IMG/VR virus record: IMGVR_UViG_3300045988_065836
Coordinates: 1-36,911 of that record
Source of the DNA: a virus
DNA: 36,911 nt
Strand: one strand, 5' to 3'
Shown here: positions 1 to 36,911 of the stretch, in pieces
How the letters are laid out: every line of letters begins with the position of its first letter
Position numbering within the stretch: position 1 is the first letter of the stretch
Notes under the pieces: model-generated
Seen by the model: the letters and a program-made list of their open reading frames with translations, nothing else
Databases searched by the model: none
What the model was told of the DNA's origin: nothing
Translations under genes and position numbers: made by a program

Positions 1-119
1 AGAAGGTACGAGGCCAAGAAGAAATTACTGGCCGCCCGGGGCCTGACCCCGGCGGCCTATGAAAAGGCACTGCGGGAGCTGACCCAAAAGCTAAAACTGT
101 AGGCCGTCACCCCGCCCCG
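1..119. repeat. Terminal direct repeat copy 1 (119 bp), identical to 36793..36911; signature of a circular or terminally redundant genome
   Basis: Bases 1-119 (agaaggtacgagg...gtcaccccgccccg) recur exactly at 36793-36911, which ends the window. Implied unit length is 36792 bp. Confidence 0.95.
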
Positions 120-349
120 TCCATCTGGGCGGGGCTCTTTTTTTGCCCTCTTTCGTCGGTCTCGCCCATCAGGTAGGGCACGGAAACACCAAAATAGTCA
201 GCAAGCACCTTTTGACTTGCGGCATTGGGGGTTCTCCCTTGCCGCCATAGCCCGAACTGATTTTTATTTAGTCCACAATCAGCGAGTACCTGCTTTTCCT
301 TGATGCCCTTTTCTTCCGTCAAGGCTGTAATACGCTCAATAAATGTCAT
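107..349 (-). CDS. XRE-family HTH transcriptional repressor (cI-like)
   Basis: ATG at 349 is preceded by GGAGGT (complement of 357-362). The product MTFIERITALTEEKGIKEKQVLADCGLNKNQFGLWRQGRTPNAASQKVLADYFGVSVPYLMGE is a classic HTH_3 fold. It is divergent from the early promoter. Confidence 0.85.
   Translation of the reverse strand: MTFIERITALTEEKGIKEKQVLADCGLNKNQFGLWRQGRTPNAASQKVLADYFGVSVPYLMGETDERGQKKSPAQMDGAG
110..144 (+). terminator. Rho-independent terminator ending the DnaB operon
   Basis: 8-bp GC stem CCCCGCCC (110-117) / GGGCGGGG (127-134) with a 9-nt loop, followed by CTC and a T7 run (138-144). It lies just after the TAG of the small ORF (100-102 in this copy). Confidence 0.7.
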
Positions 350-359
350 TTGGCTTACC

Positions 360-508
360 TCCAACGTTTTTCCAATAAGTTGGAAAAAAAATCCAAATAG
401 CACTTGACAAATCCTACTTGTTGGATTATAATGTAACTGTAGTTAAGAGCTACCTACAATATAACACACAAACCTAAAAATTTCAAGGATTTGGATAACA
501 ATTTTGGA
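360..508. promoter_or_regulatory. Cluster of TTGGA/TCCAA half-sites (putative operators)
   Basis: TCCAA occurs at 360, 372 and 392. TTGGA occurs at 380, 421, 491 and 504. This forms TCCAA-N4-TTGGA-N7-TCCAA (372-396) and AATCC-N8-GGATT (410-427) inside the promoter spacer. Confidence 0.45.
404..432 (+). promoter_or_regulatory. Consensus sigma-70/SigA-type early rightward promoter
   Basis: TTGACA at 404-409, an exactly 17-nt spacer, and TATAAT at 427-432, in the divergent region between the repressor and the first rightward ORF. Confidence 0.7.
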
Positions 509-517
509 GATAATAAC

Positions 518-679
518 ATGAGCAACCAAGACATCTTCGATTTTCTGGCTGACACAGAAAAAACGCTCTTTTACGCATGGTGCAATGACAAAGACAACGG
601 TGCCTTGCAGAAAGCCCATGAATCCGTAAAGGAAGCACTTAAAGCTTTCGCAATGGCTACCGGATGCCGCAACCGCTAA
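518..679 (+). CDS. Hypothetical early protein (first rightward gene)
   Basis: ATG 518 lies 8 nt after GGAGA (505-509). The 53-aa product begins MSNQDIFDFLADTEK. No recognisable motif. Confidence 0.55.
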   Translation: MSNQDIFDFLADTEKTLFYAWCNDKDNGALQKAHESVKEALKAFAMATGCRNR

Positions 680-729
680 TGTACAACCGGGCGGGGCAAC
701 CCGCCCGACACAAGAAAGGATAGATAACA

Positions 730-939
730 ATGAAGGTACGGCAATTCTTGAACAAAATGCTTTATGCATCCAGCACAATCAAGCACATTTATGTTGTCCA
801 GGGAACTCAAAAAACCGAACTTTTTGGAGTGGTCAGCGACCCTATGGCTACTGATTCGGCTTATGAAGATCAATTAAACGCACGACTTATTTCATTCCGT
901 ATTGCCAATGATAAATTAACCATTTATAGCAGCAAATAA
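730..939 (+). CDS. Hypothetical protein
   Basis: ORF-track 69-aa ORF with an ATG start and AAAGGA upstream. AT-rich early region. Confidence 0.55.
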   Translation: MKVRQFLNKMLYASSTIKHIYVVQGTQKTELFGVVSDPMATDSAYEDQLNARLISFRIANDKLTIYSSK

Positions 940-1154
940 CGAGCCGAAACGGCCTGCGGGCCGTCACCAGGAACCGCCCCACCTGGTCCGATGATGGCAG
1001 GGCAGCAGCGACAAGATGAGCGCCACCGATTTTATGGCCTGGGTCTTGGAGAAAAACTCCCCATGTAAAAGGGTAAGACCACCTTGGGAAATGCTTGTTG
1101 TGGCTTTGGCTGCTCCCCCCTGCCAGGGGCAAGACGAACAAGGAGGTGCGCAAG

Positions 1155-1463
1155 ATGCCGAGAATCAGGCAGCTGGCCGGGAAGTACGCCGCTGAGGATG
1201 CAGAGAAAGCCAAGGCCGCATTTCAGGTGGCGATTGGGATGCAGGCGAATAAAACCTGGTATCCATCCAACCGGGAGCTGGAAAACGATATGGAGGTATC
1301 CCGCACAACCGTAGGAACCTACCGGAAGAACCCCGAGGCTATGCCGGTATCCGCGATGAAACGCTTCGTGGAGTTGATGAAGCCGGACATTTCGGTGGTG
1401 CTGAAATTCCTGGGGTATTCAGACAAGGAAATTCGGAAGTTTGTCAGGGAAAACTCAAATTGA
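1155..1463 (+). CDS. Hypothetical protein, possible HTH DNA-binding protein
   Basis: Internal ATG 1155 is preceded by AAGGAGGTG. The segment ELENDMEVSRTTVGTYRKNPEAMP looks like a helix-turn-helix. Confidence 0.55.
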   Translation: MPRIRQLAGKYAAEDAEKAKAAFQVAIGMQANKTWYPSNRELENDMEVSRTTVGTYRKNPEAMPVSAMKRFVELMKPDISVVLKFLGYSDKEIRKFVRENSN

Positions 1464-1489
1464 CGGCAGCCGGGAAAGACCGGCAACAT

Positions 1490-1558
1490 GGGGAGCATCT
1501 GGAAGATGCGGTGAATCAGCTGTAGCTGCGGTGAGTTCGATTCCGCCGCTCCCCACCA
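1490..1558 (+). ncRNA. tRNA-like element (7-bp acceptor stem, T-arm-like GAGTTCGATTCC, discriminator A, encoded CCA); not a canonical cloverleaf
   Basis: GGGGAGC (1490-1496) pairs with GCTCCCC (1548-1554), followed by A-CCA (1555-1558). The T-loop TTCGATT has a stem GGTG(A)G/CCGCC carrying one bulge. I could not fold standard D and anticodon arms. Flanked by hairpins. Confidence 0.4.
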
Positions 1559-1559
1559 T

Positions 1560-1597
1560 GGCAGGCATTGAGCCGCCTGCCGGAATACCTTCTTTTT
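1560..1597 (+). terminator. Hairpin plus T-run directly after the tRNA-like element
   Basis: GGCAGGC (1560-1566) / GCCTGCC (1575-1581) with an 8-nt loop. A T6 run at 1592-1597 sits 10 nt downstream, which is non-ideal spacing. Confidence 0.4.
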
Positions 1598-1676
1598 TAG
1601 TTTTGTTGGCAGCACGGAACAGACGGCCCCGAGCCGGGCGGGTTATCCTGGCAAACAGAAAAGGACGGATTTGAAA

Positions 1677-1937
1677 ATGATGCTAAGCGAAATTATCAAC
1701 GATTTGAAGCCAGAGGAAGCCGCAAAGATGCGGCTACTATGCCAGCAATTCAAACGCTGCCGGGCGGATCTGATCGAGGAGAAAAAGGAAAACGAGGCCT
1801 TAAAAGCCCAGGTTGCGGACCTTCGGCGGCAGCTGGACGAAACTGAGCGGATGAACCAGGACGGTGACAAAGCTTTTTTGCAGCTGGTAAACCGTAACCG
1901 CACAACGCCACGGCAGGAGGTGTACCGGTTTGGATGA
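1677..1937 (+). CDS. Hypothetical coiled-coil protein
   Basis: ATG 1677 follows AAAGGA. The product is rich in heptad-like charged repeats (EEKKENEALKAQVADLRRQLDETER). Confidence 0.55.
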   Translation: MMLSEIINDLKPEEAAKMRLLCQQFKRCRADLIEEKKENEALKAQVADLRRQLDETERMNQDGDKAFLQLVNRNRTTPRQEVYRFG

Positions 1938-1944
1938 CGAGATC

Positions 1945-2046
1945 ATGGCGGTGATTGAAAAACAGCGCGAGGAACGGGAAAAACTGAATATCTCCCTGGT
2001 TCTGGCCGTCGCCGCTGTAGTGATCTATACGATCATCAGCCTGTAG
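1945..2046 (+). CDS. Possible 33-aa membrane peptide
   Basis: Product is MAVIEKQREEREKLNISLVLAVAAVVIYTIISL. It fills the gap between neighbouring genes and has no strong RBS. Confidence 0.3.
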   Translation: MAVIEKQREEREKLNISLVLAVAAVVIYTIISL

Positions 2047-2057
2047 GGGGTGCGCAA

Positions 2058-2285
2058 ATGGAACGATTTGTGGAGCCCTGGGAGCTGGAAGACCGGCGGC
2101 AGGCGCGGGCCGACAAAGGCGCAATCAAATGCGACTGCTGCGGCGGCGAAATCCGCGTGGGTGAAGAAAAATACACACTGTATGTCGGCAAAATACCGCT
2201 GACGGTGTGCAAGAGTTGCAAAGGCGACATGGTAAGTTCCGTGGATATCCACGGGCTGCCGGACGATATGGAATATTGGGGGTGA
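2058..2285 (+). CDS. Small Zn-ribbon protein (hypothetical)
   Basis: CDCCGGE...CKSCKG gives two CxxC pairs. ATG follows AGGGGG. Confidence 0.6.
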   Translation: MERFVEPWELEDRRQARADKGAIKCDCCGGEIRVGEEKYTLYVGKIPLTVCKSCKGDMVSSVDIHGLPDDMEYWG

Positions 2286-2289
2286 GAAA

Positions 2290-2484
2290 ATGGACAGCAT
2301 CAACTACAGGCGGCTTGCAGAGCTGCGGGAGGGAATGGGCCTGACCCAGACCGAGCTTGCAGACAGGGTGTATGTCACCTGCCAGATGATTAACCAGGTG
2401 GAGCACGGGGTAAAAGTTCCCTCCGTTCCCCTGCTAAAGCGAATTGCAGCGGTTCTGAACGTTCCCGCTGCGGAGCTTATGTAA
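2290..2484 (+). CDS. XRE-family HTH protein (Cro/antirepressor-like)
   Basis: LAELREGMGLTQTELADRVYVTCQMINQVEHGVKVPSVPLLKRIAAVLNV is a canonical HTH_3 motif. Confidence 0.8.
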   Translation: MDSINYRRLAELREGMGLTQTELADRVYVTCQMINQVEHGVKVPSVPLLKRIAAVLNVPAAELM

Positions 2485-2587
2485 AAAGCCGCCCCCGGTC
2501 GTGACACCGGGAGCGGCAAGGGCAGAAAGGAAATATGGAAATATTGAAATCATGGCCATTATAGCCGAAAAGAAAGGAAATGTCAAG

Positions 2588-3073
2588 ATGTTGAGCCTAT
2601 ATGATATGAACCAGGAGTGGCAGAACGTGTTTGAAATGCTGCTTGATCCGGATATCCCGGAAGATGCGGTATATGATACGCTGGAAATGATTGAGGCGGA
2701 CATGGATTCCAAGGCCGATGGCTACGCTAAGATCATCAAGAGCATGGAGGGAGACGCAAGCCAGATCGACGAGGAGATCAAGCGGCTGCAAAATCGCAAG
2801 GCCTCCATTTCCAAGCGAAAAGAGTGGATGAAATCCAGGCTGTACGACACCATGAAGTCCACAGGGCGTACAAAATTTAAAACACCGCTATTTTCTTTCG
2901 CAATCCAGAAAAACGGCGGTGCCAAGCCTGTGGACCTGACAGGCGTAGTTCCCAGCGAATGGCTGAAACCGGGCGAGCCCGACACGAAGCGCATCCGGGA
3001 GTACCTGGAAGCCGGAAACGAACTGCCATTCGCCGTCCTGGGTGACCGGGGCGAGAGCCTGCGGATACGGTGA
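2588..3073 (+). CDS. Siphovirus Gp157-family protein
   Basis: LSLYDMNQEWQNVFEMLLD...IKRLQNRKASISKRKEWMKSRL...KTPLFSFAIQKN...GESLRIR matches the Gp157 pattern as I remember it. The start is uncertain: 2588, or 2552 as an alternative. Confidence 0.7.
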   Translation: MLSLYDMNQEWQNVFEMLLDPDIPEDAVYDTLEMIEADMDSKADGYAKIIKSMEGDASQIDEEIKRLQNRKASISKRKEWMKSRLYDTMKSTGRTKFKTPLFSFAIQKNGGAKPVDLTGVVPSEWLKPGEPDTKRIREYLEAGNELPFAVLGDRGESLRIR

Positions 3074-3164
3074 TTGCCATGGACGAGGAAATTTACATGG
3101 ATGCAAGAGTTCACCGGCCCAAAGCTGATGGACTGATTGAAAAGGACAAGGAGGGTGATCGGTA

Positions 3165-3791
3165 ATGGGCATTCCGGTACTTATTTTGGGCGAATCCGGC
3201 AGCGGAAAGAGCGCAAGCCTGCGGAACTTTGAACCGAACGATGTAAGCATTATCAATGTTGCAGGGAAGCCTCTTCCCTTCCGAAAAAAGCTATCTGTTT
3301 TTAATTCCGCTGACTATGGCAAAATTTGCGCAGCAATCAAAGGGAGCCCCAAAAAAGCTTTTGTGATTGACGACAGCCAATACCTGATGTGTTTTGAGGC
3401 TTTTGCCAAAGCCAAGGAAACCGGCTACGGCAAATATACGGATATGGCTCTGCATTTTTACAATTTGGTGCAGTTCGTGATCCAGCAGCTTCCGCCGGAC
3501 GTAATTGTCTACTTCCTGCATCACACCGACCAGGATGGGAACACCGGGAAAATCCGAGCGAAGACGCTGGGCAAAATGCTGGACAATCAGCTTACCGTCG
3601 AAGGGCTTTTCTCCATCGTTTTGCTGTGCTGGACAGATGGAAAACGGCACGTGTTTCAAACGCAGTCCGACGGCCTGACAACCTGCAAATCTCCCATGGA
3701 AATGTTCCCTGCGGAGATCGACAACGACCTGAAAATGGTAGATCAAACAATCCGTGAATATTACGGATGGAATAAGAAAGGAAATGTGTAA
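3165..3791 (+). CDS. AAA_24 / Sak4-like RecA-family ATPase (recombination)
   Basis: Walker A GESGSGKS at the N-terminus and Walker B-like FVIDD. It sits between Gp157 and the DUF669 SSB, as in Sak4 modules. Confidence 0.8.
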   Translation: MGIPVLILGESGSGKSASLRNFEPNDVSIINVAGKPLPFRKKLSVFNSADYGKICAAIKGSPKKAFVIDDSQYLMCFEAFAKAKETGYGKYTDMALHFYNLVQFVIQQLPPDVIVYFLHHTDQDGNTGKIRAKTLGKMLDNQLTVEGLFSIVLLCWTDGKRHVFQTQSDGLTTCKSPMEMFPAEIDNDLKMVDQTIREYYGWNKKGNV

Positions 3792-3793
3792 AA

Positions 3794-4414
3794 ATGATTC
3801 AGAAACCGAACAATTGGGAGAACGTCAGAGCGTTTAGCGATTCCCGCAAGCTGCCCCTGGGAGCTTATGTGTGTATTATCAAGCAGGCAGTTGTAAAGCA
3901 GACGGATTACGGCGATCAGCTGTGTATCCTGTTTGATATCTCCGAGGGCGAATGGGCCGGATATTACCAGGACGATTTCGACAACAACACCCGGGATGAC
4001 AAGAAATGGAAAGGTGTTCTGCGGCAGTTTTTGCCGAAGAACGATGGCAGCGAAAAGGACGAATGGGCAAAATCCATGCTGAAAGGGCTTACCACCGCCG
4101 TGGAAGAATCCAACCGAGGCTATGCCTGGAATTGGGACGAAAAAAGCCTTGCTGGAAAAGAAATCGGAATCCTTATGCGGAATGAGGAATGGGAGTACAG
4201 CGGGAAACACGGGTGGGCCGTGCGCCCCTTCCGGGCGATCAGCGTTGATAGCGTTGGAGATGGCTCCTTTACGCTGCCTAAGGACAAGCCACTGAAAAAC
4301 AAATCGGTGGACGTGTACGGTGGGGCGACAGCCCCTGAGTTTGGCGGCTACAATACCGCGCCTGCATCTGATTTCCAGATGCTTGTAGACGATGATACCC
4401 GGCTCCCATTTTAA
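3794..4414 (+). CDS. DUF669-type phage single-stranded DNA-binding protein
   Basis: Position after the Sak4-like ATPase, and an acidic SSB-type C-terminal tail ending in DDDTRLPF. Confidence 0.7.
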   Translation: MIQKPNNWENVRAFSDSRKLPLGAYVCIIKQAVVKQTDYGDQLCILFDISEGEWAGYYQDDFDNNTRDDKKWKGVLRQFLPKNDGSEKDEWAKSMLKGLTTAVEESNRGYAWNWDEKSLAGKEIGILMRNEEWEYSGKHGWAVRPFRAISVDSVGDGSFTLPKDKPLKNKSVDVYGGATAPEFGGYNTAPASDFQMLVDDDTRLPF

Positions 4415-4417
4415 ACT

Positions 4418-4795
4418 ATGCGGAGCAAATACGGCAGCCGGAAACAAACGGTTTCCGGGATAACCTTTGACAGCCGCAGAGAGGCCAGACGGTTCCAGGA
4501 GCTTCGGCTTCTGGAACTGGCCGGGCAAATCTCTGGTTTGCGGTTGCAGGTAAAATACGTTCTGATTCCCACCCAGCGAGCACCGAGTTTTGAGGTCTAT
4601 AAGCGCGGCCCGAAAAAGGGCCGCAGGAAGCCCGGGGAAGTCCTGGAAAAGGAATGTTCCTACATTGCGGACTTTGTTTACACAAAGGGCGACGAAACCG
4701 TTGTGGAGGACGCAAAGGGCGTAAGAACAAAAGAATATATCATCAAGCGAAAGCTGATGCTGGAACGGTACGGAATCCGGATAAAGGAAGTGTAA
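4418..4795 (+). CDS. DUF1064-family protein (predicted PD-(D/E)xK-like nuclease/resolvase)
   Basis: KYGSRKQTVSGITFDSRREARRFQELRLLELAG...YIADFVY...VVEDAKG...YIIKRKL matches the DUF1064 pattern. Confidence 0.7.
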   Translation: MRSKYGSRKQTVSGITFDSRREARRFQELRLLELAGQISGLRLQVKYVLIPTQRAPSFEVYKRGPKKGRRKPGEVLEKECSYIADFVYTKGDETVVEDAKGVRTKEYIIKRKLMLERYGIRIKEV

Positions 4796-4797
4796 GC

Positions 4798-5523
4798 GTG
4801 AGAACACAATTTACATTTTACGAAAGCTTTTACAAGGCCATCAGCCGAATCAAGAAAAAGGCTGATCGTGCCGACGCTTACGATATCATATGCTCCTACG
4901 CGCTTTTTCAAGAAGAGCCTGATTTGGATTCTGTTTCGGACGCTGTAGCGATTGCTTTTGAGTTGCTTCGGCCTATTTTGGATAAAGCCAGAGAAAAGGC
5001 CGAAAACGGGAAAAACGGTGGAAGCAAACCGAAAGCAAACGCTAAGCAAAGCGAAAGCAAAACGGAAGCAAACGCTAAGGTAGAGCAAGCCGTAAGCAAG
5101 AAAGAGAAAGAGAAAGAGAAAGAGGTAGAGATAGAGGTAGAGAAAGAGATAGATAATATACATCCTACGGATGTTTGCGCGGAGCTGCCGAGCAGCCCCC
5201 CGCCTGCTGCGGTGCTGCCGCTGGTTGATGGCTCTGATTTCCCGATTGCCCAGGAAACGGTGGACGAGCTTTCGAGGCTTTACCCGGCTGTTGACGTAGA
5301 CCAACAGCTGCGGAATATGCGGGGCTGGCTTTTGGCAAACCCCAAGAATCGCAAAACCAAAGCCGGAATCATGCGGTTTGTAAACTCCTGGCTTTCCCGG
5401 GAGCAGAACCAGGCACGGCCGCAGAACCGGCAGCAATTCCAGGAAGGCACAAAGGCCAAGGAGCTTGATAAATTTTATGGCATGGCCGCAGATTGGGTCA
5501 GCAGCCGGGAGGTGACGGGATGA
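4798..5523 (+). CDS. Putative replisome organiser / replication initiator (DUF6291-like N-terminus, DnaD-like C-terminus)
   Basis: GTG 4798 follows AAGGAAG. The N-terminus is FTFYESFYKAISRI...ICSYALFQEEPDL. The C-terminus is LRNMRGWLLANPKNRKTKAGIMRFVNSWLSREQ. ATGA-coupled to the loader gene. Confidence 0.6.
   Translation: MRTQFTFYESFYKAISRIKKKADRADAYDIICSYALFQEEPDLDSVSDAVAIAFELLRPILDKAREKAENGKNGGSKPKANAKQSESKTEANAKVEQAVSKKEKEKEKEVEIEVEKEIDNIHPTDVCAELPSSPPPAAVLPLVDGSDFPIAQETVDELSRLYPAVDVDQQLRNMRGWLLANPKNRKTKAGIMRFVNSWLSREQNQARPQNRQQFQEGTKAKELDKFYGMAADWVSSREVTG
5101..5154. repeat. Nine tandem purine-rich hexamers (aaagag x4, gtagag, atagag, gtagag, aaagag, atagat)
   Basis: Read directly from the sequence. 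The repeat encodes KEKEKEKEVEIEVEKEID inside the initiator gene. A 13-nt direct repeat AGCAAACGCTAAG lies just upstream at 5034 and 5067. Confidence 0.85.
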
Positions 5524-6119
5524 ACGCACAGGAATTCGCGAATTTTGCCGCAGCGCTGCGGACGTACTACAGCCGGGAAAACATCCTGCCGAACAAGCAG
5601 GCAATGGAACTCTGGTTTCGGCAGCTGCAAGATATCCCCTACGAGGCAGCGGAGGCAATCCTGAGCAAGTGGGTTGCGACAAACAAATGGTCACCGTCCA
5701 TCGCTGATATCCGGGACGGTATGGCCGAAATCCAGAACGGCGGAGCTGCTGAGGACTGGGGCGAGGGGTGGAATAAGGCCATGGCAGCAATCCGCAAATA
5801 TGGCAGCTACAACGAGGCGGAAGCCCTGGATTCGTTGCCGCCCCTGACGCGGGAGACCGTGCGGCGGCTGGGCTATAAGAGCCTGTGTTGGAGCGAGAAT
5901 CAGATTGCAGATCGGGCGAATTTTCGGCAGGTGTATGAAATCCTGGAAAAACGGCAGGTAGAGGATCGCAAAATCCCGCTGCCGGTACGGGAGAAAATCG
6001 CCGGGCTTACGGCCAGATTTGCCAAGCCGCTGGAAGTGGAAACCCAGGCACTCCCTCGCCCTCTGGATGATGATGAACGGGCGGCCATCCGCCGCATGAT
6101 GGAAGGAAACACTGCATGA
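5520..6119 (+). CDS. G39P-like replicative helicase loader
   Basis: ATGA overlap with the upstream gene. ELWFRQLQDIPYEAAEAILSKWVATNKWSPSIADIRD resembles the SPP1 G39P loader family. Confidence 0.6.
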   Translation: MNAQEFANFAAALRTYYSRENILPNKQAMELWFRQLQDIPYEAAEAILSKWVATNKWSPSIADIRDGMAEIQNGGAAEDWGEGWNKAMAAIRKYGSYNEAEALDSLPPLTRETVRRLGYKSLCWSENQIADRANFRQVYEILEKRQVEDRKIPLPVREKIAGLTARFAKPLEVETQALPRPLDDDERAAIRRMMEGNTA

Positions 6120-6502
6120 GCAAATGCAAAATCTGTCACACGTCCCACACCTGGGACGAGCTGGACGACCGGGGCCGCTGTCGCTCCTGTCATGACGCGT
6201 ACATGGCCACCCGGAACGGCCTCCACTACGGCGATTACATGGCCGCCAAACCCCGGCCCTATGTGCTTCCGGCGGCGGTCACGCCCCTGCGGGAGCTGCC
6301 GATTATGAATCCCGAAAAGGTCTGCCGTATCTGCGGCAAGCCCATTCCGCCGGAAAGCGGGCGGCGCACTCTGTGCAGCCTGGAATGTCAGGCGGAATTC
6401 AACCGGCAGTCGGCAAAAGCCGCCCATGACAAGGCCAAAGCAGCCAAGGCGGCCAAAGAAAAGCCCCTGCGCCGCTGCCTGGAAAGCGAGGCGGAGGAAT
6501 GA
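6116..6502 (+). CDS. Zn-finger protein (hypothetical)
   Basis: CKIC...CRSC and CRICG...CSLEC cysteine pairs. ATGA overlaps at both ends. Confidence 0.6.
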   Translation: MSKCKICHTSHTWDELDDRGRCRSCHDAYMATRNGLHYGDYMAAKPRPYVLPAAVTPLRELPIMNPEKVCRICGKPIPPESGRRTLCSLECQAEFNRQSAKAAHDKAKAAKAAKEKPLRRCLESEAEE

Positions 6503-6843
6503 GCGAACTCAACGAAAAAGTTCAGGCCAGCATCCAGCGCATGAAGGTCTTTGAACCACCGGAGGGCTATCTGCTGGCTTTCTCAGGCGGCAAGGACAGC
6601 GTTGTACTCAAGGCCCTGGCGGATATGTCGGGGGTGAAATACACGGCCCACTACAACGTGACCAGCGTAGACCCGCCTGAGCTGGTACGTTTCATCCGGG
6701 AGAAATACCCGGATGTGGCGTGGGAATATCCCAGGTACAACGACGGGAAACGGATTACAATGTGGAATCTGATTCCTCGGAAATATCTGCCGCCCACCAG
6801 AGTTGTACGCTACTGCTGCTCCAACCTGAAAGAATTTTTCTGA
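6499..6843 (+). CDS. PAPS-reductase-family PP-loop ATPase, N-terminal segment, ending at an in-frame TGA
   Basis: PP-loop motif AFSGGKDS, then RYCCSNLKEFF before the stop. The family normally continues with a Gly-rich linker and TGVRWAES. Confidence 0.85.
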   Translation: MSELNEKVQASIQRMKVFEPPEGYLLAFSGGKDSVVLKALADMSGVKYTAHYNVTSVDPPELVRFIREKYPDVAWEYPRYNDGKRITMWNLIPRKYLPPTRVVRYCCSNLKEFF

Positions 6844-6918
6844 GCCGGACGATATACGCTTACCGGTGTTCGCTGGGCGGAATCGAGCCGGAGAGCCGCC
6901 GCCCATGGGCTGCTGACC

Positions 6919-7395
6919 ATGCCGAATGCAAGGCCAAAAACCACTCCGGACGGGTTTGAACGTTCCAAACGTGGCGGTATCATCCTGAACAACGATAACG
7001 ACGATGCCCGCCGGGTGCTTGAAACCTGTTACGCAAAACAGAAAAAGATGGTCAACCCCATTGTTGACTGGGAAGACAGCGACATTTGGGAGTTCATCAA
7101 GGCTGAAAATGTGCCTTACTGCGGCCTTTACGACGAGGGTTTCAAGCGGCTTGGGTGCATCGGCTGTCCCATGGCTGGGAAACACCGGAAAATAGAGTTT
7201 GATCGTTGGCCGAGATACAAACAGCTGTACCTAAACGCATTCGCACGGATGCAGGAGGCCAGAGTTGCCGCTGGGAAAGCGCCGCTTTGTGCTGATTGGG
7301 TGCAAAATCCAACACCCCAGGATATTTTCGACTGGTGGATGGAGGAACCGTGGCTCATCGGGCAGATGTCGATGTTTGAGGACGGTGAAAAATGA
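6919..7395 (+). CDS. PAPS-reductase-family protein, C-terminal segment (same frame as 6499..6843; homology resumes at 6844)
   Basis: The frame is open from 6844 (AGRYTLTGVRWAESSRR...). It contains NPIVDWEDSDIWEFI, PYCGLYDEGFKRLGCIGCPMAG. The first ATG is at 6919. Confidence 0.85.
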   Translation: MPNARPKTTPDGFERSKRGGIILNNDNDDARRVLETCYAKQKKMVNPIVDWEDSDIWEFIKAENVPYCGLYDEGFKRLGCIGCPMAGKHRKIEFDRWPRYKQLYLNAFARMQEARVAAGKAPLCADWVQNPTPQDIFDWWMEEPWLIGQMSMFEDGEK

Positions 7396-8156
7396 AAATA
7401 GCCAGGGTATTCCCAACAAAAACCAGTATGTCCCCCACTGACCCGCTGGCTTTCTTTGGGCCACCGACCATTGAAGCTATGGCGGCGGAGCCGGATGAGG
7501 TGCATATCAGCGTTACTTTCTCCTGGGATTTGGAGAAAGCAGACGAGTTGTTTTACCAGTGGGAAATGCTGGGTGTCCCCGTGGAAGTGGGTGGGCCTGC
7601 GTTCGGAGACAGAATGGGCGACACGTTTACCCCTGGAATGTATGTACGGGAGGGCATGACGATCACAAGCCGGGGCTGCCCGAAGGACTGTTGGTTTTGC
7701 GATGTGGGAAAATGCGCCAACGGGAAGGTGATCGAGCTGCCGGTGCAGGATGGGTGGAATATCCTAGACGATAACATCTTGGCAACCAGCGATGACCATT
7801 TTCGTGAGGTCACGAAAATGCTGAAACGGCAAAAACAGAGGCCGGTATTTTCCGGCGGGCTGGAACCGGAGTACATGACCCCGTGGAAAGCAGAGCAGTT
7901 AATGTCCATCAATCCGCAAACGCTTTATACCGCCTATGACACCATGGACGACTACGACCATTTAAGGGCTATGTCGGACATGCTGCATAATGCGGGGCTT
8001 AGCTGGAAAAGCCACCAGGTAAAGTGCTATATGCTGTGCGGATACCCGGAAGATAGCATGGATGCAGCGGAGAAACGAGCCAAACAAATCATGGGGCTGG
8101 GATTTCTGCCCTTTGCCATACCGCGTTACCAAAGATTTTGTGGAAGCATTAACTAG
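7392..8156 (+). CDS. Radical SAM protein, translationally coupled to the PAPS-reductase-like gene
   Basis: CX3CX2C motif in ITSRGCPKDCWFCDV. ATGA overlap at 7392-7395. The C-terminus may be disrupted (see findings). Confidence 0.8.
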   Translation: MKIARVFPTKTSMSPTDPLAFFGPPTIEAMAAEPDEVHISVTFSWDLEKADELFYQWEMLGVPVEVGGPAFGDRMGDTFTPGMYVREGMTITSRGCPKDCWFCDVGKCANGKVIELPVQDGWNILDDNILATSDDHFREVTKMLKRQKQRPVFSGGLEPEYMTPWKAEQLMSINPQTLYTAYDTMDDYDHLRAMSDMLHNAGLSWKSHQVKCYMLCGYPEDSMDAAEKRAKQIMGLGFLPFAIPRYQRFCGSIN

Positions 8157-8203
8157 TTACCAATACTTCGAGGACGATTTTTTGGATTGGGCGAAAAGGT
8201 TCT

Positions 8204-8359
8204 GTGACGACACCGGAAAAAACCATTCTCAAGGCAAAAATCGTGGATACCATGGAAGCGGATGTAAATGGATACACTGGGGAGTTAAAAAAGGAACTCG
8301 TTCTTGATGTAGAAGACTTTGAGAAAGTGATATTCGAGGAGGTTTCTGACAATGGATGA
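8204..8359 (+). CDS. Possible small ORF (or shifted 3' end of the radical SAM gene)
   Basis: Open frame encoding VTTPEKTILKAKIVDTMEADVNGYTGELKKELVLDVEDFEKVIFEEVSDNG that overlaps the next start. The start codon is uncertain (GTG 8204 or ATG 8252) and the RBS is weak. Confidence 0.25.
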   Translation: MTTPEKTILKAKIVDTMEADVNGYTGELKKELVLDVEDFEKVIFEEVSDNG

Positions 8360-8537
8360 AATCAAATTAAAGCCCTGCCCGTTTTGCGGGGGAACAGCCG
8401 GAGCTATAGGGGACGGTGGATTTGACGAAGATAATTGCTTTTGGGTCAGATGTTGGGAATGCGGCGCAGAAACTTCCACTTATGAATCTGTGGAAGAAGC
8501 TAAAGAGGCATGGAACCGGAGGGCTGACAATGGCTAG
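8352..8537 (+). CDS. Lar-family restriction alleviation protein
   Basis: IKLKPCPFCGG near the N-terminus, C..CGAE, and EEAKEAWNRR near the C-terminus; about 60 aa. GAGGAGG RBS. Confidence 0.72.
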   Translation: MDEIKLKPCPFCGGTAGAIGDGGFDEDNCFWVRCWECGAETSTYESVEEAKEAWNRRADNG

Positions 8538-9108
8538 AGCGGTACTTATCAGCATTCGCCCGAAGTGGGTGGAGAAGATTCTGAGCGGTGAAAAGACGCT
8601 GGAATTGAGAAAAACAGAGCCGAAGCTGGAAACGCCGTTTAAGGTTTACATTTATTGCACAAATGACAAAAAAGACTCTGATAGATTGTGGGTGCTGAGA
8701 GAACAAATTAGGAAAGAGTACAATGGACTTGCCGCAGTGTGCGCACATTTAAGAGCGCAACCAGATTTACATAGTGTTGGTAACGGGCACGTTGTCGGAG
8801 AGTTTGTGTGTGACAAAATCGGAGTCATTTGGGGTGGTGGGTATCTGAAAATGCCGGAAAGTGCTTTTGCCGGAAGCTGCTTAAATATGTACCAGATAGA
8901 CACATATCTGGACGGCAAAGACGGGCATTTCTGGCACATTTCCAAGCTGGAAATCTACGACACACCGAAGAAGCTGAGCAAGTTTTCACGCCCGTTTGAA
9001 AACTGCATAGGCAAAGTGTGTGATGAATATGGGTGTGCCTATTGCGAAAATGGTGGTCATATCAAACGCCCGCCCCAGAGTTGGTGCTATGTGGAGGATC
9101 TGGCATGA
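8530..9108 (+). CDS. ASCH-domain (PUA-like) protein with a Cys-rich C-terminus
   Basis: AVLISIRPKWVEKILSGEKTLELRKTEP is the typical ASCH N-terminus. ATG 8530 overlaps the upstream TAG. Confidence 0.72.
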   Translation: MARAVLISIRPKWVEKILSGEKTLELRKTEPKLETPFKVYIYCTNDKKDSDRLWVLREQIRKEYNGLAAVCAHLRAQPDLHSVGNGHVVGEFVCDKIGVIWGGGYLKMPESAFAGSCLNMYQIDTYLDGKDGHFWHISKLEIYDTPKKLSKFSRPFENCIGKVCDEYGCAYCENGGHIKRPPQSWCYVEDLA

Positions 9109-9422
9109 AAGCATGGAAAGTTCGAGATCCAAATGAGTGGACAGCAACCATCGTCTTTGCGGAAACAGCCGGAAAAGCCAGATCCTTGGCAATGCACACA
9201 GACTGTTGCGAGGACATGGATTTTTGCGCCATTGAGGTAAGACGGGCACCGGCTGCTGACATGTGTCATAGAGCAGGAAAATGGGAAATGGACTGGTATG
9301 ATTCCGACGACAGGCTTGTAATGGTGCGGGACTTGGGGTTTACTTGCGAATACAAAGAACCGGAAGAATGCGCATGGTGCCCAGCTAAGGAATACTGCGA
9401 TTTGTATAACGAGGAGGGCTGA
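9105..9422 (+). CDS. Hypothetical Cys-rich protein
   Basis: ATGA overlap at 9105. The 105-aa product begins MKAWKVRDPNEW. Confidence 0.55.
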   Translation: MKAWKVRDPNEWTATIVFAETAGKARSLAMHTDCCEDMDFCAIEVRRAPAADMCHRAGKWEMDWYDSDDRLVMVRDLGFTCEYKEPEECAWCPAKEYCDLYNEEG

Positions 9423-9424
9423 GC

Positions 9425-9748
9425 ATGAGTGATTACATAAGCCGGGAGGCGGCACTGACGGAATTGCAAAACCCTGAGCTGTTTAACGTCTCACCAAGAT
9501 TTCTACAGATTCTCCGCGATCTTCCCGCCGCCGACGTGGAGCCGGTGCGGCATGGGAAATGGAATATCCGGGTTTCGGATGAACGTACCTTATGCCTGGA
9601 ATGCTCCGTGTGTGACCGCAAAGTTGATAACTTCAACCTGCACCGTCTGCTGATATTCGGAGAATACGGGGAGGCTTGCCGCAGATACCCTTATTGCCAT
9701 TGCGGCGCAAAAATGTGTTTGGAGGACAAAGAAAATGAGGCTGATTGA
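9425..9748 (+). CDS. Hypothetical Zn-ribbon protein
   Basis: ORF-track ORF containing DLPAADVEPVRHGKW followed by CLECSVC...CHCG. Confidence 0.55.
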   Translation: MSDYISREAALTELQNPELFNVSPRFLQILRDLPAADVEPVRHGKWNIRVSDERTLCLECSVCDRKVDNFNLHRLLIFGEYGEACRRYPYCHCGAKMCLEDKENEAD

Positions 9749-10064
9749 TGCGGACGAACTTAGAGCGTGGCTTGTAAAAGCAGGTTGGTTTCTGAAGCTC
9801 CAAGACGACAAGAGAACCGCTTCCCATGCCATTGGGAAGATCATCGACCATGTAGACAAGATCCCCACCGTGGATGCCGTGCCGGTGGTGCGGTGCCGGG
9901 AGTGCGAACACGCCGAACGGTATGAGCGGATAGATGGAACCGCAGGCTATTACTGCGGACACCCGCAAAACACCTTCGTCTATGGTGATCGCTGGGATCG
10001 TGTATTCAAACCGGTAAAAAAGCCGGACGATTTTTGCAGCTTCGGCGAGCCGAAGGAGGGGTAA
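9735..10064 (+). CDS. Hypothetical Zn-ribbon protein (shares an N-terminal module with 9425..9748)
   Basis: LIDADELRAWL...KIPTVDAVPVVRCRECEH. Overlaps the upstream gene by 14 nt. Confidence 0.55.
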   Translation: MRLIDADELRAWLVKAGWFLKLQDDKRTASHAIGKIIDHVDKIPTVDAVPVVRCRECEHAERYERIDGTAGYYCGHPQNTFVYGDRWDRVFKPVKKPDDFCSFGEPKEG

Positions 10065-10067
10065 CGA

Positions 10068-10289
10068 ATGGAAGCTTTTGTTGAAGGTGTTGGAATGTTC
10101 TTTGTAGCGATCGGCGGCATTGCAGCGGTTCTTGCGGCGTTATGCTTTTTCTGGTGGTTGGCTGATATCGCGTGGATTGCAGCAAGCAACCGCTTCCGGG
10201 ACATCTGCAAGGCGGAAAGCCTTATCCATGAATACCGCCGGAACAGAGAAAAGTTCCTGGAATGGCTGGCAAAGGGGGACGAAAAATGA
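10068..10289 (+). CDS. Small membrane protein
   Basis: GAAGGAGGGG RBS. Hydrophobic N-terminus VGMFFVAIGGIAAVLAALCFFWWLADIAWIAA. Confidence 0.6.
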   Translation: MEAFVEGVGMFFVAIGGIAAVLAALCFFWWLADIAWIAASNRFRDICKAESLIHEYRRNREKFLEWLAKGDEK

Positions 10290-10465
10290 GCAGCGAACTC
10301 ACCTACATGGACTGCTGGCAATTTATCGCCCCACTTATCCCGGTAAGCACCGACTACACGATGGATATTTACATCATGGTGTTTAACGCACTGAAAGAAG
10401 CGGAGAAAAAGCGAATTGCCGGGGGCGGCAAAACAGGAGGCCAAAATGATGCCGATCAACATTAG
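10286..10465 (+). CDS. Hypothetical protein
   Basis: ATGA overlap at 10286. 59 aa. Confidence 0.5.
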   Translation: MSSELTYMDCWQFIAPLIPVSTDYTMDIYIMVFNALKEAEKKRIAGGGKTGGQNDADQH

Positions 10466-10622
10466 CTTCCTCGGCTGCTGTAAAGACTGCAAACGCCGCT
10501 CCCCTGCCTGCTCCGACCGCTGCGCCGACTACCAGATCGCCAAGGCCTTCCACCGGGCCGAGGTGCAGTGGACGCGGGAGCAGGTGCGCAGACGGCAGCG
10601 GGGCGTGAATGGGAGAAAGTGA
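10446..10622 (+). CDS. Hypothetical Cys-rich protein
   Basis: AGGAGG lies 4 nt upstream of ATG 10446. Contains LGCCKDCKRRSPACSDRCADY. Confidence 0.5.
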   Translation: MMPINISFLGCCKDCKRRSPACSDRCADYQIAKAFHRAEVQWTREQVRRRQRGVNGRK

Positions 10623-10686
10623 GGTGATATTTCTTTCTCATGCCAAGGAAAAAGTTACCGCAAACGGAAAGTGAAAGGAGCGCATT

Positions 10687-10968
10687 ATGGCGGAAATTAC
10701 ATTCGACCAAGATCAAATCATCAAAAACGTAAATGAGCGTATTACGCAAGACCTGGCGGCAGCTATTAAGCAGGTAGCCAAGGACGGAGTATGGGAAGAT
10801 GCCGAGGAAGACGATGGGGTTGACCCTGAAAAGATTATCCGCAGGACTATGGCGACCTATATGGGTGGCAGCGTTCCCGGATGGTTTTCGGAGGCATTAC
10901 AGGCAACATCCTATGGTATTGGCCGAGGACAAGATGGAGGGATACGGATGCATTGCGGCACTGTATGA
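10687..10968 (+). CDS. Hypothetical protein
   Basis: GAAAGGAG RBS. The 93-aa product is acidic. Confidence 0.55.
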   Translation: MAEITFDQDQIIKNVNERITQDLAAAIKQVAKDGVWEDAEEDDGVDPEKIIRRTMATYMGGSVPGWFSEALQATSYGIGRGQDGGIRMHCGTV

Positions 10969-11080
10969 AGCAGCAGGCAAGGCGAATACGGTAAAGCGGA
11001 TGGCTGCGCTGACAAAGCTGCTTGCAATATACAAACCGGTTGGTTGGCTGGCTGGAATGCCCAATACGGCAATCGTCTGA
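10934..11080 (+). CDS. Possible small ORF overlapping the previous gene in another frame
   Basis: MEGYGCIAALYEAAGKANTVKRMAALTKLLAIYKPVGWLAGMPNTAIV with GAGGA just upstream. It could instead be a frameshifted continuation of 10687..10968. Confidence 0.3.
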   Translation: MEGYGCIAALYEAAGKANTVKRMAALTKLLAIYKPVGWLAGMPNTAIV

Positions 11081-11105
11081 TGGCTATTTGAAAGGAGGCG
11101 GGGCT

Positions 11106-11453
11106 ATGTCAAGGCCAAAATACTGGTGGTATCACTACGTAAAAGAATCCATCATGCGAAATATGAGCGGCACAGCCCCGCTGACCTACCAGAATTACCT
11201 TGTTAAAATAGCGGTAGACAAAGTTATTGAAGAAACAAAAAGCCAATACAGAGGCGCTGAACGCCTGAGAATGATCGACTTAATTTATAGGAAACGGCAG
11301 TACAATGTCCCCGGTGCTGCCGTGCAGCTGTACATCTCGGAGAGCACGGCGTGCAAGTGGAACAAAGAGTTTGTATACGCAGTCGCCGATAAAATGGGAT
11401 ATTTTGAAAAATGTGTATCACAGCCTGGGGAAGATGATACTATTCCGATATAA
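11106..11453 (+). CDS. RinA/ArpU-like late-gene transcriptional activator (sigma region-4-like HTH)
   Basis: AGGAGG RBS. RLRMIDLIYRKRQYNVPGAAVQLYISESTACKWNKEFVYAVADKMGY. It occupies the last early position upstream of the terminase genes. Confidence 0.55.
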   Translation: MSRPKYWWYHYVKESIMRNMSGTAPLTYQNYLVKIAVDKVIEETKSQYRGAERLRMIDLIYRKRQYNVPGAAVQLYISESTACKWNKEFVYAVADKMGYFEKCVSQPGEDDTIPI

Positions 11454-11480
11454 AAAGCCCCGCCAGATTGGCAGGGCTTG
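11452..11480. terminator. Hairpin between convergent genes
   Basis: AGCCCCGCC (11456-11464) / GGCAGGGCT (11470-11478) with one mismatch. An A-run lies 5' and TT lies 3'. Confidence 0.5.
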
Positions 11481-11490
11481 GGAAATAGAC

Positions 11491-11682
11491 TTATTTTTCT
11501 TTGATATACTTTCCAGATCGTACGCGCTTATCGGTTGGAAGTTCTGCATTCGCCGGGATTATCCATTGGTTGCCCACTTTCTTCCCAGGCAACGCCCCAG
11601 CTATAAGCATTCTTCTTATCCTGGAAACGTCCCGGCCAACCTTTTCAGCGTATTCGGTAACGGACAAATAATCATTCTCCAT
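11491..11682 (-). CDS. Excisionase-type (HTH_17-like) DNA-binding protein
   Basis: YLSVTEYAEKVGRDVSRIRRMLIAGALPGKKVGNQWIIP is the typical Xis/MerR-like HTH. Antisense to the flanking operons. Confidence 0.7.
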   Translation of the reverse strand: MENDYLSVTEYAEKVGRDVSRIRRMLIAGALPGKKVGNQWIIPANAELPTDKRVRSGKYIKEK

Positions 11683-11776
11683 GATGCTTTTCCTTCCATA
11701 GGTGATAAGCGGCTACGGCGATTTTGATAACAGAGCAAATCACGATAATAAGTCCTATAGTTCCAACGATTCCCAT
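11672..11776 (-). CDS. 34-aa hydrophobic peptide upstream of, and overlapping, the HTH gene
   Basis: Minus-strand ATG at 11776 is preceded by AGGAGGT (complement of 11781-11787). Product is MGIVGTIGLIIVICSVIKIAVAAYHLWKEKHHGE. It overlaps the HTH start by 11 nt. Confidence 0.45.
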   Translation of the reverse strand: MGIVGTIGLIIVICSVIKIAVAAYHLWKEKHHGE

Positions 11777-11800
11777 ATTTACCTCCTGTATAAAATTCGT

Positions 11801-11829
11801 TTGACAGACGGGTGAAAATTGGCTATACT
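11801..11829 (+). promoter_or_regulatory. Near-consensus promoter facing the packaging/structural genes (candidate late promoter)
   Basis: TTGACA at 11801-11806, a 17-nt spacer, and TATACT at 11824-11829. Confidence 0.55.
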
Positions 11830-11835
11830 GGGCAT

Positions 11836-11865
11836 ATCCAACCGGGGCTTTCACCCCGGTTGGAT
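11836..11865 (+). promoter_or_regulatory. Perfect 12-bp stem-loop at the predicted 5' end of the late transcript
   Basis: ATCCAACCGGGG (11836-11847) / CCCCGGTTGGAT (11854-11865) with a 6-nt loop, beginning 7 nt after the -10 box. Confidence 0.6.
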
Positions 11866-11915
11866 GGCTGAATTATTCGATGCTTTTTTCGATTAGCATC
11901 AGAATCAGCCCCACG

Positions 11916-11977
11916 AAAAAGCCCACTAAGCCATTTACGATTGTTTGCGACCAGTCGATGTGCTTAGTGGGCTTTTT
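11916..11977. repeat. 16-bp inverted repeat with a 30-nt spacer in the terS leader
   Basis: AAAAAGCCCACTAAGC (11916-11931) and GCTTAGTGGGCTTTTT (11962-11977). Confidence 0.7.
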
Positions 11978-12079
11978 CTCGTATTTGCCCGTTGGAATCA
12001 CCCCCCTTGTTTTGATAGTCATATTATAGCACGATATCGTGCGGAAGTCAATAGTTTTAAGAAAAAAGTTGGTGAGATT

Positions 12080-12562
12080 GTGGCAAAATTAACGGCAAAA
12101 CAGCAAAGATTTGTCGATGAATATTTGATTGATTTGAATGCTACCCAGGCCGCAATCAGAGCCGGGTATTCGGCTCAAACCGCATACAGAACAGGCGCAG
12201 ACAACCTCAGAAAACCTCAAATCAAATCGTACATGGAATCCCGAATGGCCGAAAAGGAAGCGGCCTTGATTGCTGACCAGGATGAGGTTTTGAAATATCT
12301 AACGTCCGTAATGCGTGGGCAGTCTCGGTCATCCGTTGTGGTTGTGGAGAGCGCCGGTGATTTTATAAGCAAGGCCCGGGAAATGGAGAAATCGCCGGAC
12401 GAAAAAGAGCGCCTGAAAGCTGCGGAGCTTCTGGGCAAACGGTATGGGCTGTACAGCGGCGGCAATAAGCAGAAAGCAAACGGGCAGCAGAAGAATAATT
12501 TGCTGGATGCAATATCCAGCATGGAGGAGATAAACACGGATGATTTACCAGAGGTTGAGTAA
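12080..12562 (+). CDS. terS: Terminase small subunit (Terminase_2-like)
   Basis: GTG 12080 gives (M)AKLTAKQQRFVDEYLIDLNATQAAIRAGYSAQTAYRTGADNLRKPQI, the canonical TerS N-terminus. Overlaps TerL. Confidence 0.8.
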   Translation: MAKLTAKQQRFVDEYLIDLNATQAAIRAGYSAQTAYRTGADNLRKPQIKSYMESRMAEKEAALIADQDEVLKYLTSVMRGQSRSSVVVVESAGDFISKAREMEKSPDEKERLKAAELLGKRYGLYSGGNKQKANGQQKNNLLDAISSMEEINTDDLPEVE

Positions 12563-13787
12563 GCGGCAAAAGCTGGCTATGCTATGGTGGAATCAGCCGA
12601 AATTCAGGAACCGGGATGCAATCATCTGTGACGGGTCCATTCGTTCCGGAAAAACCGTCAGCATGGCCGTGGGATTTATCCTGTGGAGTATGTCAAATTT
12701 TGACGGCCAAATTTTCGGAATCTGCGGGAGAACGATACAGAGTTTGCGGCGAAATGTCATCTTGCATCTGCACGACTGGGTGCCGGAGGATTTGGAAATC
12801 ACGGAACGCCGTGGGGAAAATATGCTGGTGGTTTCCGATGGCTGCGGCCACGAAAATATCTATTACTTGTTCGGGGGCAAAGATGAAAGCTCGTATGCCT
12901 TGGTACAGGGTATCACGCTGGCCGGTGCACTGCTGGACGAAGTGGTCCTTATGCCGCAATCCTTCGTGGAACAGGTCATTGCACGTTGTTCTGTGGCTGG
13001 GTCAAAGCTTTGGTTTAACTGCAACCCCGGCGGGCCGGAACATTGGTTTAACAAAAACTGGATTCTTAAAAGCAAGGAAATGAACGCCCTGCATATCCAC
13101 TTTACCATGCAGGATAATTACAGTCTGGCACCGGAAATCCGGGAACGATACGAACGCATGTACACCGGTGTGTTCTACCAGCGTTACGTCCTGGGCCTCT
13201 GGGTGTTGGCTGAGGGGCTTGTGTACAGTTTTGGAGAGGAAAACATAACCGACGAACGGCCAAAGGGTGCGGAGTACTACATAAGCATCGACTACGGCAC
13301 GTTGAATCCGTTTTCGGCTGGCCTGTGGAGCGTCACCGGCGACAAGGCCGTGAGAATCAAAGAGTACTATTACAGCGGGCGGGAGAACAGCCGGAACATG
13401 ACGGATGCGGAATACTGCGACAAGGTGGCGGAGCTGGCCGGGGGATATGAGATTAAACGGGTTATTGTTGATCCGTCCGGAGCATCCTTTATCGAGGCAC
13501 TGCGGCAGCGAAAATTCAAGGTGCTGGGAGCCAAAAACGACGTTCTGGACGGCATAAGGCGAACGTCTGTTTATCTAAGAGATGGGAACATTAAAATCCA
13601 TCGGTCATGCGCGGACAGCATCCGGGAATTTGGATTGTACCGATGGGACGAAAAAAAGAACGATGATAGCGTCATAAAAGAAAATGACCACGCAATGGAC
13701 GATATCCGTTACTTTTGCAATACAATCATGCGATACAAGGTAAAGAAAAAGCAGGATATTCCGCCGGAAGTGGCGAGACTTTTATAA
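12540..13787 (+). CDS. terL: Terminase large subunit (PBSX/XtmB-like)
   Basis: Walker A GSIRSGKT, Walker B LLDE, and nuclease motifs ISIDYG, VIVDPSGAS, NDHAMDDIRY. Confidence 0.93.
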   Translation: MIYQRLSKRQKLAMLWWNQPKFRNRDAIICDGSIRSGKTVSMAVGFILWSMSNFDGQIFGICGRTIQSLRRNVILHLHDWVPEDLEITERRGENMLVVSDGCGHENIYYLFGGKDESSYALVQGITLAGALLDEVVLMPQSFVEQVIARCSVAGSKLWFNCNPGGPEHWFNKNWILKSKEMNALHIHFTMQDNYSLAPEIRERYERMYTGVFYQRYVLGLWVLAEGLVYSFGEENITDERPKGAEYYISIDYGTLNPFSAGLWSVTGDKAVRIKEYYYSGRENSRNMTDAEYCDKVAELAGGYEIKRVIVDPSGASFIEALRQRKFKVLGAKNDVLDGIRRTSVYLRDGNIKIHRSCADSIREFGLYRWDEKKNDDSVIKENDHAMDDIRYFCNTIMRYKVKKKQDIPPEVARLL

Positions 13788-13802
13788 CATCGGAGGAAAT
13801 GA

Positions 13803-15218
13803 ATGAAGACATACCAGGATTTGCAGGAAGCTGTCAGCGGCGGCAGGATCGGGGAATTTCTGCGGGATGCCGTGAATGTGCATCGGGGCAGCAAGGCATA
13901 CAAAAATGCCGTGGTTGGCATGGACTATTACAACAAGCACAACAGCACCATCGAGCAGATGCAAAAAACCATGTACACGCTGACGGGCAACACCGTGCCG
14001 GATATCTGGTCTCCGGATTACCGGCTGAAAACGCTGATGTTCCGGCGGCTGGTGACGCAGGAGGTTGGCTATGTGCTGGGCAACGGTGTTTCCATGGACG
14101 GAAAAGAGCGGCTGGGTGCTGGGATTGACAATAAGCTGCAAACCGCCGCAAAGCTGGCGCTGGCACAGGGGAAAGCGTTTGGCTTCTGGAATCTCGATCA
14201 TTTGGAAGTATTTTCGTTTGCCGACACCGCCGGAAGCCCTGGGTTTGTGCCGTTGCTGGATGAAAGCACCGGCGAACTGATGGCCGGTATTCGGTATTGG
14301 TTCCGGGAGACCGGGCGCAAAAGCGTATTCCGGGCTACGCTGTATGAGCTGGACGGTGTAAGCGAATGGAGCGCAACCGGCAGCGACTCCCCTGCCCTGC
14401 TGGCTGCAAAACGGGGCTACATTCGGCGGGAGGTGCGGGACGACTTCGGCGTAGTTGATCAGTGCGACGAGAATTACACGCGGCTGCCCATCGCTATTCT
14501 GTACGGCAACGATAGCCACGAATCTGAAATTGTGGGGCTGCGAGAATCCATTGACTGTTACGATTTCATCAAGTCTGGATTCGCCAACCAGATCGACGAG
14601 GCAGGTGTCTATTGGCTGCTGCACAACACCGGGGCAATGGACGACCCTGATCTTGCAAAGTTTATCCAGAGGATGCGCACCGTCCGGGCGGCTGTTGTGG
14701 ATGATGCAGACGGAGCGGCAGCTGATGCAAACACCGTGGACGTGCCTGTGGAAGCCAGAAAGGCCATGCTGGATATTTTGCGGCGGGATCTGTACGAGGA
14801 TGCTCAAATGCTGGATGTGGCAGCATTGGCCGGAGCGGAAAAAACGGCAACGGAGATTTCCGCCGCCTATCAGCCGCAGGACAACAAATGCGCAGACTTT
14901 GAATATTTCCTGATTGACTTTATTCAGCAGATTTGCGCAGTGGCCGGAATCCCAAATCCAGAGCCGCAATTTACGTGGAACAAAGTTATCAACCAGGCAG
15001 AGGAGACAAACATGGTGCTTGCTGCCGCCGAATACCTGGATGACGAAACCATTTTGAAGCATCTGCCGTGGATTCTGCCGGAGGAAGTGCCGGACATCCT
15101 GAAAAGGCGGGACGAGGCCGATTTGCAGCGGATGGGCGCTATGGAAAAGCAATTCCAGGCGATGCAGCAGCAAAAGCAGCAGGAGCCGGACAACCAGAAT
15201 CAGCAGCCGGAGGAATAA
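13803..15218 (+). CDS. Portal protein (SPP1 Gp6-like)
   Basis: 471 aa, directly after TerL, with a typical portal N-terminal region and a Q-rich acidic tail. Confidence 0.9.
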   Translation: MKTYQDLQEAVSGGRIGEFLRDAVNVHRGSKAYKNAVVGMDYYNKHNSTIEQMQKTMYTLTGNTVPDIWSPDYRLKTLMFRRLVTQEVGYVLGNGVSMDGKERLGAGIDNKLQTAAKLALAQGKAFGFWNLDHLEVFSFADTAGSPGFVPLLDESTGELMAGIRYWFRETGRKSVFRATLYELDGVSEWSATGSDSPALLAAKRGYIRREVRDDFGVVDQCDENYTRLPIAILYGNDSHESEIVGLRESIDCYDFIKSGFANQIDEAGVYWLLHNTGAMDDPDLAKFIQRMRTVRAAVVDDADGAAADANTVDVPVEARKAMLDILRRDLYEDAQMLDVAALAGAEKTATEISAAYQPQDNKCADFEYFLIDFIQQICAVAGIPNPEPQFTWNKVINQAEETNMVLAAAEYLDDETILKHLPWILPEEVPDILKRRDEADLQRMGAMEKQFQAMQQQKQQEPDNQNQQPEE

Positions 15219-15221
15219 GCC

Positions 15222-16196
15222 ATGGCCGATTATGGGCATAAGTGGACGGACAAGCGGCTGGAAATCATGGAAAATCGGATTGCCAGAATCTACAGCGAAA
15301 CCGTGGATGACGCAAAGAAGCGGCTGGGTGAAATCCTCAAAACGTTTGAAAAAGAGGACAAAGAAAAAGCCGCACTTGTCGAAGCCGGGAAAATGAAGCG
15401 GCGAAACTATATTGCATGGCGGCAGGAGACTTTGGGAAAGGCAAAGCACCTGAAAGATATGATCGGCGTTTTGTCTGAGGATTTTACCAATGCTGATAAA
15501 ATCGCTATGCGTATCGTTTCCGGCGAGGCCCTGGATGTTTACGCCCTGAACGCCAATTTTGCAGCCTATGACATCGAGCAGAATACGAAAATGAACCTGT
15601 CGTGGACACTGTACGACAGAAGCACCGTGGAACGGCTTATCAAGGATACGCCTGATTTGCTGCCGCTGCCGTCTGTGGATATCCCGGTGGACATGCAGTG
15701 GAACCGGCAGCACATCACCGAGGCAATCACAAAGGGTATTTTGCTGGGCGATCCCATCCCGGAGATTGCCCAACGGCTGCAAGGTGTGGCGAACATGGGC
15801 TATCATGCCGCTGTTAGATCTGCAAGGACGGCGACAACAGCCGCAGAATGCGCCGGGAGAACCGACACCTACAAGCGGGCCGAAAAAATGGGTATCCAAT
15901 TGAAGCAGCAATGGGTTGCCACACTGGACGGCAGGACGCGGCACGAGCACCGGCAGGCAGACGGGCAAATGGTGGACATTGGCAAGCCGTTTATTGTGGA
16001 TGGCTACGAAATGGACTACCCCGGAGACCCGAAAGCGCCTGGGTATTTGATTTACAATTGCCGGTGCACTGTGATTTCCGTTGACAAATTCCACGACCCC
16101 AACGCCCCCAGGGCCTCTAAACTGGGCGGCGTGAGCTACGAGGAGTGGAAAAAGGGCAAAGAGATTGAGGAGGGAAACAGATGGGGAACAACGTGA
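15222..16196 (+). CDS. Minor head protein (Phage_Mu_F / SPP1 gp7 family)
   Basis: WVATLDGRTRHEHRQADGQMV...PGDPKAPGYLIYNCRCTVI is the Mu F signature. Follows the portal gene. Confidence 0.88.
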   Translation: MADYGHKWTDKRLEIMENRIARIYSETVDDAKKRLGEILKTFEKEDKEKAALVEAGKMKRRNYIAWRQETLGKAKHLKDMIGVLSEDFTNADKIAMRIVSGEALDVYALNANFAAYDIEQNTKMNLSWTLYDRSTVERLIKDTPDLLPLPSVDIPVDMQWNRQHITEAITKGILLGDPIPEIAQRLQGVANMGYHAAVRSARTATTAAECAGRTDTYKRAEKMGIQLKQQWVATLDGRTRHEHRQADGQMVDIGKPFIVDGYEMDYPGDPKAPGYLIYNCRCTVISVDKFHDPNAPRASKLGGVSYEEWKKGKEIEEGNRWGTT

Positions 16197-16294
16197 AACT
16201 TATCCGCCCACTATACGTCGTTGAATACGTTGATAGACGGGAATTATTTGATGATGATGGTTACATGCAGCTTTTGCAGATACACCGCTTGTGA
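16193..16294 (+). CDS. Possible 33-aa ORF overlapping the MuF stop
   Basis: GTG 16193 overlaps TGA 16194-16196. Product is VKLIRPLYVVEYVDRRELFDDDGYMQLLQIHRL. No family recognised. Confidence 0.2.
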   Translation: MKLIRPLYVVEYVDRRELFDDDGYMQLLQIHRL

Positions 16295-16399
16295 GTAAAC
16301 GCAAAAAGCAAAAAAGAGGCAATCGCTATTTTCCACAGGCGTATTTGGGGATGCGATATTACAAAATGTAAAAAAGTCTTTGCAAGGAGGAAATTATAA

Positions 16400-16585
16400 A
16401 TGAGTTATTGACCATACACCGTTGATCGGCATCTCGTCCAACAAACAACGTACGAATACGACGAAAACGGAAATGTTATCATGCAGCAGGTTATTGAACA
16501 CAACACCGCCGAATTTGTGGAGTGCAAAGGATCCAGATGCGCCGCATGGCGTTTATCAGGATGTATTTACGGGAAAGCACAATAA
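16400..16585 (+). pseudogene. ORF with an ideal RBS but TGA at codon 4 (MSY*PYTVDRHLVQQTTYEYDENGNVIMQQVIEHNTAEFVECKGSRCAAWRLSGCIYGKAQ)
   Basis: AAGGAGG (16384-16390) lies 9 nt before ATG 16400. TGA is at 16409-16411, and the same frame stays open to TAA 16583-16585. Confidence 0.3.
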
Positions 16586-16659
16586 ATCAAAAATGTTGAC
16601 TTTCAAATAGTCAAGAGGACGAAATTTTTCAAAGCGCTATCGGAAAGGAGAATAAATTT

Positions 16660-17067
16660 ATGGCATCTAATGGCAGCCCACAAGGAAGAAGGCACGGCAG
16701 CAAAAATTATAACAAAAAATGGGGAATAACTGCGGGAGATATTCGCATCATCGGAGAGATTGAAGACCACAGCGATGAGATTTTGCAAGGGATAAACACT
16801 GCAATTGTTCGAGCGCTGTACAGAATCGGCCTGGAATGCGAGGGATATGCAAAGAATCTGTGCCATGTAGTCACCGGGCGGCTGCGAAACAGCATTACAT
16901 TCGATTTGGACGAAGATGCGGTTTACGTCGGAACGAATGTGGAATACGCAGCTTTTGAGGAGGAGGGCACGAGCAAGCGAAAGCCGCACCCGTTTTTACG
17001 ACCTGCCGCGGAGAACCACAAAAAAAAGTGGCGGCAAATTCTGGAAGACGAACTAAAAAACGGTTAA
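16660..17067 (+). CDS. HK97 gp10-family tail-completion/neck protein, displaced from the neck module
   Basis: VTGRLRNSITFDLDEDAVYVGTNVEYAAFEEEGTSKRKPHPFLRPAAE matches the gp10 family pattern. AAAGGAG RBS. Confidence 0.78.
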   Translation: MASNGSPQGRRHGSKNYNKKWGITAGDIRIIGEIEDHSDEILQGINTAIVRALYRIGLECEGYAKNLCHVVTGRLRNSITFDLDEDAVYVGTNVEYAAFEEEGTSKRKPHPFLRPAAENHKKKWRQILEDELKNG

Positions 17068-17074
17068 TTTGCCG

Positions 17075-17105
17075 GTAACTTGCTGGCAAGTTGCAACAAA
17101 GTTGC
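17075..17105. repeat. Three AAGTTGC-type heptamers (one inverted, two direct)
   Basis: GTAACTTGC at 17075-17083 (inverted), AAGTTGC at 17088-17094 and AAGTTGC at 17099-17105. Confidence 0.6.
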
Positions 17106-17132
17106 GACCAACTGAATATTGCCTGATCTGCC

Positions 17133-17175
17133 AAAAGCGGGAGTAAACGTTGATGTTTGCTCCCGCTTTTGTTTT
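17133..17175 (+). terminator. Strong rho-independent terminator after the gp10-like gene
   Basis: GCGGGAGTAAAC (17137-17148) / GTTTGCTCCCGC (17155-17166) with a 6-nt loop, then TTTTGTTTT. Confidence 0.78.
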
Positions 17176-17346
17176 GCGCTTTTGCATATATCGCGGTTGC
17201 ATTTTGCTGTGTTCCTGCCGAAAAAATGTGTATCAATGGCCATATTGTATTCTACGATAATCACACAAAGGTTCGCAAAGGAAAGCGGCCTGTAAATTAC
17301 AGTCGCCCCCAAAGGAACGGGGCCGAAGAAAAGGAGACTGAAAACT

Positions 17347-17940
17347 ATGGCATTGACGAGAAAACTCTTGAAGGGTATGGGGCTGACCGACGAACAGGTC
17401 GACACCATCATTGAAGCCCACGGCGACACGGTGGATGGACTGAAAGAAGACATCCAGCGTTATAAGGCCGATGCGGAGAAGCTTCCCGGCGTTCAGAAGG
17501 AGCTGGACGACCTGAAAAAGGACAACGGGGACGACTTCAAGGCGCGGTATGAGAAGGAGCGGCAGGACTTCCAGGCGTACAAGGACGGAATTGCCAAGAA
17601 GGAGGCGGCGGCAGCCAAGGAAAAGGCGGCGCGGGCCTACTTCGAAAGCAAGGGCATTCCGGCCAAGAGCATGGGGCTTGTGATTCGCGGCGCAAAGGGC
17701 GAAATCGAGAGTTTGGAGCTGGACGGCGAGAAGATCAAGGACGCTTCCGCACTGGATTCCCTGCTGGACGGTGACTACAAGGGCCTGATCGGCAAGGTGA
17801 AGGAAAGCGGGATGAACACGCAGAATCCCCCCGAAACCAGCGGCTCAAAAATGACCAAGGAGCAAATCATGGCAATCAAAGACACCGCACAGCGGCAAAA
17901 GGCCATGTTTGACAACGCTGAATTGTTCGGCATCAACTAA
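17347..17940 (+). CDS. Scaffolding protein
   Basis: Charged, helical 197-aa product immediately upstream of the major capsid gene. AAAAGGAG RBS. Confidence 0.78.
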   Translation: MALTRKLLKGMGLTDEQVDTIIEAHGDTVDGLKEDIQRYKADAEKLPGVQKELDDLKKDNGDDFKARYEKERQDFQAYKDGIAKKEAAAAKEKAARAYFESKGIPAKSMGLVIRGAKGEIESLELDGEKIKDASALDSLLDGDYKGLIGKVKESGMNTQNPPETSGSKMTKEQIMAIKDTAQRQKAMFDNAELFGIN

Positions 17941-17967
17941 AAATCCGAAACGAAAGGAACTGATTAA

Positions 17968-18864
17968 ATGGCAAATGTTGTAACTACTGCGGAAACCAAT
18001 CTGATTACCGCTGACAAGATGAAGCGGGTACGTGAAGTCGATTTTGTACAACAGTTTACCCACAACTCCCTGGATAAGCTGATTGAGGTGCTGGGCGTGA
18101 CCCGGAAAATCCCCATGATGGAGGGCACCACCATGTACCTGTACACCACCAGCGGCACGCTGCAGAGCGGCACCGTTGGCGAGGGTGAGGTCATTCCCCT
18201 GAGCCAGTACGAGGTAACCAAGACCCCCATTGGCGAGATTTCCATTCACAAATGGAGAAAGGCTTCCAGCGCCGAGGCAATCAAGAAATCCGGCTACGAC
18301 GCAGCTGTTCGTGAAACCGACGCTGCCCTGCTGAAAGACGTACAGAAGGGCATCAGGAAAGACTTCTTTACGTTCCTGAACGGCACAATCGAAAGCTCCG
18401 TCACCGCTACCGGTGTCGGGCTGCAGGCTGCTCTTGCCAACGCTTGGGGCAAGCTGCAGGTTGCGTTCGAGGACGACACCGCCGAGGCTGTGTATTTCCT
18501 GAACCCCGAGGACGTTTCCGCATACCTTGGCACCGCAAACATCAGCGTGCAGACCGTTTTCGGCATGAACTATGTCGAGAACTTCCTGGGTCTGGGCACT
18601 GTGATTATGTCTTCTCGTATCACTAAGGGAACGTTCGTGGCAACCGCAAAGCAGAACCTGATACTGTACTACCTCACCATGAACGGCGACGTGGCCGCAG
18701 CGTTCAGTCTTGCCGCTGACGAGACCGGCTATATCGGCATCAAGTCCGGCTACCCGAATGAGGAGCGGGCGCAGATTGAATCCCTGGTGATGGATGGCCT
18801 GCAGATTATGGTGGAGTATGCCGCTGGCGTTGTAAAGGGCACCATCACCGCAGTGGGGGGTTAA
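17968..18864 (+). CDS. Major capsid protein
   Basis: 298 aa, follows the scaffold gene, with a typical MCP start (MANVVTTAETNLIT...). Its position and size fit an HK97-fold capsid gene. Confidence 0.85.
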   Translation: MANVVTTAETNLITADKMKRVREVDFVQQFTHNSLDKLIEVLGVTRKIPMMEGTTMYLYTTSGTLQSGTVGEGEVIPLSQYEVTKTPIGEISIHKWRKASSAEAIKKSGYDAAVRETDAALLKDVQKGIRKDFFTFLNGTIESSVTATGVGLQAALANAWGKLQVAFEDDTAEAVYFLNPEDVSAYLGTANISVQTVFGMNYVENFLGLGTVIMSSRITKGTFVATAKQNLILYYLTMNGDVAAAFSLAADETGYIGIKSGYPNEERAQIESLVMDGLQIMVEYAAGVVKGTITAVGG

Positions 18865-18917
18865 CGGCGGCGCTGAACGCTGAAAAGACCGCACTGGCAG
18901 CCGCGGACTTTGACGGA

Positions 18918-19022
18918 ATGACAAAAGCCCAGCTTTTGGAATACGCCAAAGAAAACGGCATTGCCGGAGTCAGCGCCGCAATGAACAAAGCGGATATTCT
19001 GGCCGCCGTGAAGGGCCAGTGA
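18918..19022 (+). CDS. HeH/Rho-N-like small protein (start unclear)
   Basis: MTKAQLLEYAKENGIAGVSAAMNKADILAAVKGQ. The frame is open back to the capsid stop (LTAALNAEKTALAAADFDG) with no ATG or GTG and no good RBS. Confidence 0.4.
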   Translation: MTKAQLLEYAKENGIAGVSAAMNKADILAAVKGQ

Positions 19023-19036
19023 ACGGAGGGAACCGC

Positions 19037-19468
19037 ATGAACGGAATAAGCCTGTATGAGCTGCTGCGGTATCTGCGGAACTTTTTCCCCGGCCTGAAAT
19101 GGCAGTGTTTCGGCGAGGAAATCCGGGAGGGGCGCATTGCCCTTCCCGGGCTGGAAAGCGGGGACTACTACCTGATCGATGGCAGCCGGAGAAACGACGG
19201 AATCCACGTGTACGGGAACGCAGACTTGCGGAATGAAATCTATACGGGAATCATCACCGAAATCTGCGTCCCTGCCGAGGTGCTGGCCCTGCTGGATGAA
19301 ATCAACGCATGGATTGAAAAGAACCACGAGGCCGTAGAAAGCCCGTATCAAAGTGAATCTTTCGGCGGGTACTCGTACACCAAGGCAAGCGGAAATTCCG
19401 GCAGCGGTGATGGAATGAGCTGGAAGACGGTATTTGCACCGCGTCTGCGGATATGGAGGAAATTATGA
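19037..19468 (+). CDS. Putative head-tail connector/neck protein
   Basis: GGAGGG RBS. First gene of the neck module. Contains SPYQSESFGGYSYTKA, a motif seen in phage neck proteins. Confidence 0.45.
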   Translation: MNGISLYELLRYLRNFFPGLKWQCFGEEIREGRIALPGLESGDYYLIDGSRRNDGIHVYGNADLRNEIYTGIITEICVPAEVLALLDEINAWIEKNHEAVESPYQSESFGGYSYTKASGNSGSGDGMSWKTVFAPRLRIWRKL

Positions 19469-19818
19469 GTCTGCTTGACAATTTTCTGCAAGAAAAATGT
19501 GTGCTTCTAGAGAAAAAGCGAACGCCGGATGGTGCCGGTGGCTGGCTTGTGGAATGGGCAGACGGAGCGGAATTTAACGCCGCTGTCGTGCTGGATACCT
19601 CCATGCAGTCACGGATTGCAGAGAAAGAGGGCGTGACCAGCGTGTACACCGTCACCACCCGGCGCAGCACTCCCCTGTCCTTCCACGACGTTTTTCGGCG
19701 AGAAAAAGACGGCGGCATTTTCCGTGTCACCAGCAACGGGGCAGACAAGCAGTCACCCGAGTTTGGGACGCTGGACATATGCCAGGTCACAGCCGAACGA
19801 TGGGAGCTGACGAAATGA
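19465..19818 (+). CDS. Head closure / head-tail joining protein (SPP1 gp16-like)
   Basis: KKRTPDGAGGWLVEWADGAEFNAAV...VYTVTTRR...FRV fits the Phage_H_T_join pattern. GGAGGA RBS. Confidence 0.65.
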   Translation: MSLLDNFLQEKCVLLEKKRTPDGAGGWLVEWADGAEFNAAVVLDTSMQSRIAEKEGVTSVYTVTTRRSTPLSFHDVFRREKDGGIFRVTSNGADKQSPEFGTLDICQVTAERWELTK

Positions 19819-20177
19819 CGGCGGATGCGGCACTGCACCAATTTTTCAACAGTTTTAGCATTCCTGCGTTCCCGGAAACTTCCGTGCCGGATAAGCAGGA
19901 AATGCCGTATATCACATACCCATTTGTAACGTCTGAGTTTGGAGATTTGCCGGTAAATTTGGCTGTATACCTTTGGTACAAAACGGAATCAGAGGCAACA
20001 CCAACGGCAAAAGCACAGGAGATTATAAGCGCAATAGGCCGGGGCGGCTGCACTGTGCTTGTAGATGGCGGCTATATCTGGCTTTATATGGGCTCCCCTG
20101 CCCTGCGGGCCGTGCTGGACGAGGACAACAGCGTAAAACGGCGGGCGCTGAATATCACCGCCGAATATTTTCTATAG
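19815..20177 (+). CDS. Putative tail terminator/tail completion protein
   Basis: ATGA overlap. 120 aa, last neck gene before the major tail protein. Confidence 0.45.
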   Translation: MTADAALHQFFNSFSIPAFPETSVPDKQEMPYITYPFVTSEFGDLPVNLAVYLWYKTESEATPTAKAQEIISAIGRGGCTVLVDGGYIWLYMGSPALRAVLDEDNSVKRRALNITAEYFL

Positions 20178-20188
20178 GAGGGTGAACG

Positions 20189-20761
20189 ATGGGAAAAATG
20201 TTCGACAAAATTTCGTCTGATGCTTTTCAGAGCATTCAGACGAACGCGGGTGTAATTCTGAATAATTTTAACCCCGCAAATCCTACAGCCCCAGAAGATA
20301 ATGACATTGTTTGCGCCACATCGTCTGACGGTGTGCAAGCAAGCTGCGTTTACACGTATTCCGATTTTGGCGAAGACATTGCCAATGTGGAGAACAACAC
20401 CAAAGAACTGAAACAAGTTGAATCCGTCGAATGCAAGCTCAGCTTTGATATGCTTACTATGACGCCGAAAAGCGTAGCATTAGCTATTGGCCCTGCCGAT
20501 ATTGCTGATAGCAAGATTACTCCAAGGGCGGAGCTTAAACTAACGGATTTTCAGGATAAAATCTGGTGGGTTGGGCACGTCGGCGAAAACAAGATTGCAG
20601 CAATTTGCCTGAAAAACGTTCTGTCGAACGGCGGATTTAATCTACAGACCACAAAAAAGGAGAAAGGTAAAATTACCGTGGAACTTCTAGGGCACTTTTC
20701 CGTTTCCGCGCCAGACGAAGTTCCTATGGAATTTTATATTGTAGATAAGCCCGTTGGATAA
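20189..20761 (+). CDS. Major tail protein
   Basis: 190 aa, AGGAGGG RBS, directly upstream of the chaperone pair and the tape measure gene. Confidence 0.75.
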   Translation: MGKMFDKISSDAFQSIQTNAGVILNNFNPANPTAPEDNDIVCATSSDGVQASCVYTYSDFGEDIANVENNTKELKQVESVECKLSFDMLTMTPKSVALAIGPADIADSKITPRAELKLTDFQDKIWWVGHVGENKIAAICLKNVLSNGGFNLQTTKKEKGKITVELLGHFSVSAPDEVPMEFYIVDKPVG

Positions 20762-20779
20762 TCAAGGAAGGAGAAAACT

Positions 20780-21121
20780 ATGAAATTTCTTTTCGATCTG
20801 CCCAATGAACAGCTGCTCCCCGCTACCTGCGACCTTGCGGATGCTGTGGAGCAGCTTGTAAAAGCAAGTGGAATCATGGAGTTCCGGAAGGCGCCGGAGG
20901 ACGGCGAAAGCAACGAGGCAGCGGCGAAGCGGAACGCAAAAAAGATGATTTTTAAGCTGTGCAAAGAGTACCCGAAGGAGACCGGCGCAGTGCTGGATAG
21001 GCTGTGGGTGCTGGAAAGCGACAGCGAAAAGGCACCGAATGCGCTGGTTACGGCTGGAATTTTGCTGGTAAGGAAAGACGTACTGGCTTTTTTTACATCT
21101 CTGGTACGTTTGGCGGAATGA
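20780..21121 (+). CDS. Tail assembly chaperone (G-like)
   Basis: 113-aa acidic protein between the major tail and tape measure genes. Contains a T7 slippery run near its 3' end. Confidence 0.75.
   Translation: MKFLFDLPNEQLLPATCDLADAVEQLVKASGIMEFRKAPEDGESNEAAAKRNAKKMIFKLCKEYPKETGAVLDRLWVLESDSEKAPNALVTAGILLVRKDVLAFFTSLVRLAE
21088..21094 (+). other. Slippery heptamer T_TTT_TTT for a programmed -1 frameshift
   Basis: The zero-frame codons are gcT TTT TTT aca. A -1 slip reads TTT TTT tac. Confidence 0.7.
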
Positions 21122-21435
21122 TGTATCGGCGGGCCGTTTTCTCGATCTCCCCGGCTTTTTACCCTATATTTTCGTTTCGGCAACTGCTGGATGCGGTAAT
21201 GGCCGAAATTCAGCGGGAAAGTGAAAGAAAATCCTGCTATGTATATTTTGCTGATGCGGTGCAAGCAATTAGCCAAAACGTGGCGAAAATAACCGGTGGA
21301 AACTACATGGGAAAACGGCTGATCGATATTTTGGAGCCGCCGACGGATGACGGAAAGACGGCAGATGAAATTATAGCCGAGATCAGAGGAGAACTTGCAA
21401 TGATTGGAGGTGCGGAAGATGGCCGGATTGCTTGA
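21094..21435 (+). CDS. Tail assembly chaperone -1 frameshift extension (GT-like product 20780..21094 joined to 21094..21435)
   Basis: The -1 frame is open from the slippery site to 21435 (YISGTFGGMMYRR...) and overlaps the tape measure start. Confidence 0.7.
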   Translation, partial: YISGTFGGMMYRRAVFSISPAFYPIFSFRQLLDAVMAEIQRESERKSCYVYFADAVQAISQNVAKITGGNYMGKRLIDILEPPTDDGKTADEIIAEIRGELAMIGGAEDGRIA

Positions 21436-23146
21436 TCTGTTTATCAAAATCGGAGTTGATGACCAGGCGAGCAGCAAAATCGGAGGCGTGGCAAAAAAGG
21501 CATCTTCTGCGTTTTCGAAAATCGGTTCCGCCGCCGTCGGTGGAATGAAATTTGCCGCAAAAGGCGTTGCCGTCGCCGCTGGCGCAATCGCTACGCTGTC
21601 CACGGCTGCTGTAAAAACTTACGCGGATTATGAGCAGCTTGTGGGTGGCGTTGAAACGCTGTTTGGCGCTGGTGGAAAAAGCCTGGCTGAGTACGTCAAT
21701 GACGTTGGGAAATACTCCCCTGAGATCACAAAACAATACAATGATCTGATGGCGGCGCAATCCAAAGTCATGGACGATGCGGACGCGGCCTATAAAACAG
21801 CAGGCCTATCGGCCAACGACTATATGAAGACCGTCACCGGCTTTGCTGCCGCGCTGAACAGCAGCCTGGGCGGAAACACGCAAAAGGCCGCTGAATATGC
21901 CAATATGGCCGTTGTGGATATGGCCGACAACGCCAATAAGATGGGCACCAGCATGGAGAGCATCCAGAATGCCTATCAGGGTTTTGCAAAGCAAAACTAT
22001 ACCATGCTGGATAATCTAAAGCTTGGCTACGGCGGCACAAAAACCGAAATGGAACGGCTGCTGGCTGACGCAAGCAAAATTTCCGGGAAGAAATTTGATC
22101 TGTCGTCCTACGCTGACGTTGTGGAGGCTATCCACACGATCCAAGATGAAATGGGCATTACCGGTACAACGGCAAAGGAGGCAGAAACCACCATTTCCGG
22201 CTCTGTGAACTCCATGAAGGCAGCGTGGCAGAACTGGCTTACTGGGCTTGGGAACGGCGATGCGGACATCGGGAAGCTGACCGAAAACCTGGTTGAATCC
22301 GCGCAAACCGTTGTAAGCAATGTAATGCCCGTTGTCGGCCAAGTGCTGACTTCGTTGGAAAGCGTTGTAACGGAACAAGCACCTGGAATTATAGACACCG
22401 GGCTATCTTATATTCTAGATGCAGCCCCACAGCTGTTAGCCATGGGTGGACAGCTGATTAGCGCACTGGTTAGCGGACTGCTTACAAATTTGCCGCAGAT
22501 CATGGACGCCGGAACGCAATTGATAACGATGCTATGCAGCGGAATGCAAAATTCTGCGTCGCAGCTGCCGGGAATCATAACGCAAATCATAACGTCCATA
22601 GTTAGTTTCTTGGTTGCCAACGCACCGCAGATTTTAACGGCTGGCGTTACGCTGATTTTGGCGCTGATACAGGGCATCGTCGAATCAATACCGGCTATTG
22701 TGCAGGCGATACCGCAGCTGATAGATGGGATTGTAAACGCTTTTTCGAACGCTTCCGGGCAGATATTGTCCATCGGTTCACAAATCGTCGACGATATCAT
22801 TGATGGCATTTCCAGCGCATGGGGCGGGCTTGTAAGCTGGTTTAATGGGCTTTGGGATAGCTTGTTCGGCGGGCGAAGCGTTAACGTTGGCGTGACCACC
22901 AGTGGAGGCGGCGGAGGCGGGCGAGCCATTGGCATGGACTACGTGCCGTATAACGGTATGCCGGCTGTTCTGCACCGAGGCGAAGCGGTTTTGACCAGCT
23001 ACGAAGCCGACCAGTGGCGGCGGGGCCGCAGCGGCGGAAATGGGCAGGGCGTGACCATTGTGCAGAACATTCAGAGCGTTCCACAGACGCCGGTACAGCT
23101 GGCGGCAGCGACGGCGGCATATTTTGAACAGGCGTGGTGGATTTGA
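21419..23146 (+). CDS. Tape measure protein
   Basis: 575 aa, GGAGGT RBS. Helical and Gly/Ala-rich with hydrophobic repeats. Conserved position. Confidence 0.88.
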   Translation: MAGLLDLFIKIGVDDQASSKIGGVAKKASSAFSKIGSAAVGGMKFAAKGVAVAAGAIATLSTAAVKTYADYEQLVGGVETLFGAGGKSLAEYVNDVGKYSPEITKQYNDLMAAQSKVMDDADAAYKTAGLSANDYMKTVTGFAAALNSSLGGNTQKAAEYANMAVVDMADNANKMGTSMESIQNAYQGFAKQNYTMLDNLKLGYGGTKTEMERLLADASKISGKKFDLSSYADVVEAIHTIQDEMGITGTTAKEAETTISGSVNSMKAAWQNWLTGLGNGDADIGKLTENLVESAQTVVSNVMPVVGQVLTSLESVVTEQAPGIIDTGLSYILDAAPQLLAMGGQLISALVSGLLTNLPQIMDAGTQLITMLCSGMQNSASQLPGIITQIITSIVSFLVANAPQILTAGVTLILALIQGIVESIPAIVQAIPQLIDGIVNAFSNASGQILSIGSQIVDDIIDGISSAWGGLVSWFNGLWDSLFGGRSVNVGVTTSGGGGGGRAIGMDYVPYNGMPAVLHRGEAVLTSYEADQWRRGRSGGNGQGVTIVQNIQSVPQTPVQLAAATAAYFEQAWWI

Positions 23147-23997
23147 TGGCGTATAACAATTTATCTAAACTATTCCGGTATGTCGGGGCTGATGGACAAG
23201 AAATTATCTTTGACTACACCAACGGATATCTGATCAGCAAGCCTACCGGAATCGATACGCTGAGCGTCAGCGTGAATGAATCCTACGGCATCAATCAGGT
23301 AGGTACAAGCGTCAGCTCGGAGCACGTGGAGAGCCGCCCGGTGACCATCACCGGGCGGGTCGTGGGAGACTCACAGGAGCAGCGGAAAAAGCGGTTGCTG
23401 GATGTGATACGGCCAGGGGCTGGGCGACTGTACTGTGACGACTACTATCTGGATGTACGGACGACGGAAACCCCAACCGTGGGGCCGGATAGGAGCCATG
23501 CGCAATTCCAAGTGTCGTTTCTGGCTCCGCACCCATATTGGTGCAGGGAAAACAAGGAAACCAGAACACTAATGGGCGTTGAGAAACTGTTCAAATTTCC
23601 GTGGAATATCTCGAAACCCTATCAGTTCGGACGGATGCAGCAGAAGAAATTCGTGAACATAAGAAATCAGGGGCAAGCGGATATTCCGTTTACGGTGGCC
23701 ATAATCGCCATGGATGCGGTCAGCGTCCCTGTGATACAGAATATCGTCGATGGGAAGTTTCTGCGGATTAACAAGAACATGGTCGCCGGAGAGAGAATTG
23801 TTATCGAAATCACCCACAGCCGCACATATGTAACGTCTTCTGTCGATGGGGACTGTCGTGGGGCGTTGGATATCGAAAGCAGCCTGTTTCGGCTGGCCCC
23901 CGGAGACAACGTGCTGAAGCCAACGGCAACCAGCGGGCTTGAAAACCTGCAAATGGAAATCACGTTTGCGCCTGAAATGATTGGGATGAGTGTATGA
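23146..23997 (+). CDS. Distal tail protein (Dit, Sipho_tail-like)
   Basis: Overlaps the tape measure stop. Contains the pattern ISKPTGIDTLSVSV...VTITGRV...LDVRTTETP. Confidence 0.78.
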   Translation: MAYNNLSKLFRYVGADGQEIIFDYTNGYLISKPTGIDTLSVSVNESYGINQVGTSVSSEHVESRPVTITGRVVGDSQEQRKKRLLDVIRPGAGRLYCDDYYLDVRTTETPTVGPDRSHAQFQVSFLAPHPYWCRENKETRTLMGVEKLFKFPWNISKPYQFGRMQQKKFVNIRNQGQADIPFTVAIIAMDAVSVPVIQNIVDGKFLRINKNMVAGERIVIEITHSRTYVTSSVDGDCRGALDIESSLFRLAPGDNVLKPTATSGLENLQMEITFAPEMIGMSV

Positions 23998-25064
23998 GCA
24001 TCGAGATATACCCCAGCGACTTTTCCACCCGGTACGGCATTGGGTGCGCTATCAGCCTGTCGGAGACGCTGGAATACAACGACGTGGGAAAACTGACGTT
24101 GGTTGCGGATGCGGATGAGTACAACATCAAGGCTATCCGCAACGGGAACATTGTGTACGACACTGAGCTGAAAGCGACGTACATCATTGTTACGACCAAA
24201 ATCGAAACAGGCAGTAACCGAATCACCGCAAACGGGTATAGCGCCGACTGGCTGCTGAATCTACGAGTTGCCGCCGGCGACACAAGCCACAGGAAGATAA
24301 CGAATATCGAGAGCGGCGTGTATGATGTGGTCAATGCCAACCTGAGAGGGTTGGAAAAGCGCATCCAGACGGCGGCGATCAAGGGCCTGACTGAGGTGTA
24401 TCAGGGCGACGATGAGACCACGGCGGACGTGGATGAAAGCATTGTATACGGCGGGCAGCTGCTGGACGCCATTACCCCAGTGCTGGAATATGGCGAACTG
24501 GGGCGGCGGATGATCTGGGACGATGCAACCAAAAAATGGACGTTTGAAATCTACAAGGGTGTTGACCGCACTGAGGGCATCCACGCCGCTGTGTTTTCCG
24601 CCGAGCAGGGCACGGCAAAAAATCTGGTTATCACGCAGGACGACAAGGACTGGTACACAACGGCGTTTGTACGCTGGATGTGGGAAGGGGCTGCGCAGAT
24701 GCACCTTGTAGGGACTTGCGGTGCGAACGCCAGAGAACTGTGGGTGGAATCGTCTGTATCTGTCGAAGTGGAGAAGGGCGAGGACTATGCGACTACGAAG
24801 AAAAAGGCCATAGCTGAGGCTATGGACGCTTTGAAGGAGCAGAACAAGCGGCAGAGCTTCACGGTGACCATTGCACCGGAGGATTTCGGGACGTTGTATG
24901 GAATGGGCGATATCGTGTCGTGCGTATCCGTGCTGCACAACATCAAATTTACGGCCAGAGTGACCGGAATCAAATGCACTGGCGATATCCGGGAGCGGAA
25001 AATGGAAATCGTTCTGGGCGAACCGGAAATGACGATAATGGAGTTGATCAAACGAAATGGCTGA
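23994..25064 (+). CDS. Tail tip/minor structural protein (siphovirus Gp37-like)
   Basis: ATGA overlap with Dit. 356 aa with an N-terminus typical of Gp37-like tail proteins. Confidence 0.6.
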   Translation: MSIEIYPSDFSTRYGIGCAISLSETLEYNDVGKLTLVADADEYNIKAIRNGNIVYDTELKATYIIVTTKIETGSNRITANGYSADWLLNLRVAAGDTSHRKITNIESGVYDVVNANLRGLEKRIQTAAIKGLTEVYQGDDETTADVDESIVYGGQLLDAITPVLEYGELGRRMIWDDATKKWTFEIYKGVDRTEGIHAAVFSAEQGTAKNLVITQDDKDWYTTAFVRWMWEGAAQMHLVGTCGANARELWVESSVSVEVEKGEDYATTKKKAIAEAMDALKEQNKRQSFTVTIAPEDFGTLYGMGDIVSCVSVLHNIKFTARVTGIKCTGDIRERKMEIVLGEPEMTIMELIKRNG

Positions 25065-25953
25065 AATCAGAAGTTTTCCAAATAACCAAGACACCTACAT
25101 TGGGGCCGAGGAGGTCATGCGGTGGCTGCATGGACGAACATCCGGCGTTTTTGCGGCGGCTGGGAACGCTGCTGTGGCTGCTCTGGAAACGCCCGGCATG
25201 GCGGTAACAGTGACGGACGGCACGGGATGGCTTACAGATGCAGGCGGAAACGGCGTGGTATGGTGGAATGATACCGAGAAGACCACCGGCGCAAAATTGA
25301 TACTGAACGTGGAAATGGCCGATGCAGTGCTTGACCGTATCGACCGGGTCATTGTGGAATGGGAAACTACAAACTATGTTGATCTGCCGGAAATCAAGGT
25401 GCTGAAGGGCACAGCGTCCAGCACAGCGGAAGCACCGGCGCTGACCAATAACAGCACTGTGCGGCAGATCAGCCTTGCACGGGTGGCCGTAGGGGCTGGC
25501 ATCACGGCGGTGACGGCCAGCATGATCACGGACGAGCGGCTAGATCCCTCCGTCTGCGGACTGGTAACGGATGGCCTATCCATTGACACCACAACAATCA
25601 ACGCCCAATATACGGCATTACTGGACAACCTGGCCCAGGAGCTTGCCAACTTAGAAGCCGGTACGGCGGTGGAGCTGAAAAAGCTTGCATTCGCCAATAC
25701 GGCGGTTGCTGTATCAACCTGGGCCGAAGACAGCACATATGAGGATTACCCGTACCGAGCAGCAGTGGCGCTGAGCGGCGTAACGGCGGCGATGATCCCC
25801 GAGGTGGTGTTCGGGTTGGCGGCTATGAGCGAGAACAGCTTTGCACCAGTGGCGGAGTGCTACAACGGCGGCGTATACATCTACGCTGCGGACGTGCCGG
25901 AATCCACAATCACGATACCCACAATTATCTGTTGGAGGGGGGCGGCTGCATGA
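25057..25953 (+). CDS. Tail/baseplate structural protein
   Basis: Overlaps the upstream gene. Contains ITDERLDPSVCG, a motif common in Clostridial phage fibre-like proteins. Confidence 0.5.
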   Translation: MAEIRSFPNNQDTYIGAEEVMRWLHGRTSGVFAAAGNAAVAALETPGMAVTVTDGTGWLTDAGGNGVVWWNDTEKTTGAKLILNVEMADAVLDRIDRVIVEWETTNYVDLPEIKVLKGTASSTAEAPALTNNSTVRQISLARVAVGAGITAVTASMITDERLDPSVCGLVTDGLSIDTTTINAQYTALLDNLAQELANLEAGTAVELKKLAFANTAVAVSTWAEDSTYEDYPYRAAVALSGVTAAMIPEVVFGLAAMSENSFAPVAECYNGGVYIYAADVPESTITIPTIICWRGAAA

Positions 25954-26663
25954 TCGGACGCACAAATGCGGGATTTGGCGGCGGTGGCGGCGGGCTGCGA
26001 GTAACCGTAGGGCTTACCGCCCCTGTGAACCCACGGGAGAATACCGTGTGGGTAAAATCCGACAAGGCCGGGAAGAAGTACGTCTTTGCGGAGGACGCGC
26101 CGGAAGCGCCTTTTGAGGGGCTGATCTGGTTCAGTGCCACGGGGGACGGGATCATCACGCAGGTCAACGTCTATGCCGATGGCGCGTGGAACCGGGTGGA
26201 TGCGTATATGTACCTGTCCGGGGCCTGGGTGCACATTGCAAGCTCGATCGTGTACCTGTACAACAAAGGCGACACCTGCGATGCGGTGTCTGGCGGCTGG
26301 GAAGCAGCGCAATGGTACATAAACAGTGGATCTACCGGATCAGTCCCCAGACTTACGGAGGGAGCCAGCAGCCTTGCGGTTAGCTATACCGGAAAAGACG
26401 GCCTGTTGGACGCCCGCGCATCGGTAAACCTGGATAAGATCAGAAAGGTGTGCGCTGTGATCAGCGACAACGGCAGCGCCAAAAGCGCCCTTGCTGTGTC
26501 TGCGGGTTCCGGCGCAATCGGATTCCCACCAAATGTTAAGGCGTCCAAATCCCTTTTCAACGGTACTGTGGAACTGGACGTGAGCGCTTTGAGCGGGAAT
26601 CACTTTGTGGGCTTCTTGGTACTTGGGAACTTTACCGTTGAGGCCGTTTGGCTATCCTACTGA
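25950..26663 (+). CDS. Tail structural protein (hypothetical)
   Basis: ATGA overlap at 25950. Begins MIGRTNAGFGGGGGGL. 237 aa. Confidence 0.5.
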   Translation: MIGRTNAGFGGGGGGLRVTVGLTAPVNPRENTVWVKSDKAGKKYVFAEDAPEAPFEGLIWFSATGDGIITQVNVYADGAWNRVDAYMYLSGAWVHIASSIVYLYNKGDTCDAVSGGWEAAQWYINSGSTGSVPRLTEGASSLAVSYTGKDGLLDARASVNLDKIRKVCAVISDNGSAKSALAVSAGSGAIGFPPNVKASKSLFNGTVELDVSALSGNHFVGFLVLGNFTVEAVWLSY

Positions 26664-26678
26664 TGCGGGAGGCGCGAT

Positions 26679-27020
26679 ATGCAAATTTATATTGATGCTG
26701 ATTTTAAGTGCCATACTGCCCTGAAGGAGGGACGGACAGCGCTTGAAACCGATTTTTTTGAGGACATGTGCGCCGCCTATATCGAGGGCTACCGCTTTGT
26801 CCCGGCCGGGAAGACCTGGACGGCAGCGGACGGCACGGTGTATTCCGGCGAAATGATTACTCCCTGGAAGCCCTGGGCGGAGCTGGACGCCGCCCAACGT
26901 GCCTATGAGCGGGAGCGCGCCGCCGCGCTGGAGGCCCAGAACGCCGAGCTATTGGATGCCATGGCCAGTATGGTGGAGGACGTTTACAACCAAGATGTTG
27001 CAGTAATTGAGGGGGAGTGA
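26679..27020 (+). CDS. Hypothetical tail-module protein
   Basis: GGGAGG RBS. 113 aa. Confidence 0.5.
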   Translation: MQIYIDADFKCHTALKEGRTALETDFFEDMCAAYIEGYRFVPAGKTWTAADGTVYSGEMITPWKPWAELDAAQRAYERERAAALEAQNAELLDAMASMVEDVYNQDVAVIEGE

Positions 27021-27069
27021 CGGTATGTTTACCGTATCCATAAATATTTTTCATTGGAGGAACTTTATT

Positions 27070-27261
27070 ATGTACAAGTCTATGAAAATCTTAATCACAA
27101 GACATTTTTACAAGGCCGGCGAGATCGCCCAGAACAAGCTGGATGTGTTCTTCGCCTGCAATCGGCTGAGTGACGACGAATACACCGAGCTGACGGCCCT
27201 GGTGGAGACGGTCTACGGCGCGGATGCATCCGCAGAGGACACCCCCGAGGCCGAGGCGTAA
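27070..27261 (+). CDS. XkdX-like small protein
   Basis: GGAGGA RBS. 63 aa, with FFACNRLSDDEYTELTALV resembling XkdX-family proteins that precede fibre genes. Confidence 0.45.
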   Translation: MYKSMKILITRHFYKAGEIAQNKLDVFFACNRLSDDEYTELTALVETVYGADASAEDTPEAEA

Positions 27262-27279
27262 AGGAAAGGAGGCAGCGGC

Positions 27280-27690
27280 ATGGTGCCGAAGCAAGTTGTG
27301 CCGGACCGGCGCGGACTGGTAGAAATCGGAAAAATCAAGGAAAACCTGGTAACGGAGGTTGCCTTTGACTGCGCTGATCTGGGCGACGGAAGCGGGGCCT
27401 ATGCCGTTGTCTTTCAGCGGCCCAAGGACGCGGCCCCCTACCCCGTGGCGTTCCGGGCCGAGTGGCCGAGCATCGTCTGGGTGGTCCAGGCCGCCGACAC
27501 TGCCAAGCCCGGGACCGGCAAGGTGGAAATCCGGTGGTATGGTGACGGGCACCAGGTGGGCAAATCCAAGACCTACATGGTACGCATTACCGACGGGCTC
27601 CCCGACCCCACCGAGGCCCCGGAAGCCTGGGAGGGCTTTATGGGGGAGGTTGCCCGGAATGCCCAGGCGGCGCAAACCGCAGCGGGATAG
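27280..27690 (+). CDS. Tail fibre, N-terminal segment, ending at an in-frame TAG
   Basis: AAAGGAGG RBS. The Ig-like anchor region runs into an Ala/Gln-rich coil (ARNAQAAQTAAG) and stops at TAG 27688. Confidence 0.75.
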   Translation: MVPKQVVPDRRGLVEIGKIKENLVTEVAFDCADLGDGSGAYAVVFQRPKDAAPYPVAFRAEWPSIVWVVQAADTAKPGTGKVEIRWYGDGHQVGKSKTYMVRITDGLPDPTEAPEAWEGFMGEVARNAQAAQTAAG

Positions 27691-28722
27691 GCCAAGACCA
27701 ACGCAGACGGCGCGGCGGCATCCGCCGGGATTGCCCAGGATGCAGCCGCGGAGGCCGGAAAGTTGGCCGGGGCTGCCGGAGGGGCTGCCAACGCTGCGGC
27801 GAGTGCTGCATCCGCTGCATCCAGCGCCCAGGCCGGGGCAGAGACCGCCGCACAGAACGCCCGGGCGGCTGCGGAAGCCGCCGAGACGGCCAGGAGCGGC
27901 GCAGAGGCGGCGAAACTTGCCGCTGCGGAATCGGCCACGGGTGCGGCAGGAAGCGCGGAAGCAGCCGCACAGGCTGCCCAGAAGGGCGAAAACCTGTACA
28001 ATCAAGTAAAAGCCGATTTGGCCGCCGGGAAGCTGAAAGGTGAAAAGGGCGATAAGGGAGACCCCGGCAAGGACGCGCCGCAGATTGACGATAGCGTGGT
28101 ATCCGCCGAAAACCCGTGGAGCAGCCGCCATATTGTCGAGACGCTGTGCCCGCCCATTGCAGAAACCGGCAACCCCGTGACGTGCTACCCGGTAGCTGGG
28201 TATCCGCTGGGGGTGGTGGCATCGTTTGCGCCCACCCAGGCGGGAGAGGGCGAGCCGTACCCGGCGGGAGGAGGGCCGCAGATGCTGGATATATCCAGGT
28301 GCACGGCCACTGTGGGCAAGCCCTACGGCCTTACAATCACCATAGACGGAGACGTTATCAAGTGCAGCGGCGTGCCGTCTGCGGAGGTGGCAGAGAAAAA
28401 GGTCTACTCTTTCGCCGTGGCTTCGTCCGCCCAGGAAGAGCTGCGGGGAAAGGGGTACAAGGTCACGGCGTGGCCCATCAATGGCAAAGTGTCCAACGCC
28501 TGGGGCCTGCGGACGGCTGACGAGTCATCGTTGGCGATTGCCGCCGAGCTGTCACCTGGGGTAGACACGGATATACAGCTGCGGCTGATGGTATCCAAGG
28601 ATACGCCCACATCCTACGCTCCGTACGAAAACATCCGGCCGATCAGCGGGCGGGATAGCGTCAGCGTGGAGCGGTGCGGGGGGGCAGCTGCTAAGCTATT
28701 CGCAACCAATCGAAACGGATAG
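27691..28722 (+). CDS. Tail fibre, central segment (same frame as 27280..27690; possible restart at TTG 27763)
   Basis: The frame is open immediately after the TAG (AKTNADGAAASAGIAQDAAAEAGK...). Contains an Ala-rich coil and a GEKGDKGDPGKD collagen-like stretch. GGAGG lies 8 nt before TTG 27763. Confidence 0.7.
   Translation, partial: AKTNADGAAASAGIAQDAAAEAGKLAGAAGGAANAAASAASAASSAQAGAETAAQNARAAAEAAETARSGAEAAKLAAAESATGAAGSAEAAAQAAQKGENLYNQVKADLAAGKLKGEKGDKGDPGKDAPQIDDSVVSAENPWSSRHIVETLCPPIAETGNPVTCYPVAGYPLGVVASFAPTQAGEGEPYPAGGGPQMLDISRCTATVGKPYGLTITIDGDVIKCSGVPSAEVAEKKVYSFAVASSAQEELRGKGYKVTAWPINGKVSNAWGLRTADESSLAIAAELSPGVDTDIQLRLMVSKDTPTSYAPYENIRPISGRDSVSVERCGGAAAKLFATNRNG
28678..28684. repeat. 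Poly-G tract (G7) at the frame junction inside the tail fibre locus
   Basis: tgcGGGGGGGcagc, read directly. Loss of one G fuses 27691..28684 to 28685..29836. Confidence 0.95.
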
Positions 28723-29836
28723 CGACATTGTTGTAGGCCTTGAGTCTCCTGCGAGGACGCTGCTCTTGGCGAATTCCGTGCGAGGCCAGAAGCTCGAGGT
28801 ATCTTTCGAGCTGGAAACAGCAAACGTCGAATGGATGGATGCCGATGAAGTTTGGCGGCGCAGAATTGGATTTGAAGCGACTATCACAAAAGCATCGGAT
28901 GGACGGGTGAATTATAACTTTGCTTGCTGGATTGCATCGAACAGCGACGAGTTCAAGGCAACTGGAAAGTTCACGGTGAAAAAAGTGATTACCCTGTTTG
29001 ATGATAGGTATACAGCGTCAGGTGGATTTAAGTTCTATGTGCAAAACATGAAATCTGGGCGAGTAAAAGCAACCAATTTGTCCATCAAATTGATGCAAAA
29101 TACCGCCTACGCCCCCTACCGTGGCGATACGCTGGATTTGCAGCTGCCGTCTACCATCTACGGTGGCAGCTTGGATGCGGTGACGGGAGAGGGGGAACAT
29201 AAATGGGGACTGGTAACCTTTGACGGGAGCGAGGCGTGGACTATAGGCGGACTTGCTGCCGACAAAAGAGACTGGTATTACGTATCCCCGAAAATTGTCG
29301 ATGCAATCAACGAAATGCCGAAATCTGGGAACGAAATATGCAGCCATTACCCACATTATGATGTGTCGAACAACAATACAGGCAAGGGCTGCGCATTGGT
29401 GTGGGGGGCCTTCCGGGTGAGATGGGGTGATATAATCCCCGAGAACACAGATGCCTGGAAATCCTACCTCGCCGCCCAGGCCGCAGCCGGAACCCCGGTG
29501 CAAATTGCGTACAAGCTGGCAACCCCCACTCCATTCACGGCTACGGGGAACGGGCCCATCATGCCGCTGGAAGGCGAGACCAACACCATCATGACGGATG
29601 CTGATACCGTGACTGTCACCGGGCGGGCAGACCCGGCCCACGCCATTGCGGCGCTGCAAGCACAGTTGGCCGTTGCCACGCAGCAGCTTGCCGAGACGCA
29701 GGCGGCGATGGTGGACACCACGGCTATGGCGGTGGACTATATCTATCAACAGGATTTGGAGGATATTGGACTGGAGGAGGTTGACGACAGTGACAATCAA
29801 ACAGATACAGAGCCTGTTGACGTACCTGGGGTATAA
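28685..29836 (+). CDS. Tail fibre, C-terminal (receptor-binding?) segment in the +1 frame (possible restart at TTG 28766)
   Basis: The +1 frame is open from the G7 tract (QLLSYSQPIETDSDIVVGLESPARTLLLANSVRGQKLEVSFELE...) to TAA 29834-29836. Confidence 0.7.
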   Translation, partial: QLLSYSQPIETDSDIVVGLESPARTLLLANSVRGQKLEVSFELETANVEWMDADEVWRRRIGFEATITKASDGRVNYNFACWIASNSDEFKATGKFTVKKVITLFDDRYTASGGFKFYVQNMKSGRVKATNLSIKLMQNTAYAPYRGDTLDLQLPSTIYGGSLDAVTGEGEHKWGLVTFDGSEAWTIGGLAADKRDWYYVSPKIVDAINEMPKSGNEICSHYPHYDVSNNNTGKGCALVWGAFRVRWGDIIPENTDAWKSYLAAQAAAGTPVQIAYKLATPTPFTATGNGPIMPLEGETNTIMTDADTVTVTGRADPAHAIAALQAQLAVATQQLAETQAAMVDTTAMAVDYIYQQDLEDIGLEEVDDSDNQTDTEPVDVPGV

Positions 29837-30392
29837 TCCCGGGGCCGTGGACGGGGCAGACGGGGCCAACACCCAGGCGGCGGTAAAGCGTTTTCAGCAG
29901 GCCGAGGGGCTAGGCGTGGACGGGATCGCGGGCAAGGCGACCCAGGCGGCGCTCCTGGCGGCGGTTGCGGCTGGGCGGGTGTATGTGCCGCCTGGCGATA
30001 CTAGCGGGACTGGGGCCACGTCCGTGGGCGCTGGGGCGGACTGGTGGGGGGACATTAAATACTTTACCAGGGACGAGCCATACATTGCCTGCTCCTGCGG
30101 CAAGTGCGGCGGCTTCCCGGTGGAGCCTGCGGAAAAGCTGATGCGGCTTGCGGATGCTGTGCGGGAGACGGCGGGAAAGCCCATGATTCCAACCAGCACA
30201 GTGCGGTGCAAGACCCACAACGCAGAGGTTGGGGGAGTGTGGAACTCCCGGCACCTGCTGGGGCACGCTATGGATTTCCGCATTCCGGGGCTGTCGGCGG
30301 CTGAGGTGCTGGGCATCGTGCGGCAGCAGAAAAACGTGGTGTACTGCTACGCGATTGATGCGCAGCATGTGCATATGGATATTGGGAATTAG
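29790..30392 (+). CDS. Endolysin: PG_binding_1 domain plus M15-family zinc peptidase
   Basis: GTG 29790 follows GGAGGAGG. LGYNPGAVDGADGANTQAAVKRFQQAEGLGVDGIAG is the peptidoglycan-binding domain. CKTHNAEVGGVWNSRHLLGHAMDF...HVHMD is the M15 metal site. Confidence 0.85.
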   Translation: MTIKQIQSLLTYLGYNPGAVDGADGANTQAAVKRFQQAEGLGVDGIAGKATQAALLAAVAAGRVYVPPGDTSGTGATSVGAGADWWGDIKYFTRDEPYIACSCGKCGGFPVEPAEKLMRLADAVRETAGKPMIPTSTVRCKTHNAEVGGVWNSRHLLGHAMDFRIPGLSAAEVLGIVRQQKNVVYCYAIDAQHVHMDIGN

Positions 30393-30405
30393 GAGGAAGA
30401 AGAAA

Positions 30406-30705
30406 TTGAACGAATGGCTGAAAACAGCCGTTACCATTCTGGTAACGCTGCTGGGTTCGGCGGGCTTCTGGGGGTATCTGGAGGCCCGCCGGACGAAGAA
30501 AAGCGCAAATACCCGGCTGCTGGTGGGTATTGCCCACGACCGTATCGTTTATCTGGGGATGAAGTACATCGAACGTGGATACATCACCAAAGACGAATAT
30601 GAAAACCTCAACGACTACTTATACGAGCCATACGCCGCCGCTGGTGGAAATGGCTCTGCAAAAAGAGTTATGGATGAAGTACACAAAATACCGTTGCATA
30701 ATTAA
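30406..30705 (+). CDS. Membrane protein in the lysis cassette (TTG start)
   Basis: AGGAGG (30391-30396) lies 9 nt before TTG 30406. N-terminal TM segment TAVTILVTLLGSAGFWGYL. Confidence 0.5.
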   Translation: MNEWLKTAVTILVTLLGSAGFWGYLEARRTKKSANTRLLVGIAHDRIVYLGMKYIERGYITKDEYENLNDYLYEPYAAAGGNGSAKRVMDEVHKIPLHN

Positions 30706-30718
30706 GGAGGAAAACAAA

Positions 30719-30967
30719 ATGTACGAACTGAAAGACACTATCGAGGGCATGACAAGCGCTGACTATAAGGAGCGCTTTAAGGCCGAGTACCAGCAGGTAA
30801 AAATCCGGTACGACAAACTGGACGCAATGACCGTGAAGTACGAGGCAGGAACGTTGCCGTTCACCCCCAACTGCTCGCTCGATCTTCTGAAGGAGCAGAA
30901 GAAGTACATGGGGAATTACATTCGTTGCCTGAAAATCCGCGCTGAGATCGAGGGCATTACGCTTTAA
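30719..30967 (+). CDS. Hypothetical small protein in the lysis cassette
   Basis: AAGGAGG RBS. The 82-aa product begins MYELKDTIEGMTSADYKERFKAEYQQ. Confidence 0.6.
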   Translation: MYELKDTIEGMTSADYKERFKAEYQQVKIRYDKLDAMTVKYEAGTLPFTPNCSLDLLKEQKKYMGNYIRCLKIRAEIEGITL

Positions 30968-30980
30968 GGAGAAATAAAAA

Positions 30981-31238
30981 ATGATTAACTGGACTGTGCG
31001 TATCAAGAACAAGAACTTCTGGCTGGCGGTAATTCCCGCCGTACTGCTGCTGATTCAGGCCGTGGCCGCCGTGTTCGGATTCACCTTGGACCTGGGCGAC
31101 ATCGGCAATAAGCTGATTGCTGTGGTAAACGCGGTATTCGGCGTGCTGGTGGTGCTGGGCGTGGTCGTTGATCCTACCACGGCGGGCATCTCTGATAGCA
31201 AGCAGGCACGCGGGTATAATTGGCCGAAGGAGGATTGA
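30981..31238 (+). CDS. Holin (phage phi-LC3 family)
   Basis: MINWTVRIKNKNFWLAVIPAVLLLIQ...VVDPTTAGISDSKQARGY matches the phi-LC3 holin pattern. Confidence 0.82.
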   Translation: MINWTVRIKNKNFWLAVIPAVLLLIQAVAAVFGFTLDLGDIGNKLIAVVNAVFGVLVVLGVVVDPTTAGISDSKQARGYNWPKED

Positions 31239-31245
31239 CGGCTGA

Positions 31246-31482
31246 GTGGACAAATCCCGGATTAACCGGGTGATCGTGGAAGAATTTGACCGGCTCGCAT
31301 TTTTGACCGAGCTGGAAAAGGGAATCCTAATCACCCGGGCCGCCGGGAAAAGCCAATATTGGCAAACGCAGAAATACAATGTGTCCCAAGTCACAGTTAC
31401 CAGGGCCGTCCAACGACTGCAACGGAAATACGATGCAGTAAAGGGGTTTAGTGCCATACTCCCGGACGACCTGATTATTTGA
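31246..31482 (+). CDS. Sigma-70 region-4-like HTH protein
   Basis: GTG start follows GAAGGAGGA. LTELEKGILITRAAGKSQYWQTQKYNVSQVTVTRAVQRLQRKY. Confidence 0.5.
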   Translation: MDKSRINRVIVEEFDRLAFLTELEKGILITRAAGKSQYWQTQKYNVSQVTVTRAVQRLQRKYDAVKGFSAILPDDLII

Positions 31483-31506
31483 TCGCAAAATGACGATTTT
31501 TTAAGC

Positions 31507-31548
31507 AAAAACAGGCGAAACGATGCTGATTCGTTCGCCTGTTTTTTT
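31507..31548 (+). terminator. Strong rho-independent terminator ending the late/lysis operon
   Basis: CAGGCGAA(A)CG (31512-31522) / CGTTCGCCTG (31532-31541), then a T7 run. An A-run lies upstream. Confidence 0.8.
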
Positions 31549-31573
31549 GTTACCATAAAAGCGGAAAGGGGCG

Positions 31574-31960
31574 ATGCCTATGGGCGAATTCCACAGTTTC
31601 AATCCAAACCCCCGGGCAGCAAAAGTCGGGGATTGCGCCGTCAGAGCAGTTGCAAAGGCCCTGGGTATCAGCTGGTACGAGGCATATACCCTACTTGCGG
31701 CTGAGGGCCTGGAACAATGCGATATGCCCAGCGCAAACAACGTATGGGGCGCGGTGCTTCGAAAAAACGGATTCCGGCGAGCGGCAATACCGGCAGAATG
31801 CCCGGACTGCTACACCGTGCGGGATTTTATCCGGGAATACCCAGCGGGAACATACGTTGTCGCCCTGAAAAACCACGTCGTAACTGTCTGCGACGGCGAA
31901 TTATACGATACCTGGAACTCAATGGACGAAAACCCAATCTATTTTTGGAGGCGTGAATGA
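31574..31960 (+). CDS. Putative papain-like cysteine peptidase fold protein
   Basis: Candidate catalytic residues are Cys in VGDCAVRAV, His in KNHVVTV and Asp in YDTWNS. The start may instead be 31580. Confidence 0.45.
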   Translation: MPMGEFHSFNPNPRAAKVGDCAVRAVAKALGISWYEAYTLLAAEGLEQCDMPSANNVWGAVLRKNGFRRAAIPAECPDCYTVRDFIREYPAGTYVVALKNHVVTVCDGELYDTWNSMDENPIYFWRRE

Positions 31961-32952
31961 TGGCAAACCCCTATATGCAGCCCAATTACCAAGGCGGCTA
32001 TTTCCAGCCGAACTATTTCAGCCCGCAAATGCAGCCGATGCAGCAGACGCAAATGCCGATGCAGGGACAGCAGGCCCCGCAGGACGACCGGAATGTGCTG
32101 CAATCGGTTATCCGTGGTCACAACGCAAAGCCCATGGTATTCCGCAGCTTCAACCCGCCTATGAGCATGAGCAATTGGGCAAACCAGTTTATCACAGAGC
32201 CAGATACCCAGGCTCTTACATTCCACACTGACTATACTATGATTCCGCCGGACTGGCTGGGAGATGCCTTTATTCTGGAAGCGGAGCGCCTAAAGGCCAC
32301 AAACCCCAAAGCATTCGAGCATGAGTATTTGGGCATTGCTACCGGCACAGGTGCGGAAGTATTCCCGGCACTGGAAGTGCGGGAGATCACCCCCGAAGAA
32401 ATCCAGAACATGGAATATTTCTTTTACGGCGTGGATTTCGGTTTTGCCGCTGATCCGGCGTGCTTCCTCCGGTGCAGCTATGACCGGAAGCATGAAACCA
32501 TTTACCTGCTGAACGAAATCTACAAGCGTGGCCTCTCGAACAGGCAACTTGCGGCAGAAATCAAGCCCCTTATTGATGGGGACAGCCCCGGCAGCGTCTA
32601 CAACGAGTTCTACCATGAATTTCTCCAAGGCAGCCCGCCACCCGTCTACTGCGACGCAGCAGAACCGAAAAGCATTGCCGACCTCCGGGACAGCGGAATC
32701 AAAAAAGCCCTGGCCTGCCACAAGGAGCCGGGATGTGTAGAATACCGGGTGAAGTGGTTGCAGCACCGGCGCATTGTCGTAGACCCAGCCAGAACGCCCA
32801 ACGCTGCAAGGGAACTTGCAAACTACGAGTACGAGAAGGATAAGGACGGCAACATTCTAAGCCGTCTACCAGACAAAGACAACCACAGTATTGACAGCCT
32901 GGCCTATGCCCTGGATAGGGAAATCTACCACCGCAAGGGCCAGAGCGCATAA
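31957..32952 (+). CDS. Second, N-terminally truncated terminase-large-subunit homologue (nuclease domain only) with a Q/P/Y-rich N-terminus
   Basis: FRSFNPP...HTDY...NPKAFEHEYLG, GVDFGFAADP, VYCDAAEPKSIADLR, DKDNHSIDSLAYAL parallel the C-terminal half of a PBSX TerL. There is no Walker A or B. The first 45 aa are MMANPYMQPNYQGGYFQPNYFSPQMQPMQQTQMPMQGQQAPQDD. Confidence 0.8.
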   Translation: MMANPYMQPNYQGGYFQPNYFSPQMQPMQQTQMPMQGQQAPQDDRNVLQSVIRGHNAKPMVFRSFNPPMSMSNWANQFITEPDTQALTFHTDYTMIPPDWLGDAFILEAERLKATNPKAFEHEYLGIATGTGAEVFPALEVREITPEEIQNMEYFFYGVDFGFAADPACFLRCSYDRKHETIYLLNEIYKRGLSNRQLAAEIKPLIDGDSPGSVYNEFYHEFLQGSPPPVYCDAAEPKSIADLRDSGIKKALACHKEPGCVEYRVKWLQHRRIVVDPARTPNAARELANYEYEKDKDGNILSRLPDKDNHSIDSLAYALDREIYHRKGQSA

Positions 32953-32968
32953 GGAGGAACTTATACAT

Positions 32969-33280
32969 ATGGGCTATTTACGAATCAAGTGCTACTATTG
33001 TGGCGGAACATGGGAAGTTTACCACCGGGATCTTCATAGCCGGTACAAGAAAGCCAGAGAATGCCCGCATTGCTTCCAAAAAATAGACGAGCAGACATGG
33101 GACAATCAGATTTTCCCGGCATACAACGCACTGGATGATGCGAATAGAGAGCTATTCAAAGACCATCTCGGCCACCATGTACCGCTCTTTGAAGTCAGCT
33201 ATGAATCTAATACGATTTTCAAAAATGCCAAGAACTGGCCCAGCTACTCAGACGATGATGATTCATCGGATATTGAGTAA
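32969..33280 (+). CDS. Zn-ribbon protein with an acidic tail
   Basis: AAGGAGGA RBS. CYYCGG...CPHC. The C-terminus is SYSDDDDSSDIE. Confidence 0.6.
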   Translation: MGYLRIKCYYCGGTWEVYHRDLHSRYKKARECPHCFQKIDEQTWDNQIFPAYNALDDANRELFKDHLGHHVPLFEVSYESNTIFKNAKNWPSYSDDDDSSDIE

Positions 33281-33300
33281 AGTGGTCGAAATCGACCACT
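33281..33300 (+). terminator. Perfect 9-bp palindrome hairpin right after the cassette stop
   Basis: AGTGGTCGA aa TCGACCACT followed by TT. The T tail is weak. Confidence 0.35.
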
Positions 33301-33512
33301 TTAATGCCCGCCACAGCAGCGCCCTGGGCCTCACAGTCTGGGGCGCTTTCTACGCGAAAAAGCGGGCCACCGAAGTGACCCGCCAGCGCTCCGAGAATTA
33401 GGTGGGGCGACACTCCCACATCTCCTTACGAGGGTTGGTCGATGTGTTTTATATTGTTCAGTTTCTTGTAATAATGTTTTGACTTTTTAATGATTCTCAG
33501 GAAAAACAAGCT

Positions 33513-33543
33513 AAAAGGCGCTCTTTTTTTGAGTGCCTTTTTT
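33513..33543. terminator. Bidirectional terminator downstream of the minus-strand island gene
   Basis: AAAA-GGCGCTC-TTTTTTT-GAGTGCC-TTTTTT: a 7-bp stem including one G-T pair. Confidence 0.7.
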
Positions 33544-33602
33544 CAGCGTTTACTACCGTGTTCACACACCTGTTAGGCAAATGTTAGGCAAGCGAATAAC
33601 CT

Positions 33603-34484
33603 CTACCAATTCTTAATCCGCACATACTTAGGGCGTGCCTCTGGACTGTTAAACAGAAAATTTTGATACTCTAGTAACAGCTCAACGGATGCACCCTTTT
33701 TTATTTTTTCCTTGTACTCCGAACACTTTTCACAAAACGAATTAAATGTATCTGTGTATTTAGGAGTAGCCCTGTATTCATCAGCTCTCCACCTAAGTCT
33801 TTCGTACTCTGCCAGCCTCTTTTTCTCCAATTTGTCCTTTATTGCTTTCACAGCCTCCGCACAGGAATAATCTCCGTATTCAGGGTAAGGCGAATGGCGA
33901 CTACAATACTTTACCTTTAAGTTCGATGTCAAAAAATATCTTCCACAATGAGCACATTTGGAGATGGAATATCTATTGTAAACACAACAGTGTACCAATG
34001 AAAAAACAAAATCTACCATTGTGCGGCATGAATAATACCGGAACACATTGGGGTCAAACTCAGACTCCTCATTAGCCTGTTTATCAAGTATGCGCCATTT
34101 GTCTAACTCTTTTGAGAATCTTTCAAAAGCCAATAGTGTTAGGATGGAGTTAATATTTCTATACCTGTCTGATGATTCACCTTTTTTGTATTCGATGCTG
34201 ATTCCATAAAAAGATCGGAAATCATCAAAATTCTCCAGATTAGCCTTTTTCAGGTAATCAGTTTTCTCAAAATAATCAGATAGCAGCTGCCATGCATCCC
34301 TTGGGTCTGCATAATTAAAGAACTCGTTCGACTGCACACCATGTTCAAATCGTTCGGTTAGCTTCTCGTATATTTCACATAAAAATGTTTCAGCGGAATA
34401 TTGGTAAGCACTTTTCGTTGAAAACAAATAGACCGTTCCACTCCGTATCTCTAAACTGACAACCGACTCAGCTTCTTTTGCCAT
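33603..34484 (-). CDS. Cys-rich 293-aa protein in an AT-rich island (reminiscent of DUF6076-type proteins of Clostridial mobile elements)
   Basis: Minus-strand ATG at 34484 follows AGGAGAAGG. Contains KCAHCGRYF...KYCSRHSPYPEYGDYSCAEAV. Its composition is far more AT-rich than the surrounding genome. Confidence 0.6.
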   Translation of the reverse strand: MAKEAESVVSLEIRSGTVYLFSTKSAYQYSAETFLCEIYEKLTERFEHGVQSNEFFNYADPRDAWQLLSDYFEKTDYLKKANLENFDDFRSFYGISIEYKKGESSDRYRNINSILTLLAFERFSKELDKWRILDKQANEESEFDPNVFRYYSCRTMVDFVFSLVHCCVYNRYSISKCAHCGRYFLTSNLKVKYCSRHSPYPEYGDYSCAEAVKAIKDKLEKKRLAEYERLRWRADEYRATPKYTDTFNSFCEKCSEYKEKIKKGASVELLLEYQNFLFNSPEARPKYVRIKNW

Positions 34485-34609
34485 GGTTCCTTCTCCTGAA
34501 ATGTTTCGTATTTTCAATTCTAATTATATCATCGAAAAATACCAAAATCAACAACAAAAAGTGAATTAAAATGAAGTCACCAAACGAAAGGAAAGGAGCC
34601 TTTACGAAA

Positions 34610-34804
34610 ATGGAAAATACAATCCCCGTTTTTTTATCTATCCGTGAAACGGCGAAATCTGGAATTCTTACAGAGTATCGGTTACGCTGCATGGAAAAGT
34701 CTGGAGAACTGCCCTGTATCTACGCTGGCAAAAAATGCCTCATCAATGTTGACTTGCTCATTGCACAGCTCAATGATTTACAGAAAGTAGGTACTCAAAA
34801 ATGA
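34610..34804 (+). CDS. Excisionase-family HTH protein
   Basis: AAAGGAG RBS. FLSIRETAKSGILTEYRLRCMEKSGELPCIYAGKKCLINVDLL. Confidence 0.7.
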   Translation: MENTIPVFLSIRETAKSGILTEYRLRCMEKSGELPCIYAGKKCLINVDLLIAQLNDLQKVGTQK

Positions 34805-35022
34805 CCCAATGTGAACGCATTCTCCGCCACCTCCAGGACGGTAACACACTGACCCAGGCCTAGGCCTTTTTGGAGTATGGAGTCGGCCGACTGTCTAGCC
34901 GAATATGTGATCTCCGGCGGGCGGGCTACCCTATCAAGGGCGAGTTCGTCACCCAGAAAAACAGATACGGGGAGCCTTGTACATTTGTTCGGTATTCGCT
35001 GGATGAAACCAAGGGGGCTTGA
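34801..35022 (+). pseudogene. HTH_39-like winged-helix gene interrupted by an in-frame TAG at 34861
   Basis: MTQCERILRHLQDGNTLTQA*AFLEYGVGRLSSRICDLRRAGYPIKGEFVTQKNRYGEPCTFVRYSL. ATGA-coupled at both ends. The stop lies inside the conserved motif. Confidence 0.6.
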
Positions 35023-35024
35023 TT

Positions 35025-35510
35025 ATGGCCGCTCTGAGAGATAAACATCCATCCTGGTTCAAGCTGAAAACCGAGCGGCGGCAGCTTATCAAAGAGTTGC
35101 CACCGGAAACGGCAGTCACCGTTCTTCTAGCCTGTCTGGATTATTTGGAAATCGGAAGTTTTCCTGATTCCATGCATCCGATTGAGAGAATCGCCGCTTC
35201 TGCTTTTCTTCCTGACTTGGAAGAAGCCTGGGCAAAGTATACCAAACGGGTATCAAATGGCTCAAAGGGTGGTGCCCCCAAGGGCAATAAAAACGCCCAG
35301 AAAACAAAACAACCATACGGTTGCATTCGCCCCCATATGGGGCCATTCGGGGCAGAAGTAGAAGAAGACCCCCTAAAGGGGGATTCTTCTACTAACTGGG
35401 GTGTAGATAATAGGGACAGGGAACCGCCCCTTTGTGGGGGCGGCCCCCCTACCCGGTTCTACTTTGACGATTCCGGAAACCTTGTTGACAGGGGGGATGA
35501 TTGCTTATGA
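35025..35510 (+). CDS. Hypothetical protein upstream of DnaB (second DUF6291-like N-terminus; possible replication accessory protein)
   Basis: SWFKLKTERRQLIKELPPETAVTVLLACLDYLEIGSFPD resembles the N-terminus of 4798..5523. ATGA-coupled to dnaB. Confidence 0.55.
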   Translation: MAALRDKHPSWFKLKTERRQLIKELPPETAVTVLLACLDYLEIGSFPDSMHPIERIAASAFLPDLEEAWAKYTKRVSNGSKGGAPKGNKNAQKTKQPYGCIRPHMGPFGAEVEEDPLKGDSSTNWGVDNRDREPPLCGGGPPTRFYFDDSGNLVDRGDDCL

Positions 35511-36763
35511 ACCCAGAGCAATACCTTTGTGGGGCTATCCTGATTTCTGGCGAAGCAGTCATGAAAGCCATTCGGGGCATTGTCACACCTGATTGTTTCC
35601 AGCTGGAAGCCTATCGAGCTATCTATGTGGCGGGCCTGTCCCTGCTGGATGCCGGGGAACCTATTGACCCGGTTTCCATCAAGGCCCAGGCAAAGCGGCA
35701 GGGCGTGGAGCTGTCAAACAAACTGCTTTCCGAGCTGATGGAAGTCGTTCCGTCCGCTGCCTACTGTGTCGAATATGCCCACCGTGTGGCGGAGGATGCC
35801 CGCACACGGGCTGTAAAGGAATTAGCTGAGCGAATACAGAGCGATACCGTTTCCAGCGCTGACGAGCTTTTAGCAACTTTGCAGCGAGAGACCGAGGCAA
35901 TACGGGGCAGCAGCTACCAGCGAGGGCTATTGACCCCCAATGATACCCTGCACCGGTTCATGGACTATGTCGTCCGAGCTGGCGAAAAGCGGGACAATTT
36001 CATCTCCACCGGATTTCCAAGGCTGGACGATATTCTAGGTGGTGGATTCATCCGGGGAGGGCTGTACATACTGGGGGCGAGGCCCGCCGTGGGCAAGTCC
36101 ACTTTCGGTATTAACCTAGCTGACAACATAGCAGGCAACGTCCTTTTTGTCTCCCTGGAAATGTCCGTGGAGCAGATCACGGCGAAACGGATATCCCGCC
36201 GTATCGGCTGTTCTTCCGCCCGCTTGCTGTCCGGTCAGCTGTCAGATCAAGCGTGGGAGAAGGTGGCCATGGCTTCCAGTGACATTTCACAACGGGGGCT
36301 ATATCTCAATAACCGCTATGATTTAACCGTGCAGCAAATCGCCTTGCTGGCCCAGGCCGTGCCAGAACTGCGGGCCGTGATTGTGGACTACCTGGGCCTT
36401 ATCCAGCCTGCCACTCGGAGCGCATCAACCTATGAAAATATCTCCCAAATCAGCCGGGAGTTGAAGCGCATGGCCTTGTCTCTGAATGTGCCAGTTATAT
36501 GCCTGTGTCAGCTGTCCAGGCAGGTTGAGAGCCGCCAGAACAAGCGCCCTATGCTGTCAGACCTGCGGGACAGTGGGGCCATCGAGCAAGATGCGGACGG
36601 GGTGCTTTTCCTCTATCGGGATGACTATTATGCCGGAGGCCCTGCCGATGGGCAGCCGTCAGCCGTGGATTTGAGCGTGGCAAAGAACCGGCACGGGCAG
36701 ACCGGCGAGACAAGTTTCAACCTGTGGCTCAAGTACAGCTACTTTAAGGAGGCGGCGGGATGA
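35507..36763 (+). CDS. dnaB: DnaB-family replicative DNA helicase (G40P-like)
   Basis: N-terminal domain (LCGAILISGEAV...YRAIYVAG...PIDPVSI), Walker A GARPAVGKST, IVDYLGLIQ, QLSRQVE, DSGAIEQDAD. Confidence 0.93.
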   Translation: MNPEQYLCGAILISGEAVMKAIRGIVTPDCFQLEAYRAIYVAGLSLLDAGEPIDPVSIKAQAKRQGVELSNKLLSELMEVVPSAAYCVEYAHRVAEDARTRAVKELAERIQSDTVSSADELLATLQRETEAIRGSSYQRGLLTPNDTLHRFMDYVVRAGEKRDNFISTGFPRLDDILGGGFIRGGLYILGARPAVGKSTFGINLADNIAGNVLFVSLEMSVEQITAKRISRRIGCSSARLLSGQLSDQAWEKVAMASSDISQRGLYLNNRYDLTVQQIALLAQAVPELRAVIVDYLGLIQPATRSASTYENISQISRELKRMALSLNVPVICLCQLSRQVESRQNKRPMLSDLRDSGAIEQDADGVLFLYRDDYYAGGPADGQPSAVDLSVAKNRHGQTGETSFNLWLKYSYFKEAAG

Positions 36764-36894
36764 AACGAAAGTCGAAGCGCCGAAACAGCTGGAGAAGGTA
36801 CGAGGCCAAGAAGAAATTACTGGCCGCCCGGGGCCTGACCCCGGCGGCCTATGAAAAGGCACTGCGGGAGCTGACCCAAAAGCTAAAACTGTAG
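36760..36894 (+). CDS. 44-aa basic protein coupled to dnaB (its 3' part is duplicated at 1..102)
   Basis: ATGA overlap at 36760-36763. Product is MKRKSKRRNSWRRYEAKKKLLAARGLTPAAYEKALRELTQKLKL, followed by the terminator. Confidence 0.5.
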   Translation: MKRKSKRRNSWRRYEAKKKLLAARGLTPAAYEKALRELTQKLKL

Positions 36895-36911
36895 GCCGTC
36901 ACCCCGCCCCG
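36793..36911. repeat. Terminal direct repeat copy 2 (119 bp)
   Basis: Exact copy of 1-119. It contains the 3' end of the small ORF 36760..36894 and the start of the terminator hairpin. Confidence 0.95.

Follow-up and report, generated by a model that had tools for sequence, protein, structure and literature searches.

In-frame stops and a poly-G frame break in one gut-phage genome are probable recent knock-out mutations

The 36,911-nt virus record IMGVR_UViG_3300045988_065836 from IMG/VR (the whole stretch analysed, hereafter the window) carries in-frame stop codons and apparent frame breaks in genes that otherwise look conserved. This raises the question of whether the genome is damaged, wrongly sequenced or read in an unusual way. 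The initial annotation had listed four stops, a break at one G tract and possibly at a second, and a possibly shifted radical SAM 3′ end in an otherwise intact genome. All of the evidence presented here derives from one biological sample (run ERR1136729) and was judged at assembly level. The sites and genes concerned are as follows.

6841–6843, plus strand: TGA in place of GGA (Gly), codon 115 in the PAPS-reductase-like gene 6499–7395 (298 codons)
7392–8156, plus strand: radical-SAM-like gene, 254 aa, whose last 11 codons differ from a 281-aa homologue
10914–10915, plus strand: GG against a lone G in 10 relatives; this window-private +1 frameshift lies in a 130-aa gene
16409–16411, plus strand: TGA (from TGC, Cys) at codon 4 of the 61-codon Cys-rich gene 16400–16585 in the head module
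18855–18860, plus strand: G6 tract where the major capsid gene 17968–18864 naturally ends, not a lesion
27280–29836, plus strand: tail-fibre gene with PHROG tail-fibre matches, 851 aa if repaired
27688–27690, plus strand: TAG (from GAG, Glu) at fibre codon 137, in the Ala-rich part
28223, plus strand: polymorphic site; with C, as in the window and relatives, the codon is TCG (Ser), and with A, as in this sample's ENA assembly, it is TAG
28678–28684, plus strand: G7 tract; one inserted G (+1) moves the fibre out of frame 1 into frame 2
34861–34863, plus strand: TAG (from GAG, Glu) at codon 21 of the 73-codon HTH_39-type gene 34801–35022

All four in-frame stops were confirmed. Each interrupts a conserved gene and differs by a single G:C>T:A change from the sense codon that every relative examined retains, including relatives ~99% identical at TGA 16409 and TAG 27688. 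In the PAPS-reductase-like gene, the Pfam PAPS_reduct domain (residues 25–225 of the joined 298-aa product) spans the stop; full-length proteins P0004, P0009 and P0003, which are 90–95% identical, read LKEFFGAGRY across the site, and the DNA has GGA in contigs L094–L097 and GGG in more distant relatives. The 61-codon head-module gene has a strong Shine–Dalgarno sequence, and eight of eight relatives at 93–99% local identity have TGC at the stop site, with the 61-aa gene called there. For the HTH_39-type gene, on whose homologues PF14090 (HTH_39) is recorded, 32 homologous copies align Glu at codon 21; contigs L203–L210, at 90% DNA identity and with the same first 27 residues, have GAG at that codon.

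The tail-fibre gene is broken into a 136-aa product, an open stretch and a 356-aa ORF. Once repaired, its C-terminal 585 aa are 100% identical to the intact 848-aa protein P0064 and 94% identical to P0065, while P0015 equals the window fibre N-terminus except for an E at the TAG 27688 position; an intact 851-aa fibre is called in contigs L181 and L182. GAG is found at this position in six relatives, including L084 and L085 (99.2% local identity), and in three of three further metagenome contigs. At the second break, intact fibres of 848–851 aa have G6: six relatives are one G shorter than the window, and L178, which encodes P0064, has G6 in the same context. A homopolymer at this place, within the fibre gene and shortly before its distal domains, could act as a switch for the receptor-binding protein, by phase variation or programmed frameshifting. 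Campylobacter phages carry hypermutable poly-G tracts in receptor-binding genes, and here too the length of a G homopolymer in a fibre gene sets the frame. Such a switch is nevertheless very unlikely: the tract is short, it is G6 and in frame in all six relatives, and the same gene also has a nonsense codon. The window, ENA and Logan assemblies all have a fixed G7 with the Logan contig unbroken, and there is no length heterogeneity across assemblies or other evidence of switching.

Two of the suspected breaks were not borne out. The G6 tract at 18855–18860 lies in an intact gene common to related contigs: the exact 298-aa capsid protein, a PHROG major head protein, is present on 21 contigs, with the same gene in 10 related contigs among those listed. 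Nor is the 3′ end of the radical-SAM-like gene, which has weak Pfam and PHROG radical SAM matches, shifted in frame. By tblastn, it matches the 281-aa homologue in a single HSP over residues 1–243; homology simply ends at ~8120, with no continuation in another frame of the window. This end is a mosaic replacement with its boundary at ~8120. The description of the genome as otherwise intact proved wrong because of the insertion at 10915, the C/A site at 28223 and two recombination junctions that cut three genes. The 130-aa gene is split into 10687–10914 in frame 1 and 10916–11080 in frame 2, with tblastn placing the frame switch at 10915; one unbroken 130-aa gene is called in relatives (L084, 2721–3113). 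Over 19.6 kb the window and the ENA scaffold differ at position 28223 alone, and the Logan contigs break there, one ending at 28215 and the next starting at 28224. The junctions delimit a block of foreign DNA.

1–119 and 36793–36911: direct terminal repeat, the assembler's circular overlap, ending exactly where the ENA scaffold branches off
107–349, minus strand: 80-aa remnant of a 115-aa gene, 3′-truncated by junction J2 (~110–130)
31957–32952, plus strand: in-frame fusion ORF joining the first 45 codons of a phage 131-aa gene to satellite large terminase residues 171–462
32096–36911: satellite-like segment (4.8 kb) in place of the relatives' accessory/integrase/repressor block, encoding the TerL C-terminus, a 103-aa protein, DUF6076 (minus strand), a 64-aa protein, HTH_39, DUF6291, DnaB and a 44-aa protein

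At the segment's place, contigs L181–L183 and L187 carry an integrase and an HTH_3 repressor (gene tables). The segment itself matches satellites L195–L210 at 83–98%. Its donor resembles the phage satellites, PICI-like integrative elements that exploit helper phages: an element of ~8 kb whose integrase sits beside a tRNA gene and which also encodes an HTH regulator, a replication organiser and DnaB helicase, and small and large terminases, but no capsid or tail genes. Junction J1 lies at ~32076–32095, where phage relatives match up to 32088–32095 and satellites from 32076, with CCGGA-scale microhomology of ~5 nt exact. At J2, similarity to phage relatives begins at position 110 of the window, and similarity to satellites extends as far as ~130. 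The terminase protein cluster to which the fusion ORF belongs is otherwise 462 aa long. The junctions truncate TerL and both phage genes, of 131 and 115 aa. The contig closes on itself via the 119-nt overlap, with no host flank seen in the window, and the ENA scaffold branches at 119/120 into satellite DNA. A circular contig at appreciable coverage is unlike what would be expected of a silent chromosomal remnant.

Private substitutions were counted over the 21.9 kb covered by at least three relatives. The window has 22 (4 synonymous, 12 nonsynonymous, 2 nonsense and 4 intergenic) together with two private indels, both frameshifts, while pooling the relatives gives 325 synonymous, 111 nonsynonymous and 1 nonsense. 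The ratio of nonsynonymous plus nonsense to synonymous changes is thus 14:4 in the window against 112:325 in the relatives (Fisher p = 9e-6). The window fits the neutral expectation of 0.30/0.64/0.06 (synonymous/nonsynonymous/nonsense), and its changes therefore appear to have accumulated neutrally, although the contrast is weaker against short-branch relatives only (11 nonsynonymous : 22 synonymous). Somewhat raised ratios of this kind are frequent on terminal branches. With G:C>T:A changes left out, the private set is still 10:4 nonsynonymous to synonymous, the other 17 changes being mostly transitions. Private changes are also biased from GC to AT, at 15:3 compared with 314:218 in the relatives. 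Deliberate attenuation of fibre and modification genes, one of the options first proposed, finds no support, given that the private changes of the lesion-bearing lineage are neutral in pattern overall.

Could the lesions be errors? Every lesion recurs in other assemblies of the same run, namely the ENA scaffold and a set of four Logan contigs. Logan L081 is 100% identical to the window around TGA 6841 and also has the extra G at 10915; L265 carries TGA at 16409; L083 and the ENA scaffold carry TAG at 27688; and L185, which spans J1, shares G7 and TAG 34861 with ENA. A 15.6-kb unbroken Logan contig suggests coverage that we estimate to be in the teens. As no fixed site differs among the three assemblies of this sample, the consensus errors raised in the initial annotation are unlikely. 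A more specific version holds that the C>A changes, and perhaps the added Gs too, are systematic, sequence-specific Illumina artefacts in the consensus. GGC is a published trigger of such errors (PMC3141275), and the cohort was sequenced on NextSeq (two-colour) and HiSeq instruments (10.1101/150540); a possible route is dephasing after GGC, so that T (green) plus C (red) is read as A on a two-colour instrument. In six of eight G:C>T:A events, GGC lies no more than 8 nt upstream on the C strand, against a background of 12.8% and 14 of 99 for the relatives' G:C>T:A substitutions. A T adjoins the mutated C in six of eight, both indels add G, and 28223 resembles a ~50:50 bubble. However, the GGC-linked errors described in the literature run in one direction, occur consecutively and repeat the base before them, which does not predict isolated C>A changes (PMC3141275), and reads from the unaffected strand would yield bubbles, yet the assemblers agree and Logan contigs run unbroken through the fixed sites. 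The 10:4 skew among the other 17 private changes would also be left over, and recombination junctions cannot arise from base-call errors. We consider such an artefact unlikely.

If the changes are real, their spectrum could point to a burst of mutagenesis that recently struck a phage still active in other respects, for example in a MutY/MutT-deficient or oxidatively stressed host, and was sampled before purging. All five nonsense changes (28223 included) are G:C>T:A, where 36% would be expected (p = 0.006); the 5′ G of a G run was mutated in four of the eight G:C>T:A events, and private divergence is ~0.1%. Against this, G:C>T:A makes up just 5 of the 22 private substitutions in the unbiased region, compared with 16% in relatives. 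A phage with a twice-broken fibre cannot spread, and fixing several independent knock-outs therefore needs selection-free propagation anyway. A burst thus seems improbable, and the term ‘hypermutated’, part of the first description, is not required because the private divergence is so low.

A different reading of the code would leave the genes functional. Global recoding had been rejected at the outset, correctly: in our gene list, TGA terminates 33 genes and TAG five. Stop-recoded phages translate TAG as Gln (code 15) or TGA as Trp (code 4) (bioRxiv 10.1101/2021.08.26.457843; PMC9523058). Like them, the window is a human-gut phage with in-frame TAG and TGA, one of them in a late structural gene. 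Unlike them, it has only two of each in ~60 genes, uses the same codons to terminate genes and lacks a suppressor tRNA, while its stops align with Gly, Cys and, twice, Glu rather than Trp or Gln and are absent from close relatives; this candidate was rejected. We also weighed suppression, whether by a host amber or opal suppressor tRNA, by read-through at stop-GCC (the TAG-GCC context had been suggested earlier) or by selenocysteine at the Cys-derived TGA. GCC follows three of the four stops, TGA replaces Cys at 16409, and frequent read-through of in-frame stops has been proposed in prokaryotes (PMC7918605). But stops that replace Gly, Cys, Glu and Glu imply no consistent decoding, no relative examined carries them, and the two frameshifts in the same neutrally evolving lineage are beyond such rescue. 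ARAGORN found no tRNA in the window or in the phage relatives, and across 21 related loci only ordinary host tRNAs flanking integrated elements. The GCC is simply an Ala codon inherited from the ancestral sequence, where it came directly after GAG or GGA. A selenoprotein was likewise rejected: Cys/TGA pairing occurs at 16409 only, where relatives have TGC, and the 60 nt downstream hold no SECIS-like hairpin (fold versus shuffles, z = 0.5). Suppression is highly improbable and already largely refuted.

We conclude that the stops and the one poly-G break are recent knock-out mutations, confined to this one gut-phage genome, and that the window probably represents a genuine temperate gut siphovirus variant that is defective, the option of those first proposed that the evidence favours. 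What marks a defective phage is present here: lineage-private lesions, sense ancestral codons, relaxed selection and module loss or truncation, with the integrase/repressor/accessory block missing. Since the fibre is broken two or three times, the element should not form infectious particles by itself, and on its sequence the variant is probably non-infectious. In the course of events that we propose, two microhomology-level illegitimate recombinations would have swapped the accessory/integrase/repressor block for 4.8 kb of satellite-like DNA. Since its split from relatives still 99.2–99.8% identical, the lineage would have gathered point mutations in the absence of purifying selection: four nonsense changes that are fixed (GGA>TGA, TGC>TGA and GAG>TAG twice), one further polymorphic nonsense allele, two +1 G frameshifts and a neutral-looking missense set. 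An oxidative or MutY-type G:C>T:A bias may have contributed to the stops, which would end translation in the ordinary manner. The element may persist passively, either inherited vertically as a cryptic prophage or episome, or helped in trans.

Among known systems, cryptic or ‘grounded’ prophages and phage remnants in mutational decay offer close parallels, with several independent knock-outs in essential structural genes, module loss by illegitimate recombination, a lineage dN/dS of ~1 and a GC>AT-biased private spectrum. In contrast to these, the window was assembled as a 36.8-kb circle at appreciable coverage rather than as a host-flanked chromosomal island, is very young (~0.1% from intact relatives) and has gained a foreign replication module as well as losing DNA. 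It is not itself a satellite, carrying only a satellite fragment and retaining a full, though damaged, phage morphogenesis set.

A more novel reading, to which we give little credence, is that the molecule is a viable helper-dependent hybrid whose own lysogeny module was swapped for a satellite regulatory and replication module. If so, its propagation would be episomal, or its packaging would rely on structural proteins provided in trans, the neutral drift of the fibre, head-module and modification genes would be explained, and the genome would be a snapshot of a phage becoming a satellite or phage-plasmid. A second novelty, if true, would be a sequence-specific G>T process (G N1–2 GCC), possibly tied to loss of the DndC-like PAPS reductase. 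In the reading that we favour, the genome belongs to a pseudogenised phage lineage: it is a decaying variant whose stop codons carry no new meaning.

Every one of the four in-frame stops lies where the initial annotation placed it and interrupts a reading frame whose coding sequence is conserved both before and after the stop, and each is one transversion away from a sense codon that is kept in all relatives examined. The relatives were drawn from metagenome collections, since a 12 kb megablast query found no match among GenBank phages. Public metagenomes hold many, and contigs L084, L085 with L183, and L093 share 99.2–99.8% identity with the window over 10–18 kb. The stops and the codons they replaced are as follows.

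In-frame stops of the window and their ancestral codons.
Site 1, 6841: TGA within the PAPS_reduct domain, which spans the stop; from GGA (Gly); 90–95% identical proteins read FFGAGRY, and the DNA of related contigs L094–97 has GGA.
Site 2, 16409: TGA as the fourth of 61 codons in a gene preceded by a strong ribosome-binding site; from TGC (Cys), present in eight relatives with local identity up to 99%.
Site 3, 27688: TAG in the tail-fibre shaft, which is rich in Ala; from GAG (Glu); the sole difference between the window and L084 and L085 within 123 nt.
Site 4, 34861: TAG at codon 21 of a small HTH_39-type gene; from GAG (Glu), with Glu aligned in 32 homologous copies.

A K-degenerate exact scan found G at site 3 in all three further metagenome contigs, and eight homologues of the site 4 gene, 90% identical at the DNA level and with the same first 27 residues as the window, carry GAG. 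When IMG/VR was scanned for exact matches to the stop alleles of sites 1 and 4, nothing came up; the collection did not include the window itself. The TAG-GCC context, noted earlier as a possible read-through signal, is mere inheritance of Glu-Ala and Gly-Ala dipeptides. Site 1 falls in a gene pair conserved in relatives (6499–8156), a PAPS-reductase-like gene of the DndC-like fold family directly 5′ of a radical-SAM-like gene, which may form a DNA-modification module; in the window the former is knocked out and the 3′ end of the latter has been exchanged.

The window, 36.9 kb long, is a phage-type genome with nearly all genes on the plus strand; its 119-nt direct terminal repeat resembles an assembler's circular overlap. 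Exact-protein look-ups led from its proteins to one human-gut metagenome. The ENA assembly of the same sample (ERZ28661339, ZEEV15-1_SAMEA3664526 scaffold_417, 37,036 nt) and Logan contigs of run ERR1136729 were used for same-sample comparison. In a host search among GTDB species representatives, the best portal identity (78%) was with an uncultured Lachnospiraceae MAG contig, followed by matches in Oscillospiraceae and other Clostridia. The prophage end of one integrated relative (L182, 10331–10585) adjoins a host tRNA-His/Arg/Gly cluster and then RNase Y, showing that the intact relatives are temperate phages whose integration sites lie near tRNA genes.

The suspected frame breaks fared less uniformly than the stops. 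The G7 tract at 28678–28684 does separate two frames of the fibre gene, and the DNA encoding the intact homologue P0064 (848 aa) has G6; with one G removed and the TAG replaced, the last 585 residues of the fibre are 100% identical to P0064 and 94% identical to a second homologue, P0065. The G6 tract at 18855, by contrast, breaks no frame: it lies in the last codons of a 298-aa capsid gene, and the exact protein is found on the ten related contigs shown. Nor is the radical-SAM-like gene shifted, as had been proposed. Its homology to a 281-aa relative stops at approximately 8120 and no other frame continues it, a pattern that points to a mosaic 3′ end rather than a frameshift. Overall the genome is more damaged than first described, with an extra frameshift, a polymorphic stop and recombination. 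In a 130-aa gene, an additional G at 10915 (GG versus G in ten relatives) shifts the frame. Over 19.6 kb the window and the ENA assembly disagree at a single base, 28223 (C in the window, A in ENA), where the A allele makes a fibre-gene TCG codon a TAG. Logan contigs break exactly at 28223, so the site is polymorphic in the sample. A second polymorphic spot lies at 32954–32958 (A, A, G in Logan; G, G, A in the window), in the Shine–Dalgarno region upstream of a 103-aa gene. A private deletion in the gene at 6116–6502 (128 aa versus 162–166 aa) was considered as a further lesion and set aside as a natural variant; homology runs to the gene end at 6499 in related contig L001 and to 6478 in L002. 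A block of about 650 nt (26095–26764), spanning the end of the gene at 25950–26663 into that at 26679–27020, carries dozens of clustered differences from otherwise 99% identical relatives; this part of the baseplate or distal-tail region is mosaic through recombination.

Recoding is rejected, in agreement with the initial annotation, since the stops replace three different amino acids, and TGA ends 33 genes of the window and TAG five. The window is unlike the recoded gut phages (bioRxiv 10.1101/2021.08.26.457843; PMC9523058), and its stops are unlike the in-frame stops of PMC7918605, which are conserved and show low dN/dS. Dependence on a suppressor host had also been suggested, but no tRNA gene was found in the window and two of the lesions are frameshifts beyond rescue; the only tRNAs seen in phage and satellite relatives are host tRNAs flanking integrated elements. 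Two special readings of site 2 were discarded: against selenocysteine, relatives have TGC and no hairpin signal follows the Cys-derived TGA; against a prfB-like +1 frameshift at TAT TGA C, homology to the 61-aa protein carries on in frame after the stop, and relatives again have TGC.

To gauge selection on the lineage, every difference in 8.9–32.1 kb was polarised against at least three relatives, with the mosaic at 26.09–26.80 kb left out. The 22 private substitutions of the window comprise 4 synonymous, 12 nonsynonymous, 2 nonsense and 4 intergenic changes, and both of its private indels are frameshifts; the pooled relatives have 325 synonymous, 111 nonsynonymous and 1 nonsense (Fisher p = 9e-6 for nonsynonymous plus nonsense versus synonymous). 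The window matches the neutral expectation from its own codons (0.30 synonymous, 0.64 nonsynonymous and 0.06 nonsense), and the ratio is still 10:4 when all G:C>T:A changes are dropped. Private changes are also biased GC>AT (15:3 versus 314:218 in relatives), which is the look of raw mutation before selection. Hypermutation, offered earlier alongside a defective variant, is not required at a private divergence of approximately 0.1%.

Every lesion recurs in the ENA scaffold and in four Logan contigs (L081, 3803–15687; L265, 15664–20067; L083, 22889–28215; L185, 28224–35706), which are 100% identical to the window bar the three bases at 32954–58. These assemblies were built from the same reads, which excludes assembler artefacts and leaves room for base-call artefacts. 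Coverage, estimated from the 15.6-kb contig in a k=31 graph (minimum count 2), is in the teens. All five nonsense changes are G:C>T:A, where 36% would be expected (p = 0.006), and GGC lies within 8 nt upstream on the C strand at six of the eight G:C>T:A events of the lineage versus a background of 12.8% (post-hoc p ~ 1e-4); the same context accompanies 14 of 99 such substitutions in relatives. The G>T (C>A) changes at 6841, 17237, 19180, 27688, 28223 and 34861 have a common G N1-2 GCC context, equivalent to the upstream GGC of the C strand; the G:C>T:A substitutions of relatives show no such pattern. We consider systematic sequencing error behind the C>A changes unlikely. The cohort was sequenced on both NextSeq and HiSeq, a T flanks the mutated C at six of eight sites, and a T+C signal mixture reads as A on two-colour chemistry. 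GGC is also the known trigger of Illumina sequence-specific errors (PMC3141275). However, those published errors run in one direction, fall on consecutive bases and repeat the base before them; when compared with the actual substitutions, this model does not predict isolated, consensus-level C>A changes. The bias may instead stem from oxidative damage to the first (5′) G in a run of Gs, the position of four of the eight sites, or from a MutY-type defect in the host.

The relatives are ordered as lysis cassette, 126-aa gene, about ten accessory genes, integrase, HTH_3 repressor and early region. Homology of the window to phages ends at 32088–32095 and starts again at 110; the intervening 4.8 kb match, at 83–98%, small integrative elements encoding HTH_39, DUF6291, DnaB, a 117-aa protein, a 462-aa large terminase and an integrase adjoining tRNA-Thr, with no capsid, portal or tail genes. 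A family of such elements of about 8 kb is present on gut Clostridia contigs (L195, 7574–15350; L196–L202; L203–L210). Their order is a 71-aa gene, HTH_39, DUF6291, DnaB (or a 210-aa protein and an IstB-like loader), a 44-aa gene, a 117-aa or 86-aa protein, the 462-aa large terminase, a 103-aa gene and toxin-like genes, with an integrase beside tRNA-Thr, or a DUF6076 protein, at the edge. They look like phage satellites with their own large terminase.

At the first junction (32076–32095), 45 phage-gene codons are fused in frame to satellite terminase residues 171–462 across approximately 5 nt of exact microhomology; gene callers label the fusion ORF (31957–32952) a PBSX-family terminase. A Logan contig spans this junction; since a k=31 graph is not misled by so little homology, the junction is a real molecule. 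The second (110–130) truncates a 115-aa gene at about 20 nt of similar sequence. Logan contig L081 starts at 108, and the ENA scaffold continues past the 119-nt repeat (window 119/120; L082, 19633–19843) with sequence absent from the window that appears to be the satellite's next gene. This tail runs on into the satellite path at the second junction, so an unrearranged satellite seems to co-exist in the sample. At 33421–33434, satellite right-end sequence (after the 103-aa gene) is joined to left-end sequence (the DUF6076 3′ flank), a join resembling an excised circular satellite; the donor was therefore probably a circular form, and the segment may contain the satellite attP. Two DUF6291 (replisome-organiser-type) genes are present, one from the phage (4798–5523) and one from the satellite (35025–35510), so the chimera carries two replication-initiation modules, DUF6291 with a G39P-like loader and DUF6291 with DnaB, respectively.

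The overall evidence supports a defective variant. The stops and frameshifts most likely act as ordinary knock-outs; given a fibre broken at two or three points and the loss of integrase and repressor, the element is expected to be non-infectious and incapable of integrating as the phage does. The element assembles as a circle. Our best guess is that it persists passively, either episomally or as a cryptic element, or else propagates with functions provided in trans, and that its virion and modification genes would meanwhile be free of selection. A helper-dependent intermediate on the way from phage to satellite or plasmid is very unlikely. A close relative, L087 (Logan ERR14026772), likewise has a private nonsense change among just five private substitutions, so this phage group may commonly include defective variants.

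The window is thus a fresh example of a known phenomenon, a decaying defective phage; what goes beyond known decay is the mapped phage–satellite recombination and an unexplained G>T context bias, a signal worth attention at the read level. Above all it cautions that a viral contig classed as 'complete circular' can represent a dead or helper-dependent variant, and that a few in-frame stops should not count as recoding unless common to relatives. Polarising private changes against near-identical relatives and then comparing nonsynonymous with synonymous counts offers a practical test. A natural phage–satellite recombinant is recorded here with its junctions mapped and, if the hybrid propagates, it would bear on the origin of satellites and phage-plasmids from phages.

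Follow-up and report, generated by a model that had tools for sequence, protein, structure and literature searches.

The closest precedent for the locus described here is the side-fibre gene stf of phage lambda PaPa, which is frameshifted there and intact in Ur-lambda. The stf frameshift abolishes the side fibres and leaves plaque number unaffected; lambda is viable without them since another tail-tip protein provides the essential receptor binding (PMC12617516). Laboratory strains of T5 that have no side fibres are a second example (PMC12617516). The window analysed here, which is the whole 36,911-nucleotide stretch of the IMG/VR virus record IMGVR_UViG_3300045988_065836, resembles lambda PaPa in that a point lesion splits a long fibre gene into adjacent ORFs on the same strand while the relatives are intact. 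It differs in combining an amber codon with a frameshift and with a second amber that is polymorphic, in coming from a human-gut metagenome rather than a laboratory stock, and in that the accessory role of its fibre is suggested by analogy. BppU (ORF48) of phage TP901-1 offers a possible likeness of another kind, namely a predicted N-terminal beta-sandwich followed by a helix, in a gene placed after those of Dit and the tail-tip protein. However, BppU holds a separate receptor-binding protein, whereas the anchor of the present gene is fused to a long coil, a collagen-like stretch and distal modules. Finally, with a TAG in frame within a late structural gene, this human-gut phage recalls the TAG-recoded (genetic code 15) gut phages, which have many interrupted late genes and encode suppressor tRNAs (bioRxiv 10.1101/2021.08.26.457843; PMC9523058). 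We read the window as containing a genuine though unremarkable nonsense mutation, in a tail-fibre gene that has suffered several lesions.

To judge from its sequence, the region 27280-29836 (+ strand) is one ancestral siphophage tail fibre or baseplate gene that now lies in three pieces. Its repaired reading comprises about 851 residues, the relatives measuring about 650-840 aa, and is laid out as an N-terminal BppU-like anchor, an Ala-rich coiled coil, a short collagen-like stretch, a conserved stem and swappable distal modules. Fragment 1 (27280..27690, 136 codons plus the TAG) holds the BppU-N-like beta-sandwich anchor domain and the initial turns of the Ala-rich coil. Fragment 2 (27691..28683) continues in the same frame with the coiled coil, the short collagen-like GEKGDKGDPGKD and the conserved stem modules as far as ...ENIRPISGRDSVSVERCGG. 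Fragment 3 (28685..29836) lies in the +1 frame and contains the distal modules, which are probably receptor-binding, and the conserved C-terminal end ...DTEPVDVPGV. The fibre gene follows SPP1_Dit (23134-23997) and a Sipho_Gp37 tail-tip protein (23994-25064), and a PG_binding_1/Peptidase_M15 endolysin is encoded directly downstream. It thus occupies the tail-tip location, after Dit and Tal, that is expected of a BppU-N-anchored protein.

None of the three fragments has a match in Pfam, whether to BppU_N or to any other family. An AlphaFold (AF2) model of residues 1-136 (pLDDT 77.8) nevertheless shows a beta-sandwich, to which a helix is joined from residue 114 on. With this model, the best Foldseek matches in the PDB are phage baseplate proteins, including TP901-1 BppU/ORF48 (4v96, 3uh8), at probabilities of 0.99-1.0 and with weak E-values of only 2e-3 to 7e-3. 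In BFVD, tail-fibre and BppU-domain proteins are retrieved at E-values of 1e-15 to 1e-5, those named 'BppU domain protein' at around 1e-5. On the strength of the predicted fold, fragment 1 is most likely a baseplate anchor. The label 'tail fibre' used in the first-pass annotation is a fair one for the gene, supported by a marginal match of fragment 2 to PHROG 3279 tail fiber (E = 8e-4), collagen repeats (PF01391) in many homologues, the position of the gene and the fold match of the N-terminal domain; the description of the gene as essential in that annotation is not established.

The other ORFs of the window tile without gaps and are intact, and the other tail-tip genes are present. The first 119 nt of the window (1-119) are identical to the last 119 nt (36793-36911), such that the contig assembles as a circle. 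The repeat can be read as an assembly overlap implying a circular or concatemeric genome; in the ENA scaffold that covers part of the window (L001) it is followed by about 200 nt (19644-19843) without a match in the window. The scan of the ORFs revealed no integrase in those covered, and the whole looks like a replicating phage rather than a decaying prophage. Several other features of the window deserve mention. A T TTT TTT slippery heptamer (21088-21094) is located in the overlap of the ORFs 20780-21121 and 21001-21435, upstream of a 580-aa ORF (21404-23146) that probably encodes the tape measure, and looks like the usual site of -1 programmed frameshifting of tail assembly chaperones (G/GT). 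A second terminase-like ORF (31957-32952, and 31574-31960) comes after the lysis genes. It matches the Terminase_3C nuclease domain, but its match to the Terminase_3 ATPase domain is confined to the end of the profile (positions 113-200 of 201). As a full Terminase_6-type large subunit is also present (12540-13787), the second ORF is perhaps what is left of a truncated gene, or a nuclease put to a new use. In the early region, adjoining ORFs at 6919-8156 with a partial PAPS_reduct match (profile positions 131-174 only) and a weak Radical_SAM match may form a nucleotide- or DNA-modification module.

The amber codon at 27688-27690 shares the frame of the ATG at 27280, as read from the translation of the + strand of the window. 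This start is preceded by GGAGG (27268-27272) at a spacing of 7 nt. Past the TAG the frame is open from 27691 to the next stop, a TAG at 28720-28722, and the translation runs from ...ARNAQAAQTAAG directly across the stop into AKTNADGAAASAGIAQDAAAEAGKLAGAAGG... The first-pass annotation had correctly reported that the TAG and the following ORF lie in one frame with no other stop and, in a translation identical to ours, that the coil runs on through the interruption. It had missed a +1 frameshift in a run of seven G residues (28678-28684), which interrupts the following ORF in its turn, and had not seen that the true gene reaches 29836.

The 480-aa read-through translation, used as the query against a large protein collection, gave more than 2,500 matches, of which the best 120 were aligned at the column of the TAG. 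All 120 have a sense codon there and none a stop. Glutamate occupies the column in 75 of them, including every one with the context QAAQTAAG-E-AK, the remainder, whose coil is divergent, having S, N, A, R or K. These best 120 matches are mostly single proteins of about 650-840 aa (647-839 aa in 110 of them) which cover 96-100% of the query. The top matches are 81-94% identical, and fragment 2 aligns continuously with the five proteins P0001-P0005 within this same range. The best homologues run on beyond ...ENIRPISGRDSVSVERCG for roughly 330-380 further residues, and several share the terminal ...DTEPVDVPGV of the window ORF 28766-29836. Since more than 100 homologues align continuously across the position, a chance side-by-side placing of two ORFs is excluded. 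The alignment with related fibre proteins that had been proposed as a check therefore gave continuous single proteins across the stop, and among the best 120 homologues no relative encodes two separate proteins with a boundary at this place.

At the DNA level, the four closest intact relatives (L003, L037, L038 and L039) all have GAG at this codon. In the gene of P0002 the stretch is GGA GAG GCC AAG, in the window GGA TAG GCC AAG, a single G/T difference in the TAG codon. A degenerate DNA pattern requiring TAG found no such allele in IMG/VR and JGI metagenome contigs. As far as these sequences go, the TAG is a private nonsense change, by a single G-to-T at 27688, of a GAG codon for Glu (codon 137). 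Among annotated phage genomes, INPHARED contained just two weak partial matches, to unannotated faecal phage contigs, which shed no light on the junction. A first scan of genome contigs for the host gave no confirmed match, and a second gave one, at 59% identity and confined to the N-terminal domain, in a Lachnospiraceae metagenome bin; the host is uncertain.

The second lesion sits at the conserved ERCG, where the fibre stem gives way to the variable distal modules; there the G7 run (28678..28684, + strand) leaves the last 383 codons (28685-29836) out of frame. The frame-0 ORF terminates in ...VERCGGAAAKLFATNRNG, while the +1 frame from 28685 reads QLLSYSQPIETDSDIVVG... The frameshift was located through the large protein search, in which two proteins, P0121 and P0131, read across the junction in a single frame as ERCGEQLLSYSQ[SP]IETDSD (also given as VERCGEQLLSYSQ[SP]IETDSDI...). 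It was not revealed by the IMG/VR relatives of fragment 3, which cover just its C-terminal half. The DNA of these two proteins (L009) reads TGT GGG GAA CAG CTG CTA and the window TGC GGG GGG G CAG CTG CTA, from which comparison we conclude that the run contains one extra base, a +1 frameshift. It is the only run of at least seven G or C residues in the window. The ORF finder lists fragment 3 only from a TTG at 28766, and the C-terminal ~120 residues of this fragment match the ends of P0001 and P0002. Given as peptides, the context of the stop is AAG-x-AKTNADGAAASAGIAQDAAAEAGK and the repaired G7 junction is ERCGG-QLLSYSQPIETDSDIVVGLESPAR.

A third lesion emerges when the window is compared with other assemblies. 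Over 19,632 bases, the ENA scaffold L001 differs from the window (17280-36911) by one mismatch, a C to A at 28223 which turns a TCG (Ser) at 28222..28224 (+ strand; 10943-10945 of the scaffold) into a second in-frame TAG of the same fibre gene. Two Logan contigs of run ERR1136729 flank this very codon, one stopping at 28215 and the next resuming at 28224, which suggests that both alleles are present in one sample. The second of these contigs also carries the G7 run, and the 136-aa product is encoded on the ENA scaffold and on the Logan contig L002 as well. Overall, the window shares its TAG at 27688 and its G7 run with two other assemblies, the ENA scaffold and the Logan contigs of ERR1136729; the three may all stem from one read set.

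This agreement bears directly on whether the phage truly has a GAG and an in-frame G run, with the errors created by low coverage or strain mixing. Other members of the fibre family are frameshifted or truncated in metagenome assemblies (L010 around 560-660, L011 around 3700-3830, P0063, P0009 and P0117), which could mean that the gene is truly disrupted time and again, or that its modular and strain-variable make-up is difficult to assemble. Moreover, the frameshift falls on a homopolymer located at a recombination junction. The lesions of the window are G>T/C>A changes, a type that also arises from oxidative damage when libraries are prepared. Yet damage artefacts are of low frequency and seldom reach the consensus, and both the TAG and the G7 run recur in assemblies made by different assemblers. 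The accessions point to short-read data. We regard a sequencing or assembly artefact as improbable and infer that the lesions are real in the DNA.

If the lesions are real, the stop could still be decoded, or the gene could work in two parts; together with a nonsense mutation, these were the options put forward in the first-pass annotation. Only the nonsense mutation has held up, on the evidence of the 120 best homologues, which all read through, and of the GAG in the four closest relatives. Decoding of the TAG, be it through an amber suppressor of the host, weak natural read-through or recoding driven by the phage, would give short and long fibres, and can appeal to the unbroken sequence of the coil and to the documented recoding of TAG to Gln in late genes of gut phages (bioRxiv 10.1101/2021.08.26.457843; PMC9523058). 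In contrast to those phages, where many genes are hit, a single gene is affected here: ARAGORN found no tRNA gene in the window, including any suppressor with anticodon CUA, and the coding strand of the window has no other pair of long ORFs joined by TAG. TAG is also a normal terminator in this phage, ending three other genes (7392-8156, 19779-20177 and 29646-30392, the endolysin included); the 43 tiled ORFs use 24 TGA, 15 TAA and 4 TAG. Global recoding under code 15 is rejected on these grounds. The relatives have Glu rather than the Gln of recoded genes at this codon and never a stop, which speaks against programmed read-through as well, and any read-through product would end at 28722 because of the frameshift at 28678-28684, without the distal modules. 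Decoding in any of these forms is thus very unlikely. A split gene would consist of two functional cistrons, the 136-residue anchor and a fibre initiated at the TTG at 27763, which would assemble non-covalently. Two-protein arrangements of this kind, an anchor plus a receptor-binding protein, exist in lactococcal phages as BppU plus BppL, and the GGAGG noted earlier 8 nt ahead of the TTG is indeed there (27750-27754). However, this candidate internal restart (27750..27765, + strand) is coding sequence for A-E-A-G-K-L. Of the four intact relatives, P0002, P0003 and P0004 have an identical GGAGG-N8-TTG, and P0001 has CGAGG; the string is thus not peculiar to the split state, which argues that it has not evolved as a start site. 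The relatives consistently keep a single ORF without a boundary here, and a product from 27763 would have no anchor, miss 25 residues of the coil and still be cut by the frameshift. A split gene is accordingly extremely improbable.

We consider it very likely, instead, that the fibre gene has been knocked out in this phage lineage by the amber at codon 137 and the G7 frameshift, with the second amber in part of the population. Two marks of an inactivated fibre gene are found: intact homologues are one continuous protein across the break, and simple mutation of the ancestral sequence (G-to-T) is accompanied by further lesions (the added base in G7 and the polymorphic amber). An ancestral single gene at 27280-29836 would have suffered a G-to-T that made its Glu codon 137 a TAG and, at 28678-28684, an extra base that threw its distal part out of frame, the second amber at 28222-28224 being carried by part of the same phage population. 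Translation from the ATG at 27280 would end at 27688 and yield a 136-residue anchor stub without a fibre, presumably the only significant product from the native start. This BppU-N-like stub may still dock on the baseplate, while fragments 2 and 3 would be untranslated or translated at trace level at most. A replicating phage must then manage without the fibre protein, which was counted against a knock-out. The phage is probably propagating without this fibre; by analogy with lambda stf and the T5 side fibres it would tolerate the loss, and the fibre would be accessory.

In comparison with the relative L003, dN/dS is 0.04 upstream of the TAG and 0.24 downstream. The gene has thus been under purifying selection over most of its divergence, which indicates that the lesions are recent. 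Downstream of the TAG, changes private to the branch of the window number 3 synonymous and 5 non-synonymous, the TAG change included. With the TAG left out, the 3 to 4 of the window compare with 38 to 15 for the four relatives taken together, a difference which is not significant at these small numbers (p = 0.19), and relaxed selection on this branch was not retained. The private changes of the window (27070-28680) comprise 13 G>T/C>A of 35, against 22 of 114 in the relatives L003, L037, L038 and L039 (Fisher p = 0.04, with small numbers), and both ambers belong to this class. The excess is a possible signature of oxidative damage or of the MutY type, and the host in which the phage grew might have been under oxidative stress or deficient in MutY/MutM. 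Mutagenesis of the DGR type was rejected as the cause of the clustered changes, since these are G>T/C>A and not adenine-directed.

For annotation, the ORFs 27280-27690, 27763-28722 and 28766-29836 are to be treated as one disrupted tail-fibre gene and not as three proteins, nor are they evidence for an alternative genetic code. One fibre gene in one gut sample has been hit by an amber, by a frameshift and by a second, polymorphic amber, while the remainder of an apparently circular, replicating genome is intact. That these lesions are convergent selected knock-outs rather than neutral decay is a tentative proposal, and we think it rather unlikely. If it were true, loss of the fibre would be advantageous in the gut, for example through lower adsorption in dense, structured host populations; such an effect is reported for the lambda side fibres in a biofilm-like setting (PMC2762979). 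Should the multi-hit pattern indeed reflect selection, it would parallel, in nature and within the gut, the way in which laboratory lambda and T5 have lost their side fibres, and would add modestly to the understanding of how phages in dense communities adjust their rate of adsorption.

Follow-up and report, generated by a model that had tools for sequence, protein, structure and literature searches.

A tail-fibre gene of an uncultured gut siphophage, probably inactivated by several mutations that include a G7 tract at a module boundary

The tail-fibre gene described here belongs to a virus represented by a stretch of DNA of 36,911 nucleotides, which was analysed as a whole and is called the window below. 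In this phage lineage the gene has probably been inactivated by several independent mutations, and a run of seven G residues, which a preliminary description had singled out from the sequence, is one of them. Most likely the gene is an ordinary knock-out and contains no on/off switch. This reading is directly supported by three lesions in the gene, by an intact allele, by the lack of conservation of the tract among homologous fibres and by the intact state of the remaining virion genes. The fibre gene, probably pseudogenized by a homopolymer indel together with nonsense mutations, adds one more example to a type of event that is already known. The coordinates of the gene, its pieces and the sites under discussion are given in Table 1.

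Table 1. Positions in the window of the tail-fibre gene, its fragments and its lesions
Feature	Coordinates	Strand	Basis
Tail-fibre gene, 851 codons when intact; here a probable pseudogene in three pieces	27280..29836	+	Repaired translation identical to P0125 except at codon 137
N-terminal fragment, 136 aa: predicted beta-sandwich anchor domain and start of Ala-rich helix, ending at the amber codon	27280..27690	+	ORF, AF2 model
In-frame amber codon TAG, codon 137; GAG (Glu) in intact alleles, G>T	27688..27690	+	Allele comparison
Central fragment, frame 1: Ala-rich coiled coil, short collagen-like stretch, predicted jelly-roll domain 2, linker	27691..28722	+	ORF, AF2 model
Codon 315, TCG (Ser) in the window; TAG in L003	28222..28224	+	C>A at 28223
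G7 tract: codons Gly467 and Gly468 plus one inserted G; G6 in intact alleles	28678..28684	+	Allele comparison
Distal fragment, frame 2: variable jelly-roll cassette (predicted domain 3), second linker, domain 4, C-terminal helix, acidic tail	28685..29836	+	Homologue alignment, AF2 model
GAGGA, 8 nt, TTG: chance SD-like site and start codon within coding sequence	28753..28768	+	Identity with intact alleles, site counts

The tract stands in the context ...GAG CGG TGC GGG GGG G CAG CTG... and lies at a +1 frame junction, as the preliminary description had stated. Frame 1 corresponds to an open reading frame (ORF) at 27763–28722, whose TTG at 27763 is merely a mechanical ORF start; it reads ...SVSVERCGG into the tract, continues for 12 further codons (AAAKLFATNRNG) and ends at TAG (28720–28722). 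The +1 frame (frame 2) is open from 28589 to a TAA at 29834–29836 and contains an ORF of 356 aa that starts at TTG 28766, with a GAGGA motif (28753–28757) 8 nt upstream of it. All of these features agree with the first account of the sequence. Dinucleotide-preserving shuffles of both strands predict 11.0 ± 4.2 runs of at least seven G or C residues, and the window has one, the G7 tract itself; thus the mere presence of such a tract is unremarkable and no statistical oddity. Its position at the frame junction is causal, not coincidental.

Deletion of one G in silico fuses frames 1 and 2. It had been claimed that the loss of one G would give a single fibre of about 850 aa, and it turns out that the frames do join, with 851 codons from ATG 27280, but that the frame from this ATG is also broken by a TAG at codon 137 (27688–27690), which had been missed. 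Since this TAG stays in frame, the loss of one G would not restore the fibre. The stop codon sits in the middle of an Ala-rich coiled coil, and the coiled-coil sequence resumes unchanged beyond it.

The exact proteins of the window were looked up in a collection of 15 billion proteins, and all three fibre pieces cluster there with full-length fibres. One of these, P0125 (851 aa), equals the repaired fibre of the window except that it has Glu at the TAG position. It is encoded at two loci (L005 and L006) and, in part, at a third (L007), all from other samples; the intact allele occurs in ERR636383, ERR636384 and ERZ27250519. The P0125 gene, as read in L005 and L006, differs from that of the window at three sites in 2556 nt, two of which are disruptive: G in the intact allele versus T in the window at 27688, G6 versus G7, and a synonymous C/T difference at 29164. 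The loci L001 and L002, which encode the closely related protein P0001 (848 aa), also have G6 and GAG. Thus an otherwise near-identical intact allele exists, and the gene has more than one disabling lesion: TAG at codon 137, one additional G at codon 469 and, in the sister scaffold L003, TAG at codon 315. The 319-aa ORF of the window was not indexed as a called gene, and scans for the exact tract context with a variable G count gave no match in the viral, genome or JGI metagenome collections.

A search with a junction-spanning query of 586 aa retrieved 6470 homologues. Among the best 120 of these 6470, nearly all are single proteins of 650–930 aa, and most cover 99–100% of the query. Compared with these orthologues, which span the junction, the pieces in the window are parts of one gene whose intact state has G6; the possibility, raised earlier, that homologues have two separate genes here is contradicted, because they carry one. 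Many of the homologous fibres contain collagen repeats (PF01391). The fibre pieces themselves have a weak match to a PHROG tail-fibre family (E = 8e-4) and none in Pfam, and collagen was the only match of the fibre in a sequence search of the PDB. In the GenBank phage collection there was no close relative of the fibre at the DNA or protein level, and the similarity reached at most 38–40% identity over parts of the protein, all in unannotated faecal contigs. A protein-guided scan of species-representative genomes found no relative, and the same kind of scan in the viral collection found only four loci, all distant.

The closest full-length homologue was modelled as a monomer with AF2. The model is poor overall (pLDDT 60, pTM 0.29), and only its domain boundaries were therefore used. 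It comprises an N-terminal beta domain (residues 1–105), a long helix (115–245), a jelly-roll-like domain (332–437), a low-confidence linker (438–465; ...YAPYENIRPISGRDSVSVERCGG) and a second domain (466–603), which begins immediately behind the two Gly codons of the tract; beyond residue 603 the model continues with a further linker, a third domain and a helix at the C-terminus. Foldseek searches with the model gave weak matches to the carbohydrate-binding modules CBM22, CBM4 and CBM16. In an alignment of 78 homologues the linker is conserved (consensus ...ENIRPISGRDAVxVERCGENLL) and is followed by a hypervariable cassette, which places the tract at a true module boundary. The preliminary description was thus right that the tract marks the start of the distal part of the fibre, as both the alignment and the model indicate. 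Cassettes are swapped, absent, or duplicated or added at linkers in individual homologues, and conserved linkers recur between the jelly-roll cassettes (...YxPYENIRPISGR..VERCGENLL... and ...AYTPYxGDTLxLQLPxTxYGG...; alignment A1). The N-terminal anchors and the type of shaft, Ala-rich or collagen, vary in the family as well (P0026, P0042, P0066, P0029, P0034, P0082 and others). The position of the gene in the tail module, the fibrous shaft and the distal predicted binding domains (in the model, a helix and three jelly-roll-like domains) are those of a tail fibre or receptor-binding protein. We infer that it acts as an accessory adhesin, one that recognizes a carbohydrate receptor and that the phage can lose.

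The codons at the tract are not conserved. Among 113 proteins that bear the linker motif, the residues after ...VER are CGEN in 59, CGVN in 28 and CGG(Q/N) in about eight. Where the DNA was read (L009), CGEN, the common state, is encoded by TGC GGG GAG, from which a single A>G change leads to G6. About 15 other distinct loci of the family turned up in a scan for linkers that contain six or more G residues in a row, and each has exactly G6 in frame; among the family loci scanned, G7 is confined to the lineage of the window. We also considered the tract as a recombination breakpoint; the near-identical blocks end elsewhere (at about 28000 and 29750 for L001, and at about 27250 and 31500 for L005). 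Cassette swaps in more distant homologues do, however, begin right after ...ERCG(E/G)(N/Q)LL.

The combination of G7 and TAG at codon 137 recurs in the window, in the ENA scaffold L003 and in the Logan contigs L004 and L012, that is, in three assemblies whose read sets are possibly not independent, as they may represent one read set or one person (ZEEV15-1, SAMEA3664526; ERR1136729). The ENA scaffold (37,036 nt) agrees with the window over the final 18,146 nt of the latter except for one mismatch, a C>A change at window position 28223 (scaffold position 9458) that converts Ser315 (TCG) into a second TAG. Of the Logan contigs of run ERR1136729, L012 has the first TAG and L004 has G7. The contigs end at 28215 and start at 28224, so that the assembly breaks within 8 nt of 28223, as is expected if both alleles occur in this run; the site is probably polymorphic within the sample. 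L004 crosses the G tract unbroken, with no assembly bubble there. Because contigs cross both 27688 and the tract without a break, TAG137 and G7 appear to be fixed and to lie on the dominant haplotype. Both nonsense changes (27688 and 28223) are G:C>T:A transversions.

The window is an uncultured SPP1-like siphophage of the human gut. It encodes a small terminase subunit (TerS, PF03592), a large one (TerL), an SPP1-type portal protein, a Mu-F-like protein, the major capsid protein, the tail tube and the tape-measure protein, followed in the tail and lysis modules by Dit (PF22768), Tal (PF14594), two small baseplate-type proteins, the fibre, an M15 endolysin with a peptidoglycan-binding domain, and holins. 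The fibre gene thus lies downstream of the tape-measure, Dit and Tal genes and upstream of the endolysin gene. TerL is about 50% identical to that of temperate siphophages of Lactobacillus and Oenococcus, and the same gene layout is found in six relatives of the backbone from other samples. Ten virion proteins (TerL, portal, Mu-F-like protein, capsid, tube, tape measure, Dit, Tal and the next two) match their cluster relatives in length, which indicates that the damage is confined to the fibre; decay of the whole phage was rejected on the same ground. Directly upstream of the tape-measure gene, which is the usual site of the programmed frameshift of tail chaperones, two small ORFs overlap in different frames (20780–21435; 113 aa, and 105/143 aa in the other frame).

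An exact direct repeat of 119 nt (window positions 1–119 and 36793–36911) is the signature of a circular path in an assembly with k = 119, in which the contig closes into a circle of 36,792 bp. The ENA scaffold runs past this repeat into different sequence, which encodes a helix-turn-helix N-terminus like that of a small terminase subunit, and a second, related element may therefore share the repeat. Two DUF6291 genes are present (4654–6119 and 35019–36763), one followed by a match to a G39P-like helicase loader and the other by a DnaB-type helicase, so that replication functions appear to occupy two places on the circle. The subset of window ORFs scanned against Pfam or PHROGs contains no integrase.

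The fibre and lysis cassette form a block (27250–31500) that has six differences from L005, and the divergence of its flanks is at least several per cent and reaches about 19% in a 250-nt bin. L005 and L006 are prophages adjoining an integrase or RNase Y. From the comparison of these sequences, the block looks like a recently exchanged piece of a mosaic, shared with L005, L006 and L007. Downstream of the lysis genes, at 31957–32952, an ORF of 331 aa contains the distal part of a Terminase_3 ATPase (profile positions 113–200 of 201) and a Terminase_3C nuclease domain behind an N-terminus rich in Gln, Pro and Met. This second large terminase, truncated at its N-terminus, occupies the place where L005, L155 and L157 carry other genes and an integrase or recombinase. 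Just after it, at 32954–32958, the window and L004 differ at three clustered positions (G>A, G>A and A>G) in a GGAGG-like ribosome-binding sequence; these are the only other differences between the two.

Several other explanations of the tract were weighed. The preliminary description had noted that such a run is a classic site of homopolymer error, in which case the true genome would have G6 and the frameshift would exist only in the contig. In favour of an error of sequencing or assembly are the nature of the site, the existence of otherwise identical intact alleles and the chance that all G7 assemblies derive from a single read set. Such an error is improbable in our view, because G7 is shared by three assemblies (the window, whose ends overlap by 119 nt, the ENA scaffold and the Logan contigs), because the Logan assembly is continuous over the tract yet broken next to the polymorphic site, and because stops of the substitution type, which also disrupt the gene, are beyond the reach of homopolymer error. 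Slipped-strand phase variation, the other suggestion made at the outset, would have G6 and G7 interconvert and so switch the distal receptor-binding modules, as in phages of Campylobacter. A tract in a gene of the receptor-binding type, exactly at the boundary before the variable cassette, together with the G6 and G7 states of the same allele in public data and a phage precedent (Sorensen et al. 2021, cited in PMC10877375), is what such a switch would look like, and the homopolymer does lie in the reading frame of the fibre ORF, at the low end of length. A switch of this kind is quite improbable, however: the upstream amber codon and the second one in L003 would make the off state irreversible by tract length alone, most homologues have GGGGAG or other codons at the site, so that the tract is not maintained, and the scan of loci with at least G6 yielded no recurrent on/off length variants in independent lineages or samples. 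All copies with G7 come from one lineage and hence represent one event, and the contig that crosses the tract has no bubble. Six or seven G residues are, moreover, at or below the usual length threshold of contingency loci, and the tracts of Campylobacter phages are longer.

The gene might also be functionally split, with the distal segment of 356 aa made from TTG 28766 and still serving the virion. The SD-like motif and the start codon are suitably spaced for this, but the intact alleles of L005 and L007 have exactly these bases as ordinary coding sequence. Strict combinations of an SD sequence and a start codon are common, with eight in the fibre gene and 81 on the + strand of the window, and the internal GAGGA–TTG start was accordingly set aside as a chance site. 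As the fragment would also be devoid of the N-terminal anchor and shaft, and as the homologues listed have no conserved two-gene arrangement here, independent initiation, which had been proposed as an outcome that would overturn the single-fibre view, is very improbable. Least credible of all is programmed recoding, in which +1/−2 ribosomal frameshifting or transcriptional slippage on the G run, combined with read-through of the amber codon, would yield a full-length fibre. A homopolymer does stand where the frames meet, and no stop interrupts the +1 frame over the tract; nevertheless, the orthologues need no frameshift, as they encode the fibre in a single frame with G6, and the second frame has not been conserved as a unit of its own, so that programmed frameshifting and transcriptional slippage were both rejected. 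Amber suppression or reassignment was rejected as well: TAG is an ordinary stop that ends at least three other genes of the window, that of the endolysin included, no tRNA gene, and hence no suppressor tRNA, was found in the window, and the two TAG codons replace different residues (Glu and Ser), which does not fit reassignment to one amino acid.

The observations are explained most simply by a slippage insertion in a fortuitous G6 run of a gene that was disabled more than once. An A>G change would have turned the usual linker codons of the family, TGC GGG GAG (Cys-Gly-Glu), into TGC GGG GGG, leaving a minority of fibres with a G6 run by chance. In the lineage of the window, replication slippage would then have added one G. 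The resulting shift at codon 469 would deprive the fibre of its two distal jelly-roll modules and of the C-terminal helix. In a separate event, Glu137 would have become an amber stop through G>T, and Ser315 likewise, in part of the same population, through C>A. The products would be at most an anchor stub of 136 aa and possibly unanchored fragments, and no functional fibre would be made.

Two observations count against inactivation in this plain form. Two of the three substitutions known in the fibre gene are nonsense, a class to which 3.6% of the possible substitutions belong (7.4% of G>T/C>A changes), an excess that simple neutral decay does not predict (binomial P about 0.004–0.016, calculated post hoc). 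The circular assembly, furthermore, points to an element that replicates, rather than to an integrated prophage in decay. It is conceivable, although we regard it as doubtful, that the loss is adaptive and that selection has repeatedly knocked out an accessory carbohydrate-binding fibre in an otherwise intact gut siphophage. By analogy, and just as tentatively, the chance G6 run would then be the most mutable route to a knock-out, and the gene a natural counterpart of the loss of side fibres by lambda in structured, high-density habitats. Hints in this direction are the proportion of nonsense substitutions, the fact that the sole difference from the sister contig over 18 kb is a new stop in the fibre gene, the ten intact virion genes, and at least two other lineages of the family with independently broken fibres. 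In L155 (1880–4512) and L156 (1202–3834), from two samples, a related fibre gene has a −1 frameshift at ...EPYPAGGGPQLL..., outside any long run; in L157 (2271–4971) and L158, a 5′ deletion in a related fibre gene removes the anchor domain together with an upstream gene of 95 aa.

Whether the loss was adaptive or not, inactivation by several mutations bears on annotation: the ORFs at 27280–29836 should be read as one disrupted fibre gene; neither a trio of genes nor a frameshift signal nor a switch is the right label. The case also illustrates that one A>G substitution is enough to place a fragile homopolymer where two modules of a receptor-binding protein meet. It raises the question of whether the gut phages of a dense and structured habitat discard their adhesive accessory fibres in the way that lambda does under laboratory conditions. 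Intact (P0125) and broken alleles are both public, so that they can be compared.

The fibre resembles the modular, collagen-like or CBM-type fibres of siphophages of Firmicutes in its location between the baseplate genes and the lysis cassette, and in its make-up of an N-terminal anchor, an Ala-rich coiled coil, collagen repeats and jelly-roll modules separated by linkers. It differs from the known members of that group in that the searches of the phage collection and the PDB found no close cultured phage or solved structure. With bacterial contingency loci, exemplified by surface genes of Campylobacter and Neisseria in the accounts cited in PMC10877375 (van der Woude 2011; Bayliss 2012), the gene shares the same elementary mutation, a slipped-strand gain of one G in a coding homopolymer; unlike in them, no evidence emerged of reversibility, of a tract kept by selection or of on/off mixtures. 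The hypermutable polyG tracts of Campylobacter phages (Sorensen et al. 2021, Cell Rep 35:109214, cited in PMC10877375) are similar in that a poly-G run in a host-recognition gene of a phage decides by its length whether the full protein is made. The tract in the window is, in contrast, short (6/7) and unconserved, and its length variant occurs in one lineage that also has irreversible stops.

The closest parallel in kind is the side-fibre gene stf of lambda, to which we found no sequence relationship. In the laboratory strain lambda PaPa a frameshift split stf into orf401 and orf314 (Hendrix & Duda 1992, Science 258:1145, as cited in PMC2762979). In a biofilm-like setting, 19 of 21 selected isolates of lambda carried mutations in stf, and 15 of these were frameshifts; with one exception, the insertions and deletions fell in short homonucleotide runs (Gallet, Shao & Wang 2009, PMC2762979). 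Loss of stf is tolerated, and is favoured in a structured habitat (PMC2762979). The gene in the window differs from stf in its one or two extra amber codons, and the host of its phage is an uncultured gut bacterium of the Gram-positive type. Furthermore, the loss in lambda was selected in an experiment, whereas in the phage of the window it may have been selected or tolerated. In both phages, however, the outcome is the same: an indel of one base divides a long siphophage fibre gene into neighbouring ORFs, and the other virion genes are intact.

Follow-up and report, generated by a model that had tools for sequence, protein, structure and literature searches.

Organization of the locus

The window analysed here covers positions 1 to 36,911 of the IMG/VR virus record IMGVR_UViG_3300045988_065836, and the locus under study comprises three ORFs on its plus strand. 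Gene 1 (31574-31960) encodes 128 amino acids, or 126 if the start at 31580 preferred by gene callers is used; ORF2 (31957-32952), which overlaps gene 1 in an ATGATG sequence, encodes 331 amino acids; and gene 3 (32969-33280) encodes a Zn-ribbon protein of 103 amino acids counted from the ATG. Upstream of them, an intrinsic-terminator-like hairpin with a U-run (31504..31551, plus strand; fold of -21.8 kcal/mol, z = -5.0) closes the lysis/late operon. This hairpin is native phage sequence, the stretch 31227-32088 sharing 94-95% identity with parent-type phages. The original prediction, drawn from the sequence alone, described a terminator-bounded, self-contained cassette of three genes. Its anatomy of the locus is borne out as regards the three ORFs, their overlap and the strong late-operon terminator. 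The bounding itself holds on the upstream side and fails on the downstream one, where the hairpin at 33278-33303, 3′ of gene 3, lacks a U-tract and lies inside a 47-aa island ORF (33258..33401, plus strand, according to the island gene tables). Neither an Rfam scan nor a tRNA scan of the window gave a hit.

As had also been stated, the phage carries a complete TerS/TerL pair of its own at 12080..13787 (plus strand). These proteins match Terminase_2 (E = 3.8e-37) and Terminase_6N/6C, families different from those of ORF2, and no significant pairwise similarity was detected between ORF2 and the phage's own TerL. The two observations rule out that ORF2 is a recent paralogue of that TerL, the term under which it had first been described.

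The terminase part of ORF2

From 32088 to 32952 (plus strand), ORF2 consists of the 3′ part of a PBSX-type terL gene of an integrative island. This part comprises 287 codons and the stop and encodes the RNase-H-like nuclease domain in full, preceded by the final ~84 residues of the ATPase domain (C-motif and lid). Only 2 of these 865 nt differ from island L004 (99.8% identity). At the protein level, ORF2 residues 45-331 share 99% identity with codons 176-462 of the full-length TerL P0001 (462 aa), the similarity beginning at P0001 residue 176. The one amino acid difference is S194 in ORF2 versus L in P0001, and the window residue is the ancestral state; there is therefore no sign of relaxed constraint in data that have no power to detect it, and the two nucleotide differences cannot be assigned to the hybrid branch.

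Pfam Terminase_3C matches ORF2 residues 160-320 over profile positions 1-154 of 155 (E = 1.5e-13), and the ATPase profile Terminase_3 matches over positions 113-200 of 201 only. Against TIGR01547, with its curated cut-off of 105.05 bits, ORF2 falls below the threshold with 54.4 bits (profile positions 113-386), versus 135.3 bits for intact P0001. The nuclease motifs GVDFGF, CDAAEP and DNHSIDSL, which had been singled out from the sequence, are present and align with the nuclease domain of SPP1 G2P (PDB 2WBN); the terL part was also aligned to 4IDH. The absence of the Walker motifs was likewise correctly recognized: in P0001, Walker A (GGRGSCKS, residues 59-66, aligned to Sf6 gp2) and Walker B (FVWFEE, residues 160-165) both lie upstream of the breakpoint at residue 176, and in the alignment to P0001, neither Walker A nor Walker B with its catalytic Glu is found in ORF2.

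Compared with PBSX-family TerL proteins (Terminase_3 plus Terminase_3C; TIGR01547), ORF2 is thus a near-exact copy of the C-terminal 287 residues, with the nuclease domain and its acidic motifs complete, but the first 175 residues are gone and an unrelated phage gene supplies the N-terminus. A terS gene directly 5′ of ORF2 is absent as well, its place being held by gene 1. Since both Walker motifs and the N-terminal region are missing, ORF2 cannot serve as a packaging motor, and what remains of the terminase is ~84 residues of a broken ATPase fold together with an intact nuclease domain.

That ORF2 might be a relic of the phage's own former packaging module is ruled out by its 99.8% identity to a gene of a separate island, and the position is occupied in parent phages by morons and an integrase. 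Of the options first put forward, a relic of a packaging module fails in this form, while the one tying it to a satellite or helper element points in the right direction.

The Q/P-rich head and the parent phages

The first 44 codons of ORF2 (31957..32087, plus strand) encode the Q/P/Y/M-rich segment reported earlier, which had been taken to stand in place of the Walker motifs in a variant TerL. It instead belongs to a phage gene of family phrog_21718 (E = 3.8e-13 with the intact Q/P gene as query). ORF2 matches related phage contigs over residues 1-45 only, and in all 66 of these contigs, the gene next downstream of gene 1 encodes an intact Q/P-headed protein of 130-140 aa that reads on ...QDDRIWVASESAA...FVRLWDSNK... 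where the window switches to terL. Terminase or Zn-ribbon sequence was found in none of the 66 contigs, and gene 3 had no match anywhere in them. The head of ORF2 is the N-terminus of an unrelated phage gene, severed at codon 44/45, and this Q/P gene, the conserved partner of gene 1, was destroyed by the fusion.

The parent is a temperate SPP1-like siphophage of gut Oscillospiraceae, with the gene order lysis genes, terminator, gene 1, 130-140 aa Q/P-headed gene, morons, integrase, repressors and early genes. In the parent phages L083-L088, the interval between the Q/P gene and the early genes contains morons, an integrase of 363-366 aa and HTH repressors; none of these parent-type genes of the interval was found in the window.

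Gene 1

Gene 1 belongs to family phrog_3754 (E = 3e-31), has 2247 detected homologues and is an unrelated, native phage gene. The Cys/His/Asp arrangement on which it was originally called a papain-like peptidase is real, as C19, H99 and D110 are conserved in that order. Among 35 homologues compared, down to 56% identity, D18, C19 and D110 are invariant and H99 is present in at least 90%; C74 and C77 are invariant too. The AF2 model has a pLDDT of 94.5 and may represent a papain-like fold, its top, though weak, matches being Josephin-2 and the C39 domains of ComA and PCAT1 (E = 0.06-0.7, TM 0.47-0.48). Searches of gene 1 against sequence families gave no match above threshold. Like papain-like cysteine peptidases (C39 of ComA/PCAT1 and the Josephin deubiquitinases, compared with gene 1 only), the protein has a Cys at the N-terminus of a helix (GDC), followed by a His and an Asp; unlike them, it has an additional invariant CPDC pair.

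The Zn-ribbon gene and the donor-type island

Both features ascribed to gene 3, a CxxC...CxxC pair and a DDDDSSDIE tail, are present. The four cysteines (C8, C11, C32 and C35) are invariant in seven island variants, down to 58% identity, and the two CxxC pairs are invariant or nearly so in 17 database homologues; the acidic tail is not conserved among the island variants. With an AF2 model of pLDDT 72, a PDB fold search returned no significant match, only generic zinc-finger noise. The gene lies directly 3′ of TerL in every island copy and relative examined, and is thus an island gene that travels with terL.

The donor-type island is an integrative element of ~11 kb from Oscillospiraceae with the order TerS-TerL-Zn-ribbon. 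In contigs L003-L010, the context is int, DnaB, TerS (117 aa, directly upstream of TerL), TerL and the 103-aa Zn-ribbon gene, followed by the host UDG and PBP5 genes. Gene 1 is missing from these islands, which do have TerL and the Zn-ribbon gene. The window matches island L004 from 32076 to 33434 with 98.5% identity (blastn), and the high-identity tract stops at 33434. Beyond it, a low-GC stretch encodes a DUF6076 protein (33603..34484, minus strand, 293 aa), a distant homologue (31% identity) of the product of a 279-aa minus-strand gene at the equivalent place of the island. The DUF6076 protein was found on the hybrid contigs only, and a pattern scan of IMG/VR retrieved no relatives. An island-type replication module follows at 35025..36894 (plus strand), with a DUF6291 protein (161 aa), a DnaB-family helicase (35507-36763, 418 aa) and, at its end, a 44-aa ORF (36760-36894). 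The stretch ~35810-36911 is 100% identical to L004, and the 5′ part of the module is 55-85% identical. No exact donor of 33434-35810 was found in the databases. In no known island variant does the 47-aa ORF adjoin a DUF6076 gene, and therefore, either a third breakpoint or an unsampled donor is needed.

The definitions of PICI and cfPICI used here are those of de Sousa et al. 2023 (PMC10085698), who count terL as a cfPICI marker and describe portal, capsid and head-tail genes in cfPICI. The donor island resembles both classes in its integrase, regulator, replication module, terS and size, and in having a relative of ~11.3 kb whose assembly from a faecal virus-particle data set is circular, the sole hint of induction and packaging by a helper phage. 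Unlike PICI, the island carries terL; unlike cfPICI, it has no portal, capsid, head-tail adaptor or connector, either among its tabulated genes or among the unannotated ones, which were scanned with Pfam and PHROG. Tail and lysis genes are also absent. This abundant Oscillospiraceae island family, which encodes TerS, TerL and a Zn-ribbon protein and lacks capsid genes, lies outside both definitions. What the window contains is a piece of such an island and no satellite in itself.

Junctions and architecture of the hybrid

The right junction, at 32087..32088 (plus strand; phage ...CAGGACGAC followed by CGGAATGTG... island), was placed by aligning the window with both parent phage L015 and island L004 and by a table of differences. 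The reading frame is kept across it, ORF2 codon 44/45 meeting island TerL codon 176, with ~1 bp common at the join and a GGCCC(C)GCAG patch 10 bp upstream. The left junction, at ~119-129 (plus strand; island ...CACCCCGCCCCG followed by TCCATCTGGG... phage), shows 10 bp of microhomology and cuts a Cro/CI-type HTH gene of the phage (107..349, minus strand), which encodes 80 aa in the window versus 115 aa in parent phages (translation compared with L087). The intact HTH protein has regulator matches to phrog_8 and phrog_4; look-ups of the truncated protein with two alternative starts found nothing. Bases 1-119 exactly repeat 36793-36911, which closes the circle. Between them, the two breakpoints swapped the integrase block of the parent for 4.8 kb of island-type DNA that comprises the terL 3′ part and the Zn-ribbon, DUF6076, DUF6291 and DnaB genes.

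Mosaic junctions generated by illegitimate recombination are known in tailed phages, as described by the modular or mosaic model. The hybrid resembles them in its sharp switch from phage to foreign sequence, in the near or complete lack of homology where the two meet, in the truncation of genes at both joins and in the replacement of a whole functional block, but its partner is a small integrative island with a terminase and without capsid, tail or lysis genes. The window documents, at base resolution, a natural case in which a temperate gut phage and a small integrative island with terminase genes exchanged DNA, the phage losing its integrase and gaining a DnaB-type helicase module. A prophage integrated site-specifically in terL was also considered and ruled out, as the window lacks an integrase, the joins are not flanked by att-like repeats and phage genes are cut at both.

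The fusion occurs on 2-4 near-identical contigs, versus at least 35 index blocks for intact TerL, and a 32-mer spanning the junction is absent from IMG/VR and the JGI metagenomes. The right junction recurs in separately assembled ENA and Logan contigs with 99.96-99.99% identity, from samples that are not necessarily independent. Three proteins that might have represented a recurrent truncated TerL (P0029, P0033 and P0048) resemble fragments that arise from an internal start or a contig edge, and P0033 is untraceable.

Origin of ORF2 and alternative explanations

We consider it highly likely that ORF2 is a chimeric junction ORF and that the putative cassette is the scar of a recombination between phage and island. 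The temperate parent phage recombined with an ~11 kb integrative island bearing the TerS-TerL-Zn-ribbon and DUF6291/DnaB modules through two illegitimate joins with little or no homology, one inside the phage Q/P gene and inside island terL, the other after the island 44-aa ORF and inside the phage HTH gene. The 3′ end of the Q/P gene, the morons and the integrase were thereby exchanged for the 4.8 kb of island-type DNA. By chance, the right join is in frame, so that 44 phage codons run into island TerL codons 176-462, and the Zn-ribbon gene was carried along with the neighbouring terL. ORF2 is probably translated, because its start codon and its overlap with gene 1 are inherited from the destroyed phage gene. 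The data establish where ORF2 comes from, while the absence of a function is what we infer, and a dedicated role, for instance interference with packaging of the island, has no support and is not expected. In our reading, the active-site residues are intact only because so recent an event has left no time for them to decay. A domain that looks intact behind an unusual low-complexity head may be nothing more than a fresh fusion.

An open, in-frame ORF with intact motifs and inherited translation signals does have the look of a selected function. However, the chance of an in-frame join is one in three, and the event is too recent for decay.

The three genes have separate origins and do not form a functional cassette, and it is here that the original prediction fails. 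It is extremely unlikely that they work together in defence or interference as a self-contained module with a free nuclease at its core, even though a terminator lies upstream, the three ORFs are close-packed, the nuclease motifs are intact and a Cys-His-Asp set is conserved in gene 1. The three genes occur together in none of the 66 phage relatives, the islands have TerL and the Zn-ribbon gene without gene 1, the conserved partner of gene 1 is the Q/P gene broken by the fusion, and the downstream terminator is absent. PADLOC returned no matches for genes 1 and 2 (ORF2) and a single one for gene 3 (E = 0.0096). With no defence-family match and no conservation of the truncated form, the superinfection-exclusion or interference nuclease initially suggested finds no support; ORF2 proved to be a one-off truncation without a conserved partner on the gene 1 side, although its catalytic residues are not degraded. 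The locus holds neither a new nuclease family nor a new defence cassette. An artefact is very unlikely too, whether the assembler crossed between phage and island via identical stretches or the sequence is a chromosomal tandem instead of a phage genome. Hybrid and island do have 1.1 kb of 100% identical DnaB sequence in common, contig L011 leaves this stretch into island TerS and not into the phage, and the circle of the window closes within it. Neither junction, however, lies in shared sequence (microhomology of ~1 bp and 10 bp), the Logan contig and the ENA scaffold repeat the right junction and continue through the Zn-ribbon, DUF6076, DUF6291 and DnaB 5′ genes, and the window crosses the whole 1.1 kb unbroken, which, judging from assembler behaviour, suggests that there were no competing branches. 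The junction is no assembly chimera, because separate contigs share it and the join has no k-mer-length common sequence; a tandem integration of the element would leave the origin of ORF2 unchanged.

Two further readings give the chimeric ORF a purpose, and we grant each a slim chance, slightly slimmer for the one in which the truncated TerL is kept as a decoy against the island. Nearly identical to the C-terminal two-thirds of the island TerL, the decoy could poison the terminase ring of the island or occupy its docking site on the portal, so that packaging of island DNA into phage capsids is blocked. Consistent with it, the ORF is in frame, intact and placed behind inherited translation signals, it shares 99.8% identity with terL of the co-resident island, the TerS and TerL of the island are of other families than those of the phage, and the island, whose ~11.3 kb relative is circular in the faecal virus-particle sample, would need phage capsids. 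The fusion is nevertheless confined to one near-clonal lineage that offers no divergence for measuring selection, the N-terminal third of the ATPase fold is gone and the remnant may not fold, and the helper-satellite tie between phage and island is putative. Under the other reading, a helper phage would have acquired, from a satellite-like island of its own, the replication module along with a dominant-negative terminase fragment, an anti-satellite weapon, and would persist through recombination at DnaB. Having lost its integrase, it would enter the resident island by Campbell-type homologous recombination via the 1.1 kb of identical DnaB sequence. The donor islands would then be an undescribed class of gut satellites with TerS and TerL and without capsid genes, and L011, which runs from the hybrid DnaB straight into island TerS, would support such an entry.

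A truncated island terminase fused to a phage gene

All three ORFs of the trio lie where the original prediction placed them: gene 1, encoding a Cys-His-Asp protein, at 31574-31960, ORF2 (331 aa) at 31957-32952 and gene 3, encoding a Zn-ribbon protein (103 aa counted from the ATG), at 32969-33280. The trio had also been described as terminator-bounded, which holds on one side: the upstream hairpin and U-run at 31504-31551 (-21.8 kcal/mol, z = -5.0 on folding) form a convincing terminator, while the hairpin 3' of gene 3 (33278-33303) falls within another ORF, of 47 aa, and is not accompanied by a U-tract.

ORF2 matched the Pfam Terminase_3C nuclease model end to end, but covered no more than the final 88 positions of the Terminase_3 ATPase model. 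A search of 5.8 billion proteins recovered thousands of full-length TerL relatives of ~460 aa and P0001, a 462-aa island TerL with 99% identity to ORF2 residues 45-331. At the nucleotide level, the terL part (32088-32952) shows 2 differences in 865 nt from the island reference L004, one synonymous and the other giving S194 in the window and L in the island; S or a similar residue also occupies this position in more distant homologues. Alignment to solved structures located Walker A of P0001 at residues 59-66, Walker B at residues 160-165 and the nuclease domain at residues 258-454 (SPP1 G2P, 2WBN, E = 3.6e-28). Because the terL part of ORF2 begins at P0001 residue 176, ORF2 is missing Walker A and Walker B, in agreement with the first reading of this gene; the C-motif, the lid and the complete nuclease domain are retained. 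The closest known proteins are ordinary PBSX-type TerLs, yet ORF2 scored 54 bits against TIGR01547, below its 105-bit cut-off, whereas intact P0001 reached 135 bits. The phage does own a complete TerS and TerL at 12080-13787, as claimed, but these belong to other families (Terminase_2 and Terminase_6N/6C) with no significant similarity to ORF2, which is thus not their paralogue.

The N-terminus was traced in 66 viral contigs encoding gene 1 at 81-98% identity. In all 66, the next gene after gene 1, again with the ATGA overlap, encodes an intact protein of 130-140 aa (the Q/P gene, phrog_21718) that starts with the same Q/P/Y/M-rich head and continues ...QDDRIWVASESAA...FVRLWDSNKP.FYEKR...; ORF2 matched these contigs over residues 1-45 only. 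Taken together, the alignments show ORF2 to be 44 phage-gene codons fused to island terL codons 176-462, and show this fusion to be the product of one recent replacement event. It represents a new example of an already known kind of event.

Two joins and the exchanged block

In a three-way nucleotide alignment, the right join reads ...CCGCAAGATGAC AGAATATGGGTT in the phage, ...CAGTTCGCC CGGAATGTGCTG in the island and ...CCGCAGGACGAC joined to CGGAATGTGCTG in the window. It is in frame, with ~1 base shared and a GGCCC(C)GCAG patch just upstream. Parent-type phages of ~41-42 kb (L083-L088) served as reference for what separates the Q/P gene from the early genes: several small genes plus a sigma-like HTH gene, a tyrosine integrase of 363-366 aa, a 225-aa HTH_3 repressor with further minus-strand genes (in most variants) and a 115-aa Cro/CI-type HTH gene. 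Homology between window and parents restarts at window base 110, inside the latter gene, the window copy being cut to 80 aa; this left join runs from island ...CACCCCGCCCCG into phage TCCATCTGGG..., with 10-bp microhomology. The right join lies in the Q/P gene and the left join in the HTH gene; by these two illegitimate joins, at least 3.7 kb of phage DNA, including the integrase, gave way to island-type DNA (4.8 kb). Among the closest known parallels are the mosaic junctions that typify tailed phages.

The segment gained comprises the 3' part of terL, the Zn-ribbon gene, the 47-aa ORF, a DUF6076 gene, a 64-aa ORF, a DUF6291 gene, a DnaB gene and a 44-aa ORF. Window positions 32076-33434 correspond to L004 6802-8160 (98.5% identity), 35055-36911 to L004 4073-5875 (88% overall, with the last 1.1 kb at 100%) and 1-130 to L004 5757-5886 (98.5%). 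The middle, from 33434 to ~35810, resembles the sampled islands only distantly (the DUF6076 proteins are 31% identical), and its exact donor was not found among these or database relatives. A marked low-GC stretch (33500-34900; 36-42% against ~52-57% either side) takes in the DUF6076 gene together with the region upstream of it, which would fit a separate origin of this portion of the segment.

The neighbours of ORF2

Gene 1 belongs to phrog_3754, a large phage family with 2247 homologues, in which D18, C19, D110, C74 and C77 are invariant and H99 nearly so. The Cys/His/Asp set noted in the first reading is thus conserved, and the AlphaFold model is confident (pLDDT 94.5). Its best PDB matches are papain-like cysteine peptidases, namely Josephin-2 and the ComA and PCAT1 C39 domains. 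As their scores are weak (E = 0.06-0.7, TM ~0.48), the peptidase identity is plausible but not established. The conserved neighbour of gene 1 is the Q/P gene destroyed by the fusion; in the 66 relatives, the two form a strictly conserved, translationally overlapping pair directly past the lysis-operon terminator. The hybrid phage tolerates loss of the Q/P gene, at least in the short term.

Gene 3 had no match in any of these 66 contigs. It directly follows TerL in all island copies and relatives examined, including those with differing replication or accessory modules, and this synteny ties it to the island terminase rather than to gene 1. All four Cys are invariant; the acidic tail that had been highlighted is not conserved. 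The model (pLDDT 72, moderate) has a Zn-ribbon hairpin, a long helix and a disordered tail, and a PDB fold search gave no meaningful match. The trio is shown not to be a conserved unit.

Authenticity and probable status of ORF2

The hybrid is rare, found on 2-4 contigs that may share a single cohort of origin, and the junction 32-mer was absent from IMG/VR and JGI metagenomes. There is little chance that it is an assembly artefact: the 331-aa ORF recurs unchanged, together with its surroundings, on a scaffold from ENA (37,036 bp) and on a Logan contig, each sharing 99.96-99.99% identity with the window, and a k-mer assembler could not have produced the joins because neither lies in shared sequence.

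Translation of ORF2 is probable, since it has kept the replaced gene's start codon and overlap. The product would be unable to translocate DNA, and its ~84-residue ATPase-fold remnant is unlikely to fold alone. The nuclease site is probably intact only for want of time to decay. We consider it likely that ORF2 is a scar without dedicated function. That it is retained as a decoy against the island terminase seems improbable, and we likewise give a small probability to the defence cassette originally proposed for the trio.

The donor island family and continuing exchange

P0001 is encoded on an ~11 kb island in chromosomes of the Oscillospiraceae type. The island's genes run in the order MobC/NikA, YodL, TTRAP and RelB/ParE; a minus-strand gene of 279 aa, then HTH_39; DUF6291, DnaB helicase and the 44-aa ORF; TerS (117 aa), TerL (462 aa), the 103-aa Zn-ribbon protein and the 47-aa ORF; and PBECR with others and a tyrosine integrase, followed by host UDG and PBP5 genes. 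Such islands form an abundant integrative family in gut Oscillospiraceae (L003-L010, L091-L093, L095, L097-L101), with an integrase, regulators, a constant core of TerS(117)-TerL(~460)-Zn-ribbon(~100) and a variable replication module of DnaB, IstB/DnaC or primase-helicase type. One relative from a faecal virus-particle data set, MT836267.1 (L095), assembles as an 11.3 kb circle closed by a terminal repeat of 124 bp. PICI and cfPICI satellites are the closest known elements. The islands carry terL, used as a cfPICI marker by de Sousa et al. 2023 (PMC10085698), but gene tables and Pfam/PHROG scans revealed no capsid, portal, connector, tail or lysis genes, and the family matches neither definition. 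It is the most interesting by-product of this analysis, though outside the finding on ORF2.

The window closes into a circle, its end being an exact repeat of bases 1-119, and the lack of interruption in this circle speaks for the existence of a free form, circular or permuted. No integrase was present in gene tables or Pfam scans of the window regions examined. The hybrid genome lacks the integrase and 225-aa HTH repressor of its ~41-42 kb relatives, and the phage may therefore have turned obligately lytic. The 3' half of DnaB and the 44-aa ORF (35810-36911 and 1-119) are 100% identical to L004 over 1.1 kb; the 5' half of DnaB reaches only 55-85% identity. One scaffold (L011, 14800-15166) leads out of this identical stretch into island TerS rather than phage, which could reflect a wrong assembly turn in a sample holding both elements or a hybrid copy integrated into an island via homologous recombination. 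Together, the identical stretch and this scaffold suggest ongoing homologous exchange, or possibly integration of the integrase-less phage into the island.

The native early region (5493-6119 and 4654-5523) encodes a DUF6291 protein, then a protein weakly matching the SPP1 G39P helicase loader, but no helicase; with the island-derived segment come a DnaB-family helicase and another DUF6291 gene. Elsewhere in the early region (window 6919-8156; L079-L088), DNA-modification-type genes (including PAPS-reductase-like, radical-SAM-like, Mom-like, methyltransferase and Lar-like ones) differ among otherwise near-identical phages of this family.
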